In this document: one piece after another, positions 1 to 43,076 of the stretch
Layout of the letters: the number at the start of each line of letters is the position of its first letter
Position numbering within the stretch: the first letter of the stretch is position 1
Source of the DNA: an uncultured Streptomycetaceae bacterium
GTDB lineage: Bacteria; Pseudomonadota; Gammaproteobacteria; Burkholderiales; SG8-41
DNA length: 43,076 nucleotides
Reading direction: 5' to 3'
Assembly: GCA_964498105.1 (NCBI GenBank)
Contig: CAZCGD010000566.1
Coordinates: 1 to 43,076 of the forward strand
Translations under genes and position numbers: made by a program
Notes under the pieces: model-generated
Told to the model about the DNA's origin: nothing
Seen by the model: the letters and a program-made list of their open reading frames with translations, nothing else
The model's database searches: none

Positions 1-1
1 A

Positions 2-250
2 AGCCTCGGCGTGCGCCCGACCGTGAAGCAGGGCGGGGCGCCGGTGCTGGAAGTGCACGTGCTCGATTTCAGCGGCGATCTCTACCGCAGCCACGTGCGG
101 GTGGAGTTCCTGCACAAGTTCCGGGACGAGGAGAAGTACGCCGACCTCGCCACGCTCACGCGCAAGATCGCGCTTGATGTCGAAAACGCGAGAGCCTACT
201 TTAGCCGCCAAGACGCCAAGACGCCAGGGAAAACGAGTGTTAAGTTTTGA
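2..250 (+). CDS. ribF: Riboflavin kinase/FMN adenylyltransferase RibF, C-terminal fragment (5' end outside the window)
   Basis: The frame is open from the window edge to TGA 248-250. The translation GAPVLEVHVLDFSGDLYRSHVRVEFLHKFRDEEKYADLATLTRKIALDVENARAYF looks like the riboflavin-kinase C-terminus. The ribF-ileS-lspA-ispH order is conserved. Confidence 0.8.
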   Translation, partial: SLGVRPTVKQGGAPVLEVHVLDFSGDLYRSHVRVEFLHKFRDEEKYADLATLTRKIALDVENARAYFSRQDAKTPGKTSVKF

Positions 251-328
251 GTGTTTAGTTTTGAGTAAAAGACGGCCGCAAGAAAGCATGCTGCAACTCA
301 ACACTCAAAACTAAAAACTCAACACTGA
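236..328. repeat. AT-rich imperfect hairpin element, family A copy 1 (heptamer words TTTGAGT / ACTCAAA)
   Basis: Left arm agtgttaagttttgagtgtttagttttgagt (236-266). Right arm actcaacactcaaaactaaaaactcaacact (298-328). About 26 of 31 positions are complementary by hand alignment. The left arm overlaps the last ribF codons and its TGA. Confidence 0.75.
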
Positions 329-337
329 TCTTCTTCA

Positions 338-3214
338 ATGGCTGATTACAAGAAAACGCTGAACCTGCCGGACACGAAGTTTCCGATGCGCGGCGACCTC
401 GCGAAGCGCGAGCCGCTGATGCTCGCGAGCTGGCAGGATCGTGGTTTTTACCAGCGCATCCGCGCCGCGCGCCGCGGGGCGCCGCGGTTCGTCCTTCACG
501 ACGGGCCGCCGTACGCCAATGGCGACATCCACATCGGGCACGCGGTCAACAAGATCCTCAAGGACATCATCGTCAAGTTGAAGACGCTGTCGGGGTTCGA
601 CGCGCCGTACGTGCCGGGCTGGGATTGCCACGGCATGCCGATCGAGGCGCAGATCGAGAAAGAGCACGGCAAGAACCTGGCAACGAACGAGACGCAGAAA
701 CTGTGCCGCGCCTACGCCGCGGTGCAGGTCGAGCGGCAGAAGAAGGATTTCATCCGCCTGGGCGTGCTCGGCGACTGGGATCGTCCCTATCTCACCATGG
801 CCTATCGCAACGAGGCCGACGAGATCCGCGCGCTGGGGTCGCTGTTGAAAAAAGGCTACGTCTACCGCGGCTTGAAGCCCGTCAACTGGTGCTTCGACTG
901 CGGCTCGGCGCTGGCCGAGGCCGAGGTCGAGTACGAGGACCGAACCGACATCGCAATCGATGTCGGTTTCGCGATTCTCGACGAAGATCGCGAAAAACTA
1001 GGACGGGCTTTTGCGCTGGGTGATTCTCCCACAGGGCCAATCTACGCGGTTATTTGGACGACGACCCCCTGGACGCTGCCCGGCAACCAGGCGCTCAACG
1101 TCCATCCCGAGTTTACCTATAGCCTGGTGCGCACGGAACGCGGGCTGCTGATTCTCGCCGCCAATCTGCGCGCAGCTTGCCTCGCGCGCTTCAAGCTGGA
1201 TCAGCACGAGGTGCTGGGCGAGTGCACGGGCGAGGCGCTCGAAGGCTTCCGCTTCAAGCACCCGTTCTACGACCGCCTGTCGCCGGTCTACCTGGGGGAC
1301 TACGTTACGCTCGACACCGGCACTGGCATCGTGCATTCCGCCCCGGCCTACGGCGTGGAGGATTTCAATTCCTGCCGCCGCTACGGCATGAAGGACGACG
1401 AGATCCTCACGCCGGTGATGGGCGACGGCAAGTACGTCTCCACGCTGCCGCTCTACGGCGGCGAGATGATCTGGAAGGCGAACCCGAAGATCGTGCAGGC
1501 GCTCCAGGAACACGGCGTGCTGTTCGCGAGGCAGGACCACGTTCACAGCTACATGCACTGCTGGCGCCACAAGACGCCGGTGATCCTGCGCGCAACGGTG
1601 CAATGGTTCGCCGGCATGGACGAGGTGCCCGGCTATAACGGCGCGCAACCGGCGGAATCGTTGCGGGCGACGGCGTTGCGCGGCGTGGAGGCAACGGCGT
1701 TCTACCCGGGGTGGGGCAAGGCACGGCTCCACGGCATGATCGCCAACCGTCCCGACTGGACCCTGTCGCGCCAGCGGCAGTGGGGCGTGCCGATGCCGTT
1801 CTTCATCCACCAGGAGACCGGCGAGCTCCATCCGCGCGCGCTCGACCTGCTGGAGCAAGTTGCGAAGCGCGTGGAGCAGGGCGGCATCGAGGCCTGGCAG
1901 TCGCTTGATGCCGGGGAGCTGCTGGGCGACGACGCCGAGCGCTACGAGAAGGTCAAGGACACGCTCGACGTCTGGTTCGATTCCGGCTCGACCCATTGCA
2001 CGGTGCTGCGCGGCTCGCACCGCGAAGAATCCACGTTTCCGGCCGACCTCTACCTGGAGGGCTCCGACCAGCACCGCGGCTGGTTTCATTCCTCGCTCCT
2101 GGTCGCGTCCATGATGGACGGCGTGCCGCCTTATCGGGGATTGCTTACGCACGGATTCGTCATCGACCTCGAGGGCCGCAAGATGTCGAAATCCAGGGGC
2201 AACGCGATGGCGCCGCAGACCATCATGGATACGCTCGGCGCGGATATCCTCAGGTTGTGGGTCGCCAGCAGCGACTACTCGGGCGAGCTCACCATCTCGA
2301 GCGAGATCCTCAAGCGCGTCGTCGAGTCCTATCGCCGCATCCGCAACACGCTGCGCTTCCTGCTTGCCAACCTTGCCGATTTTGACCTTGCCCGCGACGT
2401 GCTGCCGGTGGATGAGTGGCTGGAGATAGACCGCTACGCCTGGGTGATGACCTATGACCTGCAAGCGAGCCTGGCGTCCCCCGAACCTGGCGTGAAGCAC
2501 CCGGCCGCGCCCGGGCACTACGGCAATTACGAGTTTCACCTGGTGGCGCAGAAGTTGCAGACCTTCTGCTCCGAGGAGCTCGGCGGCTTCTACCTCGACA
2601 TCCTCAAGGACCGCCTCTACACCGCGCCCGCCGGTTCGCGCGCACGGCGCTCGGCGCAGAACGCGCTCTATCACGTCACCCAGTCGCTGACGCGGCTGCT
2701 GGCGCCGATCCTGTCCTTCACCGCGCAGGAGGTGTGGGAACAGCTGGTGGGCGGTGGCAGCAGCGTGTTCGAGCAGACCTGGTACGAATTCCGGCTGCCG
2801 CGGGACGCCGCGCAGTTGCGCGAGCGCTGGACGAAGCTGCGCGGGCTGCGCTCGGACGTGCTGAAGCAGCTCGAGGCGCTGCGGGTGGGCGGGAGCATCG
2901 GATCCTCGCTGGCCGGAGAGGTTGAGCTGTTCGCGAACGGCGAAAACCGGGAGTTTCTCCGGTCGCTCGGCGACGACCTGCGCTTCGTTTTCATCACGTC
3001 GCAGGCGCGGGTGGCGGAGGGAGCGCCTGCCGACGCAGTGGTGGCCGCGGGCATGCCCGGTGTCAGGATCAGGGTAACGGCAAGCCCGCATTCCAAGTGC
3101 GAGCGCTGCTGGCACTATCGCGCGGACGTGGGCGGCAACACCGAGCACCCCGCGCTGTGCGGACGCTGCGTGTCCAATCTTTTTGGCGACGGCGAGCCGC
3201 GCCAGCATGCGTAA
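338..3214 (+). CDS. ileS: Isoleucine--tRNA ligase
   Basis: 958-aa ORF starting [21 protein letters not shown]. It carries a HIGH-type motif ([12 protein letters not shown]), KMSKS, and a C-terminal Zn-finger pair (CERCWHY...CGRC). Confidence 0.97.
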
Positions 3215-3698
3215 GAACCGGCTCATGACGAAGTGGCTCGCACTCTCGGCGCTGCTGGTGGCGGCGGACCAGATCACCAAGGTCGTCGCCGTCCAGCAAC
3301 TCGCCCTGAACCAGGTCGTCGCGGTGACCCCGTTCTTCAACCTGGTGCTGGTGTACAACGCCGGCGCTGCTTTCAGCTTCCTGTCGGACGCGGGCGGCTG
3401 GCAGCGCGGCTTTTTCATCGGCATCGCGCTCATCGCCTCGGCGTGGATCGTCACCCTGCTGCGCCGCTACCCGCACCAGCGCCCGTTCGCGCTGGCGCTG
3501 TCGCTGGTCCTGGCCGGGGCGGTCGGCAACGTTATCGACCGGGTGCTGCACGGGGCGGTGATCGATTTCCTCGATTTTCACGCGTTTGGCTACCACTGGC
3601 CCGCCTTCAACGTCGCGGACTCCGCCATCACGTGCGGGGCGGCGCTGCTGATCTGGGACGCGCTCGTCCCGAGACGAGGGACGAGGGACGAGGGATGA
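3207..3698 (+). CDS. lspA: Lipoprotein signal peptidase (signal peptidase II)
   Basis: The translation has [16 protein letters not shown] and NVIDR...VIDFLDF motifs and four hydrophobic segments. ATG 3207 overlaps the ileS stop (ATGCGTAA). TTG 3183 and ATG 3225 are alternative starts. Confidence 0.9.
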
Positions 3699-3708
3699 GC
3701 GACGAGGG
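3663..3708. repeat. Heptamer tandem repeat (ACGAGGG x5, 3674-3708) with an upstream complementary octamer CTCGTCCC (3663-3670)
   Basis: Direct reading: acgaggg acgaggg acgaggg atgagcg acgaggg. The lspA TGA (3696-3698) lies inside unit 4. The repeat encodes the tail RRGTRDEG. Confidence 0.8.
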
Positions 3709-3751
3709 GAACGGCGTATAATTTCATCTCCTTCTTCCGGTTAAGTAGCTG

Positions 3752-4672
3752 ATGCAAGTACTGCTCGCCAATCCCCGCGGCTTCTGCGCCGGCGTCGACC
3801 GCGCGATCGAGATCGTGGAGCGCGCGCTCAAGCTTCACGGCGCGCCGATCTACGTGCGCCACGAGGTCGTGCACAACAAGTTCGTGGTGCAGGACCTGCG
3901 GCAGAAGGGCGCCGTGTTCGTGGAAGATCTCTCGGAGGTGCCGCTGGGCTCGACGGTGATCTTCAGCGCCCACGGCGTGTCGCAGGCGGTGCGGCAGGAT
4001 GCCGACGCGCGCGGGCTCAAGGTATTCGACGCGACCTGCCCACTGGTGACCAAGGTGCACGTGGAAGTGGCGAAGATGCGCAACCGCGGGCGCGAGATCG
4101 TCATGATCGGCCATCGCGGCCACCCCGAAGTCGAGGGGACGATGGGGCAGAGCGAAAACGGCATGTACCTGGTCGAGCGGCCGGAGGACGTGGCCCGGCT
4201 CAAGGTGGATGACGAGAACAACCTTGCCTTCGTAACCCAGACCACGCTGTCGGTGGACGACGCGCAACTCGCCATCAACGCCCTGAAACAGCGCTTTCCC
4301 GCCATCGTCGGTCCCAAAAAAGACGACATCTGCTACGCCACGCAGAATCGCCAGGACGCGGTGAAGGCGCTGGCGCGGCAATGCGAAGTGGTAATCGTGG
4401 TGGGCTCGCCCAACAGCTCAAACTCCAACCGCTTGCGCGAGGTTGCCCAGCAGCAGGGCGTGGCGGCCTACATGGTGGACAACGCCTCCGAACTCAAGCC
4501 CGAATGGGTGGCGGGCAAAAGCGTGGTCGGTGTGACTGCGGGGGCATCGGCGCCCGAGGTGCTGGTGCAGCAGGTGGTCGACAAACTCGGTCAGCTTGGC
4601 GCCGCGCCCGCCACCGAGTCGCAGGGCATTGCCGAAAGAGTGGTGTTCCCGCTGCCGAAGGGCCTGGCCTGA
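3752..4672 (+). CDS. ispH: 4-hydroxy-3-methylbut-2-enyl diphosphate reductase
   Basis: 306 aa starting [23 protein letters not shown], typical of the IspH/LytB N-terminus. Conserved cysteines are present and the gene sits after lspA as expected. Confidence 0.95.
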
Positions 4673-4809
4673 TGCCGGCGCTCGGCGCCGGCACCGCGAC
4701 CTCCGAACCCGTAGTAGCAAGTATTCCGCAACGTCGCGTCGGTCGCTTGCCCATCTCCGGGGTCAGATCCCCAACTGAAGTTGGGGCCCCTCTTCCTCCC
4801 TCCGGTGTG

Positions 4810-7800
4810 CTACTTGTCGCCGTGCGTATACCAGTAGGTGCGCAGCCGCTTCTGAGTGATCGCCGGCCGGACTCTTTGCGCGCCGATGGGCGAGCTGGCG
4901 CCCCCGGAGCGCTGGACGCCGCCGATCATGACCGTCACCGGCTTGCCGCCAACGAGCACTCTCCCCACTACCGGTGAAGGGGGCAGGCCACCGCCGAGAA
5001 ATACGCCGGAACGATCGGCCCCGCACAGCGATTCGGTGTTGACGGCGCCCGAGGCGTTCAACAGGTTCACCGCGTAGCCGCGCGCTTCTCCGAGATTGGC
5101 GCCGCACTGCCCGGGCGTGGCCGGCATCGGCCGGTTGGTGCTGAAGAAGATCAGGCCACCGAATATCGTCGCCGAGGTCACCGTCTGCTCGCCACGCCCC
5201 GTGTTGAGATCCATGTACCAGCCGTTCAAGCTGCTGCCCAGCGTCGTCGCGCACGTCGTGTTGCTCGTGAAGTTGGCCATGGTGCCGCCATCCAGATTCA
5301 CCGGCACGCTGGCAGTGGAGAAGGCGTCCACGTACATGTAGAAGCGATTCGCGATGCTCTCCACGTACGGGTAGTTGCTCTGGAGCGGGCGCTCCCGGTC
5401 CCCGGATCCGAGTGCGATGTAGACCCGGTCATTGGTGGCGAGGGCTGCCGGCGCGAACTGGAATTTGCGCCCGGCGCTGTTGGTTCGGGCCAGGTGATAG
5501 ATCGTCCAACTGGCCGCGGGGAGCGGCAGGCGGGTAGCCGGGTCGACAAAGTCGATGCGGTAGAGGTTGCCACCCGTGTCCGCCACGATCGCGTGGTCGA
5601 CCATGCCGTCGAAATCGCGGTCGACCAGCGTCACATCGGCGGTGACGCTCCGGAGGGTGTCAAAACTTGCAAGCAGGGCGCCGCTGCCGGCGTCGATCAT
5701 GTAAACCTTCTTGCCTTTGACGCCGGCGCCGGCACAGGACGGAACTGAGGTATCGGCGTCTTCGCACGCGTCGTTCCCGCCGCCCATGACGATCACCGGG
5801 TCGTTGCCGCTGTTCAAACCCTTGATTCGCGCCACGTTCGGGAACGACCAGGTCTGGCCGATCCCGGCGAAGCCCGCGGTGCAGCCGGCGTCGTTGGTGA
5901 GATTCGGGCAGCCTACTCGCCACTTGAGAGCGGGTGCAGTCGGAGAGGTCACGTCGAAGGCGTAGAGCATGCGCCCGCCGCGGCGCATTGTCGGGAAGAC
6001 CCAGACCTGGGAATTGTCCACGTTCTGGAACACCCCGACGGCGCCGTCGAAGAAGTAATCCTTGCTCTGCGAGGCGGCGGCGGGCGGCGTGCCCGGATAG
6101 GTGATCAGCGGGCCGTTGTCGGCCAATCGCTTCAATTTGCCGTGATGCTCCGGCGCGACGAACGCCCACAACTCGCGCCCGTCCGCGCCGGAAGTCGCGC
6201 GGAACGTGCCGTCGTTCGCTCCGTAGTAGACGACGACGCCGGTCGAGCCGCCGTAGTTAACCGGCAGCGGGCGCGAGTGCGCGACGTCGCCGTGGACCGA
6301 GGCCCGCACTTCCACGAGATCGGCGTTGGCGTTCTCATCGTTGACGTCCTTCCCGAGCGTATAGTCGATGATCCTCTGGTGCGCGGCCGCGTCCGCCGCC
6401 CCGACCGCCGCCTGGCTGACGTTGGCGGTGTTGAAGGGAAGCAGGCTCGCGCAACTGCCCGTGCTCGGGCACGTGAGCATGGTGCGGTTGACAGCGTATG
6501 AGGGCGTAACCGAGGCGGGATCATTGCCCCTTCTCAGGACCCCCGCCGCCGCGCCTTTCTCGACCAGCGGCCCGTCGGGCAGGTCGGAGAACGGGCCGGT
6601 GCTCGCGGTCGTGCACTGCCCCGCACTGATCGCGGAAAAGTTCCAGTAGGCTCCGCTGTCCTGGGTCCAGAAACTGGAGGCGCAGGACTGCAGGAAGCCG
6701 GTCGCGGCCGAGACTGCCTCAGCCCCATTCATGTCGGCGAGCTTGGCCTCCGCCCCGAACATCGCGACCTGGTAGCGTTTCAGATTGCCGTGCCACCGTG
6801 GCCTGCCGTCGGCGTCCGGGCGGAACATGCCGATGAACACCTGGTTTTCGTTCTGGGCGCGGTTGGTGGCGTTGATCGGCAGGCTTGCCGAGGCGAACAC
6901 GCTGTTCACCGCCTGAATCTCGACCAGGATCTCGCGCAGGGCGTTCAAGATTGCCTGCTCGCTGGTCGCCTGGAAATAGCGGCCGCCGCCGTGTTTCGCC
7001 ATGCTGTTGAGGAGCGCGGTCTGGCGCGCGTCCTGGGCGTCCTTGAATACGTCGATCGCGTAGACCGCGACGTTCTGCTGGCCGCCCTCGACGTTCACGT
7101 CGGTGGTGTACAAGTACTTGGCCCACTCGTCGGCGTAGCGCGTATCGCTCGCAGACGGCACCGCGGAAATGCCCGTCGGCGTCACCGAGAGGACGGTATT
7201 GCAACCGCTGTACTGACGTACCGTCTGAGCGCCCGAGCAGCCGGCAGTGCCCCCGGTATCCGAGCCCTGATAGCTGGCGAACCCGGGATTGGCGCTGATC
7301 ACGCTGGCCGGGACGGTGTTGCTGCTAGCGCACGCGCTCGCAAGCACCGTGCACTGCTGTGTGCTGGTCGTCGTGAACTGCGCCATCGGCAGCTGCCGCG
7401 TATCCCCCGCGACGCCGCTCAACAGGGTACTCGGCGAATCCTGCGTCGGGAAGCCGTTGCCGATGAAGATGATGTAGTTCTTGGTACAGCCGTTGGTTAC
7501 GTCTATTGGTGATCGATAAACGCGCTTGAACGGATCGGTCGCGCCGTTGACGTAGGCCGCCGGGTCGGATTTCGCGTCGGGGTCGCCCGAATAGCGGTCG
7601 GGTCCGAATTGGCTCGCGTTGACCGGCGTGCCCGCGATGCCGTTCTGGGCGTTCGCCGGGCTGGTGTAACCGCCGAAGTACTTGAAGGCCTCGAACAACC
7701 CGGCGCTGTAGTCGGTTTTCGCCGTGCCCACTTTTTCGGTTGGGGTGTCGAAGTTCTTGAACAGGCAGTTGGGCGTCCCGTTCAGGCTGTTCGACCCGTC

Positions 7801-8202
7801 GAGGCAACTGCTGTCACCGATCAGCTGCTGCAGCGCCGCCTTGTTCGTCGCGGCCATCTGGCGCACGTGGTAGCGGACGTAGGCGCCGTCCTTGTTGCTG
7901 CCACTGCCGGGCGTGAACAGCATGAGCCCGACGTTGACGCTATCGGTGAGCTCGCCGACCACGGTTCTCAGCGCGCGCAGCTCGGACTGTCCCTGCTTGA
8001 CCCCGCCGGCCCATTGCTGGCTCGCGGCCGACCAGTTGGCGCTGTTGTCGATGACGATCAGCACGTTGGGTCGGTTCGCGGCGGTCGCAGGAGACGAGCC
8101 GACGAAGAGGTCGATGTCCTCCGCGTTCACGGACGAGGGCGACGCGGCGACCAGCGCCAGCGCGAGGACGGTGCTGATCAGGCGGCTATGGAAGCTGGGC
8201 AT
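4810..8202 (-). CDS. pilY1: Type IV pilus tip adhesin/biogenesis factor PilY1 (module 1, 1130 aa)
   Basis: ATG 8202 is preceded by AGGAG. The signal peptide is MPSFHSRLISTVLALALVAASPSSVNA. There is an N-terminal vWA-like segment (VLIVIDNSANWS) and a C-terminal PilY1/PilC propeller signature (YYGANDGTFRA...ELWAFVP...YFFDG...MLYAFDVT). An EF-hand-like DRDFDGMVD is followed by GGNLYRID. The upstream part of the 1251-aa ORF was trimmed. Confidence 0.85.
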   Translation of the reverse strand: MPSFHSRLISTVLALALVAASPSSVNAEDIDLFVGSSPATAANRPNVLIVIDNSANWSAASQQWAGGVKQGQSELRALRTVVGELTDSVNVGLMLFTPGSGSNKDGAYVRYHVRQMAATNKAALQQLIGDSSCLDGSNSLNGTPNCLFKNFDTPTEKVGTAKTDYSAGLFEAFKYFGGYTSPANAQNGIAGTPVNASQFGPDRYSGDPDAKSDPAAYVNGATDPFKRVYRSPIDVTNGCTKNYIIFIGNGFPTQDSPSTLLSGVAGDTRQLPMAQFTTTSTQQCTVLASACASSNTVPASVISANPGFASYQGSDTGGTAGCSGAQTVRQYSGCNTVLSVTPTGISAVPSASDTRYADEWAKYLYTTDVNVEGGQQNVAVYAIDVFKDAQDARQTALLNSMAKHGGGRYFQATSEQAILNALREILVEIQAVNSVFASASLPINATNRAQNENQVFIGMFRPDADGRPRWHGNLKRYQVAMFGAEAKLADMNGAEAVSAATGFLQSCASSFWTQDSGAYWNFSAISAGQCTTASTGPFSDLPDGPLVEKGAAAGVLRRGNDPASVTPSYAVNRTMLTCPSTGSCASLLPFNTANVSQAAVGAADAAAHQRIIDYTLGKDVNDENANADLVEVRASVHGDVAHSRPLPVNYGGSTGVVVYYGANDGTFRATSGADGRELWAFVAPEHHGKLKRLADNGPLITYPGTPPAAASQSKDYFFDGAVGVFQNVDNSQVWVFPTMRRGGRMLYAFDVTSPTAPALKWRVGCPNLTNDAGCTAGFAGIGQTWSFPNVARIKGLNSGNDPVIVMGGGNDACEDADTSVPSCAGAGVKGKKVYMIDAGSGALLASFDTLRSVTADVTLVDRDFDGMVDHAIVADTGGNLYRIDFVDPATRLPLPAASWTIYHLARTNSAGRKFQFAPAALATNDRVYIALGSGDRERPLQSNYPYVESIANRFYMYVDAFSTASVPVNLDGGTMANFTSNTTCATTLGSSLNGWYMDLNTGRGEQTVTSATIFGGLIFFSTNRPMPATPGQCGANLGEARGYAVNLLNASGAVNTESLCGADRSGVFLGGGLPPSPVVGRVLVGGKPVTVMIGGVQRSGGASSPIGAQRVRPAITQKRLRTYWYTHGDK

Positions 8203-8231
8203 GGCGGCTCCTGGTGGTGTCCGGCCAACGC

Positions 8232-8798
8232 TCACGGGCAAGCGCTGGTCATGTCGTCGGCGCTGATGCGTACCGCAACGCCTTGCGTTACTGTCACCCT
8301 GGTGCGGGAGGCTGTCGCGCTGGCATCCGCGGTGATGTCCCAGGCCGTATTGGCGCATAGCGAGTCGCCGCTCCCGACGCCCGCGATGCCGAACTGCTGG
8401 GCCTGGCCCGCCGCGCAACCCAGGTCCTCGGCGTTGGAGAGGGTGAGTTCGCTCACCTTGATCGCTTTCGCCGAGACGCACGAAGGCGCGGGATTGAGCC
8501 GGGTGGTGTAATCCGGCGTGCCGTCGCCGGTGAGATCGGTGCACAAGGTATTGGCGGTCCCGCACGGATTGAGCACGGCGTTGGCCGGGTTCGCGATGAA
8601 CTGCGGAGTGCTGATCACCGTCTCGATCGCCTGCTGCGCGGCGTGGAGCGCTTCACCGCGAGACTGCATGTTTCCGACCACCTTGAGGTTCATGCTGGTG
8701 GTGCCGAACGAGCTCACGGCGAGCAGCGTGATCACCACCAGCATGATGAGCGCGATGACCAGCGTCGCGCCTTCCTGTCTGCGAATTCCCGCGTTCAC
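8232..8798 (-). CDS. pilX: Type IV minor pilin PilX (module 1)
   Basis: GTG 8798 overlaps the pilW stop (GTGA). The N-terminus VNAGIRRQEGATLVIALIMLVVITLLAVSS is a PilX-type hydrophobic N-terminus lacking Glu5. The gene lies between pilW and pilY1. Confidence 0.75.
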   Translation of the reverse strand: MNAGIRRQEGATLVIALIMLVVITLLAVSSFGTTSMNLKVVGNMQSRGEALHAAQQAIETVISTPQFIANPANAVLNPCGTANTLCTDLTGDGTPDYTTRLNPAPSCVSAKAIKVSELTLSNAEDLGCAAGQAQQFGIAGVGSGDSLCANTAWDITADASATASRTRVTVTQGVAVRISADDMTSACP

Positions 8799-9832
8799 GG
8801 CCGGTCCCTCCTGCCGGCGGGATTCACGATCCGCGCCGTCGCGGTGTAGACGTGCCGGCGGTAGCTGTCGTTCGGCGGTCCCACGGTGATCGCATTGCCT
8901 GCGGCATCGGGTCCCAGAGAGTAGGTCTTGGTGTCGCTGTAGCCGGGCGAGCGATCCAGGCTCCGCGCCAGGACGTGGAGCTGTGCGGTCACGACGTTGG
9001 ACCAGTTGTTGACTGCCGTGCACACGGTGCAGCCGCCGTAGGTGTAACTGGTCGGGTCGGCCGTGTACGCATCCGGCTGGCCGTCGCCGTCGTTGTCGAT
9101 GCCGTACACGATGTTCATCTCCTCGATTCCTTCGACCAACGGTACCTGCGCCATCGTCGAGCCCGTCAACTCCAGCCGCATGAGGGTGGGAATGTTCTGG
9201 CCCGCGCGATTGTTGGCGCTGATGAAATAAACGTTGACCACGTACTCGCGCAGCGCCGCAGGCGTGGTGCAGTCCTTGCGCGTCAGCGGGAACGCCGTCG
9301 TGCCGAACAGCCCCACGACGGTCGGGGTCGTCTCGGTGTTGCACAGGGAGGACTGCACGTACGGCTTGCCGGAAATCGTGGCCTCGCAGCCCGCGACGCC
9401 CGCGGCGCACGTCTTGACGCGCCGTACGACCAGTATGTCGGTATTCGCCTTGATGTCCGGCGGCACGCAGGCCGGCGCCCCGAAGCCGCCGTCGTAACCC
9501 TGGACGTGGATGGGCATGGCCGCTGCCCACTCCGCCGGCACGGTCGAGCACGGGTCGGGCAGCGCCGCGGGGGCCGCGAGCGCCGCTACGTTGGCCTCGC
9601 CGTAGTATCCTGCGACCCGCAAATCGTCGGAGAGCAGTTCCACGGCATAGCGCGCGTTCTCGATCTGACGGCTGCTGCGCTCGAGCTCGCCGCGCGCCGA
9701 GCTTGCGTTCGAGAACACGACAAGGAGGGTCGCCAGCAATATGAAACCGATCGCCATCGCGACCATGAGTTCGACCAGCGAGAAGCCGTCCGCGCGCGCG
9801 CGCGCGGAAAGCACCCGCTGTCGGAAATTCAT
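8795..9832 (-). CDS. pilW: Type IV minor pilin PilW (module 1)
   Basis: The prepilin leader and cleavage motif is MNFRQRVLSARARADG|FSLVELMVAMAIGF, with Glu at +5. It is about 345 aa, PilW-sized. An alternative ATG at 9847 would overlap the pilV stop (ATGA). Confidence 0.8.
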   Translation of the reverse strand: MNFRQRVLSARARADGFSLVELMVAMAIGFILLATLLVVFSNASSARGELERSSRQIENARYAVELLSDDLRVAGYYGEANVAALAAPAALPDPCSTVPAEWAAAMPIHVQGYDGGFGAPACVPPDIKANTDILVVRRVKTCAAGVAGCEATISGKPYVQSSLCNTETTPTVVGLFGTTAFPLTRKDCTTPAALREYVVNVYFISANNRAGQNIPTLMRLELTGSTMAQVPLVEGIEEMNIVYGIDNDGDGQPDAYTADPTSYTYGGCTVCTAVNNWSNVVTAQLHVLARSLDRSPGYSDTKTYSLGPDAAGNAITVGPPNDSYRRHVYTATARIVNPAGRRDRP

Positions 9833-9843
9833 GGCAGCGTGCC

Positions 9844-10434
9844 TCATGGCGTCACGCACAGCCCGGTGGTTGGGTCGTTCTGCAGGCAGCCGATCGTGAC
9901 GCGGGCGATCAGGGCGCGCCGTGTCTGCTCGTCGCCATACAGTCCCTGACCGCAAATGGTGGAGGCGGGCGCCACGGTGCGCACCATCCCCTGCCACGTC
10001 ACGGCGATCACGAACTCGCGCGGCATGGTGGCGACGACGTTGGCGATGCAGCCGCGCGCGCCGATCATCCCGCCGGCCGACTGCCCGCTCGCCGTGCTTT
10101 CTGCCGTGCCGAGCAGCGCGTTGTTCCACTGGCAGAGGTCGAGCGCGGCGCTGGTGAGCCCGGTGCAATCCTGCACCGCGTTGCCGGTGCCCAGCGCCCC
10201 GGCGGTGGCGTAGTTCACCGCGTTGTTGCGGTTGGCGTTGACGCGATCCACGATGTCCTGAAGCAGCAGGATCGCGTGCGACCGGTGGTACGACTCGGCC
10301 TGCGCCAGATGCATGCGCGCCTGCATTCCCGAAACGCCGAGAAGACCGAAGGTGAGGATCACGACTGTGATCAGCACCTCGATCAGGGTGGCGCCGCGCC
10401 CGATTTTATCCGGACGATTCTGTAGCTTGCGCAT
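9844..10434 (-). CDS. pilV: Type IV minor pilin PilV (module 1)
   Basis: MRKLQNRPDKIGRG|ATLIEVLITVVILTFGLLGV is a prepilin N-terminus with Glu5. ATG 10434 overlaps the upstream stop (ATGA). Confidence 0.8.
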   Translation of the reverse strand: MRKLQNRPDKIGRGATLIEVLITVVILTFGLLGVSGMQARMHLAQAESYHRSHAILLLQDIVDRVNANRNNAVNYATAGALGTGNAVQDCTGLTSAALDLCQWNNALLGTAESTASGQSAGGMIGARGCIANVVATMPREFVIAVTWQGMVRTVAPASTICGQGLYGDEQTRRALIARVTIGCLQNDPTTGLCVTP

Positions 10435-10961
10435 CAGAAGCACCTCTCCTGCTTCTGCACCGGCCGGCCGCTCAAATCGATGGTGATGCAGCGCGCATGC
10501 TGAACCTGGCCGCCGTTCGCCATGAGGCTGATCGAGGTCCCGCCGGTGGTGACGCGCCCGGCGCCGTTGAAGGTCACGCTCCCCGGACCGGAGATGATGA
10601 CCTTGGGCGTCCGGTCCTGGCGTCTCACCACCTCGCCGCTGGCATCGGAAATGGTCCAGCCGTCGGACCAGTTTCCTCCGCTGGGGGCTATGGTGACCGT
10701 GGTATTGCGGGTGACCGCTTCGCTGCGCGCCAGTACCAGACCCGCGAACACGTCGAAGCTCGCGGTTTTCACCCCCTGCGCCAGGATGATCTCGCGGAAG
10801 CTGGGGGTCGCGAGACCGATCAGGATCACCATCACCGACACGGTGACCATCGTCTCGGTGATCGTGAATCCGCGCGCGGTGGCCGGTGAGCGCCGGGCGC
10901 TGCGCCGCGCACTTGCCGGACGAGCCTGCTGTGGGCGCGAGTGGTACATCATGGCTACCAT
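10434..10961 (-). CDS. fimU: GspH-domain type IV minor pilin (FimT/FimU type, module 1)
   Basis: The sequence ...SPATARG|FTITETMVTVSVMVILIGLATPSF is followed by a GspH-like body (ARSEAV...VTI). The leader is unusually long (27-31 aa). There is no in-frame ATG/GTG/TTG nearer the cleavage site. Confidence 0.75.
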   Translation of the reverse strand: MVAMMYHSRPQQARPASARRSARRSPATARGFTITETMVTVSVMVILIGLATPSFREIILAQGVKTASFDVFAGLVLARSEAVTRNTTVTIAPSGGNWSDGWTISDASGEVVRRQDRTPKVIISGPGSVTFNGAGRVTTGGTSISLMANGGQVQHARCITIDLSGRPVQKQERCF

Positions 10962-11503
10962 CCCGCTTGCCCGTTGCGCGTCTTAGAGCCCTGGTGATCG
11001 AGCGAGAGCGCGCCATCCGGGATCTGCACCGAGCCCGTGATGGGGGTCGCGGTGATGGTGTAGGAGGGTGGCAGCGTGGGTGCTGCCGGACCGATCGTCA
11101 CGGTGTAGAACCTGGAGACGTCGACCGGCAACGCAAGATTGAGCGAGCCGATCGCGCCTGCTCCCGCGGCGTAGCTGCGCGCGTCGATCAGGTACTGCTG
11201 TTGGCGGGCGGCGACGTCGATCAAGAAGCTTTGGGCGGCGGCTCTGCGGCCCTTGCGCAGATGGTCCTGGTACGACGGATAGGCGATCGCCGCGAGTATG
11301 CCGACGATGGCCACCGCGATCATGAGCTCGATCAACGTGAATCCCGCCGCGGCGAGGCGCGCGCGCGCTGGACCGATTGCGGGCAGGGAAGACGTTGCGG
11401 AAGGAGATGCCGGTACTGCCGGAACGCGTGACGCCTCAGGGCGCTCGAGCCTTGACCATCTGCAGCAGGGTCGTGTCGACGGACTCCGTCGCTGTATTCT
11501 CAC
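10955..11503 (-). CDS. pilE: PilE-like type IV minor pilin (module 1); start codon unresolved
   Basis: The mature part is G|[40 protein letters not shown]..., PilE-like. The nearest in-frame canonical start is GTG 11503, which is preceded by GGGGGG. That gives a 54-aa leader. TTG 11545 is the start of the ORF-track call. Confidence 0.65.
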   Translation of the reverse strand: MRIQRRSPSTRPCCRWSRLERPEASRVPAVPASPSATSSLPAIGPARARLAAAGFTLIELMIAVAIVGILAAIAYPSYQDHLRKGRRAAAQSFLIDVAARQQQYLIDARSYAAGAGAIGSLNLALPVDVSRFYTVTIGPAAPTLPPSYTITATPITGSVQIPDGALSLDHQGSKTRNGQAGW

Positions 11504-11791
11504 GTCTGTCCCCCCGGACAAATATCTGGATCTCCGCAACCGCAAGAAGCATCGGTGTTTTCATGCTGTTTGCGGTTGCGAAATCAATCTAACAGAATGA
11601 CCCGGCGGAGCATGTTAATTACGGCACATCCAGGCAAAACTTTATGTGTTAAATACTTTACGAATCAAGGCGTAGGCGCAGGTATCTGACCGTGTTAACG
11701 GCGCGAGCAAGCGACCGCCCTCCGCCTCATGTTTCGGGCGTTGCGGAGGCAGTGGTCTAACCGCTGCTGAAGGGGTTCGGCTGACGCCGAT

Positions 11792-12343
11792 TCAGTCCGG
11801 TATCCTGCCGCACGGCAATCCCTTGCCGTAGCCGAATTCCACCAGCATGTAGCTCTTCACGGGGCCCTCCCTGGCGAGGGCCGGCTGGAACTTGAGCCCG
11901 GCCACGCTTTCCAGCGCGCTGCGTTCGAACGGCGGCGCGGCGCACACCACGTCGGTCTGCTCCAGCACTCCCTGCTCGTTGATCAGCAACTGCAGGAGGA
12001 CTGCGCCGTTTTTCTGGCTGAACTCTCCAGTGGGGTAGCGCAGTCTGGGCTCTTCCAGGGGTCGGCCCCGGGCCTTCAGCCGCGGCGAGCTGAAATGGAT
12101 GTAGCGCACGCCGCCGACTTCGATGTATTCCTCCTCGTTCTTGTACGGCTTGCTGTCCGTCAGCATCAGCACGCGGACTCTCACTTCGCTGGAACGCGCC
12201 GCCCGCGTCGGCGGCTCCTTCCTGGAAGTCGAGGCCTGCGCGAGGTGCGTGGCTGACACGGGTTCGGCGGAAGGCTGGGCGTGGCCCAGGCTGGTTGCCG
12301 CCAACGCAACCGCGGCGAGGATTCCGGACTTGTTTTTCAGCAT
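11792..12343 (-). CDS. Secreted protein with a TonB C-terminal-like domain
   Basis: ATG 12343 gives the signal peptide MLKNKSGILAAVALAATSLGHAQ. The C-terminus RLRYPTGEFSQKNGAVLLQLLINEQGVLEQTDVVCAAPPFERSALESVAGLKFQPALAREGPVKSYMLVEF matches the TonB_C pattern (YP..a...G.V.l...i...G.v....V......F..aa..a....kF.PA...G.pV). There is no TM anchor and no Pro-rich spacer. Confidence 0.6.
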   Translation of the reverse strand: MLKNKSGILAAVALAATSLGHAQPSAEPVSATHLAQASTSRKEPPTRAARSSEVRVRVLMLTDSKPYKNEEEYIEVGGVRYIHFSSPRLKARGRPLEEPRLRYPTGEFSQKNGAVLLQLLINEQGVLEQTDVVCAAPPFERSALESVAGLKFQPALAREGPVKSYMLVEFGYGKGLPCGRIPD

Positions 12344-12372
12344 AGCGATCAATCTGACATCAGAACCGAAAC

Positions 12373-12399
12373 GGCGGCGGGCGTTCCGCGCCTGCCGCC
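12373..12399 (-). terminator. GC-rich hairpin between pilY1-2 and the TonB_C gene (possible attenuator or terminator)
   Basis: The stem is 11 bp with one G.T pair: ggcggcgggcg ttccg cgcctgccgcc. In RNA sense it is followed by GUUUCGGUUCU, which is only partly U-rich. Confidence 0.35.
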
Positions 12400-12413
12400 G
12401 GCCCGGTTATTAC

Positions 12414-15400
12414 TTACATCAACTCGCGCCAGGACACGCGCCGGCCGAGCGAGCCGCCCGATCCCGGGTTCACGCCGCCGGTCTTCTTCTGGCCGGTGAC
12501 GTCGATGCCGGTGTACTTTAACTGGCCGCTCGGCAGCCGGTAGACCACGAATCCGGCGGCGAGCGCCTGGCCCTGCAGTATCCCGACCACTCCGCCGGGC
12601 GCGGACGAGACGTACGATCCGGACCGGTAGTCGAACTGGTAGAAGAAACTGTTGCCGCCGCTGGAGCAGGCGTCGTCGTTGGGCTCGTTGGTCTCCACCA
12701 GCAGCACGCCGCGCACCAGCTGGATGTCGATGTTGACCCGCTCGCCCGGCGATTCGCTGGCCGGGTTGAAGTCCACGTACCAGCCGTTCTGCGTGCTCCA
12801 GGTGACGGAGTTGTTGCTTATCGTGCGGCTGGTCGAGTCGATCACGATCAGCGTTTGCTGCACCAGATTGGCGCCGGCGGAGCGGAGGATGCCGAGGTCG
12901 GTCCCGGTGTCCTTTATCGCGTACGTCGATTGCTGGTACGCCAGGTCGAGTGCCGGAATAAACGACGCCGGGTCCTGTAAATCGGACGAGCCGATGAAGC
13001 GTCCGGTCGCGACGTAGATCACGTTGAAGCCGGCATCGAAGCGCGTGATCTCGGGTTTCGTCGTGATGGACTGCGGCTTGGCGCCCGCGCCGACGCCGTC
13101 CATTGCCTGGCCGAGGCGCTGAGCGGTGACGCCGTCCGGAGCGGCGGCATTGGTGGACAGATCGAAGCGCCACACGTTGCCGAGCAGGTCTCCGCCGTAG
13201 ACGGTGGGCGTGGTGTTGTTCACCGCGAAGTTGGTTGCGAATCCGGCCATCTTGGCAAAGCCGCTCGGCGTCGTCGTGTTGCCCACGTTGGTGCCCGATA
13301 CCGCGGTGGCGGTCTTGCTGAGAATCGCGCCGGTGACCGCATCGAGCACGTAGAGATAGCCCCCGCCGTCGCCCGGAGCGACGTTGTTGTAGCCCGAGGA
13401 AACGATGACCACCCACTTGCCGTCGCTGGGCCGCTTGGTGATGGTCGCCTGACCGTAGGAGTAGCCGATGTCGGGATCGGAAATCGCGCACAGCGCCGGA
13501 TTCGAACAGATTTCCCACAGGGCCTTGACCCCGGTCGCGGTCGGGTCGGTGACGTCGAGCGCGTAGAAACCGCGCCCGCCGGCATTCAGCCCGCCCACCA
13601 GTATCGTCTTCCACGCGCCGCCGATGAATACGTCCATGGTGGTGGGCGAGCCGTCCACGAAGTAGCGGTGATTGGTGTCGTAATTGGTCGCCGCCAGCTT
13701 GTACAGCTCGGGCATCAGCATGCGCGGCACGTAGGTCCACAGCTCCTGTCCGCCGTCAGTAACAACCCCGGTTGCATCAACCGTGCCGCCGTGGAACGCG
13801 TGCAGCATGCCGTCATTGGCCGCGATCAACAGCACCTGCGGCCGGGTGGCAGCCGGTCCCGCCTTGAACGAGGGGTAATCGGGCGTTACCGCGTCGCCGT
13901 AGGCCAGGCTGGGCGGGGCGAGGAAGGCGGGCTTGGAGTTGACGGTATCGCCCATGATGTTATCGCGCCGGCGGAAGTAGCTGCCCTCGTGCTGCCGTTG
14001 CCCGCGCAGCCAGTTGACCAGGTTGTTCCCACTGTTGGCGATCGCCAGGTCGGTCGGCGACATCGCGCCGCACTGTGGCCAGATGAGGGGCGCGTCGGTG
14101 CACTGATCGTCGAACCACGCCGGCTCGGAACCCGCGAGCTTGCTGTAGAGGAAATCCTTGAGCCCGCGGCTCGCATCGGTGGGATCCAGGGTGAATATCG
14201 CCCTGGTGTCGGTCGCCGCTGCCGTTCTTGCGTTGAGCTGGGCGCCCGCCGTGCCCGCCGGCCACGCATTGCCGGCCACCACTGCGCCGGAGACCACGTC
14301 GATGCGTTCCGCAATGACCTCGCCGTCCCAGTTGACCGTGCGGTAGGTCGAGCTGTAGATGAAGTTGTTGGTCGGGGTGAGGTTCGGCGTGCTGGTCGCG
14401 GAGGACGCCGCGGCGCCGGTCGAGACCTTGATCGCGGCGAGCGCGGTAGTGAGCCCGCTCTGCAGCGAGTTCGGGTTTTTCGCGCTGAAATAGAGGCCGC
14501 GCCCGTTCACTGCGGCGTGCCACAGGTCGTCGAGCGCCGTGGGGGAATCGGCCACCGGCTGCGGCCAGTTGCAGGTGCCAGCGCCGCTGAAAGAGCAACC
14601 CGACGCGCCGGTGCGTATGTTGTCGAAATCGCTGTTGGTGCCCGTTGCCGTTTCGTAGTCGGAGCGGTAGTTCATCAGGCCGTCCAGCCCCAGGCCCAGC
14701 GTGAAGGTGACCATGTGCTGGTGCGACGCCGGGTCTTTCGGCGTCGTCGGCACGTTGTTCTTGGTGATCGAGAGCAGCCCCGTGGTGCGCAGGTCGTTCT
14801 TGTAGTAGTACATCGCCACGTCGGCGAGCGTGTTGCCAAAGCCGCCCGCGGTGGTGATAGTCGACGCGAGGCCGAGGGTGGTCGACGGGTTCGGAGTGAT
14901 CGTGACATCGGCGGTGGAAATCGTCGCCCCGGCCGTGCTCGGCGGGCCGAACGGGCCGGTCGCGGTCACCGTGGGGCCCGATCCCGTGAGCGAACTGTTG
15001 GTGCAGCCGCCGCCGGAATAGGTTGTAGTGACCCAGGTGCTGCCGTTAAGGCTGTAGTGATAGGCGTTGCTACCGCCGATGACGGCAGTTGCCGGCGAGA
15101 CGCCGTCGTAGGTCGTCACGGTCTCCGTCGCGCCGGTCTTCGTCTGCCGGATGTATTCCCTTCTGCTGCTGCTGCAAGTGCACGACCGGGACTGGCCATC
15201 GGCGAAGGTGACGCTGCTGGTGCCCGTGCAAACCCTTGTCTCCACCACGTCGACCGGCCTGGCGGTCTGCGATTGCAGCGCATCGCACGCCGTGATGTCC
15301 TGGAAGGTGTAGGTGGTGCCGGGCGTCGGGCTGGTGACGACATCGCGCGTTCTCTGTTTGATGCGCTTGAAGTTGTTCGAGCATCCGCAGTTGGTTTCCT

Positions 15401-17009
15401 GCGTGCCGGAAAAATTGGTGGTACTGTTACCGGTGCACACGACCTGCTCCAGCGTCCGATCCACGGTGCTGGGGACGCTCGTCTCCCCGAACCCGTCGAG
15501 CGTTCCGGTGGGGCGGCTGACGTAGGCCTCGGTCACGTTGTCCTGGTTGTCCATGTCGGTGGTGCCGTCCAACTTCTTGCCGCCGGAGCCGTTCCAGTAG
15601 CCGTCGGTGGTGAGCAGCGCGAAGTTCTGCTGGCAGCTGTACTGGATCGGGTCGTCCGGCATGAAACTGTTGATGCCATTGGTCTGGCCGGCGTAATGGC
15701 GCCCGACGCGGGACAGCGCCTGCCGCAGCGGCGTGCTGCTGGCCGGCGCCTGGCCGTAGAATTTGTCGTACCAGTTACCCTTGTGAACCGGCTCGAATTT
15801 GTCGATCTTGAGGTACTTCGTGCTGTCCGCGGCGTTGATGGTCACGAAGCCGATGCGGTAGCGGTCGTCCATGTCGGCGAACACGCGGCCGCCGGCGGTC
15901 TTCATGGTCTGCATGCGCGTGTGGTAGTAGGCGTGCCAGTTCGCGAAATTGGTCATTTCCTCGGTGTAGTCACAGACCGGCCGCGATGCGCAGTCCGTCC
16001 GGTTCGGGCGGCCGCTATAAGTCGTGACGGTGGATACGATGTCCGTGCGGACGAAGGTGCCGTAGCGCAGGTTCGTGTGCGAGCCGTCAAGTTTGGCCTG
16101 GCAACTGGCCGGGGAACCGCCGCTCACCACGGCGGTCTGGTTCGCGAGCGTGGCTGTCGTGCAATACCGGACCGCTGCTGGAATGGTGTTCACCCCGGTC
16201 GGCGTGGCCGACAGCACGCAGGTCGTCAGGTTGATGTCCGCGCAGTGCTCCCGCGGCAGGATCGTGTAGTAATACGGTCCGCCGAAACGCATCCTGATGT
16301 AGCGGAACGCCCCTGAGGCGGTCGAGATCGGCCAGCCGAAGCTGCCGTCGACGGGCGCCGTTGCGTTGCTGTAACGGAACGACGCGAGCAGCGTTGTGCC
16401 GGTGGTGTCGTAGCCATTGCGCCGGCAAGCCGTGTTGTCCGTGGCCGTTGAGTTGCTGGCAGTGCAGAACACCGGTTCAGGGAACAGGGTAGTCAGGTCA
16501 AACGTGTTGGTGCTGACGTAGGGATTGACCTTCACAGCGGTCCACGGCGAACCGAAGCCTGGCATCTCGGCGCCGGCCCGGTCCTTGCCCGGCTTGTAAG
16601 TGATCTGCGGGTTGTAGTAAATGGTGTTGAATTCGGCGGCGTACGCCGGAGGACCCACCGGCCACTCCTGCGCGGGGACGTGCCGGACGCTGTCCGTAGT
16701 CGGGGAGACTGTATTCGTGTTGCCGGAATCCAGTATACAGTTGGTGCTCGTCGCGCCGCCGCTACTGAGGACGTAGCTCTTGCAGGTATTCGAGCCGTTA
16801 ATGTTATCCGGCATGATGTAACGGCCCATGCTGCCCGAATCGTCGAGTATGAACATGAGATTGGGCAGCACCGTGGTCGAGGACGCGGTGCCGAGCGGCA
16901 CTGACGAGATATCGGTCTGCGCCGCGCCGGCGGGCACGGACGGCAACGCGAGCGTCGCCGACACAGCCAGCGCAAGGGAAACGAAGCGGACGGTTTTCAG
17001 GTGTTTCAT
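12414..17009 (-). CDS. pilY1: Large PilY1-family type IV pilus tip protein (module 2, 1531 aa)
   Basis: ATG 17009 is preceded by GGAGAG. The signal peptide is MKHLKTVRFVSLALAVSATLALPSVPAGAA. There is a vWA MIDAS motif LMFILDDSGSM plus FALLTTDGYWNG. The C-terminal PilY1 propeller signature is LLIAANDGMLHAFHGG...ELWTYVPRML...RYFVDGSPT...GFYALDVTDP...GDLLGNVWRFD. The ORF-track call of 1771 aa was trimmed. Confidence 0.85.
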   Translation of the reverse strand: MKHLKTVRFVSLALAVSATLALPSVPAGAAQTDISSVPLGTASSTTVLPNLMFILDDSGSMGRYIMPDNINGSNTCKSYVLSSGGATSTNCILDSGNTNTVSPTTDSVRHVPAQEWPVGPPAYAAEFNTIYYNPQITYKPGKDRAGAEMPGFGSPWTAVKVNPYVSTNTFDLTTLFPEPVFCTASNSTATDNTACRRNGYDTTGTTLLASFRYSNATAPVDGSFGWPISTASGAFRYIRMRFGGPYYYTILPREHCADINLTTCVLSATPTGVNTIPAAVRYCTTATLANQTAVVSGGSPASCQAKLDGSHTNLRYGTFVRTDIVSTVTTYSGRPNRTDCASRPVCDYTEEMTNFANWHAYYHTRMQTMKTAGGRVFADMDDRYRIGFVTINAADSTKYLKIDKFEPVHKGNWYDKFYGQAPASSTPLRQALSRVGRHYAGQTNGINSFMPDDPIQYSCQQNFALLTTDGYWNGSGGKKLDGTTDMDNQDNVTEAYVSRPTGTLDGFGETSVPSTVDRTLEQVVCTGNSTTNFSGTQETNCGCSNNFKRIKQRTRDVVTSPTPGTTYTFQDITACDALQSQTARPVDVVETRVCTGTSSVTFADGQSRSCTCSSSRREYIRQTKTGATETVTTYDGVSPATAVIGGSNAYHYSLNGSTWVTTTYSGGGCTNSSLTGSGPTVTATGPFGPPSTAGATISTADVTITPNPSTTLGLASTITTAGGFGNTLADVAMYYYKNDLRTTGLLSITKNNVPTTPKDPASHQHMVTFTLGLGLDGLMNYRSDYETATGTNSDFDNIRTGASGCSFSGAGTCNWPQPVADSPTALDDLWHAAVNGRGLYFSAKNPNSLQSGLTTALAAIKVSTGAAASSATSTPNLTPTNNFIYSSTYRTVNWDGEVIAERIDVVSGAVVAGNAWPAGTAGAQLNARTAAATDTRAIFTLDPTDASRGLKDFLYSKLAGSEPAWFDDQCTDAPLIWPQCGAMSPTDLAIANSGNNLVNWLRGQRQHEGSYFRRRDNIMGDTVNSKPAFLAPPSLAYGDAVTPDYPSFKAGPAATRPQVLLIAANDGMLHAFHGGTVDATGVVTDGGQELWTYVPRMLMPELYKLAATNYDTNHRYFVDGSPTTMDVFIGGAWKTILVGGLNAGGRGFYALDVTDPTATGVKALWEICSNPALCAISDPDIGYSYGQATITKRPSDGKWVVIVSSGYNNVAPGDGGGYLYVLDAVTGAILSKTATAVSGTNVGNTTTPSGFAKMAGFATNFAVNNTTPTVYGGDLLGNVWRFDLSTNAAAPDGVTAQRLGQAMDGVGAGAKPQSITTKPEITRFDAGFNVIYVATGRFIGSSDLQDPASFIPALDLAYQQSTYAIKDTGTDLGILRSAGANLVQQTLIVIDSTSRTISNNSVTWSTQNGWYVDFNPASESPGERVNIDIQLVRGVLLVETNEPNDDACSSGGNSFFYQFDYRSGSYVSSAPGGVVGILQGQALAAGFVVYRLPSGQLKYTGIDVTGQKKTGGVNPGSGGSLGRRVSWRELM

Positions 17010-17059
17010 GATGCTCTCCATGGGTATTCGGTGCGCGTTACACAGGATTTCAGAGCGTT

Positions 17060-17686
17060 TCATAGCGCGATTGCAACCATTGCCTGTATGTAGCTCACGC
17101 TGCTGCGCGGGCCCTGACTGCGCACGGTGATGCGGTAATACACCTTCGGGTCCTGCAGATAGCCCGGCGCGCCGACCGAGAAGCTTTCGCCCTCGCCCGG
17201 CGCCGGCGGCGTTGCCGCAGCGGCCGGGTTGTCCAGCGCGCACTGGTTGGATAGTCCGGTTGCCGCGCAGACGCCGTTGTACGGCACCTGGGGGCAATTG
17301 CACATGCGGTGGACCTGGTACGAGATCGTGTTGCCGGACGCGTCCGTGCCTACCGTGATCGAGGTGGCCCATGTCGCGGGGTTGGTCCAGACCGGACTGG
17401 CGATGCCGGAGTTGTAACCTTGGGGGGTATTGCTGATGCTCAGCACGGCCCGGTTCGCGAGCAGCCATTGATAAGCCACCTCGACGCCGTTGTCCGAGGA
17501 CTGGACCGTGCCCTGCTTGAAGGCGAGGTTGCCGGCGATCAGCGTCGCGGTGTCCACCGAGCGCATGATGGCGATGCCGGCCAGCGTCATCGCGACCAGG
17601 ACAATGAGGGCGATGAACAGCACCGCGCCAGATTGACGGTTCCGTGTTCCGGGTTCCGTGTTCCGAGTTGAACGCAACGCGTGCAT
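17060..17686 (-). CDS. pilX: Type IV minor pilin PilX (module 2)
   Basis: MHALRSTRNTEPGTRNRQSG|AVLFIALIVLVAMTLAGIAIMRS is a PilX-type N-terminus. This is the first ATG after the pilW-2 stop. The gene lies between pilW-2 and pilY1-2. Confidence 0.7.
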   Translation of the reverse strand: MHALRSTRNTEPGTRNRQSGAVLFIALIVLVAMTLAGIAIMRSVDTATLIAGNLAFKQGTVQSSDNGVEVAYQWLLANRAVLSISNTPQGYNSGIASPVWTNPATWATSITVGTDASGNTISYQVHRMCNCPQVPYNGVCAATGLSNQCALDNPAAAATPPAPGEGESFSVGAPGYLQDPKVYYRITVRSQGPRSSVSYIQAMVAIAL

Positions 17687-17800
17687 GACCAGACGCGGCG
17701 CGCTTGAGGTTCGGCTGCCCGGTGCGCATCCCGAACTGGCAACCCGGAGCCCCGAACTGGGGGAGTGGAACCCTGAACCCTGAACCCGGAACCCGGAACT
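17638..17800. repeat. Heptamer-array hairpin bracketing the pilX-2 start codon
   Basis: In RNA sense there are ten tandem heptamers of consensus GGTTCNG (17800 down to 17731). Four tandem NCGGAAC heptamers follow (17666 down to 17638) inside codons 7-16 of pilX-2. The two arrays are mutually complementary. Confidence 0.8.
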
Positions 17801-17808
17801 GAGGAATT

Positions 17809-18927
17809 TCACTGTGGCCTCCAGATCATGTTGCGCAGCGGGATCACCGTCTGGAACACCTTGTAGCGGTAATGCCGCTCGTCGGCAGTCAGCGTCCATA
17901 CCGGGCCGGTGGTCGTCGGCACGGCCGCGGAATCCTCCCACAGACGGAGGGTGGCCGGACTGACCTCAATCTTCTCGTAGAGGCTCGAGCGCGCGACGAT
18001 CGCGATGCGCACCGCCAGTACCGCCGCCCAGCCGGCGGTGTTGGTGGGGGTGACTTCATCGAACAGGTCCACGATGCCGTCGTTGTTGGTGTCTTTCCCG
18101 TACTGGGCCTGCAACTGGGCGATGCCGTCGTAGAGCGGCATGGCCGTCGCCGACCCAAGCGACTGCGACACCACCTGTGCGTTAGGTAGTGGTACCGAGA
18201 GTGTCTTGATGATCGGCGTGTCGCCGAGGTTGAACACCTTGCCGCTGGTGGTGTAAGCAGTTCCCAACCCGGCGGGATTGTTGTAGCGCGTGGGCACCGT
18301 GGCGCCGGCGGCATTCACGAAAGTGCCTGGCTGGACGTTGAGCCTGGTGCTGTCGCCGGTTGCCGGAGGAACCTCGCTGATTTGCGCCAGCGTGCATGGT
18401 TTACCTGCTTCGGCGAATACCACCACGTCGCCCTTCCTGAATCCGAAGGGGTTGAAGATCTTGAAGAAATCATCGGTGGTTCCAAGGCTGTTGACACCGA
18501 GGGTCACCGGCGCGGGCAGCTGGTCGCCGTTGCCATACATCACCATGATGGTGTCCGGCGAACCGGCGACGCCCGGCGTGCTGCCGGCGCCCTGGGTGAT
18601 GACGACGGGCGCCAGCGTCCACGGCGCAATCGCGGCGCTGGTCTGCTCGTCCCAGCCCTGCGCGGCACACCCCACCAGATCGGCTGCGTTGAATCCGTAA
18701 CCTGACAACCGCACCTCGCGCTCGATCGAGAACAGCGCGAGCGTGCCGTTGGTCTGGGCTTCGCCGCCGGACGTGGTGGTGCGCTTCTGCCCTTCGAAAA
18801 CCGCGAACACCTGGAAGATCGCGAGGCTCGCGATAATGCCGATCGCGGCCGCGACCAGCAGCTCGACCAGGCTCATGCCGCGGGAGCGGCCGCGGGGCGC
18901 ACTGTTCCTGTTTGAAATCCTGTCCAT
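17809..18927 (-). CDS. pilW: Type IV minor pilin PilW (module 2)
   Basis: MDRISNRNSAPRGRSRG|MSLVELLVAAAIGIIASLAIF is a prepilin motif with Glu5. The protein is 372 aa. Confidence 0.8.
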   Translation of the reverse strand: MDRISNRNSAPRGRSRGMSLVELLVAAAIGIIASLAIFQVFAVFEGQKRTTTSGGEAQTNGTLALFSIEREVRLSGYGFNAADLVGCAAQGWDEQTSAAIAPWTLAPVVITQGAGSTPGVAGSPDTIMVMYGNGDQLPAPVTLGVNSLGTTDDFFKIFNPFGFRKGDVVVFAEAGKPCTLAQISEVPPATGDSTRLNVQPGTFVNAAGATVPTRYNNPAGLGTAYTTSGKVFNLGDTPIIKTLSVPLPNAQVVSQSLGSATAMPLYDGIAQLQAQYGKDTNNDGIVDLFDEVTPTNTAGWAAVLAVRIAIVARSSLYEKIEVSPATLRLWEDSAAVPTTTGPVWTLTADERHYRYKVFQTVIPLRNMIWRPQ

Positions 18928-18930
18928 GGC

Positions 18931-19356
18931 TCAACCGTTGATGTAAGCCATTGTGATATGGCGGTGCGCCGCGGAGCCGCCCGGTACTTGCCAGCGGACC
19001 GTCACCGTGACCGTGGTGCCCACTACGGCGACGATCGGGAGGTTGGCCGCGGGGGTGACGCCGGGTAGCCCGTTCTGAATGCTGGTGACCCAGCTATCGA
19101 GCGCGGCCGGCGGCGTGCCAGTCCCGGTAAACGCGTATAAATTGAGGTTGCCGCGGTTCACCCACATGTGGCCGATGATCTCGTTCGCGAAAAAACCGGC
19201 GTCGCTGCGGTACTTGGCGTCCGTCATCTGCTTGATCGCGAGCGCCTGCATGCCGACCAGCGCCAGGATGCCGACCGAGAAGATGAGTATGCCGATCAGC
19301 GCTTCGAGCAGCGTGGCACCCTTCTGCCGCGTGCCTGGTGTAGGGGAGAGGTTCAT
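18931..19356 (-). CDS. pilV: Type IV minor pilin PilV (module 2)
   Basis: MNLSPTPGTRQKG|ATLLEALIGILIFSVGILAL. ATG 19356 has GGAGAA 5-6 nt upstream. ATG 19368 is an alternative start. Confidence 0.8.
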   Translation of the reverse strand: MNLSPTPGTRQKGATLLEALIGILIFSVGILALVGMQALAIKQMTDAKYRSDAGFFANEIIGHMWVNRGNLNLYAFTGTGTPPAALDSWVTSIQNGLPGVTPAANLPIVAVVGTTVTVTVRWQVPGGSAAHRHITMAYING

Positions 19357-19377
19357 AATTTTCTCCATACCGCCGCC

Positions 19378-19923
19378 TTACAGGCAACCGGCCGGTATCG
19401 CGGCCCCGCAAGAGCGCGTATCGGTGGCAGCCACCTGCGGGTCGCACATCCGGACGGCACCGCCGGTCCTGACCATGATGCACAGCTCCCGGCTGTCCGC
19501 GGCGGCGAGCACCGGCGAGTCGATCTTGATTTCGGTAATCGGATTCGTGCCGTCGGCGTTGGCGGCAATAGTACCGAAGCTGTTGAAAGTAACGATATTG
19601 GCGCCGAGAGGCGTAATGGCGACAGCGGCGGCGGACGAGCCTTCCGCGGCAAGCCGGGATTGAATGACCTCGCCGGTGCCGGGCACCCTGGCGGTCCAGC
19701 CGGAGGACACGTCCAGCCTCAGCTCGACGTTGACGTTACGGCGCACCGCCTCGGTGCGCGCGAGCTGCAGCCCGTTCAACAGGGCTTCCCCGGCGGTGCG
19801 GATCTGCGTGTTCTGCAGCCACACGTTGAAGTTCGGCAGGGCGAAAAAAGCCATGATTGCCATGACGGTGATCACGGTCATCAGTTCGATGATCGTAAAG
19901 CCGGTTGTCTTGCTGATGGCCAT
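19378..19923 (-). CDS. fimT: GspH-domain type IV minor pilin (FimT/FimU type, module 2)
   Basis: MAISKTTG|FTIIELMTVITVMAIMAFFALPNF...ARTEAVRRN is GspH/FimT-like. The start lies 1 nt after the pilE-2 stop. Confidence 0.75.
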   Translation of the reverse strand: MAISKTTGFTIIELMTVITVMAIMAFFALPNFNVWLQNTQIRTAGEALLNGLQLARTEAVRRNVNVELRLDVSSGWTARVPGTGEVIQSRLAAEGSSAAAVAITPLGANIVTFNSFGTIAANADGTNPITEIKIDSPVLAAADSRELCIMVRTGGAVRMCDPQVAATDTRSCGAAIPAGCL

Positions 19924-19924
19924 A

Positions 19925-20362
19925 TCAGCAGCTGCCGTCTTTGCGCCGCACCCAGCAGGCGCTGCCCGCGCCGGCCCAGCCCGCGTCGACTGTCGTCGTC
20001 GCGCGCGCATTCGCGTCATTCAAAGTGTAGACGAAGGCGGAAAGGCTCTCGCTGGCCTTGCCGGTGGCGGTTACCGTGTAGGTTTGCGACGGTGCCGCGC
20101 CCGGCGCGCACCCGAAATCGAAATACTTCGAAATCGGCGCTATTGCCCCGCAGCCATTCAGTCCGGCGCCGTCGTAGCGGCGATTGTCCTGGTAGAACTG
20201 CTCCATGCGCACGCGGAAATCGGCGAGCCCGGTGAAAGCCTCGGTGAGCTTCGCGCGCCGCGCGTACTCGTTGTATGCCGGCAGCGCGACGCCCGCCAGT
20301 ATGCCGATGATGGCGATCGTGATCATCAGTTCGATCAGCGTGAATCCGCGTGACTGCTTCAT
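19925..20362 (-). CDS. pilE: PilE-like type IV pilin (module 2)
   Basis: MKQSRG|[37 protein letters not shown] has a short class-a leader. AGGAG lies upstream of ATG 20362. A C-terminal Cys pair is present. Confidence 0.8.
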
Positions 20363-20740
20363 TGCTCGCTCCTTTAAGCGTGATGAACGATAGAGGGTTT
20401 CCAGACTGGAATCCAACGTCGTCCGACCGGAGGCCGATACCGGGGAACGAACGGGTTGGTGTGAATTACTGCCGGGATTTTCAAGCAGCCTGTCATAACT
20501 TCCCCAAGCGCTTGATTTGCCGCCCGGAGCGCAGAAGCGCGCCATCGGCGCAAAATCGCGCGCGTGATTTTATTCACGCGGCAGGTGGTTGCGCCAAAGT
20601 GGATCCGCGCAACACCATGACATAGAGGTAGGCTGGCGTGCCATCCGCGGCAGCGCTTCGCCCGTGGCCGTCAGGATGCCCGGCGGGCAGGGCTTCCGGT
20701 GCGTGGCAGAGGGCGTAATTAGACTTGGTCCAATTAGTCG

Positions 20741-20760
20741 TTTAGAATGATTAATCACAT
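20741..20760 (+). promoter_or_regulatory. Fur-box / ICE-like operator candidate overlapping the regulator start
   Basis: The sequence is TTTAGAATGATTAATCACAT. Its left half equals the ICE half-site TTTAGAA, and the whole resembles the AT-rich Fur box GATAATGATAATCATTATC. Confidence 0.3.
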
Positions 20761-21181
20761 GAAGCCAATGCCTTACACGCGGGATAATCTGGCAGAAGTG
20801 CTGCGTCGGCACGGCGTGAATCCGACCCACCAGCGCATCGAGATTGCCTACGCCCTGTTTTCGCGCCAGGAGCACCTGTCGGCCGACCAGATACTGGCGA
20901 TCGTCAACGATCGCCATTCGGAGACGTCGAAGGCGACGGTTTATAACACGCTCAACCTGTTCCTCGAGCAGCGCTTGATTCGCGAGGTGATCGTGGATCC
21001 CAGCAAAGTGTTCTACGATCCCAACACCGAGCCGCATCACCATTTGTACAACGTCGACACCGGCGAGCTGGCGGACATCGACGCCAGCTCGATCGAGATC
21101 TCGGGCTTGCCGCCGCTGCCGGAAGGCATGGTCACCGAGGGCGTGGACATCATCGTCCGCGTCCGCTCCGGCGCATCCTGA
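20747..21181 (+). CDS. irr: Fur-family transcriptional regulator, Irr-like
   Basis: It has a winged-helix core (PTHQRIEIAYALF...ATVYNTLN). An HHH triad (EPHHHLY) and the tail PEG...VDIIVRVR resemble rhizobial Irr. No CxxC pairs are present. ATG 20759 or ATG 20768 are possible true starts. Confidence 0.75.
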   Translation: MINHMKPMPYTRDNLAEVLRRHGVNPTHQRIEIAYALFSRQEHLSADQILAIVNDRHSETSKATVYNTLNLFLEQRLIREVIVDPSKVFYDPNTEPHHHLYNVDTGELADIDASSIEISGLPPLPEGMVTEGVDIIVRVRSGAS

Positions 21182-21220
21182 AACGCGCCTCCAGGCTTTG
21201 TTGTAATATGCGCGCCGTTC

Positions 21221-21296
21221 GCTGCTGTAGCTCAGTTGGTAGAGCGCTTGATTCGTAATCATGAGGTCGCAGGTTCGATTCCTGCCAGCAGCACCA
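21221..21296 (+). tRNA. tRNA-Thr (anticodon CGU)
   Basis: Hand-folded cloverleaf: acceptor GCTGCTG/CAGCAGC, D arm GCTC/GAGC, anticodon loop TTCGTAA, T arm GCAGG-TTCGATT-CCTGC, and an encoded CCA. There is one T-T mismatch in the anticodon stem. Confidence 0.92.
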
Positions 21297-21327
21297 AAAA
21301 AAGATCGCCGGACGGCGATCTTTTTTT
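21297..21327. terminator. Bidirectional intrinsic terminator
   Basis: The sequence is AAAAAA-GATCGCC-GGAC-GGCGATC-TTTTTTT. It lies between the convergent tRNA-Thr and the Bug gene. Confidence 0.7.
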
Positions 21328-21346
21328 AACCAATCCGATAAATTCC

Positions 21347-22459
21347 TCAGTCCTCGCTGATCCCGGCCTTCGCGATGACCTTGGCCCAGCGCGCAAGCTC
21401 GCGCCTGATGTGGGCGTCGAATTCGTCGGCAGTGCCGCCGATCGGGATCACCGCCTCTTCGACGAGCTTGCCGGTGATTTCGGCGGAGCGGGTGGCGGCG
21501 GCGATCTCCCGCGACAGGCGTTCGATGACGGGGCGCGGCGTCCTGGCCGGCACGACGATGCCGTACCACGATCCGGTTTCGTAACCGGCCACCCCGGCCT
21601 CGGCCACGGTGGGGACATTGGGGATGGCCTGCGAGCGCTGCGCGCCGGTCATGGCGATGGCGCGCAGCCTGCCGGCTTTTACCTGCGGCAGCATGGTGAC
21701 CGCGCTGGAGAACGCGAGTTGCACCTGACCGGACATGAGGTCGGTGAGCGCCAGCGCCACCCCCTTGTACGGGATATGCACCAGGCTCGTCCCGGTCATC
21801 ATCCCGAACAGTTCGACGGCAAGGTGGGAGGAACTGCCCGGCCCGTTGGAGGCGTAGTTGATGGCGTTGGGCTTGGACCTGGCGAGCGCAACCAGCTGCT
21901 TCACCGAGGTGATCGGCAGCGACGGGTGCACCACCACCAGCAACGGCGCCGACGCGATCAGGCTCACGCCGTGAAAATCGCGGACCGCATCGTAGGGCAG
22001 CTTCTTGCGCAGATTGGGGTTGATGCCGTGGCTCGCCACGCCGGCGAGGAACAAGGTATAGCCGTCGGCCGGCGCTTTGGCCGCAAGTTCGGCGCCGATG
22101 GTGCCGCCGGCGCCCGGCCGGTTGTCCACCAGCACCTGCTGGCCGAGCGCCGGGGCGAGTTTTTGCCCCATGAGCCGCGCGATGGTGTCGTTGCCGCCGC
22201 CTGGCGGAAACGGGACGATCAGGCGCACGGGGTGCGATGGATATCGATCGGAAGGACCCGACGCCTGTGCAATCAACACGGCGGCTGGTGCCGACTCGCG
22301 GACGGTCGCATCCCGCAAGCGGGAACCCTGCTCCCTGCTCGCGTCAGCCCCGCCGGGCGGGAACGGGACGATCAGGCGGATCGGCTTGGCGGGGTAGTCC
22401 TGCGCCGGTGCCGCGCCGGCGCAGGTGCACAGCAGCAGCACGCGCGCCACGGCCCTCAT
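21347..22459 (-). CDS. Bug-family (tripartite tricarboxylate transporter) periplasmic binding protein with a duplicated N-terminal segment
   Basis: It shows the Bug hallmarks P(I/V)RLIVPFPPGG, VDNRPGAGG and HIPYKG. At 370 aa it is about 45 aa longer than the other two Bug genes here. ATG 22459 overlaps the SDR stop (ATGA). Confidence 0.85.
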   Translation of the reverse strand: MRAVARVLLLCTCAGAAPAQDYPAKPIRLIVPFPPGGADASREQGSRLRDATVRESAPAAVLIAQASGPSDRYPSHPVRLIVPFPPGGGNDTIARLMGQKLAPALGQQVLVDNRPGAGGTIGAELAAKAPADGYTLFLAGVASHGINPNLRKKLPYDAVRDFHGVSLIASAPLLVVVHPSLPITSVKQLVALARSKPNAINYASNGPGSSSHLAVELFGMMTGTSLVHIPYKGVALALTDLMSGQVQLAFSSAVTMLPQVKAGRLRAIAMTGAQRSQAIPNVPTVAEAGVAGYETGSWYGIVVPARTPRPVIERLSREIAAATRSAEITGKLVEEAVIPIGGTADEFDAHIRRELARWAKVIAKAGISED

Positions 22460-23229
22460 AGCGTCCCGGAGATGCCGCCGTCGAGATTGACGCTGGTGCC
22501 GGTGACGTAGCTTGCCGCATCCGATACCAGGAAGGTGATGACATTCGCCACTTCCTCGGCTTCCCCGACGCGCCCGAGCGGTATGTCCCTGGACATCTCC
22601 TTATAGTACGCATCGGCGCTTTTTCCTTCCCGGGTATAACGCCGCTCGTGCTGGCCGGACTTGATCTTGCCGATGCACACCGTGTTGACGCGAATATTGT
22701 CCGGCGCGAATTCCTTCGACAGCGCCTTGGTGATGGCGAGGCCCGCGGCGCGCGAGACCGAGGTCGGCATGGATTCCGCGCCGGGCTGCTTGGCGCTCGA
22801 GATCGTGATGTTGACGATGCGGCCGCCGCCGTTTTTCTTCATGTGCGGCACGGCCAGCCGCGTGCAACGGATGGCGCCGAACACCTTCAGCTCGATGTCC
22901 GCGCTCCAGGTCTTGTCGTCGACTTCGAGAAACTTGCCGCGCGCGGAGGCGCCGGCGTTATTGACGAGGATGTCGATGCGGCCGAAGCGGTCGACGACGG
23001 CTTTCATGAAGCGCTCGATGTCGGCGGCCTTGCTCATATCGGCGGAGACCGCCAATACCTCGGCCCCCGTCTTCCTTATTTCCGCCGCGGTCTTGTCGAG
23101 CGGCTCCTGCCGCCGCGCGCAGATAGCGACATTCGCGCCTTCCCGCGCCAGCTTGAGCGCCGTCGCGCGGCCGATGCCTTCCGTGGCGCCCGTGACAACG
23201 GCAACCTTGCCTTTCAATCCCAGTTCCAC
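22456..23229 (-). CDS. Short-chain dehydrogenase/reductase (FabG-like)
   Basis: GTG 23229 is preceded by AAGGAG at 7 nt. It has a Rossmann TGATEGIGRA motif, NNAG, and a C-terminal VTGTSVNLDGG. Confidence 0.85.
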   Translation of the reverse strand: MELGLKGKVAVVTGATEGIGRATALKLAREGANVAICARRQEPLDKTAAEIRKTGAEVLAVSADMSKAADIERFMKAVVDRFGRIDILVNNAGASARGKFLEVDDKTWSADIELKVFGAIRCTRLAVPHMKKNGGGRIVNITISSAKQPGAESMPTSVSRAAGLAITKALSKEFAPDNIRVNTVCIGKIKSGQHERRYTREGKSADAYYKEMSRDIPLGRVGEAEEVANVITFLVSDAASYVTGTSVNLDGGISGTL

Positions 23230-23458
23230 TGTTCGACTCCTTGAGGAAAACCCCGATTGTAGTTCAAGCGTGCCCGGCCGTAATAGCAGACTGGCGCCGG
23301 GCGCAGGGCGCGGATTGCGCAATCCTGGAACGCCGGGCAGGGCGCGATTGTTACAGCGACTATAGGCGCGCGGCGTCGCCGGTGTGAATATTGACTATTA
23401 CCAAGCGGGCCGAATGGTCGTAGGATAGGGGGAACCGGCCATTGCGAGAGGCGCATCA

Positions 23459-24484
23459 ATGAAGATTACTGCAGTAGGCGTGCTGGCAGCGGGCTTGATC
23501 GCCGCGGGTTTCGTGGTGTCGGCGGCGGCAGCGGCGCAGCCCGGTCCCGAAGTTGCCCCACCCGCCGCCCGCGCCCAGCCGGAAACTTCGGTCGACTCCC
23601 TCTCGGTAGTCAAGGTGAAGAGCAAGGCGGTCGCGAACGCGCGCTCCGGGCGCAGTCTCGGTCCGCAGCGCGAGGGAACCGGCGTGGTGATCGACTCCGA
23701 GGGGCTGGTCCTGACCATCGGCTATCTCATTGTCGAGGCCGAAACGATCGAGCTGTCCACCGCTGACGGCCGCTCGGTTCCGGCCACGGTCGTCGGTTAC
23801 GACAATGCCACCGGCTTCGGGCTATTGAAGGCATTGCGGCCGCTGACGGTCAAGCCGGTGCAGTTCGGGCAATCGGCCGCTATCGGCGAGCGCGAGATGG
23901 TGCTGATCGTCGGCTTCGATGGGGTGGCGCCGGCCTACGTGGTGTCGCGCCGGCCGTTTGTCGGCTACTGGGAATACCTGCTCGATGAAGCGATTTACAC
24001 GGCGCCGGCCACGGTCAACTGGAGTGGGGCGGCGCTGCTCAACCGTGAAGGCAAGCTGCTCGGCATCGGGTCGCTGGTGGTCGGCGACGCGATGGGCACG
24101 CGCACCCAGGTCCCCGGCAATCTGTTTGTGCCGATCGACCTGTTGAAGCCTCTGCTGGGCGACCTCATCGCCACCGGCAAGTCCTCGGCGCGCCCGCGCC
24201 CGTGGATCGGCGTCAATTCCCAGGAAGTCCAGGGCAACGTGATCGTCACCCGGGTTTCGCCGGAGGGTCCCGCCGACGACGCCAGCATCCAGGCGGGCGA
24301 CGTGATCGTCGGCATCGGCGGCCAGCCGATCAAGGGACAGGCGGACTTCTACGCCAAGCTGTGGAAAACCGGGGAGGCGGGCGTCGATGTCCCGCTCGAT
24401 GTGCTGCGCAGCGGCCGTGTCGAGACGATCACGGTCAAGTCCATCGACCGGGAACGCTATTTCAGGGCCAAACCCACTTATTGA
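23459..24484 (+). CDS. Secreted trypsin-like (S1C/HtrA-like) domain plus PDZ protein, probably catalytically degenerate
   Basis: It has a signal peptide, an S1C-like core (GTGVVIDSEGLVLT..., NWSGAALLN) and a PDZ-like C-terminus (GVNSQEV...VTRVSPEGPADDASIQAGDVIVGIGG). The expected His and Asp positions read Tyr and Gly. Confidence 0.75.
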   Translation: MKITAVGVLAAGLIAAGFVVSAAAAAQPGPEVAPPAARAQPETSVDSLSVVKVKSKAVANARSGRSLGPQREGTGVVIDSEGLVLTIGYLIVEAETIELSTADGRSVPATVVGYDNATGFGLLKALRPLTVKPVQFGQSAAIGEREMVLIVGFDGVAPAYVVSRRPFVGYWEYLLDEAIYTAPATVNWSGAALLNREGKLLGIGSLVVGDAMGTRTQVPGNLFVPIDLLKPLLGDLIATGKSSARPRPWIGVNSQEVQGNVIVTRVSPEGPADDASIQAGDVIVGIGGQPIKGQADFYAKLWKTGEAGVDVPLDVLRSGRVETITVKSIDRERYFRAKPTY

Positions 24485-24487
24485 GAC

Positions 24488-24593
24488 AGTTTTGAATGTT
24501 GAATGTTGAATGTTGAGTGCGTAGTGTTGAGTTAAGTGACGCAAACAAGGCGCACCTGACACTCAAAATTCAAAACTCAAAACTCAAAATTTG
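24488..24593. repeat. AT-rich imperfect hairpin element, family A copy 2
   Basis: Left arm heptamers: TTTGAAT GTTGAAT GTTGAAT GTTGAGT GCGTAGT GTTGAGT. Right arm heptamers: ACTCAAA ATTCAAA ACTCAAA ACTCAAA. The element starts 4 nt after the protease TGA. Confidence 0.8.
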
Positions 24594-24625
24594 TTCTAGC
24601 GGGCAAAGCAACTTGCCCGCTAGAA
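24594..24625. terminator. Perfect 13-bp GC-containing hairpin at a convergent gene junction
   Basis: ttctagcgggcaa-agcaac-ttgcccgctagaa. It overlaps the TAG stop (24620-24622) of the acyl-CoA dehydrogenase gene. Confidence 0.5.
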
Positions 24626-25786
24626 CGTGCCCATGCCGGCGACGCCGGTGGCGAGGTCCATCTGCTCGACCAGCTTCTTGCCGACCAGGTTGCGCAGGGT
24701 TTCGGTGGTGCCGCCGCCGAGGCTGCCGTAGCGCGCGCCGCGGAAGTAACGCGAGACCGGGAACTCGTCGGTAAAGCCGTAGCCGCCGTGGACCTGGATC
24801 GCCTCTGATGTTACCCGTATGCTCATCTCGTTGCAGTAGATCTTGGCCATCGCCGCGAGCGTGGGGTCGGGGAACTTGTCGCCGCTGACGGCGGCGCGAT
24901 AGAGCAGCCCGCGCCCCGCCTCGATCTCGACGTACATGTCGGCGACCTTCCAGCGCAGGCCCTGGAAGTCGCCGATCTTCTGCCCGAACGCGGAGCGGTC
25001 GCGCATGTAGCGCACGGCTTCTTCCAGCGCGCCCTCGGCAAGCCCCAGGCAGATCGCTGGATTCAAGCAGCGCTGGGTGTTGAACGCCGACAGCAGTTTT
25101 TTCATGCCGTCTTCCTTCAGCACCAGGTTTTCCAGCGGCAGCTCGACGTTGTCGAAGACCACCTCGGACAGGTACTCGCCGCCCATGGTGTGGAAGCTTG
25201 ACTTGACGGTCATGCCTTTCGCGCCGCCCGGCACCAGCACGCAGCCGATGCCTTTGGCCCCCGGCACTTTGTTGACCCGCGTGAACACCACGAACATCTC
25301 GGCGATGTCGGCGCGCGAGATCAGGGTCTTCACGCCGTTTACGACCACACGGTCGCCCTTGATGTGGGTGTTGGTGGTGTAGCTCGGCACATCGGTGCCG
25401 GCGTTGGGCTCGGTCATGCAGATGGCGAGGATGGCTTCTCCGGTCGCGACGCGCGGCAGGATGCGCCGTTTGATCGGTTCCGGCGCGTAGGTAGAGATGA
25501 CGCGCGTCTGCACACCGAGCTCGCCCAGCGCCGCCATCGCTGTTACGTAGCACACCTTGCCGATCTCCTCCAGCACCAGCACCGTGTCGAGGATGCCGAG
25601 GCCGGAGCCGCCGTACTCCTGCGGCACCGACATGCCGAGCACGCCGATCTCGGCCAGCTGCTTCATGTTCTCCGCCGGCCAGGTGCCGTCGAGGTACTGG
25701 ATCGCCCGCCTCTTGAAGTCTTTCTGGCACACGCGGCGCACGCTGTCCACGAACGCGCGCTGCTCTTCGCTGATGCTGAAATCCAT
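24620..25786 (-). CDS. Acyl-CoA dehydrogenase
   Basis: 388 aa starting MDFSISEEQRAFVDSVRRV. It has ACAD N-terminal, middle and C-terminal domain patterns (EYGGSG, CMTEPNAGTD, IQVHGGYGF..E.PV.RY.R). Confidence 0.9.
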   Translation of the reverse strand: MDFSISEEQRAFVDSVRRVCQKDFKRRAIQYLDGTWPAENMKQLAEIGVLGMSVPQEYGGSGLGILDTVLVLEEIGKVCYVTAMAALGELGVQTRVISTYAPEPIKRRILPRVATGEAILAICMTEPNAGTDVPSYTTNTHIKGDRVVVNGVKTLISRADIAEMFVVFTRVNKVPGAKGIGCVLVPGGAKGMTVKSSFHTMGGEYLSEVVFDNVELPLENLVLKEDGMKKLLSAFNTQRCLNPAICLGLAEGALEEAVRYMRDRSAFGQKIGDFQGLRWKVADMYVEIEAGRGLLYRAAVSGDKFPDPTLAAMAKIYCNEMSIRVTSEAIQVHGGYGFTDEFPVSRYFRGARYGSLGGGTTETLRNLVGKKLVEQMDLATGVAGMGTF

Positions 25787-25851
25787 TGGCTTCGGTCCGG
25801 AAGGGTGGAGGAGGAGTTTGTCCGACTGCGTCCGACAAACTCCTAGTATAG

Positions 25852-25929
25852 GAGCTTGCGGCCTACTTCAAACGCGAGGTCGACCAGTACGCGAGGATCA
25901 TCAAGGCCGGCAATATTTCGGTCGACTGA
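25852..25929 (+). pseudogene. Relic of the last 25 codons of a Bug-family gene
   Basis: ELAAYFKREVDQYARIIKAGNISVD* aligns with the C-terminus ELAAYFKREIDKYAKVIKAGNITAD* of the Bug gene at 26121-27095. The frame is closed by TAG directly upstream (25849-25851). Confidence 0.6.
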
Positions 25930-26013
25930 TCCGGCATCATGGCTACGGCAAAAAGGGTCCTGCGCACACTTTTTCGTTGCTTGCACGCCCGGGCCGTCTA
26001 CCGCTATTCCTTG

Positions 26014-26027
26014 ATAATTATAATTAT
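26014..26027. promoter_or_regulatory. Perfect 14-bp AT palindrome (candidate operator) in a divergent promoter region
   Basis: ATAATTATAATTAT equals its own reverse complement. It lies in the 334-bp gap between the acyl-CoA dehydrogenase (-) and Bug (+) genes. Confidence 0.3.
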
Positions 26028-26120
26028 TTTTTTCCGGCAGATCAGTGCCTTGCCCCTGAGTCCAATAAGTGGAACCATGTCCCCGCGGCATTATCACTCC
26101 AATAAAGCGAGGAGGGTTCC

Positions 26121-27095
26121 ATGAGCAAGAGTGCTGCGTTGTGTTCGCTCGCCGTCGCGCTGTCCGCGGCGGTGCTTGGCCCGGGTTCGGCGGTCGCGCA
26201 GGCGTGGCCGAGCAAGCCGGTGCGCATCATCGTGCCATTCGGCCCGGGCGGCGGCAACGATATCCAGGGACGGCTGCTCGGCAAGAAATTCTTCGAGAGC
26301 ATGGGACAGTCTTTCGTCGTGGATAACCGCTCCGGGGCGAGCGGCCTGATCGGCGCTGAGCTGGCCGCGAGGTCTCCGGCCGACGGCTACACCATCCTGT
26401 TCACCTCCGGAGGGTTGTCGGCCAGGGTGAGCCTCTACAAGAAGATCGCGTTCGACCCGGTAAAGGATCTGCTGCCGGTCGGCCGGGTGTCTTCGTATCC
26501 GCTGATTCTGGCGGTGCATCCCAGCGTGCCGGTCAAATCGGCGAAGGAGCTGATTGCGCTCGTGAAGAAGCAGAAAGGCAAGTTCAGTGCCGGACACGGC
26601 GGCGGCGGTGGACCCGGCCATATATCGCTCGAAATGCTGAAGCAGATTGCAGGGCTGGACGTCGTGGCCGTCCCCTATAAAGGCGCCGGACCGGCGATCA
26701 TGGCGCTGATCACCGGAGAAACCGACTTTGTGTTCACGCCCGCGCTTGTTGCCGTACCCCACTTCAAGTCCGGCAGAGTGAGGCCGCTTGCCGTCACGTC
26801 GCTCAAAGGATCGAGTTCCTTCCCTGACCTGCCGACGATGGATTCGATCTACCGGGGCTTCGAAATCGAAAACTGGTATGCGATGTTCTTCCCGGCGGGC
26901 ACGCCCAGGGAAATCGTTACCAAGCTCAATGCCGAGATGGTGAAAGCGCTCAAGTCGTCGGACGTGCGCGAATTCATAGCGAAAGAAGGCGGAGATCCGG
27001 TCGGCAGCACGCCGGAGGAACTTGCGGCCTACTTCAAGCGCGAGATCGACAAGTACGCCAAGGTCATCAAGGCGGGGAACATCACCGCTGACTGA
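26121..27095 (+). CDS. Bug-family (TTT) periplasmic binding protein
   Basis: RBS GAGGAGGG is present. The signal peptide is MSKSAALCSLAVALSAAVLGPGSAVAQA. Motifs include KPVRIIVPFGPGGGND, VDNRSGASG and AVPYKG. Confidence 0.9.
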   Translation: MSKSAALCSLAVALSAAVLGPGSAVAQAWPSKPVRIIVPFGPGGGNDIQGRLLGKKFFESMGQSFVVDNRSGASGLIGAELAARSPADGYTILFTSGGLSARVSLYKKIAFDPVKDLLPVGRVSSYPLILAVHPSVPVKSAKELIALVKKQKGKFSAGHGGGGGPGHISLEMLKQIAGLDVVAVPYKGAGPAIMALITGETDFVFTPALVAVPHFKSGRVRPLAVTSLKGSSSFPDLPTMDSIYRGFEIENWYAMFFPAGTPREIVTKLNAEMVKALKSSDVREFIAKEGGDPVGSTPEELAAYFKREIDKYAKVIKAGNITAD

Positions 27096-27124
27096 TAATG
27101 AGTGCGCGGCAGCATGCCGCGCAT

Positions 27125-27769
27125 TCATTCGGCGTCGGGTTGTTTGTCCGGCGCCGCGCGCCGGAATGCGTCCAGCGCCTGGCAGTTCTTCTCAATCCTC
27201 AGCAGGATCGGGTACGGCGTCACGTCGCACTTGAACCGGTAGGCGTTGGCGAGCTGCGGCACCAGGCAGCAGTCGGCGAGGCCGGGCGCGTCGCCGTGGC
27301 AGTACGATCCCGTTTCCCGGTCTCCGGCGAGCCTCGCCTCGAGCGCGCCCAGTCCCAGCGCGATCCAGTGGTGATACCACGTCCGTTTGGCGTCGTCGCT
27401 GAGGCCCAGGGGGCCGGACAGGTAATTCAGCACCCGCGTGTTGTTCAGCGGGTGGATTTCGCACGCGATCGCCAGCGCGAGCGAGCGCACCCGTGCCCGC
27501 GCCGCCGGGTCTTTCGGCAGGAGCGGCGGCAGCGGGTGGACTTCCTCCAGGTATTCCATTATGGCGAGCGACTGTGTAAGCGCGCGCTCGCCATCCTGCA
27601 GCACCGGCACCAGCGACTGCGGGTTCAGCTTGCGGTAAGCGGGAGCGAGCTGCTCGCCGCCGCCGCGGCTGAGATGCACCGGGACGGCCTCGTAGGTGAG
27701 GCCCTTGAGGTTCAACGCGATGCGGACGCGGTACGCGGCGGAGCTGCGGAAGAAGGTGTAGAGCTTCAT
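27125..27769 (-). CDS. maiA: Zeta-class glutathione S-transferase: maleylacetoacetate/maleylpyruvate isomerase
   Basis: MKLYTFFRSSAAYRVRIALNLKGL...NPQSLVPVL...LTQSLAIMEYLEE is the canonical MaiA/NagL N-terminus. GTG 27778 is an alternative start. Confidence 0.85.
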   Translation of the reverse strand: MKLYTFFRSSAAYRVRIALNLKGLTYEAVPVHLSRGGGEQLAPAYRKLNPQSLVPVLQDGERALTQSLAIMEYLEEVHPLPPLLPKDPAARARVRSLALAIACEIHPLNNTRVLNYLSGPLGLSDDAKRTWYHHWIALGLGALEARLAGDRETGSYCHGDAPGLADCCLVPQLANAYRFKCDVTPYPILLRIEKNCQALDAFRRAAPDKQPDAE

Positions 27770-27787
27770 GATCAACACGCCAAACGC

Positions 27788-28035
27788 AACCGCCGATGAA
27801 CGCCGATGAACGCCGATATTTCAATTTCGGAAATGATCATCAAGGGAGAATCACATTCGCGTTTATCTCTCGGCGACCCACGGCTGTACGGCTTGCTCGA
27901 AACGGGCATTGGCAACTCGGGGCTAATGTATGGGCTTGAACCGAAGGCAGCCTCAGATCAACGCCGATGGGAAACGAAACAACACCGCAGATGATTTTCA
28001 GATGGATTTGCGTTTATCTGCGTTCATCGGCGGTT
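27788..28035. mobile_element. 248-bp MITE-like element with 16-bp perfect terminal inverted repeats
   Basis: AACCGCCGATGAACGC (27788-27803) is the exact reverse complement of GCGTTCATCGGCGGTT (28020-28035). The left end carries the tandem CGCCGATGAA CGCCGATGAA CGCCGATA. The interior is AT-richer and has no convincing ORF. Confidence 0.55.
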
Positions 28036-28050
28036 TCCTGGTTTCGCTTG

Positions 28051-29094
28051 TCACTCGCAGGGAACGCTCTCGCGCCACAGGCCGAGCGCTTTCTGCGCCG
28101 GGCGGTCGGAGAAGCTGAACAGCACGGAATCGGCGTCGGCCTCGTGCTGCACGCGGCTCCACGACGGCGCGACGAACACGTCCTGTTCCTGCCATTCGAG
28201 GACTTTGCCGTCGATGCGGGTGCGGCCGCGGCCCTCGACCGCGCAATACACCGTGCCGTCGGTCGTACGGTAAGGCTTGCCGCGGAAATCTTTATGCAGG
28301 AGCTGGACGAACGCGCCGATGGTGGGCATTGGGTAGCCGCCGGTCGCGGGATTGGAGTACTGGAGCTTCAGCCCGTGGCAGGGGTGCATATCGCCGCCGC
28401 GGCGCAACTGCTCGAGCGCTTCGCGCGTGCGCGCGTAGGGATAGCAGAACACCGGCGTCGTCAGCGATTGCGGCGTGTAATCGGCCGGCAGCATGTTGGC
28501 GCCGTAACGCGCCTGGGAATCGCCCTCCGGCCGCGCAATGGGTTGCATCGCCTCCGGGTAGCGCTCCATGAATCCCGCGTCGAAGAACGCCACCAGTGGG
28601 ACGTCCAACCCGTCCAGCCACACGACCGGGTCGCTGCCGGGGTTGCCGTGATCGTGCCAGGTCCAGGAGGGCGTGATGATGAAATCGCCGGGATGCATCG
28701 TCACGCGCTCGCCGTCCACAGCGGTGTAGGCGCCCGTGCCTTCGACGATGAAGCGCAGCGCGGATTGCGTGTGCCGGTGACTGGGCGCGACTTCCCCGGG
28801 CAGGATCAATTGCAGCCCGGCGTAGAGCGAGTGCGTGATGGATGAGGCGCCGCGCAGCCCCGGGTTTTCGAGGACGAGGACGCGCCGCTCGGCTTCCTCC
28901 GCCGAGATCAGTTCACCGGCTTCCATGATGAAAGAGCGCACGTCGCGGTACTTCCACAGCGCCGGCACGCAGGGCGTGGCGGGTGTCGGCGGCACCAGCG
29001 CGCCCAGCACTTCCCACAGCGGCGCCATGTCGTGCCGGGATAGGCGGTCGTAGAACTCGCGGCGCTTGGGGTTTTGGGCGGGGGCGGTGGACAT
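28051..29094 (-). CDS. Gentisate 1,2-dioxygenase-type bicupin
   Basis: From ATG 29094: MSTAPAQNPKRREFYDRLSRHDMAPLWEVL...HRHTQSALRFIVEG.G..T.V.GE....PGDFIITPSWTWHDH, the typical GDO cupin signature. The 836-aa ORF-track call was trimmed. Confidence 0.85.
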   Translation of the reverse strand: MSTAPAQNPKRREFYDRLSRHDMAPLWEVLGALVPPTPATPCVPALWKYRDVRSFIMEAGELISAEEAERRVLVLENPGLRGASSITHSLYAGLQLILPGEVAPSHRHTQSALRFIVEGTGAYTAVDGERVTMHPGDFIITPSWTWHDHGNPGSDPVVWLDGLDVPLVAFFDAGFMERYPEAMQPIARPEGDSQARYGANMLPADYTPQSLTTPVFCYPYARTREALEQLRRGGDMHPCHGLKLQYSNPATGGYPMPTIGAFVQLLHKDFRGKPYRTTDGTVYCAVEGRGRTRIDGKVLEWQEQDVFVAPSWSRVQHEADADSVLFSFSDRPAQKALGLWRESVPCE

Positions 29095-29105
29095 GGCTGC
29101 TGCTA

Positions 29106-30356
29106 TTATGCCTTCGCTTTCGATGATAGGGATTCCTTGTCGTAGCCCGCGACCCGCGCATAGCCGTGGGTGAGCGCGGCCAGCTCCTCGCGGCTGATCA
29201 CCTCGTTGATGTCCTTGAACGGCTGGTCGCCGGTCCTCAGGTAGACCTCGCGCAGGACCGCGTCGGGCGGGTTCTTGCGGTTCATCCTGACGATACTGGC
29301 CGTCGCCTCGAGCCGCTGCGCTTCGTACTGCTTCAGCGCCGCCACCGGGTCGCCCTGGGAACTCAGGCATTCCGCGAGGGCCCTGGCGTCGAGGATCGCC
29401 TGGCCGGCGCCGTTGGAGCCGCGCGGCACCATCGGGTGCGCCGCGTCGCCCAGCAGCGTGATGCGGCCGTGGCTCCACCGCGGCAGCGGTTCCTGGTCCA
29501 CCATCGGGTACTCGAGGATGGCCTCGGCGTTGCGCATCATATCCGCCACGTCGAGCCAGTCGAACTTCCAGTCCTCGAAGACGTGGATGAAATCCTCCAG
29601 CTTGCCGGCGCGGTTCCAGTCCCGGCGCTTGTAATCTGGGGTGTAGAACTCGCCGACCCAGCTCACCAGCTGGCGGCCCTGCGCGTCGCGCTGGTTGCGG
29701 ATCGGATAGATGATCACTTTGCCGGATTCGAGCCAGCCGGCGCGCACGAAGCTCTCGCCCGTGAGGAACGGCTTCCACCAGGTCGCGCCGCGCCACATGT
29801 TGACGCCCGAGTAGATCGGGTCGCCTTCGTCCGGGTAGAACTGCTTGCGGAGCACCGAATGGATGCCGTCGCAACTCACGACGGCTGCGCCGCGTTGCGG
29901 CGGCAGTGCCTCGCCGGTGACGGTGCTGGCGAAATGGACCGTCACGCCGCCGCCGTCCTGCTCTGCTCGCGTGGAGCGCCAGCCGGTGACTATCCGGTCG
30001 GCGCCGATGCGGTTCCTGCACGCATCGAGCAGCACCACTTGCAGGTCGCCCCGGTGGATGGAGAACTGGGGCGTGTCGTAGCCGGCGTGGCGGCCGCAGG
30101 GCTCGCTGTAGATCAACTGGCCGTGGCGGTTGTAGAAAACCGCTTCGCGTGTCGTCACCGCGACCTTCTCCAGCGCGTCCAGCAGCCCGAGCGCCGCGAG
30201 TTCTTTCGTCGCGTGAGGGAGGAGGTTGATGCCGAGGCCCAGCCCCTTCACCTCCGCGGCCAGCTCGTAGACGCGGCACGGGATGCCGGCCCGGTGCAGG
30301 GTCAGGGCCAGCGTCAATCCGCCAATGCCGGCGCCGATGATGATGACGTCGTTCAT
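29106..30356 (-). CDS. Class A FAD-dependent aromatic monooxygenase (PhzS / salicylate-hydroxylase-like)
   Basis: MNDVIIIGAGIGGLTLAL (GxGxxG), GADGIHS-like CDGIHSVLR, and LLGDAAHPMVPRGSNGAGQAILDA. By eye the overall pattern is close to PhzS. There is an 11-nt gap to the dioxygenase gene. Confidence 0.85.
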   Translation of the reverse strand: MNDVIIIGAGIGGLTLALTLHRAGIPCRVYELAAEVKGLGLGINLLPHATKELAALGLLDALEKVAVTTREAVFYNRHGQLIYSEPCGRHAGYDTPQFSIHRGDLQVVLLDACRNRIGADRIVTGWRSTRAEQDGGGVTVHFASTVTGEALPPQRGAAVVSCDGIHSVLRKQFYPDEGDPIYSGVNMWRGATWWKPFLTGESFVRAGWLESGKVIIYPIRNQRDAQGRQLVSWVGEFYTPDYKRRDWNRAGKLEDFIHVFEDWKFDWLDVADMMRNAEAILEYPMVDQEPLPRWSHGRITLLGDAAHPMVPRGSNGAGQAILDARALAECLSSQGDPVAALKQYEAQRLEATASIVRMNRKNPPDAVLREVYLRTGDQPFKDINEVISREELAALTHGYARVAGYDKESLSSKAKA

Positions 30357-30430
30357 CGCGGTCTATTTTATCCAACGGACACGCTAGAATCGCGCTTTCC
30401 GAAACCGGAGCGGACCGGGCGGGCAGGAGC

Positions 30431-31690
30431 ATGGAAAACGTGGTGATCGTGGGTGGCGGCATCTGCGGATTGACGCTGGCCCTCAACCTGCACGCGCGGG
30501 GCATTCCGTGCCGGGTGTACGAGCGCGCCGGGGAAGTCAGGGAGCTGGGGGTCGGCATCACCTTGCTGCCGCACGCGATGCGCGAGTTCTCGGCGCTCGG
30601 CCTGCAGGAACGGCTGCTGACGGCGGGGGTCGAGAACCGGGAGAGCTGCTTCTACAACCGCTTCGGCCAGTTCATCTACAAGGAGCCGCGCGGCACGTTC
30701 GGCGGCTATCCCTTTCCCGAGGTCGGCATACACCGCGGCCGGCTGCACCGCATCCTGTACCAGGCGGTGCTCGAGCGCCTCGGGCCGGAGCGCGTGCTGA
30801 TGGACCGCCAGTGCGCGCGCGTCGAGCAGGACGGCGCGTGCGCCGCGGTGCATTTCACGGAGACCTCCACCGGGCGTAGCCTCGCGCCGGTACGGGCGCG
30901 GGCGGTGATTGCGTGCGACGGCATCAACTCGGTGCTGCGCCGGCAGTTCTACCCGGACGAGGCCGTGGCATTCGCGGGGATCAACACCTGGCGCGGCGTG
31001 ACTCGCCGCAAGCCCATCCTGACCGGCCGCAGCTTCATGCGCATCGGCTCCATCCTGACCGGCAAGCTGGTGGTCTACCCGATCATCGACGACGTGGACG
31101 GGGAGGGCAACCAGCTCGTCAACTGGATGGCCGAGATCAAGCAGGACACCTGCGAGAAGAACGACTGGAACAAGCCCGGCGACAGCGCCGGCTTCATCCA
31201 CCTCTACGAGGGCTGGAAATTCGACTGGCTCGACGTGGGCGAATTGATCCGCAGCGCCGAGACCATACTGGAGTACCCGATGGTGGACCGCGACCCGGTG
31301 GGGCGCTGGACGTTCGGGCGTGTCACGCTGGCGGGCGACGCGGCGCACCCGATGTATCCGCGCGGCTCGAACGGCGCGGCGCAGGCGGCGATAGACGCGC
31401 GTTCTCTCGCCGAATGCCTGGCAGCGGCGCGGGACCCGGCGGAGGCGCTCGCCGCCTACGAGCAGACCCGGCGCGAGACCACCGCGAAGATCGTGCGCGC
31501 CAACCGCGCGCACCCGCCGGACTTCATCAACATCAAGGTCGAGGAACTGGTGGGCGACCAACCCTTCGACGATCTTGACCGCTACATCACCCAGGCCGAG
31601 CTGCACGCACTGTCCGAGAACTACAAGCGGATCGCGGGCTTCTCCCTGTCCGACGTTTCCGGCGCGCCGCGACCGACGGCAAACAGCTGA
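30431..31690 (+). CDS. Class A FAD-dependent aromatic monooxygenase, paralog of 29106-30356
   Basis: MENVVIVGGGICGLTLAL, CDGINSVLR and LAGDAAHPMYPRGSNGAAQAAIDA. AGGAG lies before the ATG. The protein is colinear with the divergent neighbour along its whole length. Confidence 0.85.
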   Translation: MENVVIVGGGICGLTLALNLHARGIPCRVYERAGEVRELGVGITLLPHAMREFSALGLQERLLTAGVENRESCFYNRFGQFIYKEPRGTFGGYPFPEVGIHRGRLHRILYQAVLERLGPERVLMDRQCARVEQDGACAAVHFTETSTGRSLAPVRARAVIACDGINSVLRRQFYPDEAVAFAGINTWRGVTRRKPILTGRSFMRIGSILTGKLVVYPIIDDVDGEGNQLVNWMAEIKQDTCEKNDWNKPGDSAGFIHLYEGWKFDWLDVGELIRSAETILEYPMVDRDPVGRWTFGRVTLAGDAAHPMYPRGSNGAAQAAIDARSLAECLAAARDPAEALAAYEQTRRETTAKIVRANRAHPPDFINIKVEELVGDQPFDDLDRYITQAELHALSENYKRIAGFSLSDVSGAPRPTANS

Positions 31691-31762
31691 CGGGCGCTTT
31701 GCGCGCCGCTGTATACTTCACCGGCTCCACCGCAACCAACTTTCTTAAAGCCCCCGCAATTT

Positions 31763-33196
31763 ATGGCCACCAACACCCGCCCCAACCCTGACAAGGCTCT
31801 CCTGCAGATCGCCGACTACGTCGACCGCTATCCGGTCAAGAGCCCGCTCGCGCTGGAAACCGCGCGACTGGCATTGATCGACAGCCTCGGCTGCGGCTTC
31901 GAGGCGCTGTCCTATCCCGCGTGCACCAAGCTGCTGGGGCCGGTGGTGCCGGGGACCCTCGTGCCGAACGGCGCGCGCGTGCCGGGCACGTCCTACACGC
32001 TCGACCCGGAGCGCGCGACGTTCAACATCGGCGCGCTGGTGCGCTGGCTCGATTTCAACGACGCCTTTTACGGCGCGACGGTGATCCACCCGTCGGACAC
32101 CTTCTGCGGCATTCTGGCGGTGGCCGACTGGTTGTCCCGCACGCGCGCGGCGCAGGGCCAGAAGCCGCTCACCATGCGCGACGTGCTGGAGTCGGCGGTG
32201 AAGTCCTACGAGATCATGGGCGGGCTCGCGCTCGAGAATGGGTTTTCCGCGGTCGGGCTCGATCACACCATCCTGGTGAAGATCGCCATCACGCCGGTGG
32301 TGACGAAGCTGCTTGGCGGCACCCACGAGGAGATCGTCAACGCCCTGTCGCAGGCGTGGGTGGACGGGCACGCGCTCGCGACCTTCCGCCGCAAGCCCAA
32401 TACCGGCCCGCGCAAGTCGTGGGCGGCGGCCGACGCGGCGAGCCGCGGCGTGCGCCTGGCGTTGATGGCGGTGAAGGGCGAGATCGGCTGTCCGTCGGCG
32501 CTGACCGCGAAGACCTGGGGCTTCTACCACGTGCTGTTCAAGGACAGGCCGTTCAGGTTCCAGCGGCCGTACGGCACCTACGTCGTGGAGAACGTGCTGT
32601 TCAAGCTGCCGTACCCGACGGCGTTTCATGGCCAGAGCGGGGTCGAGGCGGCGATCAAGCTGCACCCGCTGGTCAAGGACCGGCTCGACGACGTGAAGCG
32701 CGTCGAAGGCAAGTGCCACAACTCGACGATGGTGATCCTTGACAAGTCGGGGCCGCTCCATAACCCGGCGGACCGCGACCACTGCATGCAGTACATGATG
32801 GCGATCGGCCTGATCTACGGCACCATGACCGCCGAGCACTACGAAGACCACATCGCGGCCGACCCGCGTATCGACGCGCTGCGCGCGAAGATGCGGCTCT
32901 CCGAGTCGGCCCAGTACGAGCGCGAATACCACGATCCCGCCAAGCGCACCAATGCCAACTCGATCCAGGTATTTTTCAAGGACGGCAGCAAGACGCCGCT
33001 GTCCGAGGTGCTGTATCCGCTGGGCCACCGCCGGCGGCGCCAGGAGGGCATCCCGGCGCTGATGGAGAAATTCGAGCGCAACGTCGCGCGCGTGTTTGCC
33101 GCCAAGCAGCGCGACGCGATCCTCAAGGCCTGCCTCGACCAGAAGCGGCTGGAGGCGATGCCGGTGAACGAGTTCATAGACCTGTTGGTTGTTTAA
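31763..33196 (+). CDS. prpD: 2-methylcitrate dehydratase
   Basis: 477 aa. By eye it is colinear with E. coli PrpD: DSLGCGFEALSYPACTKLLGPVVPGT, IHPSD, GLDH..LVK, RKSWAA.DA.SRGVRLAL, NPADRDHCMQYM, PLGHRRRR.EGIP. Confidence 0.85.
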   Translation: MATNTRPNPDKALLQIADYVDRYPVKSPLALETARLALIDSLGCGFEALSYPACTKLLGPVVPGTLVPNGARVPGTSYTLDPERATFNIGALVRWLDFNDAFYGATVIHPSDTFCGILAVADWLSRTRAAQGQKPLTMRDVLESAVKSYEIMGGLALENGFSAVGLDHTILVKIAITPVVTKLLGGTHEEIVNALSQAWVDGHALATFRRKPNTGPRKSWAAADAASRGVRLALMAVKGEIGCPSALTAKTWGFYHVLFKDRPFRFQRPYGTYVVENVLFKLPYPTAFHGQSGVEAAIKLHPLVKDRLDDVKRVEGKCHNSTMVILDKSGPLHNPADRDHCMQYMMAIGLIYGTMTAEHYEDHIAADPRIDALRAKMRLSESAQYEREYHDPAKRTNANSIQVFFKDGSKTPLSEVLYPLGHRRRRQEGIPALMEKFERNVARVFAAKQRDAILKACLDQKRLEAMPVNEFIDLLVV

Positions 33197-33200
33197 ATTC

Positions 33201-33304
33201 AATAGACAGGATTAACAGGATTAACAAGATTCAAATAATGAAAATAAGTTTTTGTTTCGTTTTTCTTGATCTAATCCTGTAAATCTTGTAAATCCTGTCC
33301 ATTC
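33201..33304. repeat. 104-bp AT-rich hairpin element, family B copy 1 (9-nt words ACAGGATTA / TAATCCTGT)
   Basis: It begins aatagacaggattaacaggattaacaagatt and ends ctaatcctgtaaatcttgtaaatcctgtccattc, followed by a T-run (tttggttttttt). It starts 5 nt after the prpD TAA. Confidence 0.8.
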
Positions 33305-33325
33305 TTTGGTTTTTTTGGAGAAGGC

Positions 33326-34204
33326 ATGAATCACACTGAACAACGCAAGCGGCTGCGCGCGGTATTCGCGGGCAACCAGTGCATTTCCCCGGCGAGCGTC
33401 TACGACGGCCTGTCGGCGCGCGTTGCCGAGTCGGTCGGCTACGAGGTCGGCATGCTGGCCGGGTCGGTCGCGGCGAATACCACGCTGGCGGCTCCGGACC
33501 TCATCGTGCTGACCCTGACCGAGTTCGCCGACCAGGTGCGGCGCATCATGCGCGCAAGCAGGCTGTCGCTGATTGTCGACGCGGACCACGGCTACGGCAA
33601 CGCCCTCAACGTCATGCGCACCGTGGAAGAGCTGGAGCACGCGGGCGTCTCCGGCATGAGCATCGAGGACACGGCGCTGCCGACGCGCTTCGGCCAGACC
33701 GAGGGCACCGACGAGCTGATTTCCCTCGACGAGATGGTCGGCAAGTTGAAGGCCGCAGTGGCCGCGCGCCGCGATCCTTCGACGGTGATCCTCGGCCGCA
33801 CCGCGGCGCTCAAGGTGGAAGGCACGGAGGGCGCGGTGAGGCGGGCGAAGGCGTTCGCGGCGTGCGGCGTGGACGCGGTGTTCGTGGTCGGCGTGGAGTC
33901 GGTGGACCAGGTGCGGGCGGTCCGCGAGGCGGCGAAGCTGCCGATCATGGTCGGGTCGGCGCCGGCTTCGATCAAGCGCGATGATTTCGCCGCCGCCGGC
34001 GCGCGCGTGCTGTTGCAGGGCCACCAGCCGGTGGCGGCGGCGGTGAAGGCGGTGAGGGAGGTCTACACCCATCTCTTCAACGGCGGCGCGCCCGCGGACC
34101 TGAAGGACAAGATCGCTACGGTGAAGGAAATGGACGCGCTGGTGAGCGGCGATGCCTACAAGAAATGGCAGATGGACTACCTGGGACTGAAAGGCAAAGG
34201 ATGA
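33326..34204 (+). CDS. PEP mutase/isocitrate lyase superfamily protein, PA4872-type oxaloacetate decarboxylase-like
   Basis: The core is DADHGYGNALNVMRTVEELEHAGVSGMSIEDTALPTRFG. From my memory of both sequences, it is much closer to P. aeruginosa PA4872 than to PrpB. RBS GGAGAAGG is present. Confidence 0.75.
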   Translation: MNHTEQRKRLRAVFAGNQCISPASVYDGLSARVAESVGYEVGMLAGSVAANTTLAAPDLIVLTLTEFADQVRRIMRASRLSLIVDADHGYGNALNVMRTVEELEHAGVSGMSIEDTALPTRFGQTEGTDELISLDEMVGKLKAAVAARRDPSTVILGRTAALKVEGTEGAVRRAKAFAACGVDAVFVVGVESVDQVRAVREAAKLPIMVGSAPASIKRDDFAAAGARVLLQGHQPVAAAVKAVREVYTHLFNGGAPADLKDKIATVKEMDALVSGDAYKKWQMDYLGLKGKG

Positions 34205-34342
34205 GGGATACAAACAAGCACCAAGTCTCAAGCACCAAATTACAAACAAGCACCAAGTCTCAAGCACTAAGCACCAGACGTTTGGAGATTGGAATTTGAA
34301 TTTTGTTTGTGATTTGGCGTTTGGGATTTGGGATTTGAGATC
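34205..34342. repeat. AT-rich repeat element, family C copy 1
   Basis: The word AAGCAC(C/T) occurs 5 times, within a 26-bp direct repeat ACAAACAAGCACCAAGTCTCAAGCAC x2. The heptamers TTTGGCG TTTGGGA TTTGGGA TTTGAGA follow. The element starts at the base after the TGA. Confidence 0.8.
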
Positions 34343-34473
34343 TATGACGGATGAGGGGTTCGGCTACCGGCCTGCAGAATTAGTTGCCGGTTTGATGCTG
34401 TCATGGCACATTGCGGACGGCGGCCCGGGCAGCGCTTCCCGGGGCGATTAATGCGTCAAATAGGAGCATCCAC

Positions 34474-35037
34474 ATGACCGGCTTGTTCGACCTGGCAACC
34501 AATTTCGGCTTCGCGGCACTCGTGCTGGCGTGGACCGTTCAGGGCGTCGTGGAAATCCGGACGCAGGGGCTTCGACCCAGGCCTGTCCTCAAGTGCGTTG
34601 GGGCGATTACCCTCTACGGAGCGCTCGTTGGAGCCTGGTTTTACGTTCACCTCATCACCAAGGATCTGGTTGTCAGGATGGACTCGTTTCCCGCGGTATC
34701 GATAACGGGGAACTGGGGACAGGAGCTTGCTTCGGACAAGCGCACCGAGTACACGCGCATCCTCGCGAGTTCCGTGTTCGTGAACTCCGGAAAATTCATA
34801 CAATTCATCGACCAGGACAGCGTCCTGAAGCCGTATGCGCCAAGTGAAGCTGACGTCAGGCAGCGCGACGCATGGCTGCAAAACAAACACGAGTCGCTGT
34901 CCGACGCTCAGGCATACAAACAGTTCGCGCTGGTATGGCTGGCGGTCCTTCCGCTGGGCCTGGTGGTGGCCCTGTTCTGGCCGGGTGGACGACAGACGCC
35001 GCGCTCCAGCCCTCCGACGAAAAAGCGCGCGCCGTAA
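34474..35037 (+). CDS. Hypothetical membrane protein (about 3 predicted TM segments)
   Basis: ATG 34474 has AGGAG 7 nt upstream. Hydrophobic segments are FGFAALVLAWTV, VGAITLYGALVGAWFYV and FALVWLAVLPLGLVVALFW. GC is lower by eye. I recognise no family. Confidence 0.5.
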   Translation: MTGLFDLATNFGFAALVLAWTVQGVVEIRTQGLRPRPVLKCVGAITLYGALVGAWFYVHLITKDLVVRMDSFPAVSITGNWGQELASDKRTEYTRILASSVFVNSGKFIQFIDQDSVLKPYAPSEADVRQRDAWLQNKHESLSDAQAYKQFALVWLAVLPLGLVVALFWPGGRQTPRSSPPTKKRAP

Positions 35038-35197
35038 CCGGGCCGTGGTTCTGCCGAGACGCCAAGGCCGCCAGGAAAAAACATTTTAGTTTTCGGCGGT
35101 TTCCTAAAATAGCGGCCCGGGTTATTTTTACGGGTGAAAACAGGGCCTGTGCAGGCCGGTATAGACGGTAGAACGCAGTGCCCTGCCACTCCCACCG

Positions 35198-35239
35198 CTT
35201 GACCCATAACTTGACCGATACTTGACCCATCGGTAGTAT
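35198..35239 (+). promoter_or_regulatory. Three CTTGACC direct repeats with a candidate sigma70 promoter just upstream of fic
   Basis: CTTGACC occurs at 35198, 35210 and 35221, a spacing of 12 and 11 bp. TTGACC (35211-35216), a 17-nt spacer and TAGTAT (35234-35239) form the candidate promoter. The fic ATG is at 35247. Confidence 0.3.
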
Positions 35240-35246
35240 CGGCGGC

Positions 35247-36248
35247 ATGAGCTACCGTCCGCAGTTCACGATTACGCCCGGGTTGCTGGCGCGCGTGGAG
35301 GTCATCGCGGTACTGCGCGAACGCATCCAGGGCGCGGCGGTGCAGGTGGCCTGGATCCCCGCCTTGCAGAAGGACACGCGCGCCCGGAACGCGCATTCGT
35401 CCACCGCAATCGAGGGCAACCCCCTTACGCTGGAGCAGGTGCGCGCCGTCGAGGAGGGGCAGCCCCTGACCTTGCCGACGCGGGCGCGCCGGGAGGTCGT
35501 TAATTACTTCGCGGCGCTGCGGCATATCGAAAAGCACGCCGCGAAAAGGCGAATCGTGCACGAAGACGTGCTGCGCTTGCACGCCATCATGGCCGGAGAG
35601 GTGATGGATCAGGGCGAAGCGGGCCGCTACCGGACGATGCGGGTGCGAGTTGGTCTCTATTTCCCGCCGCCGCCGGAGGAGGTCTCGGGACTGATGTTCG
35701 ATTTCCTCGAATGGTGGAGCGACAAATCGCGGACGCTGTCCCCCGTGCTGAGTTCGGCGATCGTGCACTACCGGTTCGAAGCCATCCACCCGTTCGCGGA
35801 TGGCAATGGCCGGACGGGCCGCGCGCTCGCCTTGTGGGAGCTCTACCGACGCGGATTCGATACGCACCACATCTTCTCCGTGGACGAGTTTTTCTGGGAG
35901 GACCGCCCGCGTTACTACGCGGCGCTGCAGGCGGTGCGGCAGCAGGACGAGGACCTCACGGCCTGGCTCGAATATTGCACGGAGGGACTTCAGCAAACGC
36001 TGGAGCGTGTCTGGCAGCGGGTCCAGCAGCTCTCCGCATCGCGCGGCCGGCTGCAGCTGGTGCTCCGCCCGAAACAGGAACAACTGCTGCAGTTGTTGCG
36101 GTCGCGGGGCAGCCTGAGCCCGCGCGAAATCTGGGATGGCCTTGAAATCTCCAAGCAGGGAGCGATGGATTTGCTTCGGCCGCTTCTCAAGGCCGGATTG
36201 ATCAAGCGGGTGGGCACTTTGAAAAACGGGCGCTACGTACTCAAATGA
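35247..36248 (+). CDS. Fic/Fido-domain protein with an N-terminal inhibitory motif and a C-terminal winged-helix-like tail
   Basis: The Fic motif HPFADGNGRTGR lies at 35787-35822. The inhibitory (S/T)xxxE(G/N) motif STAIEG lies at 35400-35417. Confidence 0.85.
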   Translation: MSYRPQFTITPGLLARVEVIAVLRERIQGAAVQVAWIPALQKDTRARNAHSSTAIEGNPLTLEQVRAVEEGQPLTLPTRARREVVNYFAALRHIEKHAAKRRIVHEDVLRLHAIMAGEVMDQGEAGRYRTMRVRVGLYFPPPPEEVSGLMFDFLEWWSDKSRTLSPVLSSAIVHYRFEAIHPFADGNGRTGRALALWELYRRGFDTHHIFSVDEFFWEDRPRYYAALQAVRQQDEDLTAWLEYCTEGLQQTLERVWQRVQQLSASRGRLQLVLRPKQEQLLQLLRSRGSLSPREIWDGLEISKQGAMDLLRPLLKAGLIKRVGTLKNGRYVLK

Positions 36249-36378
36249 CGCCCAGGAACAACGGCAAGCGTCATGCGACCCCGTAGTCGCTGAACGGCGA
36301 ACTGATTCCTTATCTGCGCGAACTGAATTCGCGTGTAGTAATATTTGTCGATCGAGAAGGCACTGAAAAGGAAATCGT

Positions 36379-36822
36379 ATGCGCCCCGCATTCACCAAAG
36401 ATCCGCTGTTCAGGAAAGGCCTGAAGATCCGCAAGCAGGTGGTCGGCGCCGAGTACGTCGAGCGCCGGCTGGCCGCGGCGAACCAGTACACCTGGCCGTT
36501 CGAGGAGTTGGCCACCAAGGTTGCCTGGGGCATGGTGTGGGGGCGGCCGGGCCTGTCGCGCAAGACGCGCAGTTTCCTCAACATTGCCGCGTTGACGGCG
36601 ATGAACATGCGGCACGAACTGAAGCTCCACATCCGCTCCGCGCCGCGTAACGGCCTCACGCGCAAGGAGATCGCCGAGGCGCTGCTGCATTGCACGGTTT
36701 ACGCCGGCGTGCCCAAGGGCCTGGATGCGCTGCGCTTGATGCAGGAAGTGTTCGACGAAGTCGATGCCGCGAAAAGAACGAGCAACAATCGAACCGCCAA
36801 GACTCCAAGAAATACAAAATAG
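36379..36822 (+). CDS. Carboxymuconolactone decarboxylase (CMD) family protein
   Basis: VWGRPGLSRKTRSFLNIAALTAMNMRHELKLHIRSAPRNGLTRKEIAEALLHCTVYAGVPKGLDA is the PcaC/CMD pattern. The low-complexity tail and the TAG stop run into the family B element. Confidence 0.85.
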   Translation: MRPAFTKDPLFRKGLKIRKQVVGAEYVERRLAAANQYTWPFEELATKVAWGMVWGRPGLSRKTRSFLNIAALTAMNMRHELKLHIRSAPRNGLTRKEIAEALLHCTVYAGVPKGLDALRLMQEVFDEVDAAKRTSNNRTAKTPRNTK

Positions 36823-36921
36823 ACAGGATTAACAGGATTTACAAGATCAAGAATCAAGAACAGGTTAGTGTTTGCGGTTTCTGTTTTTGAATCTTGTTAA
36901 TCATGTAAATCCTGTCTATTC
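36818..36921. repeat. 104-bp AT-rich hairpin element, family B copy 2
   Basis: It has a perfect 13-bp terminal inverted repeat AATAGACAGGATT / AATCCTGTCTATT. Length and ends match copy 1. The element supplies the TAG stop (36820-36822) of the CMD gene. Confidence 0.85.
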
Positions 36922-36933
36922 GTTGTTTCGACG

Positions 36934-38532
36934 ATGAAGAGGCCGCTCGAAGTCCTCAGGCTCTACCCGGAGCACGACTACACTTTGAACGGCGCGTTCG
37001 AAAGTCGGGCGCAGCGCGATCCGCAGCGCCCGTTCATCCTGTTCGGCGGGAAAACCTGGAGCTGGGCGGAGTTCGGCGCGGCGGTCGAGAAGGCGGCGCG
37101 CTTGCTCGTCGCGCGCGGGATCAAGAAGGGCGACCGCGTTGGCGTGCTGGCGCGCAACGATATCGGCCACGCGTTGCTGCTGTTTGCCTGCGCGCGCAGC
37201 GGCGCGATCATGGTACCGAGCAATCCCGAGTTCGGAGTGCAGGAGGCGGGCTATGTCTTCAAGCACGCGGGCGTGTCCGTGGTCGCCTGCAACGAGGACG
37301 TGCTGCCGGTGGTACGCGAGGCCTGCGACGGAATCACGCCAGAACCGTGGTTTATGTTGTTCGACGGCCGGTCCGCCGGCGCGCCGCATTTCTTCGATGA
37401 GATCGCGCGCGCGCCGGACGTGGAGATGCCGCAGCCGGCCGGCCCCGACGATACCGTGCTCATCATCTACACCTCGGGCACCACCGGTTTTCCCAAGGGG
37501 GCGATGCACAGCCAGCGCAGCTTCGTCCTGGCGGGCGAATCGAACCTCTCGCGCCTGTGGCTGCAGCCGGAAGAGCGCATGATGGTGGTGCTGCCGATGT
37601 TCCACGTCAACGCGCTGTTCTACTCGACCGCCGGGGCGCTTGCCGCGGGCTGCACGCTCGCGCTGATGCCGCGCTTCTCGGCGTCCGGGTTCTGGGACGC
37701 AGCGGTCGAGTACGGCGTGACCCAGGTCAACATTATCGAGGCGATCGGCCGCATCCTGGCGCGGCGGCCACGCTCGGAGTTCCGGCCCGGGCACAAGATC
37801 ACCAAGCTCTACGGCGCGCGCGCCGATATCGTTGCGACGTTCCGCGACGAGTTCCACATCGAGCATCTGCTCGGCGGCTTCGGCATGACCGAGATTCCGG
37901 GCGTGTGCTGCAATCCCTTCGAGGGGCCGAACCAGCAGGGCACGATGGGGCCGGCCGGGCGTCATCCCGACCCGAGCCGCCAGTGGGCCGAATGCAAAGT
38001 CGTCGACGACGACGGCAACGAGGTCGGCGCCGGCGTGGCAGGGGAGCTCTGGGTCAGGCACCCGATCGTCATGCAGGGCTACTTCCGCGACCCCGAGCAG
38101 ACCCGGGCGGCGTTTCACGACGGCTGGTTCAAGACCGGGGATCTGGTGTCGCGCGACGCGGACGACTATTTCACCTTCGTGTCGCGCAAGAAGGACATCA
38201 TCCGCCGCCGCGGCGAGAACATCGCCGGCGCCGAGATCGACCGCGTCATCCAGTCGCACCCCGGCGTGTTCGAAGTGGCGGCGGTGCCGGTACCCTCCGA
38301 ACTGGGCGAGGACGAGATCCTGGTTGCGATCGTGCCCAAGCCGGGCGTGACGCTGACGCCGCAGGACATCGCCCAGTGGTGCTCCGAGCGCCTGGCCGCG
38401 ATGAAGGTGCCGCGGTTCGTGCTGTTCGTCAACGACCTGCCGCATACGCCGACGCACAAGGTCGCCAAGCACGTGCTGAAGGCCGACAAGACCCTCAGAG
38501 CCCGCGCGGTCGACTTGCAAGCTGGGTCTTGA
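36934..38532 (+). CDS. AMP-dependent acyl-CoA synthetase/ligase
   Basis: It has the ANL motifs IIYTSGTTGFPKGAM, GWFKTGDL and KKDIIRRRGENI. The protein is 532 aa. Confidence 0.9.
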   Translation: MKRPLEVLRLYPEHDYTLNGAFESRAQRDPQRPFILFGGKTWSWAEFGAAVEKAARLLVARGIKKGDRVGVLARNDIGHALLLFACARSGAIMVPSNPEFGVQEAGYVFKHAGVSVVACNEDVLPVVREACDGITPEPWFMLFDGRSAGAPHFFDEIARAPDVEMPQPAGPDDTVLIIYTSGTTGFPKGAMHSQRSFVLAGESNLSRLWLQPEERMMVVLPMFHVNALFYSTAGALAAGCTLALMPRFSASGFWDAAVEYGVTQVNIIEAIGRILARRPRSEFRPGHKITKLYGARADIVATFRDEFHIEHLLGGFGMTEIPGVCCNPFEGPNQQGTMGPAGRHPDPSRQWAECKVVDDDGNEVGAGVAGELWVRHPIVMQGYFRDPEQTRAAFHDGWFKTGDLVSRDADDYFTFVSRKKDIIRRRGENIAGAEIDRVIQSHPGVFEVAAVPVPSELGEDEILVAIVPKPGVTLTPQDIAQWCSERLAAMKVPRFVLFVNDLPHTPTHKVAKHVLKADKTLRARAVDLQAGS

Positions 38533-38536
38533 CCTC

Positions 38537-38660
38537 GGGAAATCCCAAATCCCAAACTCCAAATCCCAAACAACTCACAGCTGGAAGCTCCAAACGCTTG
38601 GAACTTGATGCTTGGTGCTTGGAGTTTGTTTGTAATTTGGTGCTTGAACTTTTGGTGCTT
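38537..38660. repeat. AT-rich repeat element, family C copy 2 (inverted relative to copy 1)
   Basis: Heptamers AATCCCA AATCCCA AACTCCA AATCCCA are followed by ...cttggtgcttggagtttgtttgtaatttggtgcttgaacttttggtgctt. By hand the reverse complement of copy 1 aligns along its length. It fills the convergent gap between the ligase and cytochrome c genes. Confidence 0.8.
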
Positions 38661-38665
38661 CCTCG

Positions 38666-39280
38666 CTATTGATGGGCGAGGTAGTGCGCCAGCGCCTGGA
38701 TATCTCCATCCGGCATCTTGTAGAGAATGCCATTCATGTTGGTGTCGGCGCCCGTGCGTTTGTTGTCCCGGTACGCCTTCATGGTCGCGGCGAGATAATC
38801 CTCCCGCTGGTTCGCGATCAGCGGCACCTGCTTTTGCCCCCTGTAGTCCCCGAGGTGGCAGCTACCGCAGCCCAACGTCCGTGACAGCGCCGCCCCGCGC
38901 GCGCGCATCTGCGGATCCGGCTTCGTGCCGCCGCGCGGGGGCGCCTGGCGCGCGTAGTAGGCGGCGATGTCGAAGAAGTCCGGGTCGGTGATGCCCTTCA
39001 GCATTCCCGCCATCTGCGGCGCTTCGCGCAGCCCCTCGCGCAACAGGAACAACTGCAACACCGTATAGTCCTCAGGCTGGCGCGCAAGGGACGGCGTGAG
39101 GGGGAGCGGCTCGCGATCGGGCGTGCCATGGCATGCCGCGCAGGGTCTTGCCAGCGTTTCGCCGCGTGCCAGGTCGGCCTTGGACTGCGCCAGCACCACG
39201 CCCGCGGCGCACGCGAGGCCCACAAAAACAAAAGCGCGGCGGATGCCTGGCATCCACCGCGCTGATGAAGGTCGCAGCAT
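38666..39280 (-). CDS. Diheme c-type cytochrome (c4-like)
   Basis: Two CxxCH motifs are present (CAACH and CGSCH), with a signal peptide. ATG 39280 directly abuts the TAG of the upstream dehydrogenase gene. Confidence 0.8.
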   Translation of the reverse strand: MLRPSSARWMPGIRRAFVFVGLACAAGVVLAQSKADLARGETLARPCAACHGTPDREPLPLTPSLARQPEDYTVLQLFLLREGLREAPQMAGMLKGITDPDFFDIAAYYARQAPPRGGTKPDPQMRARGAALSRTLGCGSCHLGDYRGQKQVPLIANQREDYLAATMKAYRDNKRTGADTNMNGILYKMPDGDIQALAHYLAHQ

Positions 39281-40549
39281 CTATTTCTGGTGGGTCACCC
39301 GGTAGATGGCGCCCATCTGCTCGTCCGAGACCAGCAGCGAGCCGTCGGGCAGTTGCAGCACGTCCACCGGACGGCCCCAGAACGCGTTTGCCTTCGGGTC
39401 CATGAAGCCGGTCATGAACGGCGTCACCTTCGCGTTCTTGCCGTCGGCAGTCGCTCTCACATTCGCGACGTCGAAGCCGAAGAGGGTGCTGCGGTTCCAC
39501 GAGCCGCGGCGCGCCACGAAGATCGAGTTCACGTAGTCCTTCGGGAACATGGAGCCACTGTAGAAGCGCATGCCGAGAGCTCCGGCGTGCGGGCCCATCA
39601 GCGCGACGGGCAGGGTCACGCCCTTGCACGGGTCCTTCTTCTTGATGTCCATGTCGGGGATGCCGTTGGCGTGGCAGTACGGGAAGCCGAAGAACTCGCC
39701 CATCTTGGAGACGCGGTTCAGCTCGTCCTGGGGGCCGTTCTCGCCCTGCCAGTCGCGGCCGTTGTCGGTGAACCACAGCTCACCCGTTTGCGGATGGAAA
39801 TCGAAGCCGACGGTATTGCGCACCCCGCGTGCCATCACTTCCATGTTCGAGCCGTCAGCTACGTAGCGGCGGATCTGCGCGAATTCCTCCGTGGGCTCGC
39901 AGATATTGCAAGGCGCGCCCACCTGCACGTAGAGCCGGCTGTCCGGGCCAAAGGCGATGAACTTCCAGTTGTGGTGCCCCACGGGCAACTTGAACTGCTC
40001 GGTCAGCTCGACCGGCTTCACATTGGGATTGTCCTCGATGCCGTCGTAGCGGAAGACGCGATTGATCGCCATGACGTAGAGGTTGCCGCCCTGGAACGCG
40101 ACGCCGTTCGGCTGGTTGAGCTTCTCGGCGATGATGCGGTGCGTGCGGCTCCCGCCCTGGTCCTTGATCTCATAGACGCGCCCGATGATACGCGTGCCGG
40201 CCCAGATCGTGCCCTTGCTGCCGCGCGTCATCATGCGTACGCCCGGCATGCCGTGGGCCCACACCTCGACCTGGAAGCCCTTTGGCACCTTGATCTTGTC
40301 GACGGGAATTTCGGAGAGCGGGGTCACCGTCATCTTGCCGGGGTGGGGATTCAGGTTGGGGTTCTTCATGCGCTCGGGGAAATAGCCGCCCTTCGACTTC
40401 TGGCCCGCGATCGCCTTTTCATCCGGCGCCTTGGTCGGGGGGCTGATCATCTGTTGCGCCACGGCGTACGCTCCGACAGCGCCGAGCGCGCCCATCGTGA
40501 GCACCTTGACAGTGCGGCTCCCTAAAACGCGTGCAAGAAATGCTTTCAT
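39281..40549 (-). CDS. PQQ-dependent sugar/sorbosone dehydrogenase family protein, copy 1
   Basis: ATG 40549 is preceded by AGGAGAG. The GSDH-type pattern GVRNTVGFDFHPQTGELWFTDNGRDW...DELNRV...FGFPYCH is present. There is an N-terminal signal or anchor. Confidence 0.8.
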   Translation of the reverse strand: MKAFLARVLGSRTVKVLTMGALGAVGAYAVAQQMISPPTKAPDEKAIAGQKSKGGYFPERMKNPNLNPHPGKMTVTPLSEIPVDKIKVPKGFQVEVWAHGMPGVRMMTRGSKGTIWAGTRIIGRVYEIKDQGGSRTHRIIAEKLNQPNGVAFQGGNLYVMAINRVFRYDGIEDNPNVKPVELTEQFKLPVGHHNWKFIAFGPDSRLYVQVGAPCNICEPTEEFAQIRRYVADGSNMEVMARGVRNTVGFDFHPQTGELWFTDNGRDWQGENGPQDELNRVSKMGEFFGFPYCHANGIPDMDIKKKDPCKGVTLPVALMGPHAGALGMRFYSGSMFPKDYVNSIFVARRGSWNRSTLFGFDVANVRATADGKNAKVTPFMTGFMDPKANAFWGRPVDVLQLPDGSLLVSDEQMGAIYRVTHQK

Positions 40550-40620
40550 GCCGTCTCTCCTTTGGTAGCAATGGCGCGGCGAATGATGCAACTCCGCCGC
40601 GCCGCGTCGGGCCTCCGTAA

Positions 40621-41892
40621 CTACTTCTTGTAAGTCACCCGGTAGATAGCGCCCATCTGGTCGTCCGCGACCAGCAGCGACCCGTCGGGCAGCTGCATGA
40701 CATCGGCTGGACGGCCCCAGAACTTGTTCTCCTTCCCGTCCATGAAGCCCGTCATGAACGGCGTCACCTTCGCGTTCTTGCCGTCGGCGTTTGCCCTTAC
40801 GTTCGCGACGTCGAAGCCGAAGAGCTGGCTGCGGTTCCAAGAGCCGTGCCGCGCGACGAAGATCGAATTCTTGTATTCTTTCGGGAACATGTCGCCCGTG
40901 TAGAAGCGCATGCCGAGCGCCGCGGCGTGCGGCCCCATCAGCGCTACCGGCATGGTCACGTCTTTGCATGGATCCTTCTTCTTGAAGTCCATGTCGGGGA
41001 TGCCGTTCGCGTGGCAGTAGGGGAAGCCGAAGAATTGTCCCATTTTCGAGACGCGGTTCAACTCGTCATCGGGTCCATTCTCGGTTTGCCAGTCACGCCC
41101 GTTGTCGGTGAACCACAGCTCGCCGGTCTGCGGATGGAAGTCGAAGCCGACCGTGTTTCTCACTCCTCGCGCGATCACTTCCATGTTCGAGCCGTCCGCA
41201 ACGTAACGCCGGATCTGCGCGTGCTGGTCGCTCGGCTCGCAGATGTTGCACGGCGCGCCGACCTGGACATAGAGCCTGCTGTCGGGACCGAAAGCGATGA
41301 ACTTCCAGTTGTGATGGACATCGGGCGGCAGCTTGAACGCCTCGGTGAGCTCCACCGGCTTCACGTTGGGGTTGTCCTCGATGCCGTCGTAGCGGAAGAC
41401 GCGGTTGATCGCCATCACGTAGAGATTGCCGCCCTGGAACGCGACGCCGTTGGGCTGGACCAGCTTCTCGGCGAGGATGCGGTGCGTGCGGCTCCCACCC
41501 TGGTCCTTGATCTCATAGACGCGCCCGATGATACGCGTGCCGGCCCAGACCGTGCCCTTGCTGCCGCGCGTCATCATGCGTACGCCCGGCATGCCATGCG
41601 CCCACACCTCGACGTGGAAGCCCTTCGGCACCTTGATCTTGTCGACGGGAATTTCGGAGAGCGGGGTCACCGTCATCTTGCCGGCGTGCCCCGACAGGTT
41701 CGGGTTCTTCATCCGCTCGGGGAAATAGCCGCCCTTCGACTTGCGTTGCTCGACCTCCTTGGCGCTGGGTGGATTGGTCTGCGGGCCGACCAGCTGCTGG
41801 GCGAGGGCGTACGCGCCTGCCAATCCGAGCGCGACGGACGCAAGCGCCCTGACCGCAGTAGACCGGAAAAATCTCTTCAGGAAAGCGTTCAT
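40621..41892 (-). CDS. PQQ-dependent sugar/sorbosone dehydrogenase family protein, copy 2 (tandem paralog)
   Basis: ATG 41892 is preceded by GGAGGAG. The protein is colinear with copy 1. Long identical peptide runs include KSKGGYFPERMKNPNL, MTVTPLSEIPVDKIKVPKGF and GVRNTVGFDFHPQTGELWFTDNGRDW. Confidence 0.8.
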   Translation of the reverse strand: MNAFLKRFFRSTAVRALASVALGLAGAYALAQQLVGPQTNPPSAKEVEQRKSKGGYFPERMKNPNLSGHAGKMTVTPLSEIPVDKIKVPKGFHVEVWAHGMPGVRMMTRGSKGTVWAGTRIIGRVYEIKDQGGSRTHRILAEKLVQPNGVAFQGGNLYVMAINRVFRYDGIEDNPNVKPVELTEAFKLPPDVHHNWKFIAFGPDSRLYVQVGAPCNICEPSDQHAQIRRYVADGSNMEVIARGVRNTVGFDFHPQTGELWFTDNGRDWQTENGPDDELNRVSKMGQFFGFPYCHANGIPDMDFKKKDPCKDVTMPVALMGPHAAALGMRFYTGDMFPKEYKNSIFVARHGSWNRSQLFGFDVANVRANADGKNAKVTPFMTGFMDGKENKFWGRPADVMQLPDGSLLVADDQMGAIYRVTYKK

Positions 41893-42030
41893 CGTTATTC
41901 TCCTCCGCAGGTTGAGCTGATCCCGCCCGTCGTCATTGCGGGCGCTCCCATCATACACACAGGGTACGGCAGGTAAAGTGGGGGTTGCCCGCTCGCCCTG
42001 CTGATAGAATCCGGCCACGGGGAGGCCGTC

Positions 42031-43017
42031 ATGTCGCTGGGCAGCGTTTTCAGGTCGTTAGCGCGCTCGATCGTTGCGGTGGCCATGCTGGGAGCGGCGC
42101 CCGCGGGACTGGCCCAGAGCTATCCCTTCAAGCCGGTGCGGTTGGTCCTGCCATACCCTCCGGGCGGCGGCTCAGACACGATCGGCCGGCCGCTCGCGCA
42201 GAAGATGGGCGAGGGCCTGGGCCAGCAGGTAATCGTCGAGAACCGCGGCGGCGCCAACGGCAATATCGGCATGGAATACGCGGCGCGCGCCGCGCCCGAC
42301 GGCTATACGCTGGTATTCGCGCTGACGGCACAACTGGCCGTCAATCCCGGCCTCTACCAGAAGATGCCCTACGACCCGCTCAAGGATTTCGCGCCGATCA
42401 CGCTGCTCGGTGCGGGGGGCTACATCCTGGTTGTCCATCCCTCGCTCCCCGTAAAATCGGTCAAGGAACTCATCGCGTTCGCCAGGTCGCGGCCCGGGCA
42501 GATCGCTTATTCCTCCTCCGGAAACGGCAGCGGCGGCCATCTCGCGGCCGAATTGCTGAACAGCATGGCCGGCATCAGGATGCTGCACGTGCCGTACAAG
42601 GGAGGTGGCCCGGCGCTGATGGACCTGATCGCGGGGCAGGTGCAGGTCCTGTTCTCGACCCAGCTGGCCTCGTGGCCGCACGTGCAAAGCGGCCGCATTC
42701 GCGCGCTGGCCTCGAGCATCGCGAAACGTCCTGCCTCGCTGCCCGATCTGCCGACCGTCGCAGAGGCCGGCGTGCCGGGTTTCGACGCGGGCGTGTGGTA
42801 TGGCGTGCTCGCGCCGGCCGGAACGCCGCGCGAGATCGTGATGCGGCTGAACGGCGAGATCGCGCGCGTGCTGAAGCAGCCCGACTACCGCAACCTGCTG
42901 GTGAACAACACCATAGAGCCGATCGGCAGCCCGCCCGAGGAGCTGGCGCGCTACATCAAGAGCGAACTCGTGAAATGGGCGAAGGTGATCAGGGACGCCA
43001 ACGTGCGGGTGGATTAA
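42031..43017 (+). CDS. Bug-family (TTT) periplasmic binding protein
   Basis: It has a signal peptide and the motifs KPVRLVLPYPPGGGSD, VENRGGANG and HVPYKGG. RBS GGGGAGG is present. Confidence 0.9.
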   Translation: MSLGSVFRSLARSIVAVAMLGAAPAGLAQSYPFKPVRLVLPYPPGGGSDTIGRPLAQKMGEGLGQQVIVENRGGANGNIGMEYAARAAPDGYTLVFALTAQLAVNPGLYQKMPYDPLKDFAPITLLGAGGYILVVHPSLPVKSVKELIAFARSRPGQIAYSSSGNGSGGHLAAELLNSMAGIRMLHVPYKGGGPALMDLIAGQVQVLFSTQLASWPHVQSGRIRALASSIAKRPASLPDLPTVAEAGVPGFDAGVWYGVLAPAGTPREIVMRLNGEIARVLKQPDYRNLLVNNTIEPIGSPPEELARYIKSELVKWAKVIRDANVRVD

Positions 43018-43030
43018 AGGAGGGATGGAC

Positions 43031-43076
43031 ATGCGACCGTTTGAAGGAGTGAAAATTCTCGATTGCACCCACGTGC
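43031..43076 (+). CDS. Probable family III CoA-transferase (CaiB/BaiF-like), first 15 codons only
   Basis: AAGGAGG lies 6 nt upstream. MRPFEGVKILDCTHV resembles the typical P..G.(K/R)(I/V)LD... N-terminus of CaiB-family proteins. The fragment is too short for certainty. Confidence 0.45.
   Translation, partial: MRPFEGVKILDCTHV

Follow-up and report, generated by a model that had tools for sequence, protein, structure and literature searches.

Hairpins with arms of tandem 7-10-nt words at gene ends in a GC-rich bacterial contig, and their likely place among dispersed foldback repeats

The window, meaning the whole stretch of 43,076 nucleotides that was analysed, has a GC content of about 65% and carries, among others, ribF, ileS, lspA, pilus genes including pilW, and genes for an HtrA-like protein, an acyl-CoA dehydrogenase, a cupin protein, a GST, PrpD, a PEP-mutase, a CMD-family protein, an AMP-binding protein and a cytochrome c. 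Gene orientation was taken from a GC3-GC2 criterion, which agreed with a Pfam-based map. All nine loci for which a preliminary description of this DNA had claimed an architecture of short repeated words were found where it had placed them. They are listed below together with two half-arrays; z compares the minimum free energy with that of 200 dinucleotide shuffles, separately for each strand (+/-), and numbers of the type I5 denote arm pairs from an inverted-repeat search.

206-226, + strand: half-array of CGCCAAGA words, x2.6, within the ribF 3' end, without an inverse partner; Tandem Repeats Finder (TRF)
235-328, no strand assigned: A1, hairpin of TTTTGAGTG-type against ACTCAAAA words; TRF, I11/I13, z -4.1/-5.0
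3673-3708 (locus 3663-3708), + strand: S1, tandem (GACGAGG)x5 at the lspA 3' end; TRF, z -0.8
17638-17800, no strand assigned: S2, GC-rich hairpin, (GGTTCCG)x4.4 against (GGAACCC)x4.7; TRF, I6/I8, z -3.4/-3.2
24488-24593, no strand assigned: A2, family A hairpin; TRF, I5, z -3.9/-6.0
27788-28035, no strand assigned: S3, 248 nt, perfect 16-bp termini, CGCCGATGAA-word arms; TRF, I9, z -4.8/-3.1
33201-33304, no strand assigned: B1, family B hairpin, (ACAGGATTN)x3 ... (NAATCCTGT)x3; TRF, I4, z -6.0/-7.4
34196-34362, + strand: C1, composite, hairpin 34205-34342 inside a GGGATGA array; fold (z -7.2/-3.7), family C alignment
About 35063-35085, + strand: CGCCAAGG-word half-array just past the stop of ORF 34411-35037; read from the sequence
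36818-36921, no strand assigned: B2, family B hairpin; TRF, I2, z -7.8/-9.5
38537-38660, - strand: C2, family C, inverted relative to C1, with convergent genes on either side; fold (z -2.1/-3.2), family C alignment

At eight of the nine loci the sequence forms a long imperfect hairpin, with one arm of tandem 7-10-nt words and the other of the reverse complements of these words. TRF recovered the two arms of each of A1, A2, B1, B2, C1, C2, S2 and S3, and the inverted-repeat search paired them (I2-I13). The hairpin architecture proposed for the whole set did not extend to S1, which is a tandem array only and folds no better than shuffled sequence. The word period is 7 in A, C, S1 and S2, and 9-10 in B and S3 (TRF). 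In C1 the 5' arm is built of AAGCACC words and the 3' arm of TTTGGGA words, and the surrounding direct GGGATGA array is broken at GGGAT^GA. The loops of B1 and B2 measure 15-40 nt, and the 13-bp terminal repeat described for family B stood with the correction that the right terminus of B1 carries one mismatch (CCATT). S2, given before as ten words facing four, has about 4.5 words per arm. The elements had also been called AT-rich, which is true of six loci (GC 0.28-0.44) and not of S1, S2 and S3 (0.70, 0.66 and 0.51).

The elements fill the short gap that separates a stop codon from the ribosome-binding site of the next gene. A stop codon lies 0-16 nt away at all nine loci, where seven had been counted previously, and the median distance from stop codon to element was about 8 nt in a set of 81 elements. 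The repeats also rewrite gene ends: as first noted from the sequence, they supply stops or C-terminal tails to ribF (TGA 248-250, inside A1), lspA (TGA 3696-3698) and the CMD-family gene, whose stop is the terminal TAG of B2 (36820-36822). S1 codes for the C-terminal tail as well as the stop of lspA, which was recognised by its Peptidase_A8 domain. The PEP-mutase stop (TGA 34202-34204) abuts the C1 hairpin. On the other side, the ileS start follows 9 nt beyond A1 and the AMP-binding gene starts 12 nt beyond B2, while B1 begins 4 nt past the PrpD stop and ends 21 nt ahead of the PEP-mutase start. S2 lies 8 nt past the pilW stop (- strand) and extends over the start region of the pilus gene that follows; A2 separates two convergent genes, that of the HtrA-like protein (stop 24482-24484) and that of the acyl-CoA dehydrogenase. 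S3, with an ORF-less interior of about 190 nt, sits between the stop of the cupin gene (28051) and the start of the GST gene (27778). In C2 the strand that folds well corresponds to the sense strand of the gene for cytochrome c (stop 38666-38668). The elements of the window contain no ORF, as had been stated.

All eight hairpins fold far better than their dinucleotide shuffles (z -2.1 to -9.5), in agreement with the earlier expectation. A word-pair detector gave 6 matches in the real window against 0-2 per block-shuffled window; of the 6, four are elements of this set and two, in GC-rich coding sequence, are probably false. The element finder, which combines TRF with reverse-complement alignment, misses C2 and returns one false positive in coding DNA. 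Across all families the folding strand bias is weak (33 vs 22), and about 12% of elements were assigned to divergent gaps, which are not clearly depleted by automatic gene calls.

Stable hairpins at gene 3' ends might simply be ordinary factor-independent transcription terminators, and the T-rich words of A2 do come after a GC hairpin on the - strand. However, none of the elements was among the six terminator-like sites in 23000-40000, so that the terminator role suggested previously was not borne out. Most elements stand between co-directional genes of apparent operons, a few nucleotides ahead of the next start codon, and around the hairpins of family B a T-run tends to precede and an A-run to follow, opposite to the order in a terminator. 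GC-rich hairpins are used at other places in the window, and one that looks like a canonical terminator, with A-run, GC stem and T-run, can be read at 21297-21330. We regard the terminator explanation as very unlikely.

Comparison with relatives whose proteins are 86-90% identical showed the same intergenic gaps to be empty or occupied by a different word family. The gap between PrpD and PEP-mutase holds a B element in the window, a hairpin of CACAGAG words in L001 and a 42-nt remnant in L126; L130 has no element in its 31-nt gap, and in the P0047 contig the gap measures only 11 nt. At the 3' end of the PEP-mutase gene there is C in the window and in L001, a GAAACGG-word hairpin in L130 and mixed arrays in L126. 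In the GST/cupin gap, the place of S3 is taken by B in L001 and, in L128, by a hairpin of GTGAACG words. At the A2 site, L001 has a diverged family A copy with a different number of words. Gene-content differences between relatives coincide with hairpin junctions. The elements are thus gained, lost and replaced quickly between relatives, and the early view that they are dispersed and are not ancient conserved terminators was upheld. Related contigs again contain the words of S2 (in L060), of S3 and of the CGCCAAGA arrays, so the label of singletons given to S2 and S3 no longer applies. No copies of families A, S2 and S1 are known outside the source lineage.

Family C provides the clearest indication of constraint on one strand. 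Its nine copies occupy seven or more non-homologous loci and share 86% column identity, the loop included. The 46-bp stem has 64 G·U cells vs 3 A·C cells, and folding of the sense strand is more favourable by 4-20 kcal/mol (by 13-20 in nine of 11 copies; for C1, -53.4 on the + strand vs -35.8 kcal/mol on the - strand). At about nine of 10 independent loci the better-folding strand is the sense strand of the flanking genes. Family C starts with RMAAACAAGC and is always found at GGGAT^GA, in phase and without duplication. G3 tracts occur only in C and its GGGATGA flanks and are absent from A, B, S2 and S3. These comparisons are evidence of an RNA hairpin that is apparently under selection on the strand co-transcribed with neighbouring genes. 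As a separate observation, the PEP-mutase gene itself ends in GGATGA, the word expanded beside C1.

The possibility was considered that the elements act purely at the DNA level, as cruciforms, G-quadruplexes, or arrays for nucleoid, gyrase or ribbon-helix-helix-type proteins at gene ends, with a role in topology or regulation and no RNA part. Most families are symmetric palindromes folding equally on both strands, AT-rich arms in a GC-rich genome would extrude easily, GGGATGA arrays flank C, and the GGGAATC arrays of Xanthomonas have been interpreted as G4-forming (PMC4692102). Against this, the family C stem needs G·U on one strand, and that strand tracks gene direction. In addition, relatives have different words at one and the same site, which speaks against site-specific binding. 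A DNA-level role alone is, in our judgement, quite improbable.

An 18-mer of family B was matched at least 144 times, in no fewer than 120 stretches of many phyla and mostly as part of a hairpin, where an estimated 17 or so matches would be expected by chance in the whole collection. A partner arm was found for 88 of the 144 matches listed, and 77 of these give elements 53-223 nt long. The 18-mer occurs in 31 IMG/VR stretches. A blastn search of PLSDB plasmids gave no match. B hairpins are also present in the closed MAG chromosomes OY969111.1 and OY970345.1 and in the isolates Thioalkalivibrio denitrificans ALJD, Thiobaca trueperi DSM 13587 and Spirosoma terrae KCTC 52035. The polarity of the arms is fixed (59:1 for B, 9:0 for AAATCCC..GGGATTT and 5:0 for CRCAGAG). 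B1, the GST/cupin gap of L001, and L060 are non-homologous loci, yet their arms agree down to the order of the variant words. B termini read AATR-GAC or TTTTW-GAC, but the palindromy continues into copy-specific flanks and the ends are not sharply defined.

Such flanks would be expected if each hairpin were a product of its own gap, enlarged from a small seed through replication slippage and quasi-palindrome correction while selection favoured a terminator or stabiliser, with no movement between loci. The differing word numbers of orthologous copies (A2 and its L001 counterpart), the half-arrays and remnants, and the expansion of the terminal word of the PEP-mutase gene beside C1 fit this explanation too. 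It does not readily account for identical arms in identical variant-word order at non-homologous loci, for the 86% identity of family C, loop included, at seven or more loci, or for the same words across phyla with fixed polarity. As the sole explanation in-place growth is strained, and we consider it unlikely.

The preliminary description had proposed mobile elements, and the dispersal of families B (many phyla) and C is in line with this; no target-site duplications were found, however, among 63 B copies, the family C copies and the gaps of relatives. This bears on a second alternative, that the elements are classical MITEs, deletion derivatives of an IS whose DDE transposase binds the repeated words as multiple sites. 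They are small, ORF-less and numerous, have inverted arms and terminal inverted repeats (perfect over 16 bp in S3), and form lineage-specific subfamilies, all as expected of MITEs. Yet arm pairs 450-2350 nt apart enclose ordinary genes and no transposase, and an all-against-all BLAST of 6,586 ORFs from 151 loci showed no recurrent neighbour protein family beyond generic ones. The invariable position of C at GGGAT^GA without duplication and the poorly defined ends also do not fit. A MITE origin therefore seems quite unlikely to us.

The reading we prefer, with somewhat better than even confidence, is that the loci are ORF-less members of several dispersed, non-autonomous "foldback" repeat families, each element having two inverted arms of tandem 7-10-nt words and a variable middle between them. 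Elements would be transcribed with the host operon, and the arms would fold into a long double-stranded RNA stem. By analogy with known intercistronic hairpins, we infer that this stem renders the insertion harmless or even useful, either as a 3'-end protector or as an RNase III-type processing site, and processing there could separate cistrons or free the mRNA of a cargo gene. The words may often provide the upstream gene with a stop codon, together with a Shine-Dalgarno-like AGGA, and the repetitive arms would allow copies to lengthen or shorten by slippage. Spread would occur by copy-and-paste without target duplication, driven by a nuclease acting in trans or, where arrays share a word, by template switching or gene conversion between them.

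A candidate nuclease came from other bacteria, where B arms bracket a small PD-(D/E)XK (GxxExxY, PDDEXK_3) nuclease gene within operons. The cassette of B arm, GxxExxY gene and B arm lies between gyrB and gyrA in L015, L282 and L283, between nuoC and nuoD in L285-L287, and, in L284, in yet another context. Since the cassettes between gyrB and gyrA are orthologous, they show conservation, not movement. Cassette arms consist of ACAGGATT words on the 5' side and AATCCTGT words on the 3' side, with TAGAC...GTCTA termini, and B1 and B2 have the same pattern of arms and termini (compared with L015, L282, L283, L286 and L284). In L282 the gyrB stop lies in the B terminus, just as the CMD stop does in B2. 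The protein, of 120-150 aa, is the sole recurrent cargo between arm pairs and is assigned with confidence to the PD-(D/E)XK fold; its D69 and K81 are invariant, and E79 is nearly so. Tails or leaders encoded by arm words were found in 20 of 20 close and about 13 of 50 distant GxxExxY homologues, the tails being of NPVNPV type and the leaders ACAGGATT-coded. That arm words are read through as protein tails is a further point against a purely DNA-level role. The CGCAGATGAA word type, similar to the words of S3 and flanking a B element in L060, likewise appears, judging from the protein sequences, to encode GxxExxY leaders. By tblastn no GxxExxY gene or remnant was detected in the window, S3 included; the source organism is not known to have such a gene, and the window's B copies are ORF-less relatives, not cassettes.

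A more far-reaching proposal can be built on these cassettes. The word-armed hairpins would be the abundant ORF-less form of a multi-phylum prokaryotic foldback superfamily, whose autonomous form would be the GxxExxY cassette of about 450 nt; the nuclease, recognising the tandem words or the hairpin formed by them, would copy the cassette into intercistronic gaps of essential operons, and the processed stem would make the insertion non-polar. We put this forward tentatively and think it possible though doubtful. For the preferred reading itself, we infer both a mobilising enzyme, with GxxExxY as the candidate, and an RNA role.

The window elements probably belong to a barely described, dispersed foldback population found in many phyla. 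Only tRNA-Thr exceeded the Rfam gathering threshold in the window, and at a relaxed threshold the elements gave E values of 0.2-0.9 to models of plant miRNA precursors and of sRNA/antisense RNAs, far below threshold, so that they match no Rfam family. The closest precedents are the inverted GGGAATC heptamer arrays of Xanthomonas and the STRRs, which are cyanobacterial tandem heptamer repeats in intergenic DNA. In Xanthomonas, 70-75 of about 185 arrays per genome form convergent inverted pairs capable of a stem-loop, and 89-93% of arrays are intergenic, at a mean of 28 nt from the upstream ORF end (Rehm et al. 2015, PMC4692102). Array length is not conserved between species, and the single G-rich word is interpreted as G-quadruplex-forming; families, mobility, RNA-level constraint, an ORF link or a cross-phylum range are not described there (PMC4692102). 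Heptamer repeats had been thought unexpected in a high-GC genome, an objection removed by Xanthomonas (PMC4692102), a high-GC proteobacterium with tandem heptamers in convergent pairs near the upstream ORF end, as in the window. The window words differ from GGGAATC, although GGGATTT and GGGATGA of family C share its GGGANTN type, and B and S3, with their period of 9-10, are outside the strict definition of the heptamer class. TAACTGA repeats, which are intergenic tandem heptamers, use one word in the distant Beggiatoaceae, Cyanobacteria and Bacteroidetes, with horizontal spread suspected and no known mechanism (MacGregor 2015, PMC4679880). STRRs and TAACTGA repeats are mainly direct arrays upstream of start codons, whereas the window has paired inverted arms behind stops.

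Other systems resemble the elements in part. REP/BIME/REPIN sequences are hairpins of about 100 nt that lie outside genes, at their 3' ends and within operons, in hundreds per genome and in mosaic combinations; they make no target duplication, depend on a trans-acting single-copy enzyme (RAYT), and have a proposed role as mRNA stabilisers. Their unit, however, is a 20-40-nt palindrome with a GTAG/CGTC tag, and REP sequences are lineage-specific, whereas the window units are non-palindromic 7-10-nt words, only the paired arrays are palindromic, and family B words cross phyla. No GTAG/CGTC tag was present at the B and C termini examined and no RAYT (Y1 HUH transposase) domain among the 23 window ORFs scanned, and the initial judgement that these are not REP/BIME elements holds. 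Integron attC sites are imperfect hairpins right after a gene stop codon, as here, but the window has no R/L core sites (GTTRRRY) or integrase, and its elements have housekeeping neighbours and tandem-word arms. The best architectural match is with Drosophila FB elements, which have long inverted arms of tandem short subrepeats, unequal in length, with a variable or absent middle, and some of which carry genes. FB elements are eukaryotic, kilobase-sized, flanked by target-site duplications and moved by a different enzyme, and no homology is implied. In 23S rRNA intervening sequences and T7-type intercistronic RNase III sites, inverted repeats bracket an insert, sometimes with a small ORF, and cutting the stem of a 23S intervening sequence in the transcript makes the insertion harmless. 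A stem-bracketed insert and hairpins between cistrons are what may be present here. None of the loci retrieved for the comparison contains an rRNA gene.

If the foldback reading is true, as much as a few per cent of the genome of some soil bacteria would consist of a repeat class ignored by annotation pipelines, a figure extrapolated from 8 hairpins in the 43 kb of the window and 6 in 8 kb of L060. The repeats would sit at processing points of operon mRNAs, and they mark gene-content junctions between relatives. The results connect STRRs, the G-rich heptamer pairs of Xanthomonas and the cross-phylum heptamers with one another and with GxxExxY/PDDEXK_3, a large protein family whose function is not known. 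Under the more far-reaching proposal this family, which comprises about 14,000 clusters, would acquire a function, and the long-noted excess of heptamer-type repeats (STRRs, Xanthomonas arrays) would represent decay products of such elements. An old descriptive puzzle becomes testable, as it can be asked whether the nuclease binds or cuts the arms and whether RNase III cuts the stems.

Three ideas on the origin of the words were tried and rejected. AAACAGGATTA is an 11-mer of the 790 region of 16S rRNA, which was treated as coincidence; in a 16S comparison of 49 distinct words only B variants gave long matches, and the small excess over shuffled words comes from these non-independent variants. 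Mimicry of CsrA sites (CAGGAUG-like) fits B only and leaves the other words unexplained. Telomerase-like break healing or telomere fusion has the wrong polarity for fused G-strand ends, the G-rich arm of AAATCCC..GGGATTT being always 3', and nothing was found in its favour. Lastly, half-arrays of CGCCAAGA words had been overlooked earlier at 206-226, about 35063-35085 and about 36795-36815, and the words of the first of these build full hairpins in L048 and L060.

Each of the nine loci of the preliminary description was found at its position, and in eight of them the proposed architecture, a hairpin with arms of tandem 7-10-nt words, was recovered by Tandem Repeats Finder (TRF; both arms) and by an inverted-repeat search that paired the arms. 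These eight are real hairpins, folding better than 200 dinucleotide-preserving shuffles on one or both strands (z -2.1 to -9.5), whereas the locus at 3663-3708 (S1) is only a tandem (GACGAGG)x5 array without a significant fold (z -0.8). The AT-richness held for six loci (GC 0.28-0.44) and failed for S1 (0.70), S2 at 17638-17800 (0.66) and S3 at 27788-28035 (0.51). The association with stop codons was borne out, although seven of nine had been an undercount, since all nine lie within 0-16 nt of one. The stop codons of ribF, lspA and the CMD-family gene fall within elements, and element plus ribosome-binding site fill nearly all of each element-bearing gap in the window; no word element was present in any of its five divergent (promoter) gaps. 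The best reading is that the elements belong, as forms without an ORF, to several dispersed repeat families of foldback type, which would insert into the narrow tolerated space 3' of stop codons. Eukaryotic Foldback elements have the same architecture.

The ends of the housekeeping genes ribF and lspA have been rewritten by elements. The RibF C-terminal tail (206-250) is coded by CGCCAAGA words and the first word of A1, a family A copy, and the LspA tail and stop (3673-3698) by GACGAGG x5. In 17638-17729 on the minus strand, the 1771-aa ORF, if read from its listed ATG (17729), opens with a non-protein-like stretch rich in Arg, His and Pro; an N-terminus of pilX type (…GAVLFIALIVL) lies in a different frame, preceded by codons from the S2 arm. 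The gene start and boundary there need to be re-called.

A role as terminators was not supported, as word hairpins accounted for none of six terminator-like sites found in 23000-40000. No element reached any family threshold in an Rfam search. After tRNA-Thr, an A-run, GC hairpin and T-run (AAAAAAAGATCGCCGGACGGCGATCTTTTTTT, 21297-21330) read, from the sequence, as a canonical bidirectional intrinsic terminator, and other window gaps contain GC-rich hairpins of ordinary type, such as those 3' of ispH (4673-4693) and of TctC (27103-27123). The word hairpins are therefore not simply the terminators of this organism.

The window, a complete metagenome contig of 43,076 bp with ~65% GC, carries genes (ribF, ileS, lspA, ispH, type IV pilus genes, TctC, PrpD and others) that point to Betaproteobacteria/Burkholderiales, and some close homologues (85-87% identity) come from sources named "Burkholderiales bacterium" or "Betaproteobacteria bacterium". 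Many metagenomic proteins are 85-91% identical to the PEP-mutase-like protein (33326-34204), and the gaps near its gene were compared in five of the contigs that encode them (L001, L126, L128, L130 and P0047), read or mapped.

Contents of orthologous gaps in the window and relatives
PrpD-PEP-mutase gap, window: family B
PrpD-PEP-mutase gap, L001: CACAGAG-word hairpin
PrpD-PEP-mutase gap, L126: 42-nt remnant, right end of the CACAGAG-word hairpin
PrpD-PEP-mutase gap, L128: B right arm and unrelated DNA
PrpD-PEP-mutase gap, L130: no element (31 nt)
PrpD-PEP-mutase gap, P0047 contig: 11 nt only
Gap 3' of the PEP-mutase gene, window and L001: family C
Gap 3' of the PEP-mutase gene, L130: GAAACGG-word hairpin
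Gap 3' of the PEP-mutase gene, L126: three differing direct arrays
GST/cupin gap: S3 in the window, family B in L001, GTGAACG-word hairpin in L128

Gaps filled in the window were thus empty or held other word families in relatives: these are fixed hot spots with fast gain, loss and replacement, a pattern unlike the conservation of an ancient terminator. Family A has one site common to the window and L001, with unequal word numbers. The 302-nt gap in L128/L129 (5871-6174) holds a B right arm and a palindrome, GTCATTCCCGCGAAGGCGGGAATC, which we take to resemble the ATTCCC-N8-GGGAAT (dRS3-type) repeats of Neisseria and therefore to represent a second repeat class in the same gaps.

The relatives also vary in the genes between PEP-mutase and AMP-binding (window 34205-36921).

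Gene content around the PEP-mutase gene
P0047 contig and L130: PEP-mutase and AMP-binding genes directly neighbouring
L126: CMD gene between the two
L128/L129: CMD immediately 3' of the PEP-mutase gene
L128: additional orf200 5' of the PEP-mutase gene
Window: orf208, Fic and CMD between the two

A word hairpin or half-array was found at every junction of this variable content, as if marking recombination or cassette boundaries. Farther downstream in L130 (9359-10884), an AbiEi/AbiEii toxin-antitoxin pair, a MazG-like gene and an SLFN-like helicase form a defence-type islet beside conserved metabolic genes. In the window, three direct 11-12-nt repeats of CTTGACCCATAA type (35198-35230), just 5' of the Fic/HTH gene (35247-36248), may be a candidate operator.

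Family B is dispersed far beyond this lineage. The 18-mer GACAGGATTAACAGGATT, common to the three B copies then known, had at least 144 matches in at least 120 stretches of a collection with one genome per species, against ~17 expected by chance in the whole collection, as estimated from its stated size. Among the matches listed, the hosts were Verrucomicrobiota, Kiritimatiellia, Acidobacteriota, Chloroflexota, Bacteroidota, Gamma-, Beta- and Deltaproteobacteria, Planctomycetota, Firmicutes and a Methanoperedens MAG, three of the hosts being cultured isolates. The complementary arm lay downstream in 88 of the 144 listed matches, 77 of these giving elements of 53-223 nt. The 18-mer also occurred in 31 IMG/VR stretches, several with clear hairpins, and had no match in PLSDB plasmids. 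Words are constant among B copies; spacers, word numbers and loops vary. The subtype AATR-GAC...GTC-YATT was found in high-GC proteobacteria and Acidobacteriota, and TTTTW-GAC...GTC-WAAAA in other hosts. The B word AAACAGGATTA matches the universal 790-loop region of 16S rRNA exactly over 11 nt; words other than B lacked such a match.

Target-site duplications were looked for at B copies and none was found; since there is also no transposase, classical DDE MITEs are disfavoured. B palindromy often runs on into flanks peculiar to each copy, and some copies are nested (L010, L041, L105). Growth of the hairpins in place at each gap would account for this flank palindromy and for changes in word number, but not for arms and loops common to unrelated loci. 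In three loci (L046, L063, L022), entire B hairpins with flank are tandemly duplicated with periods of 98-129 nt, and local duplication therefore raises copy number.

In other bacteria, a nuclease ORF is found between B arms. One B pair, in a Chthoniobacterales MAG (L015), surrounds a 144-aa ORF of the PDDEXK_3/TIGR04256 "GxxExxY" family; at its start this ORF overlaps the left arm, and its tail NPVNPVNPV, which ends 20 of 20 close homologues sampled (72-84% identity), is coded by the right arm. Orthologues of this cassette lie between gyrB and gyrA in L282, in L283 and, by its gene map, in a third contig, with the TAG of TAGACAGGATT as the gyrB stop codon; the window CMD gene and B copy B2 are arranged likewise, the upstream stop being the TAG of the B terminus. 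A nuoC-nuoD cassette (L285-L287) has the same arms around cargo only ~56% identical, and L284 is a third genomic context. In L284 and L286, ACAGGATT places an AGGA Shine-Dalgarno core 5-13 nt 5' of the cargo start codons. Of 50 diverse family members, ~13 have a tail or leader that B words encode, and ~6 have (Q)MNAD(E/K)R leaders; judged from protein sequence, CGCAGATGAAC words, of the type seen in S3, would encode the latter. In L278, another PDDEXK_3 gene is followed by a right arm of the CGCAGAGG family. The GxxExxY family comprises ~14,000 clusters at 50% identity, with D69 and K81 invariant and E79 nearly so. No solved structure was found by sequence; a confident prediction (pLDDT 88.6) comes closest in fold to Cas4, lambda exonuclease and other PD-(D/E)XK nucleases. 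The sole survey found to list this family enters it as "function unknown, multiple transfers, mixed clades" (PMC3424549), and the few papers in the literature searched that name GxxExxY or PDDEXK_3 do not treat flanking repeats. A search of the window gave no GxxExxY ORF or remnant.

A detector combining TRF and complementarity, run over 957 kb of fetched DNA, returned 88 word hairpins from 54 sources. Besides B, CGCAGAGG/CGCAAAGA, CACAGAGG and CACGAAGA recur across unrelated phyla, and CGCCAAGA, GTTCCGR and GCAGATGAAC inside the window's lineage. One locus, L060, has six elements in 8 kb and is probably a mis-binned relative. By called gene orientations, 55 of 81 elements lay in co-directional, 16 in convergent and 10 in divergent gaps, at a median of ~8 nt from the stop codon; mean GC was 0.45 for elements versus 0.64 for their loci. 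Arm polarity is fixed in every family (B 59:1, AAATCCC..GGGATTT 9:0, CRCAGAG 5:0), which argues for common descent of the copies and not for selection of "any hairpin". In the searchable literature the closest description is that of Xanthomonas GGGAATC arrays, often convergent pairs, 89-93% intergenic, with a mean distance of 28 nt to the ORF upstream, and taken as G-quadruplexes (PMC4692102), followed by TAACTGA repeats, which occur in several phyla (PMC4679880); B word strings had no match in the literature searched.

Family C is likewise a discrete dispersed family. Its right-arm pattern GATTTGGMGTTTGGGATTTGG was found in at least 120 metagenome stretches (GC 0.37-0.71); among the matches listed, (AAATCCC)n...(GGGATTT)n was the usual form, and twelve stretches had the AAGCACC-word 5' arm of the window's subtype. 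These twelve gave no tblastn match to the window PrpD, PEP-mutase, AMP-binding or cytochrome c proteins. Nine copies from at least seven distinct loci (window copies C1 and C2, the L001 copy and those of six of the twelve stretches, L173, L174, L233, L238, L253 and L275) were aligned, with 86% column identity, loop included. The consensus folds into a 46-pair stem with 64 G·U versus 3 A·C cells summed over sequences (~15 sites versus 3). The sense strand is more stable than its complement by 4-20 kcal/mol (13-20 in 9 of 11 copies), and the better-folding strand is the one that codes for the neighbouring genes at ~9 of 10 independent loci, including C1 and C2. These data point to a fold that is kept in RNA, on the strand that is transcribed, although a C-to-T bias linked to transcription could contribute to the asymmetry. 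The RNA argument holds for family C only, since the strand bias over all families is weak (33 versus 22). The elements would be co-transcribed with the host operon, the stem possibly acting as a stabiliser or RNase III-type processing site.

All aligned C copies but window C2 (8 of 9) break into a run of direct GGGATGA repeats, always at the phase GGGAT^GA, with no duplication there; L001 has an unbroken GGGATGA array. Spread might depend on a nuclease acting in trans or on template switching guided by the arrays, and the phase-exact position fits either route. Since 7 is not divisible by 3, an array of GGGATGA, TTTTGAGT or a similar heptamer with one stop triplet puts a stop codon into each of the three reading frames over 21 nt. 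The property is not general (GGGATTT is without a stop); for TGA/TAA-bearing period-7 words, it could be a reason why they are tolerated at gene ends.

Follow-up and report, generated by a model that had tools for sequence, protein, structure and literature searches.

REP and BIME elements are dispersed imperfect palindromes that lie between the genes of operons and can fold in mRNA. Paired arrays of tandem heptamers are already described in Xanthomonas, where the unit GGGAATC forms 70-75 convergent array pairs per genome (PMC4692102), and in Geobacter metallireducens, which carries paired heptanucleotide-repeat sites and in which the GGACCGG family also occurs inside genes (PMC2700814). In the opa genes of Neisseria, CTCTT coding repeats occupy the leader-peptide region, in long and perfect tracts that switch at about 1e-3 and leave many loci OFF (PMC3960869). 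The hmw1A gene of Haemophilus influenzae carries an (ATCTTTC)n array in its 5'-UTR that forms a hairpin processed by RNase III, and hairpin and repeat number are linked (PMC12721329). The leaders of class III signal peptides, which type IV prepilins bear, are described as 6-26 aa long (PMC4471445).

The second pilW-pilX-pilY1 module of the window (the whole 43,076-nt stretch of DNA analysed here) contains two inverted heptamer arrays that recall each of these systems in part. The window resembles Xanthomonas and Geobacter in its opposite-strand tandem-heptamer arrays, set a short distance apart and present in many copies; however, those genomes use one unit throughout, almost always between genes (PMC4692102, PMC2700814), whereas each element of the window has its own unit and the pilX-2 copy lies in frame within a coding region. 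As with opa (PMC3960869), the pilX-2 repeat is short, is not a multiple of three and falls in the part encoding a putatively cleaved leader, such that a change of unit number shifts the frame; in each case the product belongs to a surface structure. Unlike opa, pilX-2 encodes a type IV minor pilin whose leader is of class III; its tracts have only four to five imperfect units, the arrays are two and inverted, and every copy seen is ON. As in hmw1A, an adhesin-related gene (PMC12721329), a heptamer array makes up one arm of a long predicted mRNA hairpin near the gene start, but the hmw repeats lie in the 5'-UTR and face a G-rich non-repeat arm, whereas pilX-2 has a repeat array in each arm and would have the two translated; the pilX-2 array is an open frame, in phase, following a Shine-Dalgarno sequence and a GTG. 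The window elements share with REPs their dispersal as palindromes between genes, but REPs have no tandem heptamers, by definition lie outside genes and go together with a RAYT transposase, none of which was observed in the present case. We propose, with a probability of roughly 70%, that the two arrays belong, as its arms, to an old palindromic heptamer-array element that lies in frame in the 5' part of pilX-2, translated from GTG 17812, and not in an untranslated gap (Table 1).

Table 1. Features of the pilW-2/pilX-2 junction and other inverted-array elements of the window.
Feature	Coordinates	Strand	Basis
pilW-2 CDS	17809-18927	-	ORF list; Pfam PilW 1.2e-18 and N_methyl; 3'-end translation
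pilX-2, re-annotated, 250 aa	17060-17812	-	translation from GTG
pilY1-2, downstream in the same operon	12414-17057	-	Pfam T4P_PilY1 3.8e-34
Shine-Dalgarno GGAGG within the last pilW-2 codons, 5 nt upstream of GTG 17812	17818-17822	-	sequence; anti-SD -9.3 kcal/mol
Proposed pilX-2 start GTG, overlapping the pilW-2 stop (GTGA)	17810-17812	-	open in-frame; likeness to module 1; 87/87 junctions
Putative leader-peptide region, 62 codons (VKFLSSGFRVQGSGFHSPSSGLRVASSGCAPGSRTSSAPRLVMHALRSTRNTEPGTRNRQSG)	17627-17812	-	translation; relatives
5' arm, five clean heptamers (AGTTCCG GGTTCCG GGTTCAG GGTTCAG GGTTCCA)	17766-17800	-	+13 to +47 from GTG
Degenerate continuation of the 5' array (CTCCCCC AGTTCGG GGCTCCG GGTTGCC AGTTCGG)	17731-17765	-	sequence, repeat search
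Inter-arm spacer, predicted hairpin loop with small stem-loops of its own; holds ATG 17686-17684	17670-17730	-	predicted fold, SD scan
3' arm (CGGAACA CGGAACC CGGAACA CGGAACC)	17638-17665	-	sequence, repeat search
Other inverted-array elements, all between genes	228-334, 24485-24592, 33197-33308, 34220-34332, 36807-36931, 38540-38660		

The original prediction held that pilW and pilX overlap in module 1, where the junction indeed reads GGAGGGACCGGCCGTGA, and are separated in module 2 by an intergenic gap of 122 nt between the pilW-2 stop (TGA, 17811-17809, after the C-terminus ...NMIWRPQ) and ATG 17686. The distance is correct, but the interval is not demonstrably intergenic: GTG 17812-17810 and ATG 17686 share one frame, stop-free between them and in phase with pilX. 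Nor does the supposedly looped-out segment hold the ribosome-binding site assigned to it, with an anti-Shine-Dalgarno energy of +1.2 kcal/mol before ATG 17686 against -9.3 before GTG 17812. The comparative data described below place the start at this GTG, an arrangement that would give module 2 the organisation of module 1 and make the two arrays coding. PilX-2 would then most likely be a 250-aa precursor, with the arrays encoding parts of a 62-residue leader, although dual initiation may occur, given that many long-leader relatives retain an in-frame ATG, located between the arms or downstream of them. The 208-aa version of the protein corresponds to a start at ATG 17686, which was the choice of the database gene caller (P0001, 208 aa). 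Against this version, Pfam PilX_N gives a weak match below the gathering cutoff (E 0.0041; residues 19-54), beginning just ahead of the Gly of the cleavage motif, and PilX-2 has 2518 homologues. Contigs from an RNA run cover 17339-17799 and 17770-18101, indicating transcription, and no intrinsic terminator or promoter was found at the pilW-2/pilX-2 junction. We also considered and rejected a -1 ribosomal frameshift site, whose pattern (X XXY YYZ) the heptamer units do not fit.

The predicted cut by prepilin peptidase lies at RQSG↓AVLF (G↓AVLFIAL), with the Gly62 codon at 17629-17627. As in class III prepilins (PMC4471445), the last leader residue of PilX-2 is Gly, and about 21 hydrophobic residues come after it (RQSG↓AVLFIALIVLVAMTLAGIAIM), but with its 62 aa from GTG 17812 the leader reaches far past the described lengths, and the protein has no Glu5. 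Relatives all share the mature N-terminus, G↓AVLFIALIVLVAMTLAGIAIMRSVDT, whereas their leaders range between 7 and 75 aa (mode 14 aa) and are longest in L079 and L090. This pattern suggests that prepilin peptidase would remove the leader after Gly62.

The four CGGAAC(A/C) heptamers reported after the ATG, complementary to the upstream array, were located at 17665-17638, where they encode TRNTEPGTRN and contain a perfect 14-mer twice. The ten tandem GGTTCNG units reported upstream were borne out in part: five are clean (17800-17766), and the next five are degenerate, CTCCCCC among them not matching at all. Tandem Repeats Finder returned GGAACCC in 4.7 copies (17767-17799) and GTTCCGT in 4.4 copies (17639-17669), and the inverted-repeat search recovered arms of 31 nt each (17639-17669 and 17769-17799) that are 84% complementary, together with a looser pair with 43-nt arms and 72% complementarity. 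When at most one mismatch is allowed, the window has 8 occurrences of the motif GGTTCNNGGTTC and shuffles have 2.98 +/- 1.72; seven of the eight occurrences lie at the pilX-2 arrays. The tracts are short and imperfect, with five and four units and at most two identical neighbours in the window. Their 7-nt units are not divisible by three and fall within the ORF beginning at GTG 17812, the 3' array being coding with either start. In the closest leader, L169, the 3' arm is also found, and the degenerate 5' segment falls in a 36-nt stretch that is missing there.

The original prediction proposed comparing pilW-pilX junctions in relatives, and this comparison speaks against an untranslated spacer. 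Mature PilX could be located in 87 junctions from a metagenome scan whose pattern admitted only a pilW 3' end with an overlapping RTGA, and in all 87 the overlapping ATG or GTG is in frame 0 and stop-free, across 76 distinct leaders of 18-222 nt (7 to 75 residues). The distinct leaders of at least 78 nt (n = 18) are open in frame 0 in 18/18 cases, in frame +1 in 0/18 and in frame +2 in 11/18, a comparison of limited signal in that heptamer arrays are stop-free in all frames, the informative features being the divisibility of leader length and the spacers. Array-bearing leaders come in nine distinct lengths between 84 and 222 nt, all of them multiples of three. Two independent cases differ by 21 nt, or three heptamers: L007 equals L138/L172 plus exactly 21 nt within the 5' array, and L168 equals L171/L096/L120 plus 21 nt. 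Each of the 23 long leaders examined is in frame. In 22 of these 23 relatives the first start codon has a GGAGG ahead of it (-9.3 kcal/mol; weaker in L168, -6.4), and no internal start among them has a Shine-Dalgarno better than -5.8. Three leaders (L098, L144 and L170) lack any in-frame internal start codon, and the position of the window's ATG 17686 reads ACG in L120.

The arrays of relatives (GGTTCNN) begin 12-19 nt past the start codon and contain from 3 to about 12 units in the 5' array, with L170 reaching about 12, four of them identical and adjacent. They occupy the same site across PilX proteins that are only 64-71% identical, and within the window and 167 related loci such arrays occur only in the pilX leader. 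Substitutions in the leader are spread evenly across codon positions: the frame is kept and the peptide is not. We therefore rejected selection on the leader peptide, its repeat peptide (SGFRVPGS / TRNTEPG) not being conserved as protein. The GGTTC core, by contrast, is kept in all three frames, as expected of a signal at the nucleotide level.

The claim that the two arrays would pair is upheld by the minimum-free-energy fold, in which the arms are joined, and the predicted stability in excess of shuffled controls holds for part of the structure: the arm-to-arm duplex reaches -72.4 against -53.5 +/- 4.9 kcal/mol (z -3.8, 0/300 shuffles), but the fold of the whole 211-nt region exceeds them only marginally (-88.8 against -81.4 +/- 5.0, z -1.47). 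Folding the leader alone gave z -2.17, with 3/200 shuffles equally good. Among relatives, duplexes between leader halves scored z -4.65 in L169, -4.0 in L171, -3.6 in L170 and -3.4 in L172, and less in L007 (-3.1), L168 (-2.3) and L138 (-2.0), whereas in the two-arm leaders L096, L120, L079 and L090 pairing was not significant against shuffles, and in leaders of 84-108 nt the 5' array stands alone, with no 3' arm. The predicted hairpin recurs in several diverged lineages, yet it is not universally maintained. The GTTCC/GGAAC cores persist, but the 2-nt linkers of the two arms show no covariation (AG in L172 versus AC; GA/AA in L007 versus CG/GC), and inspection of the aligned groups revealed no compensatory changes in the linkers, the arms differing by whole units between lineages. 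The predicted structure does not pair a Shine-Dalgarno or start codon in an inhibitory stem: the loop holds ATG 17686, which lacks a Shine-Dalgarno, and the GGAGG at 17822-17818 sits 5' of the main stem, touched only by the weak outer extension (the looser, 43-nt pair), which is not evident in L169.

A 7-nt slip in the coding arm would shift the pilX frame, as the original prediction stated, and we looked for variants in repeat number. Contigs of samples X1, X2 and X3 show no indels relative to the window, and X24, a 96%-identical strain, has none in 17595-17800 and the same unit numbers (X1, X3 and X24 are sediment runs, X2 a metatranscriptome); these are Logan contigs, which give the consensus only and make minority variants invisible. 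No frame-shifted or length-variant (OFF) copy was seen in the 87 junctions, the 23 long leaders or the X1/X2/X3/X24 consensus contigs, and this material gave no sign of conditional or phase-variable expression. Contigs break in the 5' array (depth 9531 versus about 13) because its 31-mer space is common to very many loci, and the unit number of the 5' arm is therefore readable only in contigs that reach the edge, as X1, X2, X3 and X24 do (17797-17800). Three database proteins with short N-termini (P0018, P0073 and P0085) were considered as OFF variants and rejected, their upstream ATG being intact and the apparent truncations being start choices of the gene caller.

Under the in-frame reading, ribosomes would start at GTG 17812-17810 after GGAGG 17822-17818, read through both arrays and produce a 250-aa PilX precursor whose 62-residue cytoplasmic leader would be cut off after Gly62. 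The leader sequence would be almost unconstrained because the leader is discarded, and it would grow or shrink by 7-nt slippage, with only frame-restoring variants surviving, as the 21-nt steps suggest. A stem of about -70 kcal/mol beginning 13 nt past the start would hinder free 30S initiation and might tie PilX synthesis to ribosomes terminating on pilW, a form of translational coupling. A latent frameshift-prone tract would be left in pilX-2.

Other explanations for the arrays assign them a function in expression. The least improbable, though still unlikely, is a contingency locus of the opa kind, in which slippage by 7 or 14 nt would toggle PilX-2 and, by polarity or coupling, PilY1-2. The non-3n unit inside the ORF, the range of 5'-array units among relatives and the repeated 14-mer of the 3' arm speak for such a switch, the hairpin could aid slippage as reported for hmw1A (PMC12721329), and coding repeats in a leader have precedent (PMC3960869). 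However, every one of the 87 junctions and 23 long leaders reads in the ON frame, the apparent OFF gene calls reflect start-codon choices, the consensus contigs of X1, X2, X3 and X24 carry no indels, and the tracts are short and imperfect, unlike classic contingency loci. We give somewhat less credence to the conditional translational switch originally envisaged, in which an untranslated spacer would precede a start at ATG 17686 and pair with codons 7-16, so that the initiation region is looped out or occluded. That ATG is in frame, was the gene caller's choice, yields a 20-aa leader equal in length to that of P0002, the closest mature-protein relative, and is enclosed in the loop of the minimum-free-energy fold, above an arm duplex that does exceed shuffles. 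Against this reading stand the missing Shine-Dalgarno, with a strong one and GTGA at the pilW stop; the frame and length kept across the 87 junctions, with their 21-nt steps; the ACG of L120 and the three leaders without an internal start; and the non-significant z of the whole region, an outcome that the original prediction had itself named as a refutation. The region matches no RNA family. In Rfam searches, a tRNA was the sole match at gathering score in the whole window, and the heptamer site gave chance-level matches only (E up to 10).

A long, near-continuous predicted stem directly after the pilW stop could also be an element of mRNA processing or stability, a REP-type structure or an RNase III site that sets different levels for fimU-pilVW and pilX-pilY1. 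RNase III acts on the heptamer-repeat hairpin of hmw1A (PMC12721329), and the other arrays of the window occupy sites between genes or downstream of them, as terminators or stabilisers would be expected to do. We nevertheless consider this very unlikely: cutting in the arms would part the start codon from the body of pilX, there is no U-tract or terminator-like site, the hairpin is missing in many relatives with a 5' array, and the linkers show no compensatory change. More improbable still is that RNA pairing is incidental and that the oppositely oriented GTTCC/GGAAC cores, with their 7-bp spacing, serve as protein-binding DNA sites resembling iterons or operators. Such sites would fit a 5-nt core kept in both arms across lineages as the 2-nt linkers drift, three units make 21 bp or two helical turns, and the paired heptanucleotide sites of Geobacter were proposed as regulator sites (PMC2700814). 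But no candidate binding protein is known, the motif is confined to the pilX leader in 167 related loci, and unrelated viral contigs, whose GC spans 0.43 to 0.66, carry the same heptamer arrays, which fits a common slippage product better than a specific operator.

A broader regulatory role, which we regard as doubtful, would make the arrays a conserved cis control module of the second minor-pilin/PilY1 tip set of uncultured soil and sediment Burkholderiales: the translated hairpin would gate pilX to pilW ribosomes and perhaps be a nuclease target, and 7-nt slips would give heritable OFF states that are reset in 21-nt steps. If true, one coding leader would unite the opa-type frameshift switch with a hairpin tied to repeat number as in hmw. 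It is likewise doubtful, though conceivable, that an active mechanism of the lineage seeds inverted heptamer arrays genome-wide. Any regulation of PilX/PilY1 by the hairpin or repeats would represent a new control of the pilus tip complex in environmental bacteria.

On the in-frame reading, the junction exposes and corrects an annotation trap, in which the PilX-family start overlaps the pilW stop and internal-ATG calls create a false intergenic region. Prepilin-type leaders could reach 62-75 residues against the textbook 6-26, and the extra length would come purely from expansion of 7-nt repeats, filtered to in-frame (21-nt) changes. The leader would be a natural example of a disposable protein segment absorbing repeat expansion, and it adds a coding-region case to the poorly understood paired heptamer arrays of Xanthomonas, Geobacter and the lineage of the window.

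The element is not alone: seven multi-register inverted repeats were counted in the window and none in 6 shuffles. Periodic arrays make up six of the seven, the one in pilX-2 and five between unrelated genes. A large inverted repeat at 30209-30578 was rejected as an array element; it is formed by two paralogous, divergently oriented FAD-monooxygenase genes at their 5' ends. Heptamer arrays were also found in L009/L090, and none in 341 kb of short-leader relatives. The pilX-2 element is most likely a local case of a lineage-wide tendency towards inverted heptamer arrays, tolerated at this site because it lies in a disposable leader. ComP_DUS-like minor pilins are encoded near pilX-2. DNA-uptake sequences were considered and rejected, each inverted-array element of the window having a different unit: GGTTCCG, TTGAGTN, ACAGGATTA and CAAGCAC/GGGATTT. 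A further intergenic element, 38533-38665, is an inverted copy of 34205-34350, and GGGATTT/AAATCCC arrays lie at 34313-34343 and 38540-38563.

The two complementary heptamer arrays at the 5' end of pilX-2 are real: both were detected by Tandem Repeats Finder, a repeat search of the window returned inverted arms of 31 nt with 84% complementarity, and GGTTCNNGGTTC has 8 matches in the window against 2.98 +/- 1.72 in shuffles, an excess due to this site alone. The original count of ten upstream heptamers was generous, with five clean units followed by five degenerate ones. The 122 nt separating pilW-2 from the in-frame ATG, taken in the original prediction as an untranslated gap, is most likely coding rather than intergenic. 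The sequence around the pilW-2 stop (GGAGG-CCACA-GTGA) holds a GTG (17812-17810) that overlaps the TGA, follows a perfect Shine-Dalgarno (SD) sequence by 5 nt and shares with the ATG a frame that is stop-free between them and kept in relatives. The anti-SD duplex amounts to -9.3 kcal/mol at this GTG versus +1.2 (no binding) at the ATG. The module 1 junction is laid out identically (GGAGGGACCGGCC-GTGA), with the PilX leader VNAGIRRQEG preceding ATLVIAL. Translated from the GTG, PilX-2 has 250 aa, with a 62-residue leader (VKFLSSGFRVQGSGFHSPSSGLRVASSGCAPGSRTSSAPRLVMHALRSTRNTEPGTRNRQSG) before the hydrophobic N-terminus AVLFIALIVLVAMTLAGIAIM.

Repeat arrays and landmarks of the pilW-2/pilX-2 junction and of other sites in the window
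Feature	Position	Strand or sense	Remarks
pilW-2	17809-18927	minus	Pfam PilW + N_methyl
pilW-2 3' end	TGA 17811-17809	minus	translation ends ...NMIWRPQ*
In-frame ATG of pilX-2	17686	minus	122 nt beyond pilW-2 end
5' arm, clean heptamers AGTTCCG GGTTCCG GGTTCAG GGTTCAG GGTTCCA	17800-17766	mRNA sense	five units
5' array, degenerate units	extending to 17731	mRNA sense	five units
3' arm CGGAACA CGGAACC CGGAACA CGGAACC	17665-17638	mRNA sense	four units, past the ATG
Inverted 7/14-mer arrays GAGTGTTAAGTTTT x2 ... AACTCAACACTCAAAACTAAAAACTCAACACT	228-334		directly 5' of ileS, ending 12 nt before start at 338
Inverted arrays (TTGAATG)n / (ACTCAAA)n	24485-24592		between convergent HtrA-like protease and acyl-CoA dehydrogenase genes
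GC-rich perfect hairpin TTCTAGCGGGCAA...TTGCCCGCTAGAA	24594-24627		directly after the preceding arrays
Inverted 9-mer arrays ACAGGATTA / TAATCCTGT, ~120 nt	33190-33325 and 36800-36933		same orientation, 81% identical
CAAGCAC/CAAGTCT + GGGATTT heptamer arrays	34205-34350 and 38533-38665		opposite orientation, 84% identical

The 2518 database homologues of PilX-2, nearly all from uncultured Burkholderiales / Betaproteobacteria, combine almost invariant mature N-termini with hypervariable leaders, and some are annotated with long N-termini (...SGFRVPGSGF... and ...TRNTEPGTRN...) that correspond to the peptides coded by the two arrays. Among homologues P0001-P0120, the first ~40 mature residues are nearly identical even where the rest of the protein shares only 64-86% identity; the most variable segment is the leader, immediately before the near-identical mature start. 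A metagenome scan with the pattern AAYATGNTNTGGAGGCCNNNRTGA, anchored on the pilW 3' end and overlapping start only and thereby avoiding gene-call bias, found the overlapping start in frame 0 and stop-free in 87/87 junctions with a locatable mature PilX motif. The leaders in these junctions are of 76 different sequences and run for 18 to 222 nt up to the Gly codon, most often for 39 nt. Of the 18 different leaders that reach 78 nt or more, 18/18 are open in frame 0, 0/18 in frame +1 and 11/18 in frame +2. The array-bearing leaders measure 84, 96, 105, 108, 144, 147, 165, 183 and 222 nt, every length divisible by 3 despite the 7-nt building block, and two independent comparisons of related loci (L007 aligned with L138/L172; L168 with L171/L096/L120) differ within the 5' array by exactly 21 nt, or three heptamers. 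An internal in-frame start codon is absent from three leaders (L098, L144 and L170), and L120 carries ACG at the position of the window's ATG; in 23 long leaders, internal start candidates never have an SD better than -5.8 kcal/mol, versus -9.3 kcal/mol at the first start codon (-6.4 in L168). Leader substitutions are spread equally over the three codon positions and the GGTTC core is retained in all three reading frames, which argues that selection preserves the frame, not the peptide. These sequences are most simply explained if both arrays are translated and form part of a leader that is then discarded. In the related contig L009 (4430-4665) / L090, and also in L079, PilX has a 75-residue leader with a ~78-nt block (encoding SRFDLDFCASAPETRN...) duplicated between the arrays.

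We consider it probable (about 0.7) that an inverted heptamer-array element was fixed in frame within the leader-coding part of pilX, where it is tolerated and drifts and expands by slippage. The cytoplasmic leader would be removed after the conserved Gly, as is established for class III signal peptides (PMC4471445), so that the insert could be tolerated, and frame-restoring changes alone would survive; the 7-nt and 14-nt repeats would carry a latent potential for null alleles by frameshift. A stem beginning at +13 of the start codon should impede free 30S binding, and PilX synthesis would thus hinge on ribosomes that end pilW translation at its stop codon.

In the window's predicted fold the two arms are base-paired. 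The whole region is only marginally more stable than dinucleotide shuffles (z -1.47 over 211 nt; the leader by itself, z -2.17). The predicted duplex between the leader halves is clearly non-random, at -72.4 versus -53.5 +/- 4.9 kcal/mol, with 0/300 shuffles as good. This duplex is also non-random in seven relatives (L169, L171, L170, L172, L007, L168 and L138; z -2.0 to -4.65), so the predicted palindromic leader-coding region recurs in several lineages, in which PilX shares only 64-71% identity with that of the window. Evidence of selection on the hairpin structure is nevertheless weak: the GTTCC/GGAAC cores alone are retained, the 2-nt linkers that separate them show no covariation in aligned relatives, significant pairing is absent in four two-arm leaders, the 84-108-nt leaders have the 5' array with the 3' arm wholly absent, and neither a terminator-like site at the pilW-pilX junction nor an Rfam family at the site was found. 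Of the proposed switch through array pairing, the paired arrays hold up and the anatomy does not, the region being most likely coding; the switch idea is unproven and only weakly favoured, and we rate an untranslated switch as improbable. A role of the hairpin in mRNA processing or stability we regard as very improbable. That the arrays, with their persistent cores, are protein-binding iterons has an almost negligible chance.

A true contingency locus, for which the 7-nt units would be suitable material, is in our view unlikely. The locus turns up in a number of metagenomes from sediment and caves and in one RNA run; in a sequencing-run comparison based on assembled contigs only, the contigs of three samples differ from the window by 0-1 positions with 0 indels, and a 96%-identical strain (sample X24), covering 17595-17800, has 8 substitutions and 0 indels. 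No OFF or length variants were seen among database proteins and assembled contigs, the latter representing consensus sequence only. Database proteins apparently starting within mature PilX were considered as frame-shifted alleles and rejected as gene-caller artefacts. RNA-run contigs cover 17339-17799 and 17770-18101, compatible with a continuous pilW-pilX transcript, DNA carry-over being possible. In runs X1-X5, X19, X23 and X24 the (GGAACCC)n array (17766-17800) has a word depth hundreds-fold above the flanks, and assemblies break there. The X1 depth at the 5' array (9531 versus ~13 in flanks, with contigs breaking at the array), together with (GGTTCCG)n arrays in 17 unrelated viral contigs of IMG/VR (GC 0.43 to 0.66, frequently with further heptamer arrays next to them), indicates that the GGTTCCG heptamer is a common slippage product in nature.

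Prepilin leaders as long as 62-75 residues, or leaders encoded by inverted heptamer arrays, did not come up in our literature search and are not known to us. In its way of working, the site comes closest to the opa CTCTT coding repeats in the leader-peptide region (PMC3960869), and its structure is like that of the heptamer-repeat hairpin of hmw1A (PMC12721329); unlike opa, ON/OFF polymorphism was not found in assembled contigs or database proteins, and unlike hmw1A, the repeats lie outside any UTR. The arrays are the same kind of sequence object as the heptamer arrays that occur in pairs in Xanthomonas (PMC4692102) and Geobacter (PMC2700814), from which they differ in that the unit is not common to other window elements and the element is in frame inside a gene and conserved at one site. 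The pilX-2 case is a moderately interesting variation on known repeat phenomena and a useful re-annotation.

Six further window elements, in each of which two tandem arrays of 7- or 9-mers face each other in inverted orientation, with a unit distinct per element, all lie between unrelated genes; six shuffled windows contain none comparable. The 9-mer copies lie just upstream, and the CAAGCAC/CAAGTCT + GGGATTT copies just downstream, of two genes, one prpB-like (PEP-mutase family) and one for an acyl-CoA synthetase, each of which is thus bracketed by the same element pair; the GGGATTT unit is similar to Xanthomonas and Nostoc G-rich heptamers. No obvious SD separates the first element from the ileS start, and the hairpin at 24594-24627 looks like the actual bidirectional terminator of its convergent genes. 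A 148-nt inverted repeat (30209-30578, 76% complementary) was rejected as a repeat element, being the 5' ends of two divergent paralogous FAD-dependent monooxygenase genes. Heptamer arrays outside pilX are present in the window and in the SG8_41-type contig L009/L090 (75-aa leader), with 0 in 341 kb of short-PilX-leader relatives, so the pilX element appears to be a single case of a tendency found across the lineage. A further inverted heptamer pair in L009/L090 (CGTGAAA / TTTCACG, 224-407) lies downstream of an unrelated gene.

In relatives (L005/L039 and L004/L040, the same contigs), a PilX-2-like and a PilX-1-like minor-pilin module likewise lie a few kb apart on a single contig, indicating that the window's two-module arrangement is conserved. 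The ORF after pilY1-2 (11792-12352, minus strand) has a TonB C-terminal domain match (E 8e-6), although a pilE-like pilin could have been anticipated at this place. The first minor pilin of each module (10955-11545 and 19925-20545, minus strand) matches ComP_DUS, the DNA-uptake-sequence receptor domain, which hints at a possible DNA-uptake role for these pili.
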